Shown here in pieces: positions 1 to 64,000 of a DNA stretch of 64,000 nucleotides. Within the stretch, counting starts at the first letter, position 1; each line of letters opens with the position of its first letter. Location of the stretch: assembly GCF_026571515.1 (NCBI RefSeq), contig NW_026853737.1:1-64000 (forward strand), in the 5' to 3' direction. The translations under genes were made by a program, and so were the position numbers. The notes beneath the pieces were generated by a model. It searched no databases and was not told where the DNA came from. It saw nothing but the letters and a program-made list of their open reading frames with translations. This stretch comes from Ruditapes philippinarum. Its lineage: Eukaryota.

Positions 1-732
1 CCCGGGTTTGGTCCGTCCATTGCATTAAAAGCTTGTATGGCCCTTCACAGGTCAAAACTACTGTGGGATTTCAAACCAAAATTTACAGGAGTATCAGTAC
101 CATCCCTAGTTGTACACAATACTGGCACATTCCACTTCGCTTCACAAAAATGGCCACCAGAGCTAAAAATAGAAAAATCTTGTCGGGCCTTCACAGGTCA
201 AACTACTTGTGGGATTTCAACCAAACTTTACAGGAGTGATCAGTACCATCCCTAGTTGTGCACATAACAGGTACGTTCTGCTATGCTGCACAAAATGGTC
301 GCCAGAGCTAAAAATAAATAATTCTTGTCAGGCCTTCACAGGTCAAACTTCTGGTGGGATTTCAACCAGTCTTTACAGGAGTGATCAGTACCAGTCCTAG
401 TTGTGCACATCACGGGTTCGTTCCGCTTCGCTGCACAAATTGGCCGCCAGAGCTAAAAATAGAAAAATCTTGTCTGGCCTTTACAGGTCAAACTACTACA
501 TGTAGTTGGATTTCAACAAAACTTTACAGGAGTGATCAGTAACATCGTAGTTGTGCCCGTCACCGGAATGTTCTGTTTTGCTGCACAAAATGGACATCAG
601 AGCTATGAATAGAAACATCTTGTCTGGCTTTCACAGGTCAAGCTTCTGGTGGGATTTCAATGAAACTTCACATGAGTGACCATACATTGTTTCAGGAGAC
701 ATATGTTTTTGTGACAAAAACCCTTCTAGTTT
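1..732 (+). mobile_element. HINE/pearl-like non-autonomous element with ~145-150 bp tandem core (5' end outside window)
   Basis: Motif ggc(c)ttcacaggtcaa recurs at ~40, 187, 331, 475 and 625. A gtcc microsatellite remnant lies at the left and a ttctagtt end at ~725. The short ORFs here are repeat artefacts. Confidence 0.65.
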
Positions 733-1058
733 TTTCTTAAATACATGTACTTAACACTGAAATACATGTGTTAAAATGTTGCATTACTCAAACAATTAAT
801 GATGGTATAGTTGATGTATCAATTAATGATGGTATAGTTGGGAAAGCATGCAGTATTCTTCTTGAAATGTTGATAAAAGCTTTTTTGATAAGAAAGTGGA
901 GAATATTGTATTTAAGATGTTTTATATATAGAAGGGACAGAGTACTGGTGTGGCCAGAATCTGGTTGATAATGTAGTGACGGCTATACAAACACATATTA
1001 TGGTGCTTATAATGGATACACAAGATACTAAACCACTTAAGGTGAGCACAGGTACATT

Positions 1059-1258
1059 TGAGCCATGTCATGACAAAATCAACAGCGCATCCACGCAATC
1101 TGATCAGGATCCATGCTGTTCGCTTACAAACTCTATTACAAGTACAGAAACTGATAGCCAACAGCATGGATCCTGATCAGACTGCGCGGATGCGCAGGCT
1201 GGTCTGGATCCATGCTGGTCGCAAAGGCATTATGTTGGTTTTGTCGTGACACGGCTCA
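1059..1258. mobile_element. Palindromic MITE (tgagcc...ggctca family), internally deleted copy
   Basis: Inverted ends gagccatgtcatgacaaaa / ttttgtcgtgacacggctc and core cagcatggatcctgatcagactgcgcggatgcgcaggctgg. Five copies in the window. Confidence 0.8.
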
Positions 1259-1649
1259 TTTATAGTGTACTTTAAGCGTTAAATATTCGTATATTTCCCT
1301 TTGTTTTCAATATTAGGCTATTGTAACAAAGTGTTTTCTATATTCAGCTATGCCAGCACTTTCTAATTTTATTCCATTGGTTACCATTGCTGGTTAAACT
1401 TTTCAACTGACCTTTTTGGTGAAGTTTTTGTTTAACTTCAACACTAGCCGTGCTGTTATACCAGTACTGAACAAAGTGGAGGGCGTTGCCCCTCTGACAG
1501 CATTGTTTCATTACTATGTTTTCTATTGTTAACTCTATTTGCAGTAAACTTTCAATATTTAGCAGTGTCTTCACCATGTTTTCTATATCTCATGTTTTCT
1601 AAATGCAGCTACTTTTATTTATGTCAACAATTGTGTTTTCTATATTCAG

Positions 1650-1746
1650 CTATGTTTACGGTGTGCTGTAGAACTGAGCAAACATCAACCAAAGGTTGCT
1701 GACACATTTGTTACCTGTATTGCTAGTCTCTTGTCGGAATCACAAG
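1650..1746 (+). CDS. INTS7: INTS7 exon a (LCLRCAVELSKHQPKVADTFVTCIASLLSESQ)
   Basis: ttcag|CTATGT...CACAAG|gtaatt; phase 0 to 1. Confidence 0.8.
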
Positions 1747-4700
1747 GTAATTTACGTAGTAGATTGTTGCAGTCATATATCAGGTAGAAATGTTATATTG
1801 TAGCTATTGTGTATTGCTAGTCTCTTGTCAGAATCACAAGGTAATTTACAAAGTAGATTGTTGCAGTCATATATCAGGTAGAAATGATATATTGTAGCTA
1901 TTGTGTATTGCTAGTCTCTTGTCGGAATCACAAGGTAATTTACAAAGTAGATTGTTGCAGTCATATATCAGGTAGAAATGATATATTGTAGCTATTGTTG
2001 GCTGGTGAGTATGTCATTATGTTTGCTTATTAAAAGAAAGGATAATATGGTTACATGTATGGATGCAACAATATGTACAATCATGTATTGTGATATCTTG
2101 TGATATAGCCTGTATATTGTAATACATGTACATTTATTGTTATGAAAAACTTTATAATACTGCATGTTTGTAACAACGCTTTTCATTTGATAGTCAAGAC
2201 ATTTATTTAGTTTTTTATACAAGGCTGCTTTCAATTTATTAAGAAATCTCACTTGTTTCACTAAAAAATTGATGCTTGCTCTATTATAAGTTCATTATAA
2301 ATATTTCTGACAGGTTATATGGACATATATTAATGATTGTGATATAATCTTTGACTAGGGGCTCAGGTAATATTCACAAACAACCATTTTTATACAGCCA
2401 TATTACTTGTCAAAAATCTTTGTAACTAATATTAAGAGGATATTTTTTCGTTTGAGTGAAATATGTGGCATTTTATGTTTCGTGAAAATGTATACCACGT
2501 TTCACAAAAACAAAAAAGTAACCTTTTTATTTACTTTCATTATCAAAGAAAATGGTTACGAACCCCCTTGCTTGCTGCAATTGGGCAGTAATATAATTAT
2601 TGTCTTGTTTTGAACGTGATATATAGCGATACATTGTGACATCACATAAACAATTCTTTTAACGTCTGTACAGAATTAATGACTGAATTAAAGATATTGG
2701 TGTTCGGATTTATTTTCTTAGTTAGACCATTTTCTATCAATCTAGATAGTTTTCAAAACAAAATTCAACAAAAAGTTGTTTCGTATTATTTAGATTTTTC
2801 AAACAAGCTGGCTAAAGAAGTCCCTTAAAATAAATATGAGTTTTGACTCCGCCCACTTTCATATTTATATTTCATATTTATTTTTAAAAAATATGAAATA
2901 TATTTGACTGATATAGCACCATATTTCATTGGTAAAATTAAATAATATCACATACCCATGCCGTTTTACGACTCCGTAAAAATGGTATTGCACGTCTGTG
3001 CATACTTTTTGACGAGACGTCATTTTCTTTATATAAACATAGCGTCAAGACCCGCTAAATGTTAGCATTATAGGCGCGTCAATGAAAAAAAAATTTTAAA
3101 AGAAGGTTCTTTTTCATTTCAAACGATCTTTATTTTTGGTATGTGATAAATAGAATATTAAATTCGCCAGAGGCTCGCATTATATAATTTTATTCAACTC
3201 ATTCAATAACTTACACTCATTCAATATCCTCTATATATAAAACTTCAACTACCATTCACTTTAGAAATGTCAAATGGTATTTGTTGGCAGATGGTGGGTT
3301 GTTGTATACCAGCTTATTGTCAGACCGCTAGTTTGATGAGTGACGCAACAATTGTCATCAATATTTAAATCACTTGATAGAAAACGATTACCATACTTTA
3401 CAAGCATTTAAAGAATAAATTCCAGTTATCGCCCCTTCCAACAATCTAATGCGATCTTTACTATATGAAATACTCACAATGGACATTATTTTCTGTAATA
3501 AGATTGTCATAATTTGAAGTTTGTAGATTTTACACACTTCTTACTCAGTTACATGGCTTTTGCATTCTATTTGAACGCATAGTGGATTTTGAAATTTCAA
3601 ATACAAAAAAAAGATAAAGGTCTAATTTTCTTATAGTCAGTGATTGGTTGAATTTGATTTGTTAGGCTCATACCACTGAGTTTTAACATGACAATTGACC
3701 ACAACTGTTCTATTGTACTTCAGTACATGTACATGTCCTTGTTTCCTTTTAGACTTTTTATGTATATAAGTTAAATAAAGATTTTTAAGGTATGTACATT
3801 GTAGATATATAACTCATATTATGTGTCATATATGTGTTTTGTTTTTGAATCAAGATTAGGCATAAAAGATCACGTCTTCTTAACTCTATATACTGCAAAA
3901 CGTATAACTTTTGGGGAACTAATTTTCATGGTTTTTATTTATAGGTCAATACTTAAAATTCAAGATCCAAAGAAATTTCATTTTGTCTGCTGCAAGATTA
4001 TTTTGCATTACAATATTTGTGCTTTACTTTTTGCAAGAATAGACAATCAATGAATTAAAAAAAACAAAAACAAAAAAACGTGATAAAATGTCCTTGTGAT
4101 AAAACCACAAAATTTGTTATGCCCACGACATTATGTGAATTTACAGTACTGAAACTGAAATTGTAGCAGAGTATGTAATATAAACAGCTGAACAAATACT
4201 TTCACAGGTCAATCAGATATAGCATTGTGTGAAAGTTTGGCTGCTATAGGATCTCTCAACCAATCATTACTGCCGAAATCTGTGGTACCCCAACTGCTTG
4301 GAGTCTTACAGAATTCTCTTAATGCAGGCCTGGAACCACATCAGATGCAGGTAAAGATATGAAAGTAATTCAAGATTTAATTAATGATTTTTTTGCAGAG
4401 AGTTGTAAAAGATGAAATTACTTACATTCTTACACAAATTTCATATTTTTTATATTGTACTTCGAACAGATGTTGTGCAAGTTGCTATGCTATCTGAGAA
4501 TGTACATGTAGTAAAATGTAGTAAAGATAAACTATATGTTAAGATAAAAGCTGTCTTTGTTTGGTTTTACTGATCCATTGTTACTACCAGTTAACCTCAT
4601 ACATGCCATATTATCCCCGACTTCGAGGATTGTCCCAGAAATAATGTATCTGTCCAAACAATTTGGTTGCTGAACAATGCCCTACCGCCTACCCACCTCC

Positions 4701-7700
4701 AAATGAGAAGTGTCCCGAAAATTGCTTAAAAAATTATGGTATGTATGGTTAACCTTATATTGCTCCTATAACTTTTCACCTGCTGAAATTGTTAAATGGA
4801 CTTGTCCAGCTTAAATTTTATGGAAATGTCCATTGTCAATTTAAGGGATATCAGGATGATATTAAAAATTAGTCAGCCAACAGGTGTAAAACCTAGTCAG
4901 ACTATACTGGTTGCAAAAACCTAATTACTTTTGGTCCAAAAAGGTGCATTGAATAATTCTTTATGTGAGAAATATTTTTAGCTCAATTAGGGGTTTATAA
5001 TTAGCTCTTGCCTGAAATATTACACAGTATGAAATAATACACAAAGGTTCTCCTTTTTTTATTCTTGCTTATTGCAATGATTTACATGTATATGCACTTT
5101 GATAACAATTATCAGCTAACAGTCAACTGCTATTTCTCATATACTTATTATACACTTTGGAATTAGATCTAGGATTGGCTTTTGGAAATGATTCTTTAAT
5201 TTGAAAAGCATGACCATGACCTAAATATCATTTCAGGTGTATTTATGCACAGTACTGTTTCAAGTGGCAAGTGGTACTGCTATCCCTGTAGATGTTGAGG
5301 GTTTAATCTTGTCATGTACAGAAAGATCTGATCCTTGGCTAGCTTACAAGACTGCTAGGCAGGCACTGAGATATGGTCAGTGTGGAATAGCAGAAAATAT
5401 ATTCCAGGCTTTGGCTAAAAAAGTAAGTTATTATTCCAACATTCTTCACCAATTGTAATATTCTGAAGTCAAAGCTACATTTTTACCAATGGTTTCGTTT
5501 TGAGTTCAAAACTTTATTTAAGAAATGGAATGTTTTGAGGTCAAAACTTTATTTCACCAATTTGAATGTTTCGTAATCAAAACTTTATTTCACCAATTGG
5601 AATGTTTCGTGATCAAAACTCTATTTCACCAATTGGAATGTTTCGTGATCAAAACTATATTTCACCAATTAGAATGTTTCGTGATCAAAACTTTATTTCA
5701 CCAATTGGAATGTTTTGTGATCAAAACTCTATTTCACCAATTGGAATGTTTCGTGATCAAAACTCTATTTCACCAATTGGAATGTTTCATGATCAAAACT
5801 TTATTTCACCAATTATGTTATTAAATCAGTATAAAAAACTCTGTTTCATCTATTGAAATTTGAGTATTAAACATGTGTTCTTTTTTTGGGACTAGTATAC
5901 TGGATTTTCAGTATCAACAACTAGAACTTGGCAGCAAACACTACCCATCAGTTTATATTTTGGTGTTATACTGCTCATTTTTGCAGACTGGCTCAGCTCT
6001 ATACTTGTAACATAGGCTAGTCAGTATTTCTGATTTCATTGCTAAACTTGCTTGAATCATTTACAGTTTCCTCGTTTTGTACAGGTATCATCAGAACATT
6101 TTTATTTCTGGCTGATTGGACTACATGAGATAACTCTAGGAGAAAAATGTCTACATGTTGACACTGGAAGTGTAATAGCAAAACTACAACAAGCACTCTC
6201 ATTCTACCATAAAGGTCTTACTTCATTAAAGGTTTGTCTCTTTGCTAGGTAATGTTATAATAACTTATAAAGATATATTATGCTCAAATTTGATATTTGA
6301 AAATACAGATAGTTAAAGTCTCTTATCAATTGTAACATAATCATCTTTTGAGTACACACAGAGAAGATATGTTACGTTTTTACTATACACACGAAAGGGA
6401 AAGGCAGTAGGAGGCAGTAGGAACATATAGTGTCATTAAAAAGCAAATTGACCAGCTACAAAAACATACGCTGAGCATTCTGTTACACAAATTAGACCAG
6501 AGACATAGATAACAGAGATTGGCAACTTCCTAGCTAGTAAAGATATCATGCGTGCTTGCTAAACTTAAAACTTGTAGCAAGTAAAACTTATTGACAAGAT
6601 ATCAAAATCAGTAAAATAATACATTTCCTGACAGCTTATGCATTTGTCTATGGCTGCAGGTAAAAACATTTACAGTTCCTATTTAAATAAATGATAACCA
6701 TCAATTTTTAAAGAAAACTACATATTAATTTTTGTTACAAATCTATTCATATGACGAAAAAACTGGCTCACTGGGTATGTTTTGCTATGTTTTTCTAAGT
6801 GAAAGACATGGAAAGTTACAAATATTTTAACATGCAGCAATAAATAAAAGATTTAACTTTCAAATGATGTATTATATAAAAGGATCAAATGTACATCCAT
6901 TAAGTTTTTTGATATGCATAAGTGATATTTCAATAGAGTATATATAGGAGCTGCTTATCTCTGTTATCTACATCTCTGATTAGACATATTCAGTAAGAAA
7001 TTCCTAGATTTCAATAAATTTCTACAATTAAAGTTTTTTTTTACCAAAAGATGAGCATAGTATATTTTTTAGCTATAGCAAGCATTTTGCTTGAAATGTT
7101 TTTAAATAGGCTTGATGAAACAGACTTCTTACTTTAATAATTAAAGTTGTACAACTTCATGTGAAGAAGCTAAGTAGCAACCTTACAAAAGGTTAATAGG
7201 TTGTGAAATAATGCATGTATGGACAAATGAGGTCTTATTATACCCCCGCACAACAAAGTTGTAAGGGATACTGGAATCAGCTTGTCCGTCCGGCTGTCCG
7301 TCGGTTTTTTCTTGTCCGCCCAATAACTTAAGATTCCTTTGACCCTTAGTCTTCATATTTGGCATGGAGGTTAGTCATGATTAGTAGATGACCCCTATTG
7401 ATTTTGAGGTCACCAGGTCAAAGGTCAAGGTCACAGGGGCCTTGACTTCAAAAAGCTTGTCTGCTCAATAACTTAAGATTCCTTTGACCTACAGTCTTCA
7501 TATTTGGCATGGAGGTTAGTCATGATTAGTAAATGACCCCTATTGATTTTGCTGGGTAAAAGGTCAAGGTCACAGGGGCCTTGACTATAAAAATCTTGTC
7601 TGCCCAACAACTTTAGATTCCTTTGACCCACAGTCTTCATATTTGGAATGGAGGTTAGTCATGATTAGTACATGACCCCTTTTGATTTTGAGGTCACTGG

Positions 7701-10700
7701 ATCGAAGGTCAAGGTCACAGGGACTTTGACTTCAAAAAGTTTGTCTGCCCATTAACTTAAGATTCCTTTGACCAATAGTCTTCATATTTGGCATGGAGGT
7801 TAGTCATGATTAATAGGTGACCCCTATTGATTTTGAGGTCACCAGGTTAAAGGTCAAGGTCACAGGGGCCTTGACTAAAAAAGTTTGTCCCCCCATTAAT
7901 TTAAGGTTCCTTTGACCCACAGTCTTCATATTGGGAATGGATGTTGATCATGACCATAAGGTGACCCCTATTGATTTTGAGGTCACTGGGTCAAAGATCA
8001 AGGTCACAGGGACCTTGACAAAAAAAAGCTTTTCTTCTCAGTTGCTAAAGAATGCCTGTCTGCAGTGTATTGATTTTGACATTTTCACATTTGAGTAGCA
8101 ATGTACTGGCTTAGTAAAGGGAGGTTGTCCTTGAGCTCTAAATGGCCACTGTTGATTCTGACAAAGTGGTATGCGGGGGTATTCACGCCATGATAGTGGC
8201 AGTTCTAGTTTAATTCAGCAGAAAAGTAGCTATATGACCTTGAGAGTTTTGCTGTAATTTAAATATCCCTATTCCCAAAAAGAATAAAATCAATGTTTTC
8301 AATTACACTAGACCTTTTTGATTGCAGCTTTTCATTCTCATAATTCGTATCAACATCGCACATTTCTTTATATTAAGGCAACAAGATATTTGTCAAAAAT
8401 CCTAGGTCACATATTAAAGATCACAGATATAATTGATCTGCGCCATGACAAAACCATTATAGTGCTTTTGCGACCAGCATGGATCTAGACCAGTCTGCGC
8501 ATCAAACCCTATTACAAGTAGAGAAACTGATAGCGAACAGCATGGATCCTGATCAGACTGCCCGGATGCGCAGGCTGGTCTGGATCCATGCTGGTCGCAA
8601 ATGCTCTATGTTGATTTTGTTGTGACGGGGCTCAGATATATCATAGTAAGAGTATTGTATTACAGGCTGCTGTGGTGCCAAGCTTCCCTCTACAGTTTCA
8701 ATCAGAGTATATACAGTTACGAGCCTCCCTCCTCGATGTACACACACAGTTGTTGCGTACATGTAACACATTTAAGACATGCCCCCCTCCTGCCATCGCA
8801 GCGGCTCAGGCTGTTGCCAAGGGGCAGGAACTCACTAAATGTGAACATACTGTTACACAGGTAGTGTATGATTACAACTTTGTCATTATCTTATTTTTCA
8901 TGAATTACGGAACGTCGGTGGTCCTACTCATGTGCCTGATCGTGCCTGAAATAATGCACCAAGGGGCACCTGCGGTCTTCCTCCACCAGCTAAGCTGGAA
9001 TGTCGCAATATGACCTATATTGTGTCAATGTGACGTAAAACCCAATCTAACGAACAAACATTTTCATGAAAATTGGAAATTTTGTAATAGATATGAATCT
9101 GTTTAATCATATTAGATATCTTAATTACTTTTAAATTATTAGTAATTTTTAGCTTGACTATTCGCAGAATAATCGAGCTAATGCAGTCACCCATTTGTCG
9201 GCGTCCCTGTGGTTAAGTTTTTGCGTGTAAGCTGGTATCTCCATAACTACTGAAGGGAATGGATTGAAACTTCACACACTTGTTCTCTGTGATTATCTAA
9301 CATGATTGGCACAAGTCCCATAACTCTGATTTGCTTTTTTGCATAATTTTGCGCCTTTTTCCACTTAGAAATTATTGGTTAAGTTTTTGCGTGCAAGCTG
9401 GTATCTCCATAACTACTGAAGGGAACAGATTGAAACTTCACACACTTGTTCTCTGTGATTAACTTACATGATTGGCTCAAGTCCCTAACTCTGATTTGCT
9501 TTTTTGCATTATTATGCCCCTTTTTCGACTTAGAAATTCTTGGTTAAGTTTTTGCGTGCAAGCTGGCATCTCCATAACTTCTGAAGGGAATGGATTGAAA
9601 TAATTGAATAATTTACATGATTGGCACAACTCTGATTTGCTTTTTTGCATAATTATGCCCCTTTTTCGCCTTAGATGTTATTGGTTAAGTTTTTGCGTGC
9701 AAGCTGGTATCTCCATAACTACTGAAGGGAATGGATTGAAACTTCACACACTTGTGTTCTGTGATTATCTAACATGATTGGCACAAGTCCCATAACTCTG
9801 ATTTGCTTTTTTGCATAATTATGCCCCTTTATGACGTAGAAATTCTTGGTTATGTTTTTGCGTGCAAGCTGGTATTCTCCATAACTACTGAAGGGAATGG
9901 ATTGAAACTTCACATACTTGTTCTCTGTGATTATCTTACATGATTGGCACAAGTCCCATAACTCTGTTTTTAATTATGCACCTTTTTCGGCTTAGAAATT
10001 CTATGTAAAGTTTTTTGGAACAATTTTTATGCATTCATAATAATAAAGCAGTGATTAACGCCATAAAACATCTTAATAACAAACCTTTGTACCTTTTCAG
10101 ACAATATTATGTATTCATATTGGTAAGCAGTATTATACTCAATGAAACCAGGGTCTTTCTAATAGAATGGTCTGGAAACACGCTATGTAAACCCTTCTCG
10201 CTACAATTAAACATGTCTCGGTATAACTCGGTATAATTTGCCTTATGCAAATTATGTAAGTGTTCAAGAAAAGGGCGAAAATTAAATACAAGAGCAAAAA
10301 TGAAAATTTTAACGACATGATGTTATTTAAAAATCTTTAAACTTGTGAAAAAAGGATAAATATTTCAGAAAATAATGTTTTTAAAGCCATATTTGTTGAA
10401 AAACATAGATTGATTGTTCAGGATATTTGCCAATAAACAGCGCCATTTTGAAAATGCACCAAATTAAACATCAAATATTTGCAAATAACATTGTGAAACA
10501 TTATAATATATTTACATGATACGATTTAATAACATCTTTCCTCTGTAAAATCCATTTCTATTTCGTCATTGAAAAATGCATAAATTAAAAAAAAGCTCAT
10601 GAAACTCGGACCTATTTTCAAATATGAGCAGTAGATTTTTACCTTGACACTGGGAACGAAAAATTCCTAATTTGATTGCAAATCTATAAAATTGTTACTT

Positions 10701-13700
10701 TTTAAGTAAAAACTGATAATATAATGTAGCCAGAGTTAGTTTTTAGTAAATGTTTGATTGATTTAACAAAACATTATCTTATAATTTGATTTTTGAATGG
10801 TGATGTGCTATGACAGATCACGGTCGGTAGATAACCCAATCAAGTGACTCAACCGAGACAGCTTTTTTCTTAAAATTGGTCCGTCTCCAGACCATTCTAT
10901 CTGAAAGACCCTGATGAAACACACTTGTGACAACTTTTCGAATAGTCGAGCGTTACTGTCCTCAGACAGTTCTTGTTTCAGATGTTTTGAATCGTTGTAT
11001 CATACACAGAATGTTAAATTACTGGGCTGAAAATTAACAAAAAAGATTTGTAATTCTTGTTAAATTTGTGTTTATATGTATGAACAGAAAATGCAGCATT
11101 CATAGTATAATTTATTGCCATTAACCAGGCAAAACATAAAAATAATATAGCTAAATGTTTGTTTACATGTATTTAGACATGAACTGTATAATAATGGAAA
11201 TATAGGTCTAGATTTGTAACAAGTGTGCCTTAGAATTGATTTTTTAATTTGAGCCGCGTCTTGACAAAACCAACATAGTGCTTTTGCGACCAGCATGGAT
11301 CCCGACCAGCCTGAGCATCTGCGCAGTCTGATCAGGATCCATGCTGTTCGCTATTAGTTTCTCTACTTGTTATAGGGTTTGTAAGTGAACAGCATGGATC
11401 CTGATCAGACTGCGCGGATGCGCAGGCTGGTCTGGATCCATGCTGGTCGCAAACGCACTATGTTGGTTTTGTCATGACACGGCTCATTTTTCTTTTCAGC
11501 TTGGTAAGACTGCCAGTGATTATGAGAAGATAAGTGAAAGACTGGCTGCCCTATATCAACAGTCATTTGATGCTGACCCAGCTTCCTTACAAAATATACA
11601 ACAGTATCCTTTCTTAAACTCTGATCTTATATGTACATTATCTAGAAAATACCTCCCTTTAATCTGTAATTTACGTAGGAAATCCCACTCATTATTATTT
11701 ATCTAACATTCTTTTGAAAGTCCCAATCATTTATAATGAAATCTGTACTTTATCTCGAAAATCCCACCCATTAATCAGTACATTATCTTAGAAAATCTAA
11801 CTTATCTTATTAATCTAACATTATCTGGAAAATCCCTTTTTTGTCCACTACAGTTGTCTCAAATGATGTATGTGGAATACTTGGCGTACAGTTACGTAGG
11901 GAAAAGATAAGATAGTTTACGGAATGCCAGTGGTTCTACTCCTTTGTACCTAAAAAAAATGCATGGATGGGTATCTGAGGTCTTTCTCCACCATTTTGTA
12001 TTGAATATACATGCAGCAAATACATATATTATTATTCTTTGAAGAAAATCTGACTTGTAAGAGATACAGAATCATTGAAGGAATAAAGTGTTTTATATAG
12101 TACATGTTCCTTAATTACATAACTTAGATTACAAACAAGCTGTGAACTAATGAAACTTGCAATCTCTTCTATTGTTCAAAATGGACATGATGGGTATAAT
12201 TAACTTCATTTACAGCCACTTTTCTTTATAAAAGTGTAAAAGTTCTTAGATTAATGACTTGCACCAGCTTTCGACAAATACAGACTTATTATATAAGGAA
12301 TTACGGGGCGTCTGTGGCCGAGTGGTTAAGGTCGTTGACTTCAAACCACTTGCCCCTCACCGCTGTGGGTTCGAATCCCAACAGGGACTTTAGATTCTTT
12401 CATGTGAGGAAGCTATCCAGCTAGCTTATGGAATGTCAGTGTTTCTACTCGGGTGCCCGTTTGTGCCTGAAATAATGCACAGAAGGGCATCTGAGGTCTT
12501 CCTCCACCAGTAAAGCTGGAACGTTGCCATATGACCTATACTGTGTTGGTGTGACGTAAAACCCTATCAAACAAACAAACTGCAGCTCCATTTAAATGAT
12601 AAGATACAACTGCTCAATTTGTTGATTTTTTTTTGATGTTTTTCGGAGTTTTCATAAAGACATAATTATATGCAAAATTAAAACTTTTCAATAGAATTTC
12701 TTTAAACTTTGCATGTTATTAGAATATGATAACAGAAACATTTTAAATGGGAAAAAATTGAGGTCACCGGTCTCATTTTCAAGTTATCATGTAAACATGC
12801 CAAGTTTAAAGAAATTTTATAGAACAGTTTAAATTTTGCCTATATGTCTATATGAAAATTCCCGAAAATGTCCTTAATCCATAAATTAGATAAATATATA
12901 TTTGTTTCTTTGTGCCCTCACCAAAAATATATTTTATTTAAAGAGATTTCATGATAAAGACAGCATGAAGGACAGTGCTAAATGACAAGTGCATTAATGA
13001 CAAACAAGCCTTTAGTGAATCTGATTGAAATACAGGAAAATAGACACTGAAGTTTCCCATTATAAGACAGAAATAAATGTTGCAAATGTTAAACCTCTTT
13101 ATCTGTTATACCACTTCTGATTGTTGAAATATTTTATATAAGCTGTGTCACGACAAAACCAACATAATGGGTTTGCGACCAGCATGGATCCAGACCAGCC
13201 TGCGCATCCGCGCAGTCTGATCAGGATCCATGCTGTTCGCTTACAGACCCTATAACAAGTAGAGAAACTGATAGCGAACAGCATGGATCCTGATCAGACT
13301 GCATGGATGCGCAGGCTGGTCTGGATCCATGCTGGTCGCAAACCCATTATGTTGGTTTTGTCATGGCCCGGCTCATATCATTTTGAATATTCATGTAATA
13401 ATACTTTTAATCATGAAAAATTATAAAAAATATTTCACTTTTAGATACATTTATATTTCAGTCAAGCATTGCTGGCAGATAAAATGGTGCTTGGTGTAGG
13501 GGAGGTTACTGGAGACAAGTTTAAACAGCTTCTTAATACAGTTCATACAGAGTTAGCTACCTTACTGCGGACAGAGGGCACTGAAGTCATTTCACATAAT
13601 GTAATCACATTTTTATTGTTTGAAATTTTAACCTGCCCATTTTGCAAATGTTATTCAGTGGTTTCAACATAATATTTTAAGACCGAACGCTGCATTCTAC

Positions 13701-16700
13701 CACTGAGCTATATTGCCTTGTTATTTGTCCACCTTAATACTTTTGATAAATGTCATAAGCAATAGATTATAGATTAAGGATTTATTTTATTATCTTACAA
13801 TAAAATCTATTGTCAGAAAAATCTTATATAAATAATTGGGTAGCTAAACTGTTTCATGTAGAATTCCACATTTGACAATATTTTCATTGTTCTATTCATA
13901 GCATGTAGAATTTCTCAGTGAAGCAGCATCTAGACTAGCTTTAGCACCAAACTGTTTCCCTCGGTACTTCTTCCAGAGTTTACAGCAGACGGCCCTTAAG
14001 GTAATCAAAATTACTGCCTGTATATTTTTATGCTCACATCCCTGCAGCAATCCTGAAACGATGTCTTGGAGAACATTCAAGTGTTGGAAGGAAGATTTTA
14101 AGCCGCGTCATGACAAAACCAACATAATGGGTTTGCGACTAGCGTGGATCCAGACCAGCCTTAGCATCCGCGCAGTCTGATCAGGATCCAAGCTGTTTGC
14201 TAACATACTCTATTACCAATAGAGAAACTGATAGCAAACAGCATGGATCCTGAACAGACTGCGTGGACACGCAGGCTGGTCTGGAATCATGCTTGTCGCA
14301 AACGCATTACATTGGTTTTGTCATGACGCGGCTCAGTTTTTATTTTTACTGAATGAGTAATAAATGTCAGTGATGTAAGAGTGCAGATCTAATTACAAGT
14401 GCTTTTGGGAATCTGTTATTTTGTTTGGTGGTCATGAATTGTTTTTGTTTTTTATGTGTGTGTTAAATGCAGGAGGATAGGAGTTTGAATTCCATGTTGG
14501 TCAGGATTGTTTAGGTGAATTTTCACCTTTGTGTTACAAATTTAAAATGTTTACGCGATATGGGACAAGCTTGGGTTTAAAAGTACATGTATTTGGATTT
14601 GTTCAAAAATCAAATTAGTCTCTTACTTTAGTAAAGAAGTTTTTTTCCTCTTAAAGAATTATTGTTTTTGCTTAGTACAAGAAGTCATCTAGCTCCGTTT
14701 TCTTTAGAAGCAAACTAGGAGTCTCATATAAGATGTTCATAATATATGTATAATACCGATATGTGAAGTTCATTGCCCTTGACAATTTAATTCTAATTGT
14801 GTAAAATAATATTGAAGTCATTGAATGTTTTAAGAGCAGAAGCATGGTACATATGTTTGTGTGCTTTACTTGAAATAGAGTTTTGCTATATATTTGTTAT
14901 CAGTTGAGAAATTTGAATCAACTAGAATCAGATATATGTTGTTGCTCGAATGGGATACAAGTGACTTCATTTAACGGTAACACACTCTCATCAAGATTTA
15001 ACATTTTCAGTTAGCAATATCTCCCCAGCAGACAGCCACAGAGCCAGTTCTTGTACAGAATGATACATACCTGACACTCAAGGTTGAAGGTATAGTTCAA
15101 CATGGGACCAAGCCTGGTCTCTTCCGCAAGATACACAGCATTAATATCATAGTTACATCAAATGTTGTTTCAAGAACACAGACAAATACTGATCAAAAGG
15201 TTTGTAATAAATATCATCATTTACTTTTTCTTTAATATTTATGGTAATATTACCTGTGGTGAACATGTATGTCCTTATATGATTAAAGTGTATAAAGCTA
15301 TATACGTGCAAAAATTATTGTTTGAATGAAAGAAAGTGTACCTACAAATGCGTGTATGAAAAAAGATGGTAATTAATTGTGTTGAAAATAAAGGGCGTAT
15401 ATACGAAATACTTACCAAACAGATAAACTCTACTTAAAACAGCACAATATTTTGTTTTATTACCCCTCACTTTTTAGCTCACCTTTCACAAAGTGACAGT
15501 GTGAGCTTTTGTGATCGCTTTTCGTTCGTTGTCCGTCCGTCCGTAAACTTTTACTTTAAATGACATCTCCTCATAAACCACTAAGCCAATTTCATCCAAA
15601 CTTCACAGGAATGTTCCTTTGGTGGTCACCTTTAAAAATTGTTCAAAGAATTTAATTCCATGCTGAACTCTGGTTGCCATGGCAACCGAAAGAAAAAACT
15701 TTAAATATCTTCTTTTAAAAAACCCAAAGAGCTAGAGCTTAGATATTTGGCATGAAACATCTTCTAATGAGTGTCTACCAAGTTTGTTCAAATAAAAGCC
15801 CTGGGGTCAAAATTGGCCCCGCCCCAGGGGGTCTTTGATTTTCCCTATATGCATATAGTAAAAACTTAAAAATCTTCTTTGAAAGAACCCAAAGAGCTAG
15901 AGCTAAGATATTAAGCATGAAATATCTTCTAATGAGTGTCTACCAAGTTTGTTCAAATAAAAGCCCTGGGGTCAAAATTGGCCCCGCCCCAGGGGGTCAT
16001 TGATTTTCCCTATATGCATATAGTAACAAGAGGGCCATGATGGCCCTGAGATCGCTCACCTGTATAAAGGCACGCAGTGCGGGGCCAGTTTAAACCCCAG
16101 GACCTTTATTTGAACAAACTTGGAAGACACCCATTAGAAGATGTTTCACGAAGTTAAGTTTTAACTACACACATATAATGAAAAACAACGATCTACCCCC
16201 CTTCCTTCCGCCCCTCCCTAGGGCTTTTATTTGAACAAACTTGGTAGACACCAATTAGAACATGTTTCATGCTAAATATCTTAGCTCTAGCTATTTGAGT
16301 TCTTTAAAAGAAGATTTTTTTAAGTTTTTACTATATGCATAAAGGGAAAATCAATGACCCCCTGGGGCGGGGCCAATTTTGACCCTAGGGCTTTTATTTG
16401 AACAAACTTGGTAGACACTCATTAGAAGATGTTTCATGCTAAATATCTTAGCTCTAGCTCTTTGGGTTCTTTAAAAGAAGATATTTTAAGTTTTTACTAT
16501 ATGCATATAGGGAAAATCAAAGACCCCCTGGGGCGGGGCCAATTTTGACCCCAGGGCTTTTATTTGAACAAACTTGGTAGACACTCATTAGAAGATGTTT
16601 CATGCCAAATATCTAAGCTCTAGCTCTTTGGGTTCTTTAAAAGAAGATATTTCAAGTTTTTACTATATGCATATAGGGAAAATCAAAGACCCCCTGGGGC

Positions 16701-19700
16701 GGGGCCAATTTTGACCCCAGGGCTTTTATTTGAACAAACTTGGTAGACACTCATTAGAAGATGTTCCATGCCAAATATCTAAGCTCCAGCTCTTTGGGTT
16801 CTTTAACAGAAGTTTTTTAAGTTTTTACTATATGCATATAGGGAAATCAAAGACCCCCTGGGGCGGGGCCAATTTTGATCCAAGGGCTTTTATTTGAACA
16901 AACTTTGTAGACACTCACTAGAAGATGTTTCATGCTTAATATCTAAACTCCAGCTATTTGGGTTTTTTCAAAGAAGATTTTTTAAGTTTTTGCTATACAC
17001 ATTTAAGGAAAATCAATGACCCCCGGGGCGGGGCCAATTTTGACCCCAGGGCTTTTATTTGAACAAATTTTGTAGACAATCACTAGAAGATGTTTCATGC
17101 TTAATATCTAAACTCTAGCTCTTTGGGTTCTTTAAAAGAAGATTTTTTTAAGTTTTTACTATATGCATATAGGGAAAATCAAAGACCCCCTGGAGCGGGG
17201 CCAATTTTGACCCCAGGGCTTTTATTTGAACAAACTTTGTAGACACTTACTAGAAGATGTTTCATGCTTAATATCTAAACTCTAGCTATATGTGTTTTTT
17301 AAAAGAAGATTTTTAAGTTTTTGCTATACACATATTAGAAAAATCAATGACCCCCGGGGCGGGGCCAATTTTGACCCTAGGGCTTTTATTTGAACAAACT
17401 TGGTAGACACCCATTAGAACATGTTTCATGCTAAATATCTTAGCTCTAGCTCTTTGAGTTCTTTAAAAGAAGATTTTTTAAGTTTTTACTATATGCATAT
17501 AGGGAAAATCAATGACCCCCTGGGGCGGGGCCAATTTTGACCCCAGGGCTTTGATTTGAACAAACTTGGTAGACACTCATTAGAAGATGTTTCATGCCAA
17601 ATATCTAAGCTCTAGCTCTTAGGGTTTTTTAAAAGAAGATTTTTTAAGTTTTTCCTATTGGTTGCCATGGCAACCAGAGTTTTTAATGGAATTTAAATTT
17701 TTGAACAACTTTGAAAGGGGTCCACCTAAGGATCATTTCTGTAAAGTTTGGTTGCAATTGGCCATGTGGTTTAGGAGGAGATGTTGTTTGAAAAGTTTGA
17801 CGCCATTTTTTGAAGGACGCACGACGCACACCGCACGACGCACGACGGACGCAGAGTGATGACAAAAGCTCACCCTTGAGCACTTTGTGCTCAGGTGAGC
17901 TAAAAACTTAAAAAATCTTCTTTGAAAAAACCCAAATAGCTAGAGTTTAGATATTAAGCATGAAACATCTTCTAGTGAGTGTCTATCAAGTTTGTTCAAA
18001 TAAAAGCCCTGGGGTCAAAATTGGCCCCGCCCCAGGGGGTCGGTCTTTGATTTTCCCTATATGCTTATTGTAAAAACTTAAAAAATCTTCTTTTAAAGAA
18101 CCCAAAGAGCTAGAGCTAAGATATTTAGCATGAAACATCTTCTAATGAGTGTCTACAAAATTTGTTCAAATAAAAGCCCTGGGGTCAAAATTGGCCCCGC
18201 CCCAGGGGGTCATTGATTTTCCCTATATGCATATAGTAAAAACTTAAAAAATCCTTTTTTAAAGAACTCAAAGAGCTAGAGCTAAGATATTTAGCATGAA
18301 ACATGTTCTAATGGGTGTCTACCAAGTTTGTTCAAATAAAAGCCCTGGGGTCAAAATTGGCCCCGCCCCGGGGGTCATTGATTTTCCTTATATGTATATA
18401 GCAAAAACTTAAAAAATCTTCTTTGAAAAAAACCCAAATAGCTGGAGTTTAGATATTAAGCATGAAACATCTTCTAGTAAGTGTCTACAAAGTTTGTTCA
18501 AATAAAAGCCCTGGGGTCAAAACTGGCCCCGCCCCAGGGGTGTCATTAGTTTAAACTATATGTGTATAGTAAAAACTTAAAAAAAACTTCTTTTAAAAAA
18601 ACCCAATGAGCTAGAGCTTAGATGTTTAGCATGAAACATCTTCTTATGGGTGTTTACCAAGTTTGTTCAAATAAAAGCCCTTGGATTAAAATTGGCCCTG
18701 CCGGGGGGGGGGGGGGTAGATCGTTGTTTTTCATTATATGTGTGTAGTAAAAACTTAACATCGTGAAACATCTTCTAATGGGTGTCTTCCAAGTTTGTTC
18801 AAATAAAAGCCCTGGGGTTTAAACTGGCCCCGCTCCGGGTGCCTTTATACAGGTGAGCGATTTCAGGGCCATCATGGCCCTCTTGTTTCATTTTTGTGTG
18901 GCACGTAGCTCAAAAAGTAATTGACCTAGTCATGAAACCTTACAGGAATAGTGATCAGCATGTGAAGTTGTGCACCGGGGTATTTTCATGTGGATATATT
19001 TAGTATTTTTAGAGTTATTGCCCTTGACTTAGTAAAAATTTGCAATTTTCAACTTGTGTCACACGTAACTCAAAAAAGTATTTGACCTAGAGTCATGAAA
19101 CCTTACAAGAATGTTGCTCAGCATGTGTATTTGTGCACCTGGGTATTTTTGTGTGGATATTTTTAGTATTTTTAGAGTTATTGCCCTTGACTTAGTAAAA
19201 AATTACAATATTTAACTTGTGTTGCACATAACTTAAAAAGTTTATGACATGTAGGCCTGAAAGTTTCCAAGAATGTTGGTCAGCATGTGTACTTATGCAC
19301 CTTGGGGTTCCTTTTGGATTTATTCAGTGTTTGTAGTATTTGCCCTTTACTTAATACAAGATTTTTAGTTTTCAACTTGGGCAGATGTAGCCAAAAAAAA
19401 AATGACCTAGAGACATAAGATTGACAAATCGGTGGTGTGTGGGGGCACCTGTGTCCTATGGACACATTTCTAGTTTGGATATTATTATTATACATGTGTA
19501 ATTATTGTATTGCATTACTTGATATAAATGTTTCCAGGTTACAGAATCAAGTGTGAACAATCTGGAGCAGTCAGTTGAACCTCATAATGACTACTTCAGC
19601 CTCAGTTTTATACTTCGTTTCCCGCTAGTTGGCATTCACTCAGTAAGCATAGAAGCGGCCATTACTGACACAGAGGGAGCCACATGGAGAACTGGTCCTA

Positions 19701-19798
19701 AAGTAAACCTTCAAGTCAAGTCTTATGATGATGCTTTACAAAGGCAACAACAGAAACTCCCACAACGGCCAAGTTACAGTCAGCTGCTGACATCTTAA
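1650..19798 (+). CDS. INTS7: Integrator complex subunit 7, 3' part (11 coding exons; 5' exons outside window)
   Basis: Exons 1650-1746, 4208-4350, 5237-5422, 6085-6231, 8666-8860, 11500-11603, 12128-12193, 13462-13600, 13902-14000, 15011-15199 and 19538-19798 join in frame with GT-AG boundaries. Peptides VSSEHFYFWL, TCPPPAIA, LYQQSFDAD, RYFFQSLQ, LKVEGIVQHGTKPGLFRKI and VEPHNDYFS match INTS7 as I recall it. Confidence 0.95.
1716..1997 (+). repeat. 3 x 94 bp tandem repeat that includes the exon 3' end and splice donor
   Basis: tgtattgctagtctcttgtc...cacaaggtaatttac starts at 1716, 1810 and 1904. Confidence 0.9.
2946..3232 (-). mobile_element. Interspersed non-autonomous element (reverse copy of 49776-50125)
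   Basis: aacttacactcattcaatatcctct is the reverse complement of agaggatattgaatgagtgtaagtt at 49776. The block gactccgtaaaaatggtattgcacg is also shared in reverse. Confidence 0.7.
4208..4350 (+). CDS. INTS7: INTS7 exon b (QSDIALCESLAAIG...PHQMQ)
   Basis: cacag|GT...ATGCAG|gtaaag; 143 nt; phase 1 to 0. Confidence 0.85.
5237..5422 (+). CDS. INTS7: INTS7 exon c (VYLCTVLFQ...WLAYKTARQALRYG...LAKK)
   Basis: tttcag|GTG...AAA|gtaagt; 186 nt. Confidence 0.92.
5524..5813. repeat. Intronic minisatellite, 36-bp unit, about 8 copies
   Basis: ttggaatgtttcgtgatcaaaact(t/c)tatttcaccaa repeated head to tail. It produces the spurious LECFVIKTLFHQ ORF. Confidence 0.92.
6085..6231 (+). CDS. INTS7: INTS7 exon d (VSSEHFYFWL...FYHKGLTSLK)
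   Basis: gtacag|GTA...AAG|gtttgt; 147 nt. Confidence 0.93.
7236..8210 (+). mobile_element. HINE/pearl-like element with ~145-bp tandem core
   Basis: Subterminal inverted repeat atacccccgca (7240) / tgcgggggtat (8172), cgtc microsatellite, about five aacttaagattcctttgacc monomers, 3' hairpin and ttctagtt end. Confidence 0.8.
8434..8634. mobile_element. Palindromic MITE copy ending ~31 bp before an INTS7 exon
   Basis: Same family as 1059-1258. Confidence 0.8.
8666..8860 (+). CDS. INTS7: INTS7 exon e (AAVVPSFPLQFQSEY...TCPPPAIA...TVTQ)
   Basis: ttacag|GCT...CAG|gtagtg; 195 nt. Confidence 0.93.
8905..9060 (+). mobile_element. 5'-truncated tRNA-derived SINE
   Basis: Shares gtgcctgaaataatgcac...gtcttcctccaccag...tgacgtaaaaccc and an (aaac)n tail with the full copy at 12305. 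Confidence 0.8.
9146..10977 (+). mobile_element. HINE-like element (~165-bp tandem core) carrying a nested DNA transposon
   Basis: 5' ttttagcttgactattcg; 3' cgaatagtcgagc...ctgtcctcagacagttcttgtt. Sibling element at 47652-49465. Confidence 0.8.
10149..10913. mobile_element. Non-autonomous TIR element with 7-bp TSD (P- or hAT-like)
   Basis: TIRs cagggtctttctaatagaatggtctgga / tccagaccattctatctgaaagaccctg. TSD ATGAAAC at 10142-10148 and 10914-10920. Confidence 0.8.
11250..11486. mobile_element. Palindromic MITE, full length, abutting the INTS7 polypyrimidine tract
   Basis: tgagccgcgtcttgacaaaaccaacatagtgc ... gcactatgttggttttgtcatgacacggctca. Confidence 0.85.
11500..11603 (+). CDS. INTS7: INTS7 exon f (LGKTASDYE...LYQQSFDADPASLQNIQ)
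   Basis: ttttcag|CTT...CA|GTATCCTTT; phase 0 to 2. Confidence 0.92.
11604..12127 (+). other. INTS7: U12-type (minor spliceosome) GT-AG intron
   Basis: 5' splice site GTATCCTTT. Branch site TTCCTTAAT at 12107-12115, about 10 nt before the AG at 12126-12127. No polypyrimidine tract. Splicing restores the reading frame. Confidence 0.9.
12128..12193 (+). CDS. INTS7: INTS7 exon g (LQTSCELMKLAISSIVQNGHD)
   Basis: cttag|A TTA CAA...GAT GG|gtataa; resembles QQSCLLISHAI of vertebrate INTS7. Confidence 0.85.
12305..12580 (+). mobile_element. Full-length tRNA-derived SINE
   Basis: A box tggccgagtgg, B box ggttcgaatcc, conserved body and (aaac)n tail. Fragments at 8905, ~11930, ~35000 and 51816 (-). 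Confidence 0.88.
13141..13375. mobile_element. Palindromic MITE, full length
   Basis: Same family as 11250; long inverted arms acaaaaccaacataatgggtttgcgaccagcatggatccagaccagcc. Confidence 0.85.
13462..13600 (+). CDS. INTS7: INTS7 exon h (QALLADKMVL...EVISHN)
   Basis: tttcag|T CAA...AAT|gtaatc; phase 2 to 0 fits both neighbours. Confidence 0.8.
13902..14000 (+). CDS. INTS7: INTS7 exon i (HVEFLSEA...FPRYFFQSLQQTALK)
   Basis: catag|CAT...AAG|gtaatc; 99 nt. Confidence 0.92.
14101..14335. mobile_element. Palindromic MITE, full length
   Basis: agccgcgtcatgacaaaacc ... ggttttgtcatgacgcggct. Confidence 0.85.
15011..15199 (+). CDS. INTS7: INTS7 exon j (LAISPQQTATEPVLVQND...KVEGIVQHGTKPGLFRKI...DQK)
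   Basis: ttttcag|TTA...AAG|gtttgt; 189 nt. Confidence 0.94.
15471..18887 (+). mobile_element. HINE-like element with ~165-bp satellite core
   Basis: 5' tttttagctcacc...gtgagc, (cgtc)n, monomers aaataaaagccctggggtcaaaattggccccgcc, 3' aggtgagcg...agggccatcatggccct cttgtt. Confidence 0.82.
16025..17906 (-). mobile_element. Related HINE inserted in inverted orientation inside 15471-18887
   Basis: Starts aacaagagggccatgatggccct (reverse complement of the family 3' end), ends gctcaggtgagctaaaaa, and contains about nine reversed monomers. Confidence 0.82.
18888..19475 (+). mobile_element. 3' part of another HINE-like element
   Basis: Internal tandem units (gagttattgcccttgacttagtaaaaatt) and end gggggcacctgtgtcctatggacacatttctagtt. 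Confidence 0.65.
19538..19798 (+). CDS. INTS7: INTS7 last exon (VTESSVNNLEQSVEPHNDYFS...SQLLTS*)
   Basis: tttccag|GTT...TAA. An AATAAA occurs downstream at 20162. Confidence 0.94.
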   Translation, partial: VTESSVNNLEQSVEPHNDYFSLSFILRFPLVGIHSVSIEAAITDTEGATWRTGPKVNLQVKSYDDALQRQQQKLPQRPSYSQLLTS

Positions 19799-20927
19799 TA
19801 TGACATATTATGACATTTTTTTCACAGGCTCAATAACCAATTTCTTAAGTGTTGTAATATATGTTTAAAAGTAAAGTCTATAGTCTGTTTTTAAATTCAC
19901 AACATGACAAGCAGTGTCTGTGTATGATGAAGTTTATAACTTCAAATGTGTTTGTTATTGTAATATTTAACGAGTCATAGTCTTTACTATGTTAATATTT
20001 GACTACAAGATTTAACAGAAGGAAATCATTACTCTTTCGAATGTGAAAAGTGGTTGTTTCTTATTTACTAGATATACCATTTTTTAAAGAAAATACATGT
20101 ATCTATCTCAAGCTAACTGCTTTGTTTATTATAAATCAAGATTGAAATGAATACCATCATGAATAAAACAAGTGCAAGTGTTGTGTTATTATATTAAGCC
20201 ATGTTAACTCTTTCACTTTTGGCAACATACAGTTCAAATTCAGGCAAAACAAATCTTCATATGAAATAGAATGCATGATTTATATTCATATTCATGCTTA
20301 AATCCTATGTATAAAATATATATAAAATATAGCTGGAAAGATTTAAACAAAAAAAATAATCAAAGATATAAAATGTAACACACCATTTTTTTTGATGACT
20401 CGTTCATTTTGACTTTACAAGATTAAAAGCAGGCATTATTTATTCCAGTTAACGAGTGTCAGAGATTAGAGATTTTTCTCACGTTTTGCTTAGGAAAAAA
20501 GTCTATAAAGTAATAATATCTTTAGATTAAGGGGCCCTGACTTTGACAGTGAAATAAATTAGAACAAGCTATATAGACAGAAGGTTCAAATCAGGCTATG
20601 AATATCAAAGTGATATATTCAAAAGTAAGAATTTAATATACAAAACTTTGTCTAAATAAATTTTGACTGAAGACAAGTCCACCTTTCTCGGCTTATGCAT
20701 TATCTTTCTTGGTTGCCATTCCAAAATCATTTGCTGTATACTTGTTCATATATTGTGTGATTAAGATAACATAAAAATCTCAAAATTCTGACATTCCATA
20801 TAAGCTAATAAAAACTTTTTTTGATAATGGTAATATAATAATGGCTTTCTTTACATGTGTCAAAGAATTTGCCAATTTTAAATCATCTGCTTACTGCAAA
20901 TATACATGTTTTGCCAATTATAATATG

Positions 20928-21925
20928 AAACACAAACATGGCAATGCCACGAAACCATGTTTTCAATTATCACCATTGTAGATACATATGCTGTAGTTGA
21001 AATACAAGCAACAAACAATGTAACTATGTGCTATATAAATCATGAATAATGAATTTTCTTTTTTTAGCAACTGTAACCTTGACCCTAGGGGGCCAAAAAG
21101 CCTTCCCAAGTGAGGTATTTATAAAAATTTGCTTTACACCAAATTTCATAAAAATATCTTATTCAAAACTAGTTATTGACTGGAAACCTTTTTCCTATTT
21201 TTAGTAACAGTGACCTGACTAGAAACAGATTTTCTATTTTTAGCAACAATAACCTTGACCATGACTCTACAGGACCCAAAAGCAGGCAGAATGAGCTGGC
21301 AGGCACCTAGATAGTTTCTGTTTTATAACTAAATTAAGTTTGTTGTGATTAAAAGGATATATTACACTAATAATTAAATTTTATGGAAAAAACAAAGGGC
21401 CATAATAAGGTAAAAACTTATCCAATCAAAAAAACCCCGACAATATGCATCAGAGTACTTGAAGACAAAGCTAATCTGTGAAAGTCTGAACAAAATCCCT
21501 TGAGAAGGAGTTGCGCAACAGAACAAATTGTTCACTATATACTCTATATAAGGAAAAAAAACAAAGGGCCATAATTAGGACAAAAATTATCCAATCACAA
21601 AACCCCAACAATATGCATCAGGACACTTGATGACAGCTTCTGTGAAAGTTTAAACACAATCCTTTGAGAAATTTAGGAAGAGTTGCGCACAAAAGAAATT
21701 GTTCACTATATATTCTATATAAGGAAAAAAAACAAAGGGTCATAATTAGGTCAAATATTATCCAATCACAAAACCCTGACAATCTGCACCAGGGCACTTG
21801 ATGACAAAGCTTCTGTGAAAGTTTGGTCAAAATCCGTTGCGCACAGAAAAAAATGTTTACGCCCGTCCGCCCGCCGACATACCTCAATCTAATAACCAGT
21901 TGTTTCCTTCGGAAAACCTGTTTAA
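20928..21925 (-). mobile_element. HINE-like element in the cGLR-1 3' flank (equivalent copies at 27297-28333 and 54283-56125)
   Basis: Ends aacatggcaatgccac...gttttc and aataaccag...ggaaaacctg; ~170-bp monomers; (cgcc/cgtc) microsatellite. Confidence 0.8.
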
Positions 21926-22039
21926 TGATTGTCACATTCGTAAGTGAGCTAAATACTGTAGAAATCTAGAGAAAGAATATACATGTTACTATAACTCGTG
22001 AACAGTTTGTCTTATATCAGCAAATGTATTTCGTTTGCA

Positions 22040-23328
22040 TTATAATATTCTGGCGAGTAGTTTGCATATATGCCATTTTGCAGCATTGTTCCTTTTTCTT
22101 ACTAGAAGTGAAGACAAGTAACATTTTAAAGCTTCTTGATGCCAAAGTTGATCTTCGTAACATAGTCCAAGTAAATTAAGAGCCGTTTCTTTATGACATA
22201 GAATTGCGTTTCCTGTGCAAGTATATGTAAGTTTGGCCAAAGCTAGTCTTTTTTCTTTTGTACTCTTTTGATGTTTATATACTTTGTATTTTAGGAAATA
22301 CAAGAAAGGGAGAGAATCAACCACAGATAAGTCCATCCACATTTCATCTAGCTCTTCTCTGTGCTGCATATCATCTTTACTAGATCTGAACATTTCATAT
22401 TGTAGTTCATGGGGAATACAGTTAAATTCACTTTTATGGAAACGTACACAATACCCTATAAATGGCTGGATTTCAGTAACATCTTTATAACCTAATGCCA
22501 CGAGTTCTCTTGTAAATACATGTGGATGTGGATAGCATAGACAGAATGGGTTTATAAGAGCTGTTCTCTTAAATTCCACACCACTTTCAATATGCCTTAG
22601 AATGTCTCCACATTCTTCCAAATTTTCTGAGCAATAATATATAGAGGTTAGTTTAAGTGTTGTAGAAACACTATTGTATGGATATTGTATAAAATAACTT
22701 AAATACTCATGTGAAACAGGGATAGATTGTCCAATGTTGGACGAGGCCAACACAAATCCTAATGTTGCGTAAATCTCAGGTAAAAGAAACGTGCATGCTT
22801 TCTTTTCTAATTCGCTACCCTTTTCACTAACTTTGTTCAGTTTTTGGATATATGTTGTTACCGTTTCTCTGTTTTCCATTGACAGATGTTTATACTTTTG
22901 TATAACATTAACAAAGAACCAAATATTTAGGTTGAAGCATATATACTCACTGATTTCTTTTTGAGACTGAACACTTGAATCGATCATCATACCAATCATT
23001 TTCAGTTTTATCTTTAATCTTTTACCTAGATTGTCAATTTGAATACCGAATAATCCAAGTCCATATGTGTTTACTAGAATATTAAGTGTGCTAATCAGGT
23101 CAAGCTGTTCCTCGCCCGTGAACTGACCTGCCATCAAATTATTTTCAGTAATAATGAAATGTGGGCATTTCTGACTTAATATAAAGAACCGTAGTTGTAG
23201 CAGACAGACAAACACACATATGTATAAATTATCTTCTCTCCACATTCCGGGCTCTGATCTTTCTATGCAATGAAACAATGTTGTTTTGCACATAAAACTT
23301 GAAATTTTAGTGTCATCGTCAAAAGTTA
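22040..23328 (-). pseudogene. cGLR copy 1: 5'-truncated Mab-21/TPR gene that lacks the catalytic N-lobe but keeps an open frame
   Basis: Near-identical to copies 2 and 3 from TFDDDTKISSFMCK to the end. Homology stops at 23328, and no GS...DxD motif remains. Confidence 0.85.
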
Positions 23329-23468
23329 TCTTAATCACACAATATATGAACAAGTATACAGCAAATGATTTTAGAATGGCAACCAAGAAAGATAATGCAT
23401 AAGCCGAGAAAGGTGGACTTGTCTTCAGTCAAAATTTATTTAGTTTTGTATATTAAATTCTTACTTTT
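23325..23468 (-). repeat. Inverted copy of the cGLR 3'-flank segment 20621-20770
   Basis: Reverse complement of aaaagtaagaatttaatataca...tgtgattaagataac, with a small deletion and 4-bp GTTA microhomology to the cGLR. Confidence 0.9.
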
Positions 23469-23974
23469 ATGCATATGGATGAGTTAAAGACAGATTGACG
23501 ACCAAAAATGAAAGAGTTGATTGGGGATACTTTCAAACTGTTGTCACAACTTCTCAGATGAGACGCGACAGGATAAAGAAAGAACTTCTCCCGCTTTATA
23601 GGCCAATTTGTTCAGCAAACCAATCTGCCACTCATCTGTGTCGCGATAAAGTAGATGAAGAACTTAAAAAGTTAAGGGACAATAGGTACTTCCAGGCGTT
23701 CTTTTTTAAGGAAAACGCCAGGGCATGGCGATCCTGGTACCTCAATACAAACGGAAACATGCGCTCAATTCACAGGGCAACATGAATTTCAATTTACAGC
23801 GACGGAGTCAAAATCACAATTACAGAACAAAACAGCAGAAAAAGAATACTTTCCAATCAAGAGCACAGAAAAATTTATATCCGAAGTAAGTAATCATAAT
23901 ATGAAATATTCCTCTACCATTATTAGTACTTCACACAATTTTCGGGCGGGGAAGACCAGAATAGCGTTGCATGA

Positions 23975-25687
23975 GTGGAGAAAATAACCAAAGATAAATG
24001 GATACTAGAAACTGTATACGGTTATCGGGTACAGCTGTCAGCAACTCCTTTTCAGTATAAAATTCCCAAACCATTTAATTTCAAAGAAACAGAAAAACAA
24101 GCAATACAGTTTGAAATTACACGTTTTTTAAATCAAGGAATAATAGAACTTGCAGACGAAAACTTGGACGGAGAATACATTTCGAATATATTCACAAGAC
24201 CAAAATCAGACGGACGGATTAGAATTATTTTGAATTTAAAATCCTTCAATAGCAACTACATCAGCAAAATACATTTTAAAATGGAAATTTTGGGATCAGT
24301 GACCACAGCAATGAGGAAAAATTGTTATTTCGGCAAGGTCGACATTTCTGATGCTCTTACACTATACCTATATACGAACGGGACAAACGGTATTTTCGTT
24401 TCTTTTTCGAAGGTGTAAAATATCAATTTACTGCGCTTGTGATGGGATTTGCAGAAAGCCCTATGATATTCACTAAACTGTTGAAGCCAGTTTTCATTTA
24501 AGAGCGCGGGGTCATTTAAGTTCAATTTATATCGACGACGGTTGTTTGCAAGGTCAGTCATACTCCGCCTGTGCTCGAAATATCAGCGAAACAATTGATT
24601 TATTAGACAAGTTAGGATTTACAATTTCAATGAGTAAAAATGTCCTGGTTCCGTCGAAAAATATTGTATGCTGTGCTCTAAAACAATGACTATAAGATTA
24701 ACAAAGGAAAAAGGTGGTGATATCACAGAGCTTTGCAATAACATTATAACATGCCGGCGAATAACAATTCAAAAATTTTCAAAGATTATTGGCAAACTGC
24801 TTGCAGCATCACCGGGGGTTATGCATGCTCCGTTGTACATAAAACCTTTAGAACGACATAAGGAAAGGGAACTGAAAAACCATAAGGATAATTTTAATAG
24901 TTTTTTTACAATCACGCCAGATATTTTGGAAAATTTGCGATGGTGGATCACTCATATACATTCATGTTTCAAAAGTATTACATCGCCTGACCCGAATAAC
25001 ATTATGTTTACTGATTCTTCGGGACATAATTATGTGGGGCGCGTATGATAAAACAGAAAATAGACGAACAAATGGATTTTGGTCGGCGGAAGAACAAAAT
25101 CAACATATCAATGTGTTAGAATTAAAAGCGTGTCAAGTTGGGCTATGGTCGCTTTTTAAACACAATAGAAATATCTATATGAAAATTTATATGGATAACA
25201 CTACGAGTGTATCATGGGAACAATAGATTCATTGAATAAAACTGCGCGCGATATCTGGCATTGGTGTATTCAAAGAAACATTTTGTTGTCAGCACATCAT
25301 GTATCGGGGTCATTGAACCGCACGGCAGACAAACTGAGTCGTACTGGAAATGAAGATCTAGAATGGAGTATATCAACCGAGATGTTCGCAGCAATTTGTC
25401 GGTCTTTCCCGTCCTTAAATTTAGATTTTTTTGCATCTCGTTTAAATAAAAAGTTTCCGACGTGTGTTTCAAGACAACCTGACCCAAATGCTTTTGCTAT
25501 AGACGCTTTTTCACTGTCATGGCATGATAATTGTTATTATTGTTTTCCACCTTTCAGTGTAATAGGCAGGGTCCTGCAAAAAGTAGAAATAGATCAAACA
25601 GAACTACTGTGTTTAGTAGCACCAATATTGCCTGCACAGACTTGGTGGCCGACTTTAATACAACTTATTGTTGCACCATGCCTTTAA
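23975..25687 (+). pseudogene. DIRS pol (RT, RNase H, methyltransferase-like), fragmented
   Basis: ORFs at 23975, 24668, 25032 and 25214 lie in shifting frames and carry collinear pol motifs. Confidence 0.88.
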
Positions 25688-25799
25688 CTTCAACACCCTC
25701 AGGACATCCTTACGTTGTGCCATCGACCGGGAAAGAAACACCCATTAAAAAGATGAGGCTGGTGTTTTTCCCCATATCAGGAAAGCGCTTGAAGATAGA

Positions 25800-26729
25800 G
25801 ATATTTCAAATGAAGCTTAGCAGATTATCATTAATTCGTGGCGGAGAACAACCAGGAAACAGTATGAAACATATCTTAAACAATGATTTCATTTCTGTGA
25901 AGGGAAACATGATCCCTTTAAACCCCTTGTAGCAACAGTGATAGCATTTTTGTCTCACCTATATTCAAAAGGGATAACCTACAGTGCGATTGGTATTGCC
26001 AGATCAGCAATTTGTGGGTTTGTTAAGATAACTGCAAACGTAGATCTCAGCAATAATAACCAGATATCACGGTTCATGAAAGGTGTATTTAACACAAAGC
26101 CGGCACTTCCGAGTAATTAAGAGATATGGGACGTGCGAACAGTTTTAGATTTTTTATCAAAAACACAAAATGATACTTTATTATTTTTGGCTGGAAAATT
26201 AAGCATGTTGTTTTTATTGTTGTCAGCTCAGCAGTGTCAAACACTCATCTCATTTGTTTGGAAGACATTAATATTTCAAACGAAAAATTGATAATAAACA
26301 CTCCACATTTATTAAAAAACATCGAAACCTGGTCGGCATCAGACACCCTTTTTGTTTGACAGTTTTAAATCAGATAAACGCTTGTGTATTGTCAGCGTCA
26401 TTAGTGAGTATTTACAGGGAACGAAATACCTCAGAAATACCAATAAATTACTGATATCAACGGTCAAGCCTCATGGGGCCGTTTCTAAACAAACAATTTG
26501 TCGCTGGATTAAGCTAATTATGCACAGAGCTGGGGTGCATAACTCATTCAAACCACATAGCACGCGCGCTGCTGCGTCTTCAATCGCACACATGCGTGGA
26601 GTCCCGTTACAGACGATAATTGATTCGGCGGGATGGAGCAATGCAAAGACATTCGCTAAATATTATAATAAACCAATATCAGATACCAATGGAAAATCTA
26701 TGCAGGCTATCATAGATATTGCTAATTAG
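25800..26729 (+). pseudogene. DIRS tyrosine recombinase, fragmented
   Basis: FLSHLYSKGITYSAIGIARSAI, RFMKGVFN, HSTR, GW and terminal YY; internal stop at 26118-26120 and frameshifts. Confidence 0.88.
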
Positions 26730-27296
26730 AGAGTATAATAATGGGACCAAAAAAAACAACAACAACAAAACTGTAGTAATAATAATAATTATAGCTGTAT
26801 TTAATTACTTTAGTTGTGCATGGCATTTACATTCTGTAAAAATATGAAAAACATGTGTTTTTACCGAATTGCAAAATACAAAAAGACCTTTATGTCTTTA
26901 AATTAAATCGTTGTTCTTCATAATAACATGAAAGATAAATATTTACTACATGGCGTAGGACGGCACGTAATGTCCTTTCCAAAATATCGCAAAAAGGACT
27001 CTAAAATCTCTGTGGGGCCCATTAGTGAGTTTATATGTAGGATGAAATTATATGATTAAGCTAGACTTACCTGTAAGGTGAAGGTTAATCATGATTTCAT
27101 CCACATAAAACTCACTAAGGGCTCACACACCCAACCCGCTACCTCCCCGTTTAAACTGATATTTTTGCGATATTATTCGACATTACTTACTCTAAAATAT
27201 GACCACTGGCTGCTGATAGCTGCGTCTTCTCTCTGTGTGAGCCCTTAGTGTGAGCCCTTACAGGTATGTCTAGCTTAATCATATAATTATAATATG

Positions 27297-28333
27297 AAAC
27301 AAGAAACATGGCAATGCCACAAAACCAGGTTTTCAATTATCATCATTGTAGATACATATGTTGTAGTTGAAATACAAGCAACAAACAATGTAACTATGTG
27401 CTATATAAATCATGAATAATGAATTTTCTATTTTTAGCAACTGTAACCTTGACCCTAGGGGGTCAAAAAGCCATCCCAAGTGAGGTCTTTATAAAAACTT
27501 GCTTTACACCATATTTCATAAAAATATCTTATTCCAAACTAGTTATTGACTGGAAACCTTTTTCCTATTTTTAGTAACAGTGACCTGACTAGAAACAGAT
27601 TTTCTATTTTTAGCAACAATGACCTTGACCTTGACTCTACAGGACCCAAAAGCAGGCAGAATGAGCTGGCAGGCATGCAGCAACCTAGATAGTTTCTGTT
27701 TAATAACTAAATTAAGTTTGTTGTGATTAAAAGGATATATTACACTAATAATTAAATTTTATGGAAAAAACAAAGGGCAATAATAATGTAAAAACTTATC
27801 CAATCACAACACCCCGACAATATGCATCAGAGCACTTGAAGACAAAGCTAATCTGTGAAAGTTTGAACAAAATCCCTTGAGAAATGTAGAAGGAGTTGCA
27901 CAACAGAACAAATTGTTCACTATATACTCTATATAAGGAAAAAAACAACAAAGGGCCATAATTAGGTCAAAAGTTATCCAATCACAAAACACCAACAATA
28001 TGCATCAGGACACTTGATGACAAAGCTTCTGTGAAAGTTTAAACAAAATCCTTTTTTGAGAAATTTAGGAGGAGTTGCGCACAAAAGAAATTGTTCACTA
28101 TATATTCTATATAATGAAAAACAACAAAGGGCCATAATTAGGTCAAATATTATCCAATCACAAAACCCTGACAATCTGCACCAGGGCACTTGACAAAGCT
28201 TCTGTGAAAGTTTGGTCAAAATCCGTTAAGAAATGTAGGAGGAGTTGCGCACAGAAAAAAATGTTTACGCCCGTCCTCCCACCGACATACCTCAATCTAA
28301 TAACCAGTTTTTTCCTTCGTAAAACCTGTTTAA
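27297..28333 (-). mobile_element. HINE-like element in the cGLR-2 3' flank
   Basis: Paralogue of 20928-21925. Confidence 0.8.
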
Positions 28334-28410
28334 TGATTGTCACATATTTAAGTGAGCTAAATACTGTAGAAATCTAGAGAAAGAATATACATGTTACTAT
28401 AACTCGTGCA

Positions 28411-30513
28411 TCAGCAAATGTATTTCGTTAGCATTATTCTGGCGAGTAGTTTGCATATATGCCATACTGCAACATTGTTCCTTTTTCTTACAAGAAGTGA
28501 AGACAGGTAACATTTTAAAGCTTCTTGATGATCAAATTGATCTTCATAACATTGTCCAAGTAAATTTAGAGCTGTTTCTTTGTGATAAAGAATTGCGTTT
28601 TCTGTGCAAGTATATGTAAGTTTGGCCAAAGCTAGTCTTTTTTCTTTTGTTCTCTTTTGATGTCTATATACTTTGTATTTTAGGAAATACAAGAAAGGGA
28701 GATAATCAACCACCGATAAGTCCATCCACATTTCATCTAGCTCGTCTCTGTGCTGCATATCATTTTTACTAGATCTGAACAGTTCATATTGTAGTTCATG
28801 GGGAATACAGTTAAATTCACTTTTATGGAAACGTACACAATACCCTATATTTGGCTGGATTTCAGTAACATCTTTATAACATAATGCTACGAATTTTCTT
28901 GTTGATAAATGTGGATGTGGATAGCATTGACAGAAGGGGTATATAAGAGTTGTTTTCTTATATTCCACATCACTTTCAATATGCCTTAGAATGTCTCCAC
29001 ATTCTTCCAAATTTTCTGAGCAATAATATACTGAGGCTAGTTTAAGTGTTGTAGAAACACTATTGTATGGATATTGTTCAAAATAACTTAAAGCCTCATG
29101 TGAAACAGGGATAAATTGTCCAATGTTGGACGAGGCCAACACAGATCCTAATGTTGCGTAAATCTCAGGTAAAAGAAACGTGCATGCTTTCTTTTCTAAT
29201 TCGCTACCCTTTTCACTAACCTTGTTCAGTTTTTGGATATATGTTGTTACCGTTTCTCTGTTTTCCATTGACAGATGTTTATACTTTTGTATAACATTAA
29301 CAAAGAACCAAATATTTAGATTGAAGCATATATACTCACTGATTTCTTTTTGAGACTGAACACTTGAATCGATCATCATACCAATCATTTTCAGTTTTAT
29401 CTTTAATCTTTTACCTAGATTGTCAATTTGAATACCGAATAATCCAAGTCCATACGTGTTTACTAGAATATTAAGTGTGCCAATCAGGTCAAGCTGTTCC
29501 TCGCCCGTGAACTGACCTGCCATCAAATTATTTTCAGTAATAATGAAATGTGGGCATTTCTGACTTAATATAAAGAACCGTAATTGTAGCAGACAGACAA
29601 ACACACATATGTATAAATTATCTTCTCTCCACATTCCGGGCTCTGATCTTTCTATGCAATGAAACAATGTTGTTTTGCACATAAAACTTGAAATTTTAGT
29701 GTCATCGTCAAAAGTTAAATATGATTTTGCAATCATTTTCATTAAAACGTAACAGCGTAATTGAGTTATGTTCAAACTAAACATTAAACACCTTTCTGCA
29801 ATTGAAGTTGATATTCTCCATTCAATTTCCGGATTTTTGCTGATTTTACTTCCAACCGGAGCTAAGAAAAATCCCTTACTTACACAATCCTTTTTCATTT
29901 CTTGTGTTGGCCATCTACCCAATCCTTGTCGCTGTAGCCAATCACATGCTGAACGTGGCCATGAAAAACAAGGATAAGCAATTACAATATCCATATAATC
30001 AAATCTATTTTCTCTTTGTGTGCTTATTGCGGGTCCATGTATATCTGCTCCGTTAAAATATTTCAAACTAACAAGACAGTGATTTTTTGTATTTTCCAAA
30101 ACCAAATTCTCTGGATAACTGAAAACATTACCTTCACCAGTCTTTGCTTGACTGGATTCGATTAGCTGGAGATAACAGTATCCTTTAGTTGTGTTATTAT
30201 CTTTGACCATAAGATAGTTGTGCTTGCCATTTTGAAAGTCATGAATATCCTGTATCACATTATACGCATTATCGCAAGCTAGTATATCATAATCAGATTT
30301 AAGTCCTTTTGTAACAGACCCTTCACTTTGACTACCTAGAACATATGTGGTGACATCCTCTCCAATTAACCTGTCTATTAATGTTGTAATAGTCTCATTC
30401 AGCATAAATGTCTGTCTTCTTTTCATCACCAATTTCTTGTTTACACCAATATCGTCCATAACTTGAGATAATTTTGAAGATATGTTATAATCATATTTAG
30501 TTTTGCTTAACAT
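28411..30513 (-). CDS. cGLR copy 2: Mab-21/cGAS-like nucleotidyltransferase with C-terminal TPR-like region, 700 aa, single coding exon
   Basis: NTase motif LGSQSEG...SDYDIL and third Asp in DYMDIVIA. Mab-21 motifs EWRISTSIAE, SSFMCKTTLF and CPHFII..NL. TPR-like KETALNLLGQCYE...EALKCYLSSL. Acceptor tttcag|A ATG at 30514, so the ORF-track extension to 30576 is probably intronic. Confidence 0.92.
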   Translation of the reverse strand: MLSKTKYDYNISSKLSQVMDDIGVNKKLVMKRRQTFMLNETITTLIDRLIGEDVTTYVLGSQSEGSVTKGLKSDYDILACDNAYNVIQDIHDFQNGKHNYLMVKDNNTTKGYCYLQLIESSQAKTGEGNVFSYPENLVLENTKNHCLVSLKYFNGADIHGPAISTQRENRFDYMDIVIAYPCFSWPRSACDWLQRQGLGRWPTQEMKKDCVSKGFFLAPVGSKISKNPEIEWRISTSIAERCLMFSLNITQLRCYVLMKMIAKSYLTFDDDTKISSFMCKTTLFHCIERSEPGMWREDNLYICVFVCLLQLRFFILSQKCPHFIITENNLMAGQFTGEEQLDLIGTLNILVNTYGLGLFGIQIDNLGKRLKIKLKMIGMMIDSSVQSQKEISEYICFNLNIWFFVNVIQKYKHLSMENRETVTTYIQKLNKVSEKGSELEKKACTFLLPEIYATLGSVLASSNIGQFIPVSHEALSYFEQYPYNSVSTTLKLASVYYCSENLEECGDILRHIESDVEYKKTTLIYPFCQCYPHPHLSTRKFVALCYKDVTEIQPNIGYCVRFHKSEFNCIPHELQYELFRSSKNDMQHRDELDEMWMDLSVVDYLPFLYFLKYKVYRHQKRTKEKRLALAKLTYTCTENAILYHKETALNLLGQCYEDQFDHQEALKCYLSSLLVRKRNNVAVWHICKLLARIMLTKYIC

Positions 30514-31751
30514 TCTGAAATAAAACAAGAAGTATTTTTGTAAAAGATACTCGGCCGAAGTATAACTGGTTATCATGCAAAATTGTGTTACTTCAATACA
30601 AAAAGAAATTTTAGCGATACTTGCAGAACAATGACATCAAATTATTTCTTGTAGCTAAGATAATACTCATTTTGTAAACATTGAAATTAAATTATAGCAT
30701 ATTGATATCGATAATTTTTCAAAGTACATTTGTAGGATAACTTCTGTCTTAAGGATCCCTTTTACTTGTTTTACATTTGACTTTATAAAATTTCTAATCA
30801 TTAACAAAGAATTATCCTTTACAATTTATTATAGAAAAATAAGGTCTTTTAAACAACAATAACTTTAACAATTATTGTCAGGAAATTTTATGACTAAAAA
30901 GTTTTGCGTTTTACTTTTAATTAAGGCGTTTGAGAGAGGGTAAAAATCTTATACAAGTTTACTTTGTTTTTGTCCTGAGGGCCATGGACAGACTTTAAAT
31001 AATTCAGATAATTATACAGTGGACTTTCGATAATTCTTTAATGTAAAGAGCATCCACTAACATTATCAATTTGACTGATATTGGATTTGACTTGTTCAAA
31101 CGATGACTCATATCGTATCTTGTACGTAACTTATCCTTGCTGTGATATAATAATTTTAAGTAAACATTTTAATAATTTATCACCTATTGTTTTAAAGTAA
31201 GATAAAGTTTAAAGTTCTTTATAAGCTGTCAAATTTTATTGAACTCGTGTCATATGACCCATATTGATAATTGCTACACAATCTCTTAAACCCCTGTCTA
31301 TGGTGGCTGATTTGTGCCATTCGTGTTTTCGCCCCGCGACCCCGCCAAGCAAAAAGTCGAGAATTAACAAGTTAAAACGGCTGGGTCACCAGGAGCGAGG
31401 GCGCGGGCGAAGTTAAATAAATAAAACTTCGCCCCGCGGGGGCGCGGGTCGAGATTTAAGAAATAAAACGGCGGGGCGCGAAGCGAAAACACGCTAAAAA
31501 GCGCCTCCGCTCAAACTCCTCACAGTGATTACCTCCCTTGGCAGAATTGTAATCACTGTCTTCAAAGACGTCACATGATGACGTAACGTCGAAATTTAAA
31601 TGTAAATATCGACCGTTTATATATAGAGAACACAGCTTCCCATACATACTTTATTCATTCTTTTATTTGAATTAGACATAACAATTTTATAGATTTTGAT
31701 TAAAATATTTTACTCAAGGATGAGCATTGTATATATCTTTAAAATAGTTTA

Positions 31752-34509
31752 GAGCGGGGTCGGGTATTTCCGAACACTTAAGGAAAAAATATAACTGTTC
31801 GGTGATACCCTCGTATATTAAAGACTACGCTTCACTGTCACACACAATAGATTTTACGCGTTAAGGTATGTCTATTTCCGACCAGTTAAGACTGTATTTG
31901 TAGCAATAAAGCTAACTCAAAGTACACGGGGTATATCGGCCATTTCCGAACAGGGCGGGTCTACCGAACACTTATGTAGTGTATTTCCGAACATTCTTCA
32001 TTTTTTAAAAATATCTCGTGTTTGATTGACTTAAAAGTGTAGTAATGTTCACAAATTATTTTTTACTTTTTAATAAAGCATTTAAGATGAAACTGTTTAG
32101 CAGAAAGTCTTTTTAATTAGATTATATTTCATTACATTTCAATATCAATATTTTTTTCAGCAAAATTTGCATTCAAATGGAACACCGTCGATCATTTCAT
32201 TCTGAACACAGACAATATGGAATCGACGTTGGCATTTTTCACATTCAATAAACTCCTCAGTGTATTGAGATTCGCAGGTATAACAAATACCTGACTTGAT
32301 TTCAACAGCGTCATCGCTGTCAGACTCTAGCTGATTTTTTAGAGACGCGTGTGCTTTTTGTTTACGCTTCTGCATCAAAGCTCGTTGCCGCTCAAATCGT
32401 ATTTTCTTCTTAAGCTTCATTTGTTCTTCCCGTTGGATTTTCTTTCTCAAACGCTCTTCTTTTCTCTTTTGCTTTTCTCTTTCTTCTAGCTCTTTCTTCT
32501 CTTGTTTTTCTTTAAGCATCTTCCTATAGGCTACCCCAGTAATTGCTTTTTTGAATTGGAGTATGTTTTTTCTTTTTGTTTACAGAAACTGACACGGACG
32601 GGTACTTCAGAAATTTTGAAAATGGTGACTGTTCACACTTTGACGTATCAATTTGAGTCTTGGTTGGAGATGTTTCTCTCAAGTTTTGATTAGTGTTCAG
32701 AATTATTGGTTCAGATGCAGTAGTCGTAGATTCTGGCGGAACTACTGAAACATTATCTGAAAGTGGGTTTGTCATGTGGCTTGTTCATGGAGTACTTGTA
32801 GCCTCTGTGCAAGATGTTTGTGACTGAGCAGTCTCAGAAACAGAATGATTGTTAACAACTAACACCTCTACCTGTTTGTCAGGCAGTGAAGGTTGTTGTG
32901 TATCAACAGATTCCTTTATTTGTGATTTATCTGTGCTATCAGTAACATTGAAAGAAGATGCTTGATCAGACTTCTGCTGTTGTTTGTCACTCGCTATGAC
33001 CTGTTGTAACTTTGGTATTTCAGTGGAAGATTGAAATACCTTGCTTGGCTCTAATTTTATAGACTTTGTAACACAATCTGGGTTTATAGGAAACAGGCCT
33101 GCCTCCATAAATCCTTTCATGGCTATTTCAATTGAAGTGCTTTTTTCCCAAGCAGACTTAAAGACACCAGCAAAGTTGCGTTTTGTGACAAAAGAGCCAG
33201 CATTTTCAACTTGAAAGGACCTAACAGCTTCTTTCCAATGCTGTTTGAGTGTAGCAAAAAGCCTTAGGTCTAAAGGCTGCATTATATGAGAGCTGTGTTC
33301 AAGCAAGCAATACAGTTCAATGCCATTAGCTATGCAAATGTTGGAAGCTTCGAGGGAGATATGCGTTGAGTGTCCATCTATGAATAGCAGAACAGGCCGC
33401 TTGACAGACCTTGAATCAATAGCTGGGATGAAACAGGTCAGTAACCAGTGACAAAAGAGTTCTGAATCCATCCATCCAGACTCACTGCGACCCATATGGG
33501 CCTCCTGAACACCTTCTAAGGGTTCATATCTAAAGCGCTGGCCAGGATATATAATCATCGGCGGGCAAAAATGGCCATTTGCACTGGCACAAGCCATTAC
33601 AGTTAGCTGTTGTTTACTGCTGTTGCCATAGTGGTACACCACAGGTGCGCCCTTGTACCCAATAACTTTACCAGTAGTTGTACACAGACTAAACCCAGAT
33701 TCGTCGGCATATATTGTTTATCTCGATTTGTTTTAACTTTTGATATATAATAATTAGATGTTTTTATATGTATATGTATGTTTGTTTGTATTCTGGCTGG
33801 TTATAATGGTCATACTTTATCATGAAGTGTGCTTTTCGGGATGCCATAAACAACAGAAGCTTTATTCAGTGATAACACCTTGTTTTTTACAAGGTTAGCA
33901 GCCTCTCCCAATGTTTCTGGGTCATACTTTCGTCTCTTTTGAATTCCAATCATTCGGCTCATCCTATAAAAATACCGTGAAACTGATTTAAGGTGATATT
34001 TGTTAGTTTAATTTTATTAACATATAGATCTACTATATAGTATTGAAGATCAGAAATATTTGAAAACAAAGTCAGTCAAAAAATGTTCGGAAATATGCGA
34101 ATTGTTAAAAAATCAGAGGCTAATTCCGACTACCTCATCAAGCGCCTAAATCACATGTTTATATGAAAGCACCTTTGTGACCTTGTAAAGAAACAAATTT
34201 ATCATCTTTTAAAACAAAGAAAATTATGATTTGGAAAAAAAATAAAGTTTTTGCAGTCTTAACCGATTTGCCTAAAATCTTACAAAATTCGACAATTGTC
34301 GTACCTTTTAGATAGTTTGACAGCGTCTTAGACTTTTTGACAAAACCACGTCACCAACACGAAAAATCCAATCGGGAAATATCCGGAAAGGAAATGATGT
34401 CATATTATATGACGTAAACTCAATGACGTGATGTAGGATTATCGCTTCAGATGAAATATAATATTTTGTTCGGAATTAAACGCCCGTTCGGTAATACCCG
34501 ACCCCGCTC
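31752..34509 (-). mobile_element. pogo-superfamily (Fot/Tigger-like, DD35D) DNA transposon, defective
   Basis: 24-bp TIRs gagcggggtcgggtatt(t/a)ccgaac with 1 mismatch; TA TSD at 31750-51 and 34510-11; transposase remnants inside. Confidence 0.92.
32157..33962 (-). pseudogene. pogo transposase: HTH_psq + DDE_1 + coiled coil + PHD finger, disrupted
   Basis: psq-type HTH at 33962-33810 (KYDPETLGEAANLV...YGIPKSTLHDKV*). Catalytic ADESGF, FIDGHSTH and QPLD with 35 residues between D2 and D3. C-terminal C4HC3 CYTC...CEKCQRRFHIVC...CKFC. The CENP-B-type region is missing and the frame is broken. Confidence 0.9.
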
Positions 34510-35199
34510 TATAACATTTCAGTTAATTCAGTTGATAAAGTGGTAATTACACAAGATATAGAGTATAAATAAAAAATCTTATCAATAAATCTCCTTTTTT
34601 AAGCACAAATTAAGCGTACATTTTTACTTTGTTATTGTAAATGCTTGGATTATATAATCGATGATTGATCGAAAAAGGTTGTCTTATTATTTCCGATGAT
34701 CGATTATGATTTTTGTCTGATTAAGAAACCCTACTCATGTGAAATCATTGTAGTCGCAAATAAACCGCGGTAGATCTCGCAACGCCAGCATTCACACATC
34801 GTGAAATTTGCAATAACATAATATGTATAATTTCTTTTCAAGCAAAGTGTGACACTGAAATAGCAAATCTGGTCATAAATTATGCTCATAATTCATTTTT
34901 GTATTCAAATATTCAAAAATTATACAGATTAATACATAGTACAGTAAATAAAATGGATTAAAACACAGCAGTTATGTAAGCTAATATGTTTTATAAGCAC
35001 CTTGTCACTTCTGGTTTGAATCCCATCTGAGACTTAAGATTCATTCATAAATGTGAAAAGTTATACATATCAGTTGCTCAATTCATGCCTGAAATCATGC
35101 ACGTATATTTCTACACAAGTAAAGATTTACTGTGTCTGGGTGACTTAAACACAAATTAACTCATATATGAAATTTATTAACTTAATTATTCAAAGATAC

Positions 35200-37334
35200 C
35201 TGAAGGGATCAATAAAGGACTGTGGCTGAACTGTTTGAACAACAGGTCTTCCAGTTTTTGTTAACATAGCTGGCTTCTTATGAAGTTCACTTTCTCCTTC
35301 ACTAAAATAAGTAAAATGTAAAAGCATGTTTAACACTATGATCATATAAAGAGTCATTACAGAATGCAAATCAAAATTATTTACATGAAATATTGTGGAA
35401 AAAACAAAAAAAAACAAAAACACTGACTGACTGAGACATGACTTTCGACATATCTTTTTGAAAGATTTCTAAAATTAAGAATGGAAAATCTAGGAAAATA
35501 GAGATAACTTTACAAGCATAGGAAATGAAACTGATACAAAATAAAAAAGTAAAAATGTATCTTACCCATTACTGTTTTTCTCTTCTTGAAGTTCTTCCAA
35601 TCCTGATAACTCTGGTTTATCCCTACAAAAACAATTAAAATTGTTCATACAATTCTAATTCAGTTCCTACTTCAGATTAAGTGTAAATGTTAGTGGCTTC
35701 AAATGTTACAAAAATGATGATAAAATTTGAAAATATTGTACTAAGACAGAGCAAATGTGTGTTTTATTGAAGTTGTAGCAATTTAATGACTTACACATCA
35801 GTCAACCCAGATTCAGATGATATTTCTGAAACTGTTGGACCTGGAAAATGCTGGGTGGTACTAGCTGGTGTGGATGTCATTTGTCCTGATGTTCCTGGAA
35901 AGGGCATCACTACATGTGGACTGCTACCAGTGGTTGTTGCTGGAGGTACTTGTGCTGTTGTATATCTAAAATTGTTTTACAAAACATTTTCATTTATGCA
36001 TATTTTCTTTTATCAAAATATACATGGGTAGATCTACTCATAAAAAATTGGCTTAATATATTTGATGCATGACAGTAGACATGTACATTTATTTACTGAA
36101 ACATATAATATAATAATTGCCAATGAGAAACACATGACTCTCATGCTATATATATATTTATTCTTATTCTGCAAAAGGTTGTAAATTTTGTTACAATTTA
36201 TTTCATGATAATTATTGGGTGGCAAGTTACCCTAAAATATTAAAATTTGTGAAAATGTTATAGAACTTTATCAACTTGCTAAATATCTAAACATATGTAT
36301 CTTCCTCAATTTTTAACTATTTCGATATTTGTGGTATATTTATGCAGTGGTACGTTCCCTCCATGGTACGTTAACTCCAAGTTATGATCTTAGAATAATA
36401 GATAGGCCATATATAAATTTACTATTTGATTTTGTTTGTTTGTTTGTTTGTTTCATTTAATGCCTTTTTCAACAGTATTTCAGTCATATAGGCGGGTAGT
36501 TTCCTAACCATCATTCCTGGAGAGTTACACCAGTACTAGACTACCTTGTTCCGCGCTAAACTACCAAAGCATCGCCCGGGGATCGAACCCACGCCAGAGA
36601 GGTAACTGGATTAGAAGTCATCGACTCTAACCCCTCGACTACGGAGGCGGTTTTACTTTTTGAAGTAAAAACAAAATAGCAGACAAGTTGACCACAGGCC
36701 TAATTGACAAAAATGCCAAAAGTTCCTTTGATTAATACGCTGCTATATTTTTTTGTTTTTTTAACCCTTTAGATAATCAAACTGAATAATCAATAATTTT
36801 CGGAATGAGACAGAAGTCTTCACAAACCAATGTCAACGCTTACGAAAACTGCTTAGTGCACAGGCGCCACATAATAAATTATTTTACATAATCGACCTAT
36901 ATATGACATAATGTATATTAAGATATTAAAGTATATAGCCCATATAGAACATAAAAAATGTGTTACAAACAAATGTGTCTTAGGCCGAATCATAGGGGGG
37001 ACGAATCACCATTTGAACATTTAATTTTTTATCAATAAATACTTAATGTTATAATAATTACACTGATCTACACACGAGTAACATGAATCTGAGAGACACG
37101 TTGGTAAAAGTTTAAACAAACGAACCTGTCGAGCAAATGTTTGGCAAATTTGGCATCTGTTTTAATCCCACATGCATTTTTCAACTGTCGCCACCGATGT
37201 ATTTGGCTCCCAACATGCACTCTTGCCTTGGACCATTCGATTTTCCTACGCTTTTTTGCCGAATCTGTCACTTTAGAGACTCTTTTCCTTTTTAATTTCT
37301 GTTTTACTTCCGTCGCATCCTTCGCGTCCGCCAT
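35200..37334 (-). CDS. Four-exon 5' gene fragment with a ZNF692/ZNF653-N-terminal-like domain (possibly transposon-borne)
   Basis: Exons 37334-37126, 35965-35795, 35622-35566 and 35301-35200 are all GT-AG and phase 2, and join into one 179-codon frame: MADAK...KRKR...KKRRK...ARVHVGSQIHRWRQLKNACGIKTDAKFAKHLLDRYTT...FIDPF. A possible fifth acceptor lies at 34854. Confidence 0.72.
36433..36650 (-). mobile_element. SINE-like element of a second family (tRNA-like segment and (tttg)n tract)
   Basis: (tttg)n at left; ggggatcgaaccc (reverse B box) and ctaacccctcgactacgg (reverse A box) at right. Confidence 0.6.
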
Positions 37335-37695
37335 TGTTTTGAATTCTAGCCTCATTAATATTCATAACTTCCGAATGTTTCCGAGACTATTTCGATCGTT
37401 TCCGTATATGATCGGTAATTTGCGCGTTCACTCGTCGCTTAAAAAGTCGGCGGTTTTTTAAGATTTTAGTTATTTTCATATATCTTTTTCTCTTCCAATA
37501 TTATGAATTTCCTGGTTATTTTAATGTCAAATGTTATATTATTTTAAAGTGTTTTATCATACAAGTGTCTGTCTTTGTTAGCAAACATGGAATTAAAGCC
37601 GAATATATCTTTAAAAGTTATATGGTTTTATATGATATATAAAATGCTTTATAGTCGCCTGAATTCAGAATATATCTTTTAAATTATCTTCTCAC

Positions 37696-37850
37696 CTTTG
37701 ATCTTTAAAACACTATACTGTATCTATTAATCCTACGGACAAGAATGTTTAAAATGTGTAGTCCTAATCCTATAAAAATAAAACTGGTCAGTTTTCGTGC
37801 TTTAAATTTGGTTTATTCGGACTTCATTATTTACACAATGATAATAACAC
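37696..37850 (-). promoter_or_regulatory. Putative non-coding first exon and promoter of cGLR-2
   Basis: Donor AG|GTGAGA at 37696/37695. Blocks attaatcctacg, tggtcaNttttcgt, ttggttta and atttacacaa are conserved with 60092-60250 upstream of cGLR-3. Confidence 0.55.
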
Positions 37851-38049
37851 GGATACGCCCTCGATTCATACTAAAAGGATGATAACTTGAGCCTTTGTTT
37901 ACAGAACAGAGATTAATAACAATGTGAACAATAGGTATTGTCCAACAATATTGACCTGACACCTCATTAACTTTCGTAAAGGTCATTTGAATAAACACTG
38001 ACCAGTATCTATCGAATATATCGATACATTTGCTAACTTCACTCGTCAG

Positions 38050-38123
38050 TGAGGTGTGGTGTATTGGTATAGATGTCGGACTAACGATCTGAATGTCTCT
38101 GGTTCGATTCCTTACCAACACCA
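38050..38123 (+). pseudogene. tRNA-like pseudogene or SINE head (AAC anticodon)
   Basis: A box tggtgtattgg, anticodon arm tcgga-ctAACga-tctga, B box ggttcgattcc. Acceptor and T stems are poorly paired. Confidence 0.5.
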
Positions 38124-38556
38124 TGTTATGATTTTTTTAAATTTACTTGCAAGAATTAATTTGTAATCGGTTTACTACAACTGGTTTTAGAATATATTTT
38201 AAATGGTGTTTTAAACACAGTCATATATTTTCATTTTATTACAGTATCTTTTAACGTTTCTCTTTTTGACATTATGCAATTTTTCAAACTCTTGAGAAGT
38301 TAAGATGCGTGGTGGAATAACACACATTTTGTCCGGTTCCTTGTAACACATGGAAATGCGCGTCACGCACACTTTTTGTCATTTCACATTTTTTTTTTCT
38401 TTTCATAATTTCATAAAATCAATAAACATTGATGAGATTGGTATAAATAAAAGTTACTTAAATTACGATTAATCATTTTTATAGTTTTAAGTTTTTTATG
38501 TCATGATACTAAAAAGACCCGGTTGAATGATAAACTAGCTGGCAAATAAAAACCTA

Positions 38557-40970
38557 TGGAAAGCCTTGACTGTCTTATGATTACAAAAATGAACGTTGTT
38601 GTGTCACTCTTTCTTTATACCATGTGCACTCATGAATATATGATGTGGATGCATCCTTATATGAAGTCAAATCAACAATATATGATGTCAATGTGTCTTT
38701 ATATGATGTCGACCAATCATTATACGATGTGCATTTATGAATATATATGATGTGGTAGAATCATTATATACAGTCAACTTATCAATATATTATGTTAATC
38801 TTTCATTATGTAAGAATGGTTCCACATAATATATTCGTAATTGCACATCATGTAATGAAAGATTGACATCATATATAATAAGGACACATACACATCTTAT
38901 AATGTTTAAAGATGGTTCCACGTAATATATTCATTAATGCACATCGTATAATGAAAGATTGACATCATATAAGGACGTTTTAATCATATAATGTTAAGTT
39001 GACTGTATATAAAGATGATTACACATAGTATATTCATTAATGCACATCGTATAATGAAAGATTGAAATCATATAAGGACACATTTACATCATATAATATT
39101 AAGTTGACTCTATATATAGATGGTTCCACATAACATATTCGTAATTGCACGTCATATATGAAAGACGGACATCATATAAGGACACATACACATCATATAA
39201 TGTTAAGTTGACTCTATAAAAAGATGGTTCCACACAATAAATTCATTAATGCACATCGTATAATGAAAGATTTACATCATATAAGGACACATGTACATCA
39301 TCATATAAGGACACATGTACATCATATATTGTTAAGTTAACTCTATATAAAGACGATAATACATAATATACTGAAAAATGCACAGTGTATATTGATAGAT
39401 TGACATCATATAATGTTGACTCTATATAAATATTATTCCACATAATATATTCATAACTTCACATCATATAATGACAGACTGACATCATATATTGTTATTT
39501 TGACCTTATATAATAATGGTTCCACATAATATATTCAACAAGGAACATCGCAATGCGATGCAACCAGGTTTTCAGCAAAATATTTCACAGAAGCTTTGTC
39601 ATGAAGGGGCATTTGTTTTTAATTGAACTTTTAGGAGGAATTATGGCTTTTTTAATATTCCTCAAACAAAAATGATTGAGAAATTTTATAGTGTCTATTC
39701 GCCTTTTTTTCCCAAATGTTTTAGAAAGGTAAACAGTACTTTATTTTTGCTTAATTTTTGCATTTTTGCGTCTCTTGTCATTTTCTTTTGTCAACAATAT
39801 TGGCGTGTGGTGTTTTGTGCGATATCAAGAAAAGTATGTTCACAATTTTAAAAAAATACTTGAATGATGTCTTGGAAGAAACATGGGAATTTAGTGAGCG
39901 CCAGGGCACTTGATGACAAAGCTTCTGTGAAAGTTTGGTCAAAATCCATTGAGAAATGTAGGAGAAGTTGCGCACTGTAGAAATTGTTCACTATATATTC
40001 TGTATAAGGAAAAAATATACAAAGGGCCATAATTCGGTCAAATATTATCCAATCACAAAACCCCGACAATATGTGCCAGGCACTAGAAAACAAAGCTTCT
40101 AAGAAAGTTTGGTCAAAATCCGGTGAGAAATGTAGGAGGAGGTGAGCACAGAAGAAATTGTTCTCTATATATTCTGTATAAGGAAAAAATATGCAATCTT
40201 AGGGCCATAATTCGGTCAAATATTATCCAATCACAAAACCCCGACAATATGTGCATGGCACTTGATAACAAAGCTTCTAAGTAAGTTTGGTCAAAATCCG
40301 TTGAGAAATGTAGGAGGAGTTGCGCACAGAAGAAATTGTTCACTATATATTCTATATAAGGAAAAAAAACAAAGGGCCATAATTAGGTCAAATATATACC
40401 AATTGCAAAACCCTGGCAATATGTGTCAGGGCACTTGATGACAAAGCTTCTGAGAAAGTTTGGTCAAAATCTGTTGAGAAATGTAGGAGGAGTTGAGCAC
40501 AGAAGAAATTGTTCACTATATATTTTATATAAGGAAAAAAAACAAAGGGCCATAATTAGGTCAAATATTATCTAATCGCAAAACCCCGACAATATGCGCC
40601 AGGGCACTTGATGACAAAGCTTCTGTGAAAGTTTGGTCAAAATCCGTTGAGAAATGTAGGAGGAGTTGCGCACAGAAGAAATTGTTTACGCCCGCCCGCC
40701 CGTCCGCCCGCCCGCCCGCCGACATACCTCAATCTAATAACCAGTTTTTTCCTTCGGAAAACCTGGTTAAAATGCACATCGTATAATGATATATTGACAT
40801 CATATAAAGACACATTGACATCATATATTGTTCAGTTGACTACATATAAAGATGGATCCACATAATATATTGATGAGTGCACGTTGTATAAGGAAAGGTT
40901 GACTCAATATATTGCTATTCGGACATAACAATGTTCAGGTTTATAATTATAAGACAGTCAAGGCTTTCCA
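38557..40970. mobile_element. Non-autonomous TIR element (probable TA TSD) with degenerate internal tandem repeats
   Basis: tatggaaagccttgactgtcttatgatta (38555) matches the reverse complement at 40944-40972, 28/29. Internal acatcatata / tatatgatgt repeats change orientation near 38810. Confidence 0.82.
39537..40772 (-). mobile_element. Nested HINE-like element (same family as the cGLR 3'-flank elements)
   Basis: aacaaggaacatcgcaatgcgatgcaaccaggttttc ... ggaaaacctggttaa; ~173-bp monomers; (cgcc)n. Confidence 0.8.
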
Positions 40971-42681
40971 TAATCAAAGCACAGAAGGAGCTGAATTTGT
41001 TTGGGTCTCAGAATGTAAGAAAGGTGCAGGTTGTGAGATTATATGTTTAGTGCCACCAATGCTTTCCAGCGTTTTAATTGTAGTAAATTGGCTATTAGAC
41101 TAATTGCAACACTGATATTCAATCCAATGTTTATTTGACTTTAACAATTTAAAAAAATGAGTAACCTTTACTGGGATTTGAACTCCAGACCTCTCGCTTC
41201 CTAAGCGAGCCCGAAAACCCTTCAGCCACGGTGAATTTATATGTGAACGGCCTGAAGAAAACCATATTATTCTAAATTAGGGCTTGTAACGACTTTAACT
41301 GTTGTTTAACACAGATGTAAATAATCCTGGAGCTTACTATAAGCATGTATATTTATAAAGAATCAAACGGCTGCAAGTTCTGTGGTATTTTCTGATCTTT
41401 GCAATCGTACTGTATATCTGTATGCATTTTCCTGTATAAGTTTATTTTTATGTATTATAATTCCTCTTGTAAGGCACCAGAGTTTGATACATCCGTAATT
41501 CTGCATAACTAGAGTTGCATCAAAAAATCATTTATGTCCTTTTTTTACGACAGCCACACTTTATCTTTGTATATCATGGCTACTTCTTAACAAAAACACT
41601 TAAAAAAAAGAATTTAACAAAAAATAAAGTTTTCTCGACTTGGATACGAACTCGAGACCTCTCACTCACGAGGCGAGCGCGTTACCCTTGTACCACGGAA
41701 AAGTTATACACAGAGTGTCTGAATAATATCAAATCATTCTAAATTTGGAACTTCCATTGCAGTTCGGGTTTGTAATCCTTATTAATTTCGAGGTATTTTG
41801 TTTAGGCTTAACCTGTTGTTTATAATTGAAGTAGATATTTTAGCAAAAATCCTCTCGCCCAAACGGTCCGGCATGTAGAATCTATATATTCCACTACTCG
41901 GTTTGTGTAGTATTCGGTAATCAACATGGCTAAAAATAGTATTTTCATTGATAAAATCATATTCATCCGCGTAATTTGTGATTGTGCATTTATTGACAAT
42001 TCTATAAGCCAACGCTATTGTTTAACTTTAAATGCGTTGTAATTTGTTGGATACTTGTAACAAAATAAAATATTTCTTTCTTTTAAATCGCTAGTTTTTA
42101 GCTGTTTTGAGAACTACTTGTTGTTAGGTTTGTAGTAAACTTCTGTGTCAGAGATTGAATGTCCGCTTTGTATTTAGTTATTTTCGATCAGAAAATACAA
42201 TAAAACAATATTAGAAATCTTTGACCATTCGGGAATTACTTTGCTTGAAAATTGATGCGCCTGTCTTTGACCATCTTTACGCAGTGATCTCCCCTGAATT
42301 TTTCGGCTTTAGTGTACATACAAAAGGGAAGTAACCGCTCCAAAAAATTGGACTACTTTCGGCATTTGCAATTAGCAACATTAGACTCTGAAATTTCGCT
42401 ACCATTATTTGTTTGGTCTGACGACCCAAACAAATAAAAACCAGTGACGTGTCAATCTGTTACCGCATTGTCAATGCACTTTCAAAGGAATACCAATTGT
42501 GTAATACAATGACTAATACATGGGTAATAAAATGTGATCTTTTGATTTAAATTACTGATGAAAAAGTCACCTAATGATACCTTGAACAGAGGACTTTTGG
42601 TCGTTGAAAAATGTCCCGCTAATTTTGTATATCTGTTATGAATATCAATTCACGTTTTAAGTACTTAACCGCTTTAATTTG

Positions 42682-42825
42682 GGATACGGTCAAAAGCCCC
42701 CTCCCATCTAAAGCCCCCTCCCATCTAAAAATGACAAGGTGGACAAAAGCCCCCATTAAATTTACACATAGGACAAAAGCCACCCCCATCAAAAAATCAG
42801 GTAGGACAAAAGCCCAACCCCAGTC
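42682..42825 (+). repeat. Cluster of (gga)caaaagccc direct repeats, likely a DNA transposon subterminal region
   Basis: aaagccc-type motif about five times within 140 bp. Confidence 0.5.
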
Positions 42826-45800
42826 TATCAAACAATGGTTATTTAGAATCTCGTCAGTTTAAATCCGGAACTTGATGCATTGAGACAAGTTTAATTCATC
42901 CCAAAATTTCTTTTTTCTGTGCGACATAACTTGATATCACCCCTTTTAAAGCTTTCAAGTACACTAAAATGTATTCTATCTTTATTGCGATTTTGCCCTA
43001 CGCAGAATGCGCATGCGCGAAATGCAACATACGTTGCTATGGAAAATCGTACTGTAAAAAGGTCTATATGCTTTAGCGCATACACACTATAATGGCAGTT
43101 TTTAAAAATACAACACATATTATGTATACACACAACAAAAACGTTTGCAATAGTTTTAAGAGAATTGCAATTTTAAAATCACAATAAAAATAATTCGCTG
43201 AAATAGGATTCGAACCTACCAGTTAACGTCTACATTCCTTTACCAACTGCCCTAAGAGGGATTTTTATTTTACAATATTGTAACAATTATATCGATGTAC
43301 AACAATATTGATATCTGTATGTCGCCACTACCCTGTAAAGGCGACGCAAAAGGGGGAAAAAAACAGTAACAACATCATCATAAAAACATGGTATAGGGAA
43401 GTGTTCGAACCTATGGGCGCAAATCATTGAAAGTTACAGTGAAGTAAGCTTACCAACTGAGCCACTATAATGATACACATTCTTTTAAGAATTAAACTAT
43501 ATATGATTGTTGACACTTACAATCTCGCATTATATGCAAACTTACTTTTTCCAAAGTATTGTTATCCCAGGGCAATATGTCTATAGCGCAAGCATGTAAA
43601 GAGACACAGGGGTACGGCTCATTGAACGTTTTCAAAGTGTTTGATAGCTGTAAATATTTATCCAAATTCAGCAAAAAACGCTAGTTATTATACGGAAAGA
43701 TTTTTAAATAACAGAAAGATATTTTGACATATAATTTATTGCAAATACTGAATTAATGATTAGTTTACTTGCAAAAGTATTTTATGACTTTTAATTTGAG
43801 TTACGCAAGTTGGTTACGGAACTGTAGTTTTGCAATCTCATCACAGTGATTACCTCCCTTGGCAGAACTTCAAAGACGTCACATGATGATGAAAGTCACA
43901 TGACGTAACGTCGAAATTCAAATGTAAATATCGACCGTTGCATAGAAAATCTATCGTCATTTTTCTCTTTCTGTTTTATTTTTAACTTTTAGTGCCTACG
44001 ATCGATATAGTTTATCAAAAAATTATCAAAAGTATACGAACTAACGAAAAATAAATTAAAAACCTAAAAAGTATAAAATATCAAAATATTGTCTCGGTAG
44101 AAAATATTCTCATATTTTTTAAAATTATTTCTAAATATTCATATTATTTATTTATTTATTCATAAACATTGTTTAATCAATGAGAAAAAACTTAACTGAT
44201 AGATAAAAGCAGTAAATAAAACAATTTTTGAAAAAATATAGTATATCAGAAATTTAATCTGGTTCCCAGCGTACTCTGCACAATGAAATGGTAAGGGCAG
44301 GTAACCCAGGCTAATCAGAAATTCTGATATATTGGGACCTTGGTGGCAGAGATCTACGCCGAAGAATTAAGGGGAGATCACTGTGTGGGGATTGGTAGTT
44401 TTGAAGTGTATGAATTCCAGGCAAATAACGCATTCCGCAACCAATTCCAGGAAGACTCGACCAATAGAATTCATAGACTGCTTTCTAGTTACGGTACGGA
44501 ACAATCTCCTCACAGTGATTACCTCCCTTTGCAGAATTGTAATTATCTCTGTACTGATAAGGGGAGATCACTGCGTAGGAGATTGGGTACGGAATTCATA
44601 CGCGATAACAAGTCTATAAATAGAGGCGAAAAACTTCATTTGGCGGTTCTGGTTCGAATAAGCGAACCAATGTCAAGAAAACATTTGGTTCACTAGGAAA
44701 ACTTTGTAAATTGTCCGTAACTAATTACCATCCCGTAACCAAGGTGAACTAAGTCATTATATAGTTACTGTGTATCTTTGTGTGCGCAACTGTTACATTC
44801 TAGTTACGGCGTAACTTTTTCTTAAACATATACGTAACCATTCTTCTATGGTATCCTCTATATATTTAGCGAAAATGCACCATTTCCGCGAAAAGACAGT
44901 TAACATCACTTATATATTATTACTAAGAACAATAAAGAGAATCAAGTTTTGTTGTGTTCAAATATAATTTCTTATTACAGTTATTGTTTAATAAATATAC
45001 AAATGTTTTAAATGCTGTTGTTATAAAATAATCAGTAAAAGGTATTACACCACTAAATTGGACATACCCAGATTGAGCTAAATTAAGCAGATAAATAACA
45101 ACAGGGTGAAGTCTTTTCTTAATTCCATTATTAGTATAAATCTGCGTACAGGCCATTCAAGAATATACCTATTTAATCATAATACCGAGGACTACACACC
45201 ACCCCGTCCTATACCGAGTATAACAATATCTTTATACTTTTCTACATTTCAAGGGAAATATCACAGAAACATGTCAAATTAATTTGGTATAGTCTTACAA
45301 AAACTGCCAGATTTTTAATGACACTATCACATGTTATCATACTGTGATTATCTGTATTAGCTGTAGTGGGTAGGGTTTAAAATATAACAAATTTTCTGTG
45401 TGTGTATTTAAAAGATATTTCTTTTACATTTCAAAAAAGAGTCTGTATCGTAATGATAAGATTTTTCAAATATCAAATTTGATTAGATATATCTTTAAAG
45501 TTAAACATTTTAAGCTAATTAATGTTAAAATATACAAGAGTAAAGATCAACAAGAAAAGGCGCCATGCACCGAATGTAGCCCCATCAAAACCCAGCCAAA
45601 CATGACCATCAGCAATAAAATATTCCCAATGCCTGAAAATTAGCAAGAATCTGGAGGCATGCTGCTTTATTGAATTTCTGTTCGTTTAGCACAACACGGC
45701 AAAATTAAAATTGTTGCAGGCTTAATTTGATTTAGCCTGTTCATGGACGATACTGGTAACCGGCTTAAGCAGAATTCAACATTTAACATTTGGAATTTCC

Positions 45801-47189
45801 TTCACCATGACAATTTACTTCTTATCCTGTGAAATAATATCTGAAGTCATTGAATGTTCAAAGAGATGAAGCATCGCGTGTGCTTTACTAAAATAGAGGT
45901 TTGGTATATATTTTTTCTCAAATTAAGAAATTTTAAACTAAAACTCAATATGTTTTGTTCTCGCATGTAATACAAGAGGCTTCATTTAACATAACAAACT
46001 CGTATCAAGATTTAACATTTTCAGTTAGCAATAGCTCCGCAGCAGACAGCCACAGAGCCAGTTCTTGTACAGAATGATACATACCTGACACTCAAGGTTG
46101 AAGGTATAGTTCAACATGGGACCAAGCCTGGTCTCTTCCGCAAGATACACAGCATTAATATCATAGTTACATCAAATATTGTTTCAAGAACACAGACAAA
46201 TACTGATAATTTTTTTTTTGTAAAAAACATCATATTTACTTTTCTTTAATATTCATGGTAATATTACCTGTGTTGAACATGTATGTCCTTATATTATTAA
46301 AGTGTATAAAGCTATATATGTACAAAAATTATTGTTTGAATGAAAAAAGTGTACTTACAAATGCTTGTATGAAAAAAGGTGGTAATTAATTGTGTTAAAA
46401 ATAAAGGGTGTATATACGAAATACTTGCTAAGCAGATAAACCCAACTTAAAACAGCACAATATTTTGTTTTATTACCCCTCACTTTTTTCGTAATGTTAA
46501 TTTCCCATAGGCCTCTGGTAGTTATTCTTACTGTTAATGCAAGTGTATTACGTGACTAAAAATGTTGTACTGTTACATAGGTAACAGTATTTTTTAACAG
46601 TATAAAATCTGGTCACGTGGTCTATTTGCTGAAATGGCCGCCATTTTTCTCTCGATTCATTCTTATTTTCGACGATAAAGCCTAGGGAATATAAAATATC
46701 TTTTTGTTAAATAGTCAAAAAGTAAACATCCGTTTTCAACGGAAGTAATTGTAATGTGAATAATTTTGTGTCAAACTTAAACATGCAGACGATTAAAGCA
46801 TGTAACAAAGGAATATATAACAATTTTAACCAGTAAACGTTACAGATAGAGTTGGTGGACAGGCATCTGTAGGATATCATCGTTATTTTGTAAATGCACT
46901 TTGTCAAAAACCAAGAAGAATATTCTGGATACAGAAGGATAAGATTTCACAGATCATAACCTTATAAATGGGTTAGTGTTTTGTTTTCTAAATAAAACAC
47001 AGCTTTTTGTATGTTTATGACTGGTAGATATCATCACTTGCTAAAAGAATAAAAGTAGTACAGCTTCTCAAGTAGGCCAACAGTACACTTAAAACTTGCA
47101 AGGTAAGGACAGTTTAGTTATTGCTACTCTTGGTTTATTTTTGTTACTAAAATTCAGATCATCACATTATTTGTTCGGGGTAATAAAAT

Positions 47190-47312
47190 AAATAACACAT
47201 TGGTTTGTGGGTAACAGTAAAAATATCATCCCTCGTAAAAATACTGTTACTGTAACAGTATTTTCCTCGGGATGATATTTTTTACTGTTACCCACAATCC
47301 CATGTGTTATTT
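47190..47312. repeat. ~120-bp near-perfect hairpin, probably a mobile-element end
   Basis: aaataacacat...gtgggtaacagtaaaaatatcatccc...aaaatactgttac / gtaacagtatttt...gggatgatattttttactgttacccac...atgtgttattt. Confidence 0.75.
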
Positions 47313-47651
47313 ATATACTGTTGCATTATAATTGAACAGTAATATTTTTGTTTTAAATACATCATAAGATATAGCTATATACCCTTTAAGAATAATTTTG
47401 CTTTGTGGTAAAAAAGCTAAGTTTGAAATGATTTAGCATGTATACAGTGGTTTAACATTTTAAGTAGTTAATTAAAATAATATAAAAAAATTGTTATAAT
47501 CGGTTTTTTATTCAGTAAATATCTCCGCAATCCCCAAATTTTGCTATAACCTCTATTCAAATTTAGAGAAAGATCCATTTCTCATTGGTAATTTATAACA
47601 GTGTACTTAGAATTAATATATTTATATATTTTATTTTCTTACAGAATATCA

Positions 47652-49465
47652 TTTTAGCTCGACTATTCGAAGAATATGAGAGCTATTGTAGTCGCCCCGG
47701 CGTTGGCGTCGGCGTTTGCGTTGGTTAAAGTTTTTTGTAAAGTCAAATATCTCAATTATTATGCCCCCACAAAGTGGGAGCATATAGCATTGCACTTGTC
47801 CATCCGTCCGTACGTACGTCTGTCCGCACTCACAGGACAGTAATTATGTGGCTTTCTCTTTGATGTCATTCATTCCGTAATGCTTTTATGTGGCTATTTT
47901 CTTTTGTTTGGCTAAAAAGAACAATAGTGAGAACAATAGAGTAGCCACATAATTACTGTCCTGTGAGAACGTCCGTCCGTACGTCCGGAAATCTTGTGAA
48001 CGCAACTCCTCTTAAATCGGATGGCTGATTTTGCTTAAACTTCCAGGGATGAACAACCTTAATGTGTAGATAGTAGTTAATGTAGGAACTTTCGCTGCGA
48101 CCAAATTTAAAAGAATTATGGCCCTTTGTTTATTTTTTCATTATATACTATGTAGAAATTTTGTGAACGCATCTCCTCTTAAACCGGACGGCATATTTTG
48201 CTTTAACTTCCAGGGATGAACAATCTAAATGTGTAGATGGAAGTAAGGGAAGGAATTTTTGCTGCGACCAAATTTAACAGAATTATGGCCCTTTGTTGAT
48301 TTTTTCACTAAATACCATAACGCAACTCCTCTTAAACCGGATGGCAGATTTTAATAAAAAGTTCCACATAAAAATCTTACATACAGATATGCATGCTCTT
48401 GTTTACGAGCACATCTGCACAGTGGGGGCATCCGTGTCTTTTGGACACAGTTCTAGTTGCTTGAGATATTCAATTGAAACTTACAATACTTATTTATAGT
48501 AACAAGGTACATCAGATTGACAAGTTTGATAACTCTGCCTAATATATTGACAGAAATATGCCCCTTTTTAACTTAGAAATTTTGGTTAAAGTTTTTTGTA
48601 AAGTCAAATATCTCAATTATTGCTTGAGATATTCAATTGAAACTTACAATACTTATTTATAGTAACAATTTATATCAGATTGACAAGTTGGATAACTCTG
48701 CCTACAATATTTACAGAATTAAGCCCCTTTTTAACTTAGAAATTTTGTTAAAATTTTTTTGTCAAGTCAAATATCTCAATTATTGCTTGAGATATTCAAT
48801 TGAAATTACAATACATGTTTATAGTAACAATGTTCATCAGTTTGCAAAATTGCATAACTCTGCCTGCAATTATTTGCCCCTTTAAAACTTAGAAATTTTG
48901 GTTAAAGGTTAAAGGTCTTCAAAGATATTTACTTGAAACTTTACACATGTACTTAGGGTCATAATTTGAGGGTCATAATTGTATCTCACTGACCAAGTTC
49001 CATAACTCTATCTTGCATTTAGGCTGATTCATCTCCCCTTTTCTACTTAGTCTCTTGGTTAATGTTTACATGCAAGCTTTACATATCTCAATAACTATTA
49101 AAGATATTTTTTAAAACTTCACATATGCATTTAGGGTCATAATTGTAGGTCACTGACCAAGATCCATAATTCTACCTTGCATTTAGGCTGATTTTTTCTC
49201 CCCTTTTTCAACTTAGAAATTCATGGTAAAGTTTTTCTTGTAAGCTGTTATCTCCTTAACTACAGAAGGGTTTGTGCCTTTTTTTGGGGACAATTTTATG
49301 CATTCATAATAATAAAGCAGTGATTTACTTGATAACAAGCCTTTGTACCTTTTCGGTCAATTTTATGTATTCATAGGTAATTACCATTATTATACACAAT
49401 AAAACACACCCTTGTGACAACTTTTTCAATAGTCGAGCCAATACTGTCCTCCGACAGTTCTTGTT
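47652..49465 (+). mobile_element. HINE-like element with nested HINE (47761-48458) and nested MITE (47829-47967)
   Basis: Outer: ttttagctcgactattcg...aatagtcgagc...gacagttcttgtt. Inner: atgcccccac...gtgggggcat...ttctagtt. Innermost: 25-bp perfect TIR ctcacaggacagtaattatgtggct. Confidence 0.82.
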
Positions 49466-49775
49466 TGGATATTATTATTACACATGTGTAATTATATAGT
49501 TGTATTGCATTACTTGATATTAATGTTTCCAGGTTACAGAATCAAGTGTGAACAATATGGAACAGTCAGTTGAACCACACAATGACTACTTCAGCCTCAG
49601 TTTTATACTTCGTTTCCCGCTAGTTGGCATTCATTCAGTAAGCATAGAAGCGGCCATTACTGACACAGAGGGAGTCACCTTCAAGTAAACCTTCAAGTCA
49701 AGTCTTATGATGATGCTTTACAAAGGCAACAACAGAAACTCTCACAACGACCAAGTTACAGTCAGCTGCTGACAT

Positions 49776-50125
49776 AGAGGATATTGAATGAGTGTAAGTT
49801 CAATACTGAATTTATTACACGAGTTGAATAAAAATTATATTATGAGAGCCTCTGGCGAGCATAATATTATTTTATTCAACGAGTGTAATAAATTCAGTAA
49901 TGAACTTACACGAATTTAATATTCTTTTTATCACATACCCAAAATAAAGACCGTTTAAAGTGAAATAAGAGTCATTTTTCATTGACGCGCCTATAGTATA
50001 ATGCTAACATTTAGCGCGTCTTTACACTATGTTTGTATAACGCTAATGACGTCACGTCAAAATATATGCACGGCCGTGCAATACCATTTTTACGGAGTCG
50101 CAAAATCGGCACGGGTGTGTGATAA
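49776..50125 (+). mobile_element. Non-autonomous hairpin-rich element inserted at the end of the INTS7 pseudo-exon
   Basis: Interrupts gctgacAT|cttaat with AT duplicated; long internal palindrome; reverse copy at 2946-3232. Confidence 0.78.
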
Positions 50126-50197
50126 ATCTTAATATTACATACTATGACATTATTTTCACAGCTTCAATTAACCAATTTTTAAAATGTTGTAATATAT

Positions 50198-53100
50198 CGT
50201 CGGTGGGCTTCGAAAAGGCCCTATCTCAATTTTTGCGAAAATCGTTTTAGGTCATTTTCTTGGCAAACAAACCGAGGCGCGCATTGTGCGAAAACACCCG
50301 TTTAGATAGCCAATCGGAAAGTGAATTTATTGCCATGTGAGAAAAAGACGTATAATTTTTGGATGAAAAATTTGTTCCGCGAAAATGCCCGATAATTTTT
50401 AGGAGTGAAAATAGAAAGTAAAAACGGAGAAAACTCGGATTTTCTTATGAAAGTTTCAAAGATCAGGTATGCTTTTTCTTTTTGACAGTGGAAATAATGA
50501 TGTGTTTCGTATGGTATGTAGTTATATGATAAATAAAATCATCAATACATTGGGCAATGGGGATTTCACATACAACGCTTGTCGGCTAGGTTAAATTTTA
50601 TTCCAAGAAAACTATTTTTAACTTGTTTTTCTTAAACCTTAGATTTTAGTTTCATTCTTTACACCAAAATGTATCAAACTGATAAATCTGAGCTACATTA
50701 AAGCTGTTAAAATAACTTTTATAAGTAATAGGGCATTTTCGCATGCTAATTTTTTGGTAAGGTTTGTCTTATAAGGCATTTTCTTATATATTTTGTAAGA
50801 CAATATTTATGTTCCTTATTTTCATACATCACTTTTATTTATATTTTCAGCATGTTTAAAGATTACAATCACACCCAAGACTGGTAGACATTTATTTTCT
50901 CGGAGAAATAACATATAGTGTTCTTTAAAAAGATAATATTTACATAAATAAATATGCAACTACTTGTAAATTTAAATAAATAAATAAATAAATAAATATT
51001 TAATTGTCTTAATACCACATAAATTTGCATTTATTTATTTTGTAAGGATTCTCATTAAGATTATAATTAAGAGTTATTTAAAGACCAGGCACGTACTGAT
51101 ATTCATCAGACTTAACTGGGATGTTATGTAAGATGGTTGCTACGTTCATTTTATAATCATTAAATTGTTTTCTACCATTTCACGTTATTACAGGTGTCTG
51201 ATGACCACTATCTTGATAAATGTTCAATATTTCAATTTTGAATTATTGGACTATTTGATTTGTAACAACTGCAAAGTGTCAATGACAATAACATGTAATC
51301 TATTTACAAAAGATGAGAACAACTTCTGCCAGAAATCCTTTTTTTGAAAGACTTCAGTGATCTCGTATGGCTTAAACCGTAGGGAAAGGGCTTGCGGTTT
51401 TATCTAACGTGTCTGTTTGACTTCAGTCTAAATGCGACTGAGAAGGACATTTGACTACACTATTTCTTCTTTCAAAGTCCAGTAAATGGCCAAGGTCGTC
51501 AATCTACTGTAAACTCATTTGAAAAAGAGAAACCGGAACATTATGTGAACAATGCAAAAAGTATTATGGTTTTCTTTAAAAAAATTCTTGGAGAACATCT
51601 TGACTGAAGACAATAAAGTAAAAGAAATAGTGATATAGATTTACAGGTGTTGCTACCAATACCAAAAAGTGACACTTGGAAATTCTTAGTAAAGACTTGC
51701 AAATATAACACAGAAGCTTATACAATAAGGCCAGGCTCAGATGGAGGTGGGCGTAGTTTATAGTCAAATTGAACGGAAACTTAAAATCACACTTATATAT
51801 TATCTTGTTAACTATGTTTGTTTGATTGGGTTTTATGTCACACCGACACAGTATAGGTCATATATGGTGACGTCCCAGCTTTACTGATTGAAGAAGACTT
51901 CAGTTGCCATTCCGTTCATTATTTCAGGCACGAACGGGTACCTAAATAGAACCACAGACGTTCCTTAAGCTAGCTGGATAGCTTCCTCACATGAAATAAT
52001 CCAAAGTCTCTGTCAGGATTCGAACCCATAGTGGTGAGGGAAAGTGCTTTGAAAACAACGGCCACGGATGCTCAATGTTTTAAAACTGCTCGCCCGAGTT
52101 ACCTATATTAGGTTAAATAACAATAGGCATGATTCTTGAAGAACATTACGATATCGTATGAAACCATTAGACAGGGAAATACTTGTTAGAACAATATGAC
52201 TTGGTGCTTTTGATGTGACACTTCTAGTGTTTGCTTAATACTTTTTTGTATGTCATGTAGCAGCATATTAATAACATGACTGTTTATTATATAGAGAGTT
52301 ATGATGAGAAAAATGCTAAATGCTTATTTTACGAAATGTTTTGTTTTTAATTGACAGTATATATCCAGATTCATGGTTATTTTCACTAAAATTTTGAAAT
52401 GTTTTTGAAATGTTAAAATACTGTGAAGTTAACAACAACAAAATGAAACAAAGTTCAAACAGCACTTTACATATCAAATAGAAAACAAAATATGAAAAGG
52501 TAGCACCTACCGTGTTAGTCATGCAATAAAATTTTGTAATAAAAATGTAAAACAGTAATTACTCGACCAAAAAAAATGTAAATTTTTACTTAAATCATTA
52601 TACTTTCCTTCAAATTGTTTTACATTTTTTTAAAATGTTTTGCTTATCTGAAGGCATGAAGCTCTTAGAACTTAAGAACTTGGTATTAGGATTGATGTTT
52701 TTTATCTATATGGTAAATAATAGAAAAGGTAATATTGGTTGTTTGGGCAGTATACTTTTATTGGTGAAGCCAAATTGACTACATATTAAAAGGTTTTATG
52801 TTTCGGAATGTTTGTAGTTTTTTGTTTCATTTTTTAATATTTCCTGTCGTCTTAAAACATAATAACACTTTATTCCCAAAATCCTTGAATTTCTTTAGGA
52901 ACATTGATGAATAGTACTGGTAAATGTGTCTCGTAATGCCATTATGAACCTAACAAGAGTATGTTAACGTGTGCGAAAGGGCCTTATAAGGCCACTTGAG
53001 ACCCCTATTTGGCCATTTTTGCCATGTGAAAAGGACGTATGGGCATTTATTATGAAACAGTAGGGTTTATCATAACCAAATTAAATGTATTTAAAATGAA

Positions 53101-53227
53101 TTTAAATGTTCATTTTTATCTGTTAATTTCATTTCTGTATGTGTTTCCATGCCAAAACTAAACGGTTTTTTCCATCTCCTGAAAAGTAGCACTTTTGCAG
53201 ATAAGGCCTTTTCGAAGCCCACCGACG
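50198..53227. mobile_element. TIR DNA transposon with ATAT TSD (Sola1-like), decayed
   Basis: 29-bp TIRs cgtcggtgggcttcgaaaaggcc(c/t)tatct. ATAT at 50194-97 and 53228-31. Empty site in the INTS7 3' UTR (gttgtaatATATgttt, ~19860). PKSDT-like remnant near 51663. Confidence 0.8.
51816..52070 (-). mobile_element. tRNA-derived SINE nested in the Sola-like element
   Basis: Reverse complement of the 12305 family (cattatttcaggcac, ctggatagcttcctcacatga, ggattcgaaccc). Confidence 0.82.
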
Positions 53228-54282
53228 ATATGTTCAAAGGTGAAGTCTATAGTCTGTTTCTAAATTCACAACATGACGAGCAGTGACTGTGTATGATGAA
53301 GTTTATAACTTCAAATGTGTTTGTTATTGTAATATTAAAGGAATCGTAGTCTTTACGATGTTAATTTTTGACCACAAGATTTAACAGAAGAAAAACATCC
53401 TGAGTGAAAAATGGCTGTTTCTTACTTGGATGTACATACCATTTTTTTTTTTAAAAGAAGAAAATATCTATCTCAAGCTAACAGCTTTGTTTATTGTTAA
53501 TCAAGATTGAAATGAATACCATCATGAATAAAACAAGTGCAAGTGTTATGTTATTTTATTAAGCCATGTTAACTCTTTCATTTTTGGCAGCATGCATCTC
53601 AAATTCAGGTAAATCAAATCTTCATATGAAAAAGAATGCATGATTAAATTTGATAGTACCTGGCAAGACTTAAACAAAAACAAATATTCAAAGATATTAA
53701 ATGTAACACACTATTTTTATTGATGACTCATCCATTTTGAAGTATTTCTATAACATAACAAGATTAAAAGCAGACATTATATATTCCAGTAAACAAAGTG
53801 GTAGAGATTGAAGAGTTTTCTCTCGTTTGGCTCACGAGAAAAAAAAGTCAATAAAGTAATTAAAGTCTTAAGGTTAAGGGGCCTGACTTTGACAGTCAAA
53901 AAAATAAGAACAAACTATATAGATAGAAGGTTCAAATCAGGCTATGAATATCAAAGTGATATATTCAAAGTAAGAATTTAATATACAAAACTTTGTCTAA
54001 ATAGATTTTGACTGAAGACAAGTCCACTTTTCTCGGCTTATGCATAATCTTTCTTGGTTGCCATTCTAAAATCATTTGCTGTATACTTGTTCATAAATTG
54101 TGTGATTAAGATAACATAAAAATCTCAAAATTCTGACATTCCATATAAGCTAATAAAAACTTTTTTTGATAATGGTACATAATTGTAATATAATAATGGC
54201 TTTCTTTACATGTGTCAAAGAATTTGCCAATTTTAAATCATCTGCTTACTGCAAATATACATGTTTTACCAATTATAATATG

Positions 54283-56125
54283 AAACAAGAAACATGGCAA
54301 TGCCACGAAACGAGGTTTTCAATTATCACCATTGTAGATACCTAATATGTTGTAGTTGAAATACAAGCAACAAGCATAACTATGTGCTATATAAATCATG
54401 AATAATGAATTTTCTATTTTTAGCAACTGTAACCTTGACCCTAGGGGGCTAAAAAGCCATCCTAAGTGAGGTCTTTATAAAAACTTGCTTTACACCAAGA
54501 TATCTTATTCCAAACTAGTTATTGACTGGAAACCTTTTTCCTATTTTTAGCTCACCTGTCACAAAGTGACAGGGTGAGCTTTTGTGATCGCTTTTTGTCC
54601 GGCGTCCGTCCGTCAACTTTTACTTTAAATGACATCTCCTCATAAACCACAAAGCCAATTTCATCAAAACTTCACAGGAATGTTCCTTTGGTGGTCACCT
54701 TTAAAAATTGTTCAAAGAATTTAATTCCATGCAGAACTCTGGTTGCCTAGGCAACCGAAAGAAAAAACTTGAAATATCTTCTTTTAAAAAACCCTAAGAG
54801 CTAGAGCTTAGATATTTGGCATGAAACATCTTCTAGTGAGTGTCTACCAAGTTTGTTCAAATAAAAGCTCAGGGGTCAAAATTGGCCCTGCCCCGGGGGT
54901 CATTGATTTTCCTTATATGTGTATAACAAAAACTTAAAAAATCTTCTTTGAAAAAACCTAAATAGCTAGAGTTTAGATATTAAGCATGAAACATCTTCAA
55001 GTAAGTGTCTACAAAGTTTGTTCAAATAAAAGCCCTGGGGTCAAAATTGGCCCCGCCTCTGGGGTCATTTATTTTCCTTATATGTCTATTGCAAAAACTT
55101 AAAAATCTTCTTTGAAAAATCCCAAATAGCTAGAGTTTAGATATTAAGCATGAAACATCTTCTAGTAAGTGTATACAAAGTTAAAAAACTTCTTTTAAAT
55201 AACCCAATGAGCTAGAGCTTAGATGTTTAGCAAGAAACATCTTCTTATGGGTGTCTACCAAGTTTGTCCAAATAAAAGCCCTTGGGTTAAAATTGGCCCT
55301 GCCAGGGGGGGGGGGCTATATACAGGTGAGCGACCTCAGGGCCATCATGGCCCTTTTGTTAGTAACAGTGACCTGACTAGAAACAGATATTCTATTTTTA
55401 GCAACATTGACCTTGACTCTACAGGACCTAAAAGCACAAAAGCAGGCAGAATGAGCTGGCAGGCATGCAGCAACCTACATGAAGATAGTTTCTGTTTTAT
55501 AACTAAATTAAGTTTGTTGTGATTAAAAGGGTATATTACACTAATAATTAAATTTTATGGAAAAAAACAAAGGGCCATAATAAGGTAAAAACTTATCCAA
55601 TCACAAAACCCCGACAATATGCATCAGAGCACTTGAAGACAAAGCTAATCTGTGAAAGTTTAAACAAAATCCCTTGAGAAATGTAGGAGTTGCGCAACAG
55701 AACAAATTGTTCACTACATACTCTATATAAGGAAAAAAAACAAAGGGCCATAATTAGGTAAAAAATTATCCAATCACAAAACCCCAACAATATGCATCAG
55801 GACACTTGATGACAAAGCTTCTGTGAAAGTTTAAACAAAATCCTTTGAGAAATTTAGGAGGAGTTGCGCACAAAAGAAATTGTTCACTATATATTCTATA
55901 TAAGGAAAAAAAACAAAGGGCCATAATTAGGTCAAATATTATCCAATCACAAAACCCTGACAATCTGCACCAGGGCACTTGATGACAAAGCTTCTGTGAA
56001 AGTTTGGTCAAAATCCGTTGAGAAATGTAGGAGGAGTTGCGCACAGAAAAAAATGTTTACGCCCGTCCGCCCGCCGACATACCTCAATCTAATAACCAGT
56101 GTTTTCCTTCGGAAAACCTGTTTAA
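54283..56125 (-). mobile_element. HINE-like element in the cGLR-3 3' flank, interrupted by 54549-55360
   Basis: Paralogue of 20928-21925. Confidence 0.8.
54549..55360 (+). mobile_element. HINE-like element (15471 family), specific to unit 3
   Basis: Inserted in cctattttt|agtaacag; empty sites at ~21200 and ~27570. Confidence 0.85.
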
Positions 56126-56226
56126 TGATAGTGAGCTAAATACTGTAGAAATCTAGAGAAAGAATATACATGTTACTATAACTCGTGAACAGTTAGTCTT
56201 ATATCAGCAAATGTATTTCGTTTGCA

Positions 56227-58305
56227 TTATAATATTCTGGCGAGTAGTTTGCATATATGCCATTTTGCAGCATTGTTCTTTTTTCTTACTAGAAGTGAAG
56301 ACAGGTAACATTTTAAAGCTTCTTGATGACAAAGTTGATCTTCATAACATTGTCCAAGTAAATTTAGAGCTGTTTCTTTGTGACAAAGAATTGCGTTTCC
56401 TGTGCAAGTATATGTAAGTTTGGCCAAAGCTAGTCTTTTTTCTTTTGTTCTCTTTTGATGTCTATATACTTTGTATTTTAGGAAATACAAGAAAGGGAGA
56501 GAATCAACCACCGATAAGTCCATCCACATTTCATCTAGCTCGTCTCTGTGCTGCATATCATCTTTACTAGATCTGAACATTTCATATTGTAGTTCATGGG
56601 GAATACAGTTAAATTCACTTTTATGGAAACGTACACAATACCCTATAAATGGCTGGATTTCAGTAACATCTTTATAACACAATGCCATGAGTTCTCTTGT
56701 AAATACATGTGGATGTGGATAGCATAGACAGAATGGGTTTATAAAAGCTGTTCTCTTAAATTCCACACCACTTTCAATATGCCTTAGAATGTCTCCACAT
56801 TCTTCCAAATTTTCTGAGCAATAATATGTAGAGGCTAGTTTAAGTGTTGTAGAAACACTATTGTATGGATATTGTATAAAATAACTTAAAGCCTCATGTG
56901 AAACAGGGTTAAATTGTCCAATGTTGGACGAGGCCAACACAGATCCTAATGTTGCGTAAATCTCGGGTAAAAGAAACGTGCACGCTTTCTTTTCTAATTC
57001 GCTACCCTTTTCACTAACCTTGTTCAGTTTTTGAATATATGTTGTTACTGTTTCTCTGTTTTCCATTGACAGAGCTTTATACTTTTGTATAACATTAGCA
57101 AAGAACCAAATATTTAGGTTGAAGCATATATACTCACTGATTTCTTTTTGAGACTGAACGCTAGAATCAATCATCATACCAATCATTTTCAGTTTTATCT
57201 TTAATCTTTTACCAAGATTGTCAATTTCAATACCGAATAATCCAAGTCTGTATGTGCATAGTAGATTATTAAGTGTGCTAATCAGGTCAAGCTGTTCCTC
57301 GCCCGTGAACTGACCTGCCATCAAATTATTTTCAGTAATAATGAAATGTGGACATTTTTGACTTAATAAGAAGAACCGTAGTTGTAGCAGACAGACATAC
57401 ACACATATATATAAATTATTTTCTCTCCACATTCCGGGCTCTGACCTTTCTATGCAATGAAATAATGTTGTTTTGCACATAAAACTTGAAATTTTAGTGT
57501 CCCCGTTAGATAAGAAATATGTTTTTGCAATCATTTTCAATAAAACGTAACAGCGTAATTGGGTAATGTTCAAACTAAACATTAAACACCTCTCTGCAAT
57601 TGAAGTTGATATTCTCCATTCAATTTCCGGATCTATGCTGATCTTACTTCCAACCGGAACTAAGAAAAATCCCTTACTTACACATTCTTTTTTCATTTCT
57701 TGTGTTGGCCATCTACCCAATCCTTGTCGCTGTAGCCAATCACATGCTGAACGTGGCCATGAAAAACAAGGATAAGCAATTACAGCATCCATATCATCAG
57801 TTCTATGTTCTCCTTGTGTGCTTATTGCGGGTCCATGTATTGCTGCTCCGATCAAACATTTCAAACTAACAGCATCGTGATGTTTTGTATTTTTCAAAAC
57901 CAAATTCTCTAGATAATCATTACCTTCACCAGTCTTTGCTTGACTGGATTCGATTACCTGGAGATAACAGTATCCTTTAGTTGTATTATCATCTGTGGCT
58001 ATAAGATAGTTGTGCTTGCCATTTTGAAAGTCACCAATATCCTGTATCACATTATACGCATTATCGCAACTTAGTATATCAAAATCAGATTGAAGTCCTT
58101 TTGTAACAGACCCTTCACTTTGACTACCTAAAAAATATGTGTTGACATCGTCTCCCTTTAACCCGTCTATTAAAGATAGAATTTTCTCATTCAGCATAAA
58201 TGTATGTCTTCTCCTCATCACCAATTTCTCGTTTACACCAATATCGTCCATAACTTGAGATAATTTTGAAGATATGTTATAATCATATTTAGTTTTGCTT
58301 AACAT
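56227..58305 (-). CDS. cGLR copy 3: Mab-21/cGAS-like nucleotidyltransferase with TPR-like region, 692 aa
   Basis: FLGSQSEG...SDFDIL, DDMDAVIA, EWRISTSIAE, TPR-like C-terminus. ATG at 58305 follows the acceptor tttcag|A. Confidence 0.92.
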   Translation of the reverse strand: MLSKTKYDYNISSKLSQVMDDIGVNEKLVMRRRHTFMLNEKILSLIDGLKGDDVNTYFLGSQSEGSVTKGLQSDFDILSCDNAYNVIQDIGDFQNGKHNYLIATDDNTTKGYCYLQVIESSQAKTGEGNDYLENLVLKNTKHHDAVSLKCLIGAAIHGPAISTQGEHRTDDMDAVIAYPCFSWPRSACDWLQRQGLGRWPTQEMKKECVSKGFFLVPVGSKISIDPEIEWRISTSIAERCLMFSLNITQLRCYVLLKMIAKTYFLSNGDTKISSFMCKTTLFHCIERSEPGMWRENNLYICVYVCLLQLRFFLLSQKCPHFIITENNLMAGQFTGEEQLDLISTLNNLLCTYRLGLFGIEIDNLGKRLKIKLKMIGMMIDSSVQSQKEISEYICFNLNIWFFANVIQKYKALSMENRETVTTYIQKLNKVSEKGSELEKKACTFLLPEIYATLGSVLASSNIGQFNPVSHEALSYFIQYPYNSVSTTLKLASTYYCSENLEECGDILRHIESGVEFKRTAFINPFCLCYPHPHVFTRELMALCYKDVTEIQPFIGYCVRFHKSEFNCIPHELQYEMFRSSKDDMQHRDELDEMWMDLSVVDSLPFLYFLKYKVYRHQKRTKEKRLALAKLTYTCTGNAILCHKETALNLLGQCYEDQLCHQEALKCYLSSLLVRKKNNAAKWHICKLLARIL

Positions 58306-60091
58306 TCTGAAATAAAACAAGAAGTATTCTGAAATAAAACAAGAAGTATTTTTCATAAAAGATACTCGGCCGAAGTAAAACAGGTTAACATGTAAAATTA
58401 TGTTATTTCTAAGTTTTCAATACAAAAGAAATTTTAGCGATACTTGCATAACAATGACATCATAATTATTTCTTGTAGCTAAGATAATACTCATTTTGTA
58501 AACATTGAAATTAAATTATAGCATATTGATATCGATGATTTTAAAAAGTACATTTGTAGGATAACTTCTGTCTTAAGGATCCCCTTTACGTTATACATTT
58601 GACTTTATAAATTTTGTAATCATTAACAAAGAATTATCCTTTATAATTGATTTTTACTGTGGCAAAAACTATCCTTAACATTTTACTTTAGAGCTATCCT
58701 TATAATCTTCTTTTAGAACTGTAAGAACTATCCTTTATATTTTATTTTAGAATGGTTAAAACTATCATTTTATTTTATAATTACTAATGAGATTCACCGA
58801 TTCCAGTTTGTAATTTTATCATGACCAATGAAAATTCTTTCATTATTCAGTCCTTCCCTGTTTATTTTACAAGAAGTCAAACTGATAACAGATGGACTTC
58901 GTCCAAAAAAAACGTGATAGTGTGGTTAAGCGTTTGTATATATTTGCGCAATCAACACAATGACACTCCATCAACCACCCCACATTAGTGTTTTTTGGGG
59001 CAATTGTACCCCCATCGAATGAAACATGCTATTGAATATTTCCCTACCCGATATGTCCCTAAAGAATAATTACCCGAAAATCCCCCCCCCTTTTCTTCTC
59101 ATTCAGTTGTGTGTTATTATCTTAACATTACACTTTATAATCCGCATTTCCGTCTTTTGAAGGATATAAACCCAAGAACTTGAAATCTTGTTGTGTGTCA
59201 TATATCGTGTAATGTCACAGTGTAGCCAAATGTAAAACAAATGCTGTACATGAGAGAGCATGTTTAAATGTTGTTTGAATAGAAAAGAGTGGTCTTTAAA
59301 CAGAGACATGGTTCTGTCAAAATCTATAATATGGATGTGTACTTTTCTTACCTAAAATAGGCGTGAAAATCTTATAAAAAGTTCTAATAAGGTTCATTAA
59401 AAAAGTAGATGTTACAAATCAACTGAAATTTTAGCGAAAGAAAACATTTCTGTTTTTATGCATCATATTACGAGTATGAATTAATTGTTATTTAAAAAAT
59501 AAGGTCTTTTAAATAACTATTATTTTTACAATTATTGTCAGGAAATTTTATGACTAAAAAGTTTTGCGTGTTACTTTAAATAAAGGCATTTGAGAGAGGG
59601 TAAAAATCTTTTACAAGTTTACTTTGTTTCTGCCCTGAGAGCCATGAAACGACTGTAAATAATTCAGATACCTATATAGGACTTTCCATAATTCTTAAGA
59701 CAAAGAGCTTCCATAAATATTGTCAATTGACTGGTAGTGTATCAAACAATGTGATTAAGGATGAATCATTTTTTACCTTGACCATATTCGAAGCAAAATA
59801 AGCTGTCATATAACAATTTAAAGCAAAACATTTTATGTAAATTTTATGTAATTTATCACATGACTAAAGAAATTTATCACTTAAACTAAAGAAAGATAAA
59901 GTTAATATTTCTATATAAGCTGTCAAATTTAATTCAACTCATATGACGTGACTGTAATCGCAAACAGAATTAGGATGCAAGTATTTCAAGTGCGCTTAAA
60001 AGTTATTTGATTTCATATGATATGTAAAATGTTTAATAGTCGTCTGGCCCGCGGTCACCCTTGTATTACACGGGGCCTGAATTCCTCTCAC

Positions 60092-60250
60092 CTTATATCG
60101 ATCGTTAGCCTTATTTTCCAAAAAAAAAAACTATCTACATGTATTAATCCTACGAATTTTTGTTTAAACTTTTTTTAGGCCTATTCCATAAAATGGTCAC
60201 TTTTCGTACTGTCCACTTGGTTTATATCGAATTTACACAAAGGATAATAC
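60092..60250 (-). promoter_or_regulatory. Putative non-coding first exon and promoter of cGLR-3
   Basis: Donor AG|GTGAGA at 60092/60091; conserved blocks shared with 37696-37850. Confidence 0.55.
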
Positions 60251-60268
60251 CCTACTGTTAACCATAGT

Positions 60269-60787
60269 CACGGGGGAGGAACTGTTACACGAAGGATGGA
60301 GTTCTTATGATAACTTGTCAAGGAGTTCTTGTGATAACTGTCACGGAGTTCGTCGGAAAACTTTTGTATATACTACAAAAACACTCGTCAAAAATGGTAA
60401 TTTTCATCTTTAAAAAGTGAGTTTTAGGTGCTAAATTAAACTTTAATGATTTAGTTTGCCTTACATCTTGTAATTTTAATTCGGTAATTATGTATGGCAA
60501 AGATGAAGACCAGAAATAAACAGGTCAATGCTTGCGAGTTGGATAGTTGCAAATAATTTGGAAATTTTACTCAAAACTACCAGAATCTAAGAAAGAGGCG
60601 ATAAATAATGGCCTATGAATCAGTTTTTAACATATAATACAAGATATAATGCAAGCTTAATCATTAAAGTTTAATTTAGCACCTAAAACTCAAAGTTTTT
60701 CGACGAACTCCGTGACCGTTATAAGAAGAACTCCTTGACAAGATATCATAAGAACTCCATCCTTCGTGTAGCAGTTCTTCCCCCGTG
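60269..60787. mobile_element. Foldback MITE with CAC...GTG ends and 5-bp TSD (Transib-like signature)
   Basis: ~95-bp TIRs cacgggggaggaactgttacacgaaggatggagttcttatga. TSD ATAGT at 60264-68 and 60788-92. Confidence 0.8.
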
Positions 60788-60916
60788 ATAGTATTAAACT
60801 GATTAATTCGTCATTGCACACAATATATTAATCTGTGACATTCGGTAATAGTGAAGCGTTATAGCGCAATAGTGTATACTATGGGTTTATAATTTGTATA
60901 ACAAATGGCCTACGTA

Positions 60917-61291
60917 CGAGGGTCATTCAATAATTTCTGATAATGACCTTATTGTGTGATACACACCTACCGTATATATATTCCTTCAAAGTGACCACTT
61001 TCCATCTGTACAAAAGATTGGCAATGTCCGTTGTTAGGCAACAGCGTGTGATGTGTTGAAGTTCCGTGGCCATGGCAACTTTAAGTTTCTCTAAGTCATT
61101 AAATCTAACACCCCTGAGTTTAGGAAAAAGGTCATAGTCACAGGGACTCTTGTACTCATGAGCGACGTGCAAATGACGTCATATATATATGTAACGTGAT
61201 ACGTCGCATGGAAACATGCTCTACTTCAATTAATAGTCAATGAAATAAAAAACGATATGGGGTCATTATCAGAACTTATTAAATGACCCCG
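60917..61291 (-). mobile_element. mariner deletion derivative
   Basis: TA|cgagggtcattcaataatttctgataatgacc TIR with a decayed partner at 61261-61291. Peptide SPCDYDLFPKLRGVRF...RWK resembles a mariner transposase C-terminus. Confidence 0.8.
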
Positions 61292-63309
61292 AGACCGCGC
61301 AAGTCCATTTTGTTTCTTTTTTATATTTTAAACATTATTAAAGCTATGTCTTTATGATTTTAGTGAGTTTTTTTAAGATATGTGTCACTTATTTTGGTAA
61401 ACAAAAAATGGTTTAAGAATTAATATCTTAAATTCAGTGACTGCATAGATAAACTCTCATTATCAGATTAGTGGATACAATAAGAATATCAGGGTAACCT
61501 ATTTGTTATTAAAAGAGCACATGTCAATGTTTGCATTGAAAATTATACTTATTGCAAACTTATTTACGTAACATATATACCAAAATTGTGTGTAACAGTT
61601 TAGTGTGGAGCAAACATTGGGTTACGATGCGCAATTTTCATATTGTGCTACACTCATTCGAACTGTTTTTTAAAAAGTTTAATAATGGTACATGTATTTA
61701 CGAAAAATATGTATTATCTGATAGTAAACCAATCAGTACTCAGTGTTTGAATATAATATACTTACAACATGGCATTTCATTTTGCGTTTCAAAAAAATAA
61801 TATTTAGTATCTTTTTCCATCAATCGAACTGTTTGAGGAATATATTAAAAGGCATGATAATTATAGAAAAATAAAGCAAGCGAAATTATGCATGACTAAT
61901 ATAGTTATTTAAAGTTTAATTCATAAAACACAAAACATGCTATGTCAAAGTTGTGCGAAAAAAAATGATACCATGATGTTTAGAACTAATTTAGTTCTTA
62001 TGATATACATGTATAAAATGATATAAAACAAACATGGCCATACATTGTATTTCCATCAACATGAATTTGAGATCAATTGAAATCTTTATTATATCCTTAT
62101 CTTTTTAATATACATTTTGATATTTGTCACAATTGTATGTTCTATGTACATCCATATGTTTAATTGTAAAACGTATAGTGGCTAGTCAAACTGTAAAGTG
62201 AAATAAACTGAATATAATAAACTGAAATAAATTTGTTCGTTCGTTCATTCTTATTACTATGGAGCATATGTTAATTTAATAAGATATTTGTAGTTGTAGT
62301 TTGTGGTTAAATCTATAGTTTTTTCACAAATAAAAGGTCAACGTAGGGATTTATCGTCATCTTATAGGCTAGCAATAGAAACCGACAGATACACAAATTG
62401 ATATGAATATAAACGATTGTAAATGTATTTATTATACAATGATCGCGAATATGATAAAATCAGCATACCACTTTATACAACATGTACTTGTCCATCCAAA
62501 GTATAAGAAAAAATTCGAATCTTAAGTCTTTTACCTGTTTTAACCTGAATCTAATAATAAATAATGTATGGTCGTTATTTCTTTATTAACTGATATTGTA
62601 CTTTCTCTATTCATGTGTTGATGCTAAAAGCATTTTTTCATGTTAACAGCAATAAGGATTTTGAATTTAATTGAATACAAAACGAGACAATACAGTGTTT
62701 CTAAGTTGCATCATATCCGTATAAACAAATTTGCAAGAACTTGGCCATTTCTATTAAATTATACTGCTAAAATAATGATAACAGTAGGTATGGAACCACA
62801 TACTTCTCATTCATTAGACTTTTACTTAACCGACTGTGCTATTGCGGATGTGACTAGCCGATAGTAACTTTCAAAACAGATATATACTAGTTCATGTATT
62901 ATAAGATATAATTATCTTGCAATTTTGATTTTCCATATTTATAAGCTGATTAATACTTTTTTTCAAATAAAGCTTACATAATAAAAGTTTTCTTCACATG
63001 AGTAAAAAATTATAAAATAATTATCTAAATCATCTGCGTACTTTGCATATATTTATGTTCTACCAATCATTACATGTATATGAAATGAGTCTCACATTTT
63101 CCATGTGAGCTTTATACTGTAGAAAACTAGAGAAAGAATATAACTTCATGTATATCTTGTTAATCACTGATCTGATGAGTAGATGGAAATTCATGACTAA
63201 TTGTACTTGGTTTTTTTTGTTGTTAAAACTATAACATCTAGATATCACTGATATACACTATAGCTCATTAACAGTAAGTCTTAGATCAGCAAATGTAATC
63301 ATTAAAATA

Positions 63310-64000
63310 TCATTTCGTTTGCATTATTCTGGCGAGTAGTTTGCATATATGCCATACTGCAACATTGTTCCTTTTTCTTACTTGAAGTGAGGACACATAA
63401 TATTTTAAAGCTTTTTGATGCTCAAGTTGATCTTCATAACATTGTCCAAGTAAGTTTAGAGCTGTTTCTTTGTGACAAAGTGTTGTGTCCCTTGTGCAAG
63501 TATCTATAAGTTTAGCCAAAGCTAGGCATTTTTCTATTGTTTTCTGCTGATGTCTATTTACTTTGTATTGCAGAAAGTATAAGAAAGGGACAAAATCAAC
63601 CACAGATAAGTCCATCCACATTTCATCTCTCTCATCCCTATGCTGCCTATCATCTTTACTAGATCTGAACATTTCATATTGCAGTTCTTGGGGAATACAG
63701 TTAAATTCAATCTTATGGAAACGTACACAATACCCTATACATGGCTGGATTTCAGTAACATCTTTATAACATAATGTCACGAATTCTTCTGGTGCTTCCA
63801 GTGGATGAGGATAGCATCCACAGACGGGGTTTATAAGAGCTGTTCTCTTAAATCCCACATCACTTTCAATATGCCTTAGAATGTCTCCACATTCTTCTAT
63901 ATTCCCTGAACAATAATATATAGAAGCTAGTTTAAGTGTTGTAGAAACACTACTGCCTGTATATTGTTTAAAATAAGTTAATTCCACATGTGAGACAGGG
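63310..64000 (-). CDS. cGLR copy 4, 3' end (TPR-like region); more divergent; continues beyond window
   Basis: Open frame collinear with copies 1-3 (TTLKLASIYYC, YCVRFHK, ELQYEMFRSS, KETALNLLGQCYE). Confidence 0.88.
   Translation of the reverse strand, partial: PVSHVELTYFKQYTGSSVSTTLKLASIYYCSGNIEECGDILRHIESDVGFKRTALINPVCGCYPHPLEAPEEFVTLCYKDVTEIQPCIGYCVRFHKIEFNCIPQELQYEMFRSSKDDRQHRDERDEMWMDLSVVDFVPFLYFLQYKVNRHQQKTIEKCLALAKLIDTCTRDTTLCHKETALNLLGQCYEDQLEHQKALKYYVSSLQVRKRNNVAVWHICKLLARIMQTK

What the first reader, a model, noticed from the sequence alone, without database searches (positions are those of the whole stretch)
22040..64000. Tandem array of four cGLR (Mab-21 NTase) + TPR genes: a candidate diversified innate-immune sensor locus next to INTS7
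Seen: four co-oriented paralogues. Copies 2 and 3 are intact, with the GS...DxD...D catalytic signature followed by ~330 aa of helical/TPR-like sequence containing a conserved CxCYPHP motif. Known: cGLRs are cGAS homologues that make cyclic dinucleotides for STING and are strongly expanded in bivalves. Inference: the TPR-like tail is a ligand-sensing or autoinhibitory module, and the array is an uncharacterised, rapidly turning-over receptor cluster whose ligand and product are unknown.
Basis: partly seen in the sequence, partly recalled or inferred. Interest (0 to 1): 0.8.

Follow-up and report, generated by a model that had tools for sequence, protein, structure and literature searches.

The report
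Clam cGAS-like enzyme gene array
This stretch of Manila clam DNA holds a tandem array of cGAS-like immune-enzyme genes with a helical repeat tail, one small part of a family of hundreds of such genes in clams, of a kind that has been catalogued but never tested.

Summary
Four co-oriented minus-strand paralogues lie at 22040-23386 (a 5'-truncated fragment), 28411-30576, 56227-58356 and 63310 onward. The fourth is intact and runs to base 65397 of the contig.

Each intact copy encodes about 700 aa. The first ~355 aa are a cGAS/cGLR nucleotidyltransferase with G-S, D-x-D and a third Asp. The next ~345 aa are a TPR-like helical solenoid that carries a small four-Cys insert. The full-length AlphaFold model has pLDDT 92.

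The genome is Ruditapes philippinarum. The array is not special in itself. A strict family motif occurs at 237 places in this genome against 0 for a reversed control, often in arrays of up to 12. Named relatives are all bivalves.

The catalytic residues are kept in 114-116 of 116-117 venerid paralogues, so these are probably active enzymes. The NTase domain is acidic (median pI 6.0), unlike known nucleic-acid-sensing cGLRs. The "YPHP" stretch lies in the family's most variable block.

RNA evidence for copy 2 is weak. Both the cGLR-TPR architecture and the bivalve cGLR radiation are already in print (Li et al. 2023). I rate this a new member of a known kind. This scan also holds two unchecked notes on cGLR relics elsewhere in this genome.

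The parts
22040..23386 (-). Copy 1. A 5'-truncated fragment with part of Mab-21_C plus the whole tail. It has no GS, DxD or third Asp. Homology to copy 2 stops at 23328/23329.
23329..27284 (+). Segment unique to the copy 1 unit. It replaces the 5' half of copy 1 and holds broken ORFs of a tyrosine-recombinase retroelement (DIRS-like): Phage_integrase 3.7e-8 and a Dam-like methyltransferase at 2.2e-4, below cut-off.
   Evidence: The DIRS gene order is recalled, not tested.
28411..30513 (-). Copy 2 coding exon: 700 aa from the ATG at 30513, plus the stop. The open frame runs on to 30576 through the polypyrimidine tract of a splice acceptor.
   Evidence: (P0001)
30514..30535 (-). Splice-acceptor-like polypyrimidine tract plus CAG, ending 1 nt before the ATG. 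The same feature is seen in copies 3 and 4 and in 5 further loci, which implies a 5'-UTR intron.
30286..30336 (-). Copy 2 NTase active-site motifs: G60-S61 ... S73-D74-x-D76.
29989..29991 (-). Copy 2 third catalytic Asp (D175). It aligns with the VD(L/I) strand of Sp-cGLR1 and cGAS.
28807..28932 (-). Copy 2 Cys-framed insert in the tail: C528-x-C530, the hypervariable stretch 531-548, then C559 and C569.
56227..58356 (-). Copy 3, an intact 709-aa open frame. The homologous ATG is at 58305. It is 87% identical to copy 2.
63310..64000 (-). Copy 4, 3' part. The gene is intact (695 aa) and ends at base 65397 of the contig, beyond the window.
27765..28333 (.). Tandem repeat of about 173 bp directly 3' of copy 2. 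The same repeat lies 3' of copy 1 (21387-21925) and copy 3 (55561-56125), and as an orphan array at 39900-40770.

Best explanation
The locus is a tandem array of lineage-specific cGAS-like receptor (cGLR) genes of the Manila clam. Three copies are intact and one is a 5'-truncated relic. Each coding sequence sits in a single exon behind a 5'-UTR intron. Each intact protein joins a Mab-21/cGAS-fold nucleotidyltransferase, with a complete active site, to a C-terminal TPR-like solenoid carrying a four-Cys insert. The array arose by recent DNA-level tandem duplication and was then disrupted by transposon insertions. It is one of many such arrays in a bivalve-wide family with hundreds of members per genome. 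Inferred, not shown: the proteins are ligand-activated enzymes that make a nucleotide second messenger. Also inferred: the variable surfaces confer ligand specificity or regulate activation, and the ligand is probably not bound as nucleic acid on the canonical basic cGAS surface. These surfaces are an NTase loop (residues 121-180), the first tail helices (about 390-420) and the Cys-framed loop (531-548).
For: Identity. Pfam gives Mab-21_C at 4.5e-8 and 1.4e-8, and Mab-21 NTase at 1.6e-6 in copy 3. A family profile of 71 sequences hits Sp-cGLR1 8gjy at 9.5e-29, cGAS at about 1e-22, MB21D2 at 3.6e-17 and MAB21L1 only at 2e-12. The AF2 model has pLDDT 92.1 and pTM 0.92. Foldseek matches it to cGAS, MB21D2 and Sp-cGLR1 at E 4e-10 to 4e-9 with TM by target of 0.60-0.72.

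Active site. Among 117 venerid paralogues the counts are G60 116/116, S61 114/116, D74 114/116, D76 116/116 and D175 116/117. Among 71 sequences reaching down to 23% identity they are 70, 71, 69, 69 and 67 of 71.

Tail. The model of the tail alone has pLDDT 90.3. All 50 rows listed by VIA-align are TPR or TPR-like chains, with Z 8.6-11.5. The last repeat matches designed consensus TPR proteins at about 1e-12 with the profile.

Selection. 61 of 62 scored genomic copies have open frames of at least 697 aa. Windowed pN/pS over 17 recent pairs is 0.09-0.33 across residues 211-330 but 1.24-1.51 across 121-180 and about 0.93 at 391-420 and 511-540.

Family size. 237 motif matches against 0 for the control.

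DNA-level duplication. Copies share flanks and a conserved splice acceptor 1 nt before the ATG in 8 of 8 loci examined.

Charge. Median NTase pI is 6.0 and 3 of 117 exceed 8.5. Li et al. report pI above 8.5 for dsDNA- and dsRNA-sensing cGLRs (PMC9980059 passage).

Pathway. There is a STING_LBD match in the genome at 30 bits against a cut-off of 27.
Against: No activity, ligand or product is known for any member.

Expression of copy 2 is not shown. Depth over the CDS is 0 in nearly every bin of two raw RNA runs. A third run gives a patchy 0-7, with only about 4% of it read. Between 97% and 99% of the laid raw reads fit only in part. The short perfect or near-perfect contigs in X1 come from a run whose RNA status is a guess.

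Pairwise dN/dS among the local copies is high, at 0.51-0.74. That also fits relaxed constraint.

The TPR Pfam models stay below their gathering scores. Foldseek finds no PDB match at E <= 1e-3 for the tail. VIA Z of 11.5 is under the tool's own caution level of about 13 for helical repeats.

The pI comparison uses a different algorithm from that of Li et al. The 17 pairs behind the windowed pN/pS are not independent. I had no model coordinates, so the Cys cluster geometry and the position of the tail relative to the active site are unverified.
Confidence: 0.7

Rival explanations
1. The three intact local copies are young duplicates drifting towards pseudogenes. They would be silent DNA whose open frames survive only because the duplications are recent.
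For: dN/dS is 0.51-0.74 among copies 2-4, with dS only 0.09-0.19. Copy 1 is already a fragment. RNA depth over the copy 2 CDS is nil or patchy. The intervals between copies are TE-rich. Two unchecked scan notes report cGLR relics elsewhere in this genome.
Against: Three frames of about 700 codons remain open at up to 21% protein divergence. Every catalytic residue and all four Cys are kept in the three intact copies. pN/pS is strongly uneven along the gene, 0.09 against 1.5, which neutral decay does not predict. That test pools other subfamilies with the local copies.
Confidence: 0.15
2. The proteins are Mab-21-fold scaffolds or nucleotide binders without synthase activity, like MAB21L1 or MiD51. 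The TPR tail would serve as an adaptor for protein complexes.
For: Many Mab-21 proteins are not enzymes (PMC10732462 passage). A 2026 shrimp paper, seen only as a search listing and abstract, reports Mab21 proteins acting outside the nucleic-acid-sensing paradigm. TPRs are typical protein-interaction modules.
Against: G-S, D-x-D and the third Asp are kept in 114-116 of 116-117 paralogues. The profile is closer to Sp-cGLR1 and cGAS (1e-28, 1e-22) than to MAB21L1 (2e-12).
Confidence: 0.1
3. The gene is cargo of, or spread by, a mobile element or by retroposition, and that explains the hundreds of dispersed single-exon copies.
For: Dispersed copies on different contigs share only compact blocks of 2.5-3.4 kb. 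Satellites and TEs flank many copies.
Against: The ends of shared blocks differ from pair to pair, and no common terminal repeats or transposase accompany the gene. An intron acceptor is retained immediately upstream of the ATG in 8 of 8 loci, which retrocopies would lack. Many copies sit in regular co-oriented tandem arrays.
Confidence: 0.04
4. The four copies are an assembly or haplotype artefact.
For: Clam genomes are highly heterozygous (recalled). I could not lay DNA reads on the junctions.
Against: The copies differ by 6-20% in DNA. They lie on one contig, with different insertions between them. No second contig holds a near-identical array; the next best match in the genome is 68% identical.
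Confidence: 0.03

Closest known systems
Animal cGAS-like receptors (cGLRs), e.g. Sp-cGLR1 (PDB 8gjy) and vertebrate cGAS
   Same: They share the Mab-21/cGAS NTase fold and the complete G-S, D-x-D and D active site. Lineage-specific radiation in bivalves is described, with more than 200 genes in Dreissena polymorpha and Crassostrea virginica (PMC9980059 passage).
   Different: This family adds a ~345-aa TPR-like tail with a four-Cys insert. Its NTase domain is acidic to neutral (median pI 6.0), whereas the nucleic-acid sensors have pI above 8.5. Sequence identity to solved cGLRs and cGAS is only 14-19%. Ligand and product are unknown.
cGLR-TPR fusion class listed by Li et al. 2023 (Fig. 1C, Table S2) and the Mab-21+TPR module noted in a Crassostrea gigas TRADD-N protein (Kaur et al. 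2021)
   Same: The domain order is the same: cGLR NTase followed by TPRs.
   Different: Those are catalogue entries with no biochemistry. I could not see Table S1 or S2, so I cannot tell whether the venerid family, such as the Mercenaria members, is among them. The oyster example carries extra HEPN, Ig, DED and TRADD-N domains that are absent here.
MAB21L1/2 and MB21D2
   Same: Same superfamily fold.
   Different: According to Li et al., the MAB21L proteins lack a predicted functional active site (figure legend passage). This family keeps it. Profile similarity is weaker, at 2e-12 for MAB21L1.
TPR sensor modules such as PlcR/Rap receptors, MalT domain III and IFIT
   Same: The tail aligns structurally with them at Z 9.3-11.1 or at Foldseek E 0.05-0.09 for IFIT5.
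   Different: There is no sequence relationship, and the scores are in the range the tool warns may reflect only a common helical arrangement. These modules have no counterpart of the Cys-framed beta insert, as far as the listed alignments show.

Membership tests
cGLR (cGAS-like receptor, Mab-21/cGAS NTase superfamily) | Bilobal Mab-21/cGAS nucleotidyltransferase fold | tested here: met
   Pfam Mab-21_C and Mab-21 score above cut-off. Profile against PDB gives 8gjy 9.5e-29 and cGAS about 1e-22. Foldseek gives E 4e-10 and TM by target 0.60-0.72 on an AF2 model of pLDDT 92.
cGLR (cGAS-like receptor, Mab-21/cGAS NTase superfamily) | Complete active site: G-S loop, [DE]-h-[DE] and a third acidic residue | tested here: met
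   Present in copies 2, 3 and 4. Kept in 114-116 of 116-117 venerid paralogues and in 67-71 of 71 distant members. Copy 1 lacks the whole region.
cGLR (cGAS-like receptor, Mab-21/cGAS NTase superfamily) | [quoted passage not shown] | not testable with these tools
   Needs recombinant protein assays.
cGLR (cGAS-like receptor, Mab-21/cGAS NTase superfamily) | A STING-type receptor in the same genome | tested here: inconclusive
   One exon-level STING_LBD match at 30 bits (cut-off 27), E 2.2e-4, on contig C7837. I built no gene model, and any link to this family is unknown.
Nucleic-acid-sensing cGLR subset | High pI (above 8.5) and a basic ligand surface (Li et al. passage) | tested here: not met
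   NTase domain pI is 6.3-7.0 in copies 2-4. The median is 6.0, and 3 of 117 exceed 8.5. The pI algorithm differs from the paper's.
TPR repeat proteins | Pfam TPR models above gathering score | tested here: not met
   The best are TPR_12 at 22.8-25.2 bits against 30.1 and TPR_1 at 17.6-23.3 against 27.8, and only on the last repeat.
TPR repeat proteins | TPR-like right-handed helical-hairpin solenoid | tested here: inconclusive
   All 50 listed VIA rows are TPR or TPR-like, with Z up to 11.5. Atlas structure TM is 0.38-0.55 to TPR clusters. The best Foldseek PDB hit is E 9e-3. The profile matches consensus TPR designs at about 1e-12 on one repeat.
MAB21L-type inactive Mab-21 proteins | Absence of a functional active site | tested here: not met
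   The active site is present and conserved.
Transposable-element cargo gene | Copies bounded by common termini and linked to a transposase | tested here: not met
   Block ends vary among 6 pairs of 4 dispersed loci, and no shared termini were seen. An intron acceptor is retained.

The most novel reading that the evidence does not exclude
The cGLR-TPR family could be a germline-encoded, NLR-like repertoire of enzyme-receptors, with at least 237 loci in one clam. On this reading the receptors sense non-nucleic-acid ligands such as pathogen proteins, peptides or other cationic or neutral molecules. Sensing would go through the TPR solenoid and a hypervariable loop held by a four-Cys (possibly zinc) knuckle, together with a fast-evolving NTase loop. 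Each receptor would convert recognition into a nucleotide second messenger. This would extend cGLR sensing beyond dsDNA and dsRNA and would give bivalves a diversified cytosolic recognition system.
Probability: 0.25. Interest if true: 0.75.

Novelty: new member of a known kind. Interest (0 to 1): 0.4.

Why it matters
Li et al. (passage) raise the possibility that cGLRs respond to ligands other than nucleic acids, but they name none. This clam family combines four things. Its active site is strictly conserved. Its NTase domain is acidic. It has an appended TPR-like module. Its variation is concentrated in a few loops. That makes it a concrete place to look for non-nucleic-acid cGLR ligands and for new nucleotide signals, in a farmed species that suffers infectious mortality. 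As a genomic finding it is ordinary: one array among many in a gene class that is already catalogued.

Tried and rejected
Retrocopy origin of the single-exon copies is rejected. A polypyrimidine+CAG acceptor sits 1 nt before the ATG in copies 2-4 and in 5 further loci.

TE cargo is rejected on variable block ends.

The "CxCYPHP" string as a family motif is rejected. Only CxC (plus C559 and C569) is conserved.

Expression could not be settled. The single read-laying run was dominated by repeat-derived reads at 27850-28430 and 31230-31815, and no splice joint to the acceptor at 30514 was listed.

The Foldseek PDB search with the tail gave nothing at E <= 1e-3.

A Pfam scan of 10 longer relatives looked for other fused domains. 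It found only one sub-threshold Trypsin_2 (26.3 against 27.6 bits), in a 1025-aa Mercenaria protein.

An Atlas search of the tail, excluding Mab-21 clusters, returned only short mollusc fragments without Pfam families.

Taxon look-ups of 20 distant representatives named only 7. All 7 are bivalves: Mercenaria, Mactra x2, Sinanodonta x2, Dreissena and Potamilus. The other 13 are unnamed ENA, JGI or Logan records, so the family's true range is not established.

Literature searches found no paper on a clam cGLR-TPR family. The Mercenaria genome paper showed 0 occurrences of cGAS, Mab-21 or cGLR in the listing.

I did not run a tail-only homologous-protein search or a phylogeny with characterised cGLRs.


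Full report
WHAT IS THERE. The window has no N. On the minus strand it holds four paralogous open frames. They are 22040-23386 (448 aa), 28411-30576 (721 aa), 56227-58356 (709 aa) and 63310-63987, which runs off the window. tblastn with copy 2 finds exactly these four places.

Self-comparison shows DNA-level duplication that includes flanks. Segment 20916-23328 matches 27285-29717 at 93.5%. Segment 27564-30830 matches 55352-58652 at 91.5%. Segment 28422-29110 matches 63312-64000 at 87%.

Copy 4 continues beyond the window and is an intact 695-aa ORF. Copy 1 stops matching at 23328/23329, which corresponds to about residue 287 of the copy 2 frame. It keeps part of Mab-21_C and the tail but has no catalytic motif.

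In place of the missing half of copy 1 lies a 3.96-kb segment with broken ORFs of a tyrosine-recombinase retroelement. These include Phage_integrase at 3.7e-8 and a sub-threshold Dam-like methyltransferase. I call it DIRS-like from recalled gene order.

A pogo-type DDE_1 transposase with a PHD finger lies between copies 2 and 3, at 32157-33642. INTS7 exons lie on the + strand at 5237-19798.

GENE STRUCTURE. The collection's gene call for copy 2 (P0001, 700 aa) starts at the ATG at 30513. The 21 codons upstream in the open frame read through a polypyrimidine tract that ends in CAG one base before that ATG. The same acceptor-like motif precedes the ATG of copies 3 and 4. It also precedes the ATG of the 68%-identical gene on contig C4211 and of four dispersed paralogues.

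So the coding sequence is one exon, but the genes have a 5'-UTR intron and are not retrocopies. I did not find the 5' exon. The reads laid list no joint at that acceptor.

WHOSE GENOME. Three ORFs from other contigs of the same assembly are letter-identical to named Ruditapes philippinarum proteins. The best named relatives are from R. philippinarum and Mercenaria mercenaria.

WHAT THE PROTEIN IS. Pfam gives Mab-21_C (4.5e-8 and 1.4e-8) and, in copy 3, the Mab-21 NTase domain (1.6e-6). TPR models score below cut-off and only on the last repeat. By single sequence the best solved relative is 8gjy at 1.3e-6.

With a 71-sequence family profile, 8gjy scores 9.5e-29, cGAS about 1e-22, 8gjw 2.2e-17, MB21D2 3.6e-17 and MAB21L1 2e-12. 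Designed consensus TPR proteins reach about 1e-12 on the last repeat.

AlphaFold2 on that alignment gives pLDDT 92.1 and pTM 0.92. Foldseek aligns about 380 columns of the model to cGAS, MB21D2 and Sp-cGLR1 at E 4e-10 to 4e-9, with TM by target of 0.60-0.72.

The tail folded alone (365 aa) has pLDDT 90.3. It has no Foldseek PDB match at E <= 1e-3; the best is a consensus TPR at 9e-3. All 50 listed VIA-align rows are TPR or TPR-like chains, with Z 8.6-11.5. The tool warns that such scores can reflect a common helical arrangement. The Atlas structure search agrees, with TM 0.38-0.55 to TPR clusters.

Between the TPR-like helices the model places a small beta-containing insert at residues about 521-603.

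ACTIVE SITE AND VARIATION. In copy 2 the G-S ... S-D-x-D motif is at 30286-30336 and the third Asp at 29989-29991. The third Asp aligns with the VD(L/I) strand of Sp-cGLR1 and cGAS.

Among 117 venerid paralogues of 640-760 aa, taken from the 120 best hits, the counts are G60 116/116, S61 114/116, D74 114/116, D76 116/116 and D175 116/117. For the Cys residues they are C528 115/117, C530 116/117, C559 117/117 and C569 114/117.

In 71 sequences reaching down to 23% identity, the catalytic positions hold in 67-71 of 71 and the four Cys in 48-61 of 71.

The most variable 10-residue blocks are 531-540 (3.03 bits, the YPHP stretch), 401-410 (2.98), 411-420 (2.73), 391-400 (2.69), 141-150 (2.63) and the C-terminal end.

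Nei-Gojobori dN/dS is 0.74 for copies 2-3 (dS 0.088), 0.60 for 2-4 and 0.51 for 3-4. I pooled 17 non-independent recent pairs from three subfamilies. Their pN/pS is 0.09-0.33 over residues 211-330, 1.24-1.51 over 121-180, and 0.93-0.94 over 391-420 and 511-540, with 0.57 overall.

The pI of the NTase domain is 6.3-7.0 in copies 2-4. Across the 117 paralogues its median is 6.0, and 3 of 117 exceed 8.5.

FAMILY SIZE AND RANGE. The own-genome protein search had 841 first-look candidates and scored 62. All 62 matched, and 61 of them have open frames of at least 697 aa, mostly at 44-47% identity on many contigs.

A strict back-translated 11-residue motif occurs 237 times in the 1.41-Gb genome against 0 for the reversed control. 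The matches include co-oriented arrays such as 12 on contig C4899 and 6 on C5714.

Against 1.84 billion cluster representatives there are 2809 hits at E <= 1e-3 and 311 at E <= 1e-30. Of 20 distant representatives looked up, 7 carry names and all 7 are bivalves. Dispersed paralogues share only 2.5-3.4 kb, with variable ends.

EXPRESSION. One call laid three raw RNA runs and one contig set on 27700-32100. Over the copy 2 CDS, depth is 0 in almost every bin of X23 and X24 and a patchy 0-7 in X21, of which about 4% was read. Between 97% and 99% of the laid raw reads fit only partly, and most sit on the 3' satellite and on a repeat at 31230-31815.

X1 holds 100-231-nt contigs over 28421-29920 with 0-8 differences, but its RNA status is a guess. 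I call expression unresolved.

HOW IT MOST LIKELY WORKS. Shown: the fold, an intact and conserved active site, a TPR-like tail, uneven constraint along the gene, tandem duplication, and a STING_LBD match in the genome at 30 bits against a cut-off of 27.

[quoted passage not shown] Li et al. report pI above 8.5 for dsDNA and dsRNA sensors and propose non-nucleic-acid ligands for acidic cGLRs.

The acidic NTase domains here point the same way, as does variation concentrated in an NTase loop and two tail segments. The tail or a composite surface may act as the specificity determinant. Whether the tail senses or autoinhibits cannot be told without coordinates or experiments.

COMPARISON AND NOVELTY. 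Li et al. state that 87% of cGLRs are stand-alone and that some carry TPR or ankyrin modules. They also state that D. polymorpha and C. virginica encode more than 200 cGLRs. Kaur et al. note a Mab-21 cGAS domain followed by TPRs in an oyster protein.

So both the kind and its bivalve radiation are known. I rate it a new member of a known kind, of moderate interest.

Two unchecked scan notes report cGLR relics elsewhere in this genome. Another note proposes an upstream basic-domain exon splicing onto copy 2. I confirmed only two things about that proposal. An ORF at 37068-37355 has a phase-2 donor compatible with the acceptor at 30514. No read supports the joint within the stretch laid.

Noticed in passing
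window 5237-19798 (+): These are exons of Integrator subunit 7 (INTS7_N end, INTS7_HB x2, INTS7_C). The intervening sequence is filled with 139-173-bp tandem repeats.
   Followed up: partly
window 37068-37355 (-): This 95-aa ORF has a lysine/arginine-rich N-terminal part. A CAG|GT donor in phase 2 is frame-compatible with the acceptor 1 nt before the copy 2 ATG, about 6.6 kb away. This is the idea of scan note s1-803947. Phase alone has a 1-in-3 chance of matching, and no read joint was seen.
   Followed up: partly
window 31228-31815: This stretch is heavily covered in all RNA runs, with depth up to about 120 per strand class in X21 and 40-50 in X23 and X24. Hundreds of reads break off at 31511/31512 and at 31543-31551. 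A core of about 34 nt is therefore shared by many different transcripts or repeats. I have no explanation.
   Followed up: no
window 21387-21925, 27765-28333, 39900-40770, 55561-56125: A satellite of about 173 bp lies directly 3' of copies 1, 2 and 3 and of the C4211 paralogue, with one orphan array that has no gene. It is very abundant in the RNA and contig runs.
   Followed up: partly
window 32157-33642 (-): A pogo/Tigger-type DDE_1 transposase ORF (1.6e-19) is followed by a PHD-finger ORF that scores below its cut-off. It lies between copies 2 and 3.
   Followed up: partly
window 60927-61172 (-): This short ORF resembles the C-terminal end of a mariner-type transposase. The resemblance is recalled and was not tested.
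   Followed up: no
G000 contig C4899:9442-197851 (+): Twelve co-oriented family motif matches are spaced about 9-35 kb apart. This array is much larger than the one in this window.
   Followed up: no
protein P0131 (Mercenaria mercenaria, 1025 aa): This family member has an extra C-terminal trypsin-like peptidase region (Trypsin_2 at 26.3 bits, just under the 27.6 cut-off). It may be a cGLR-TPR-protease fusion.
   Followed up: partly
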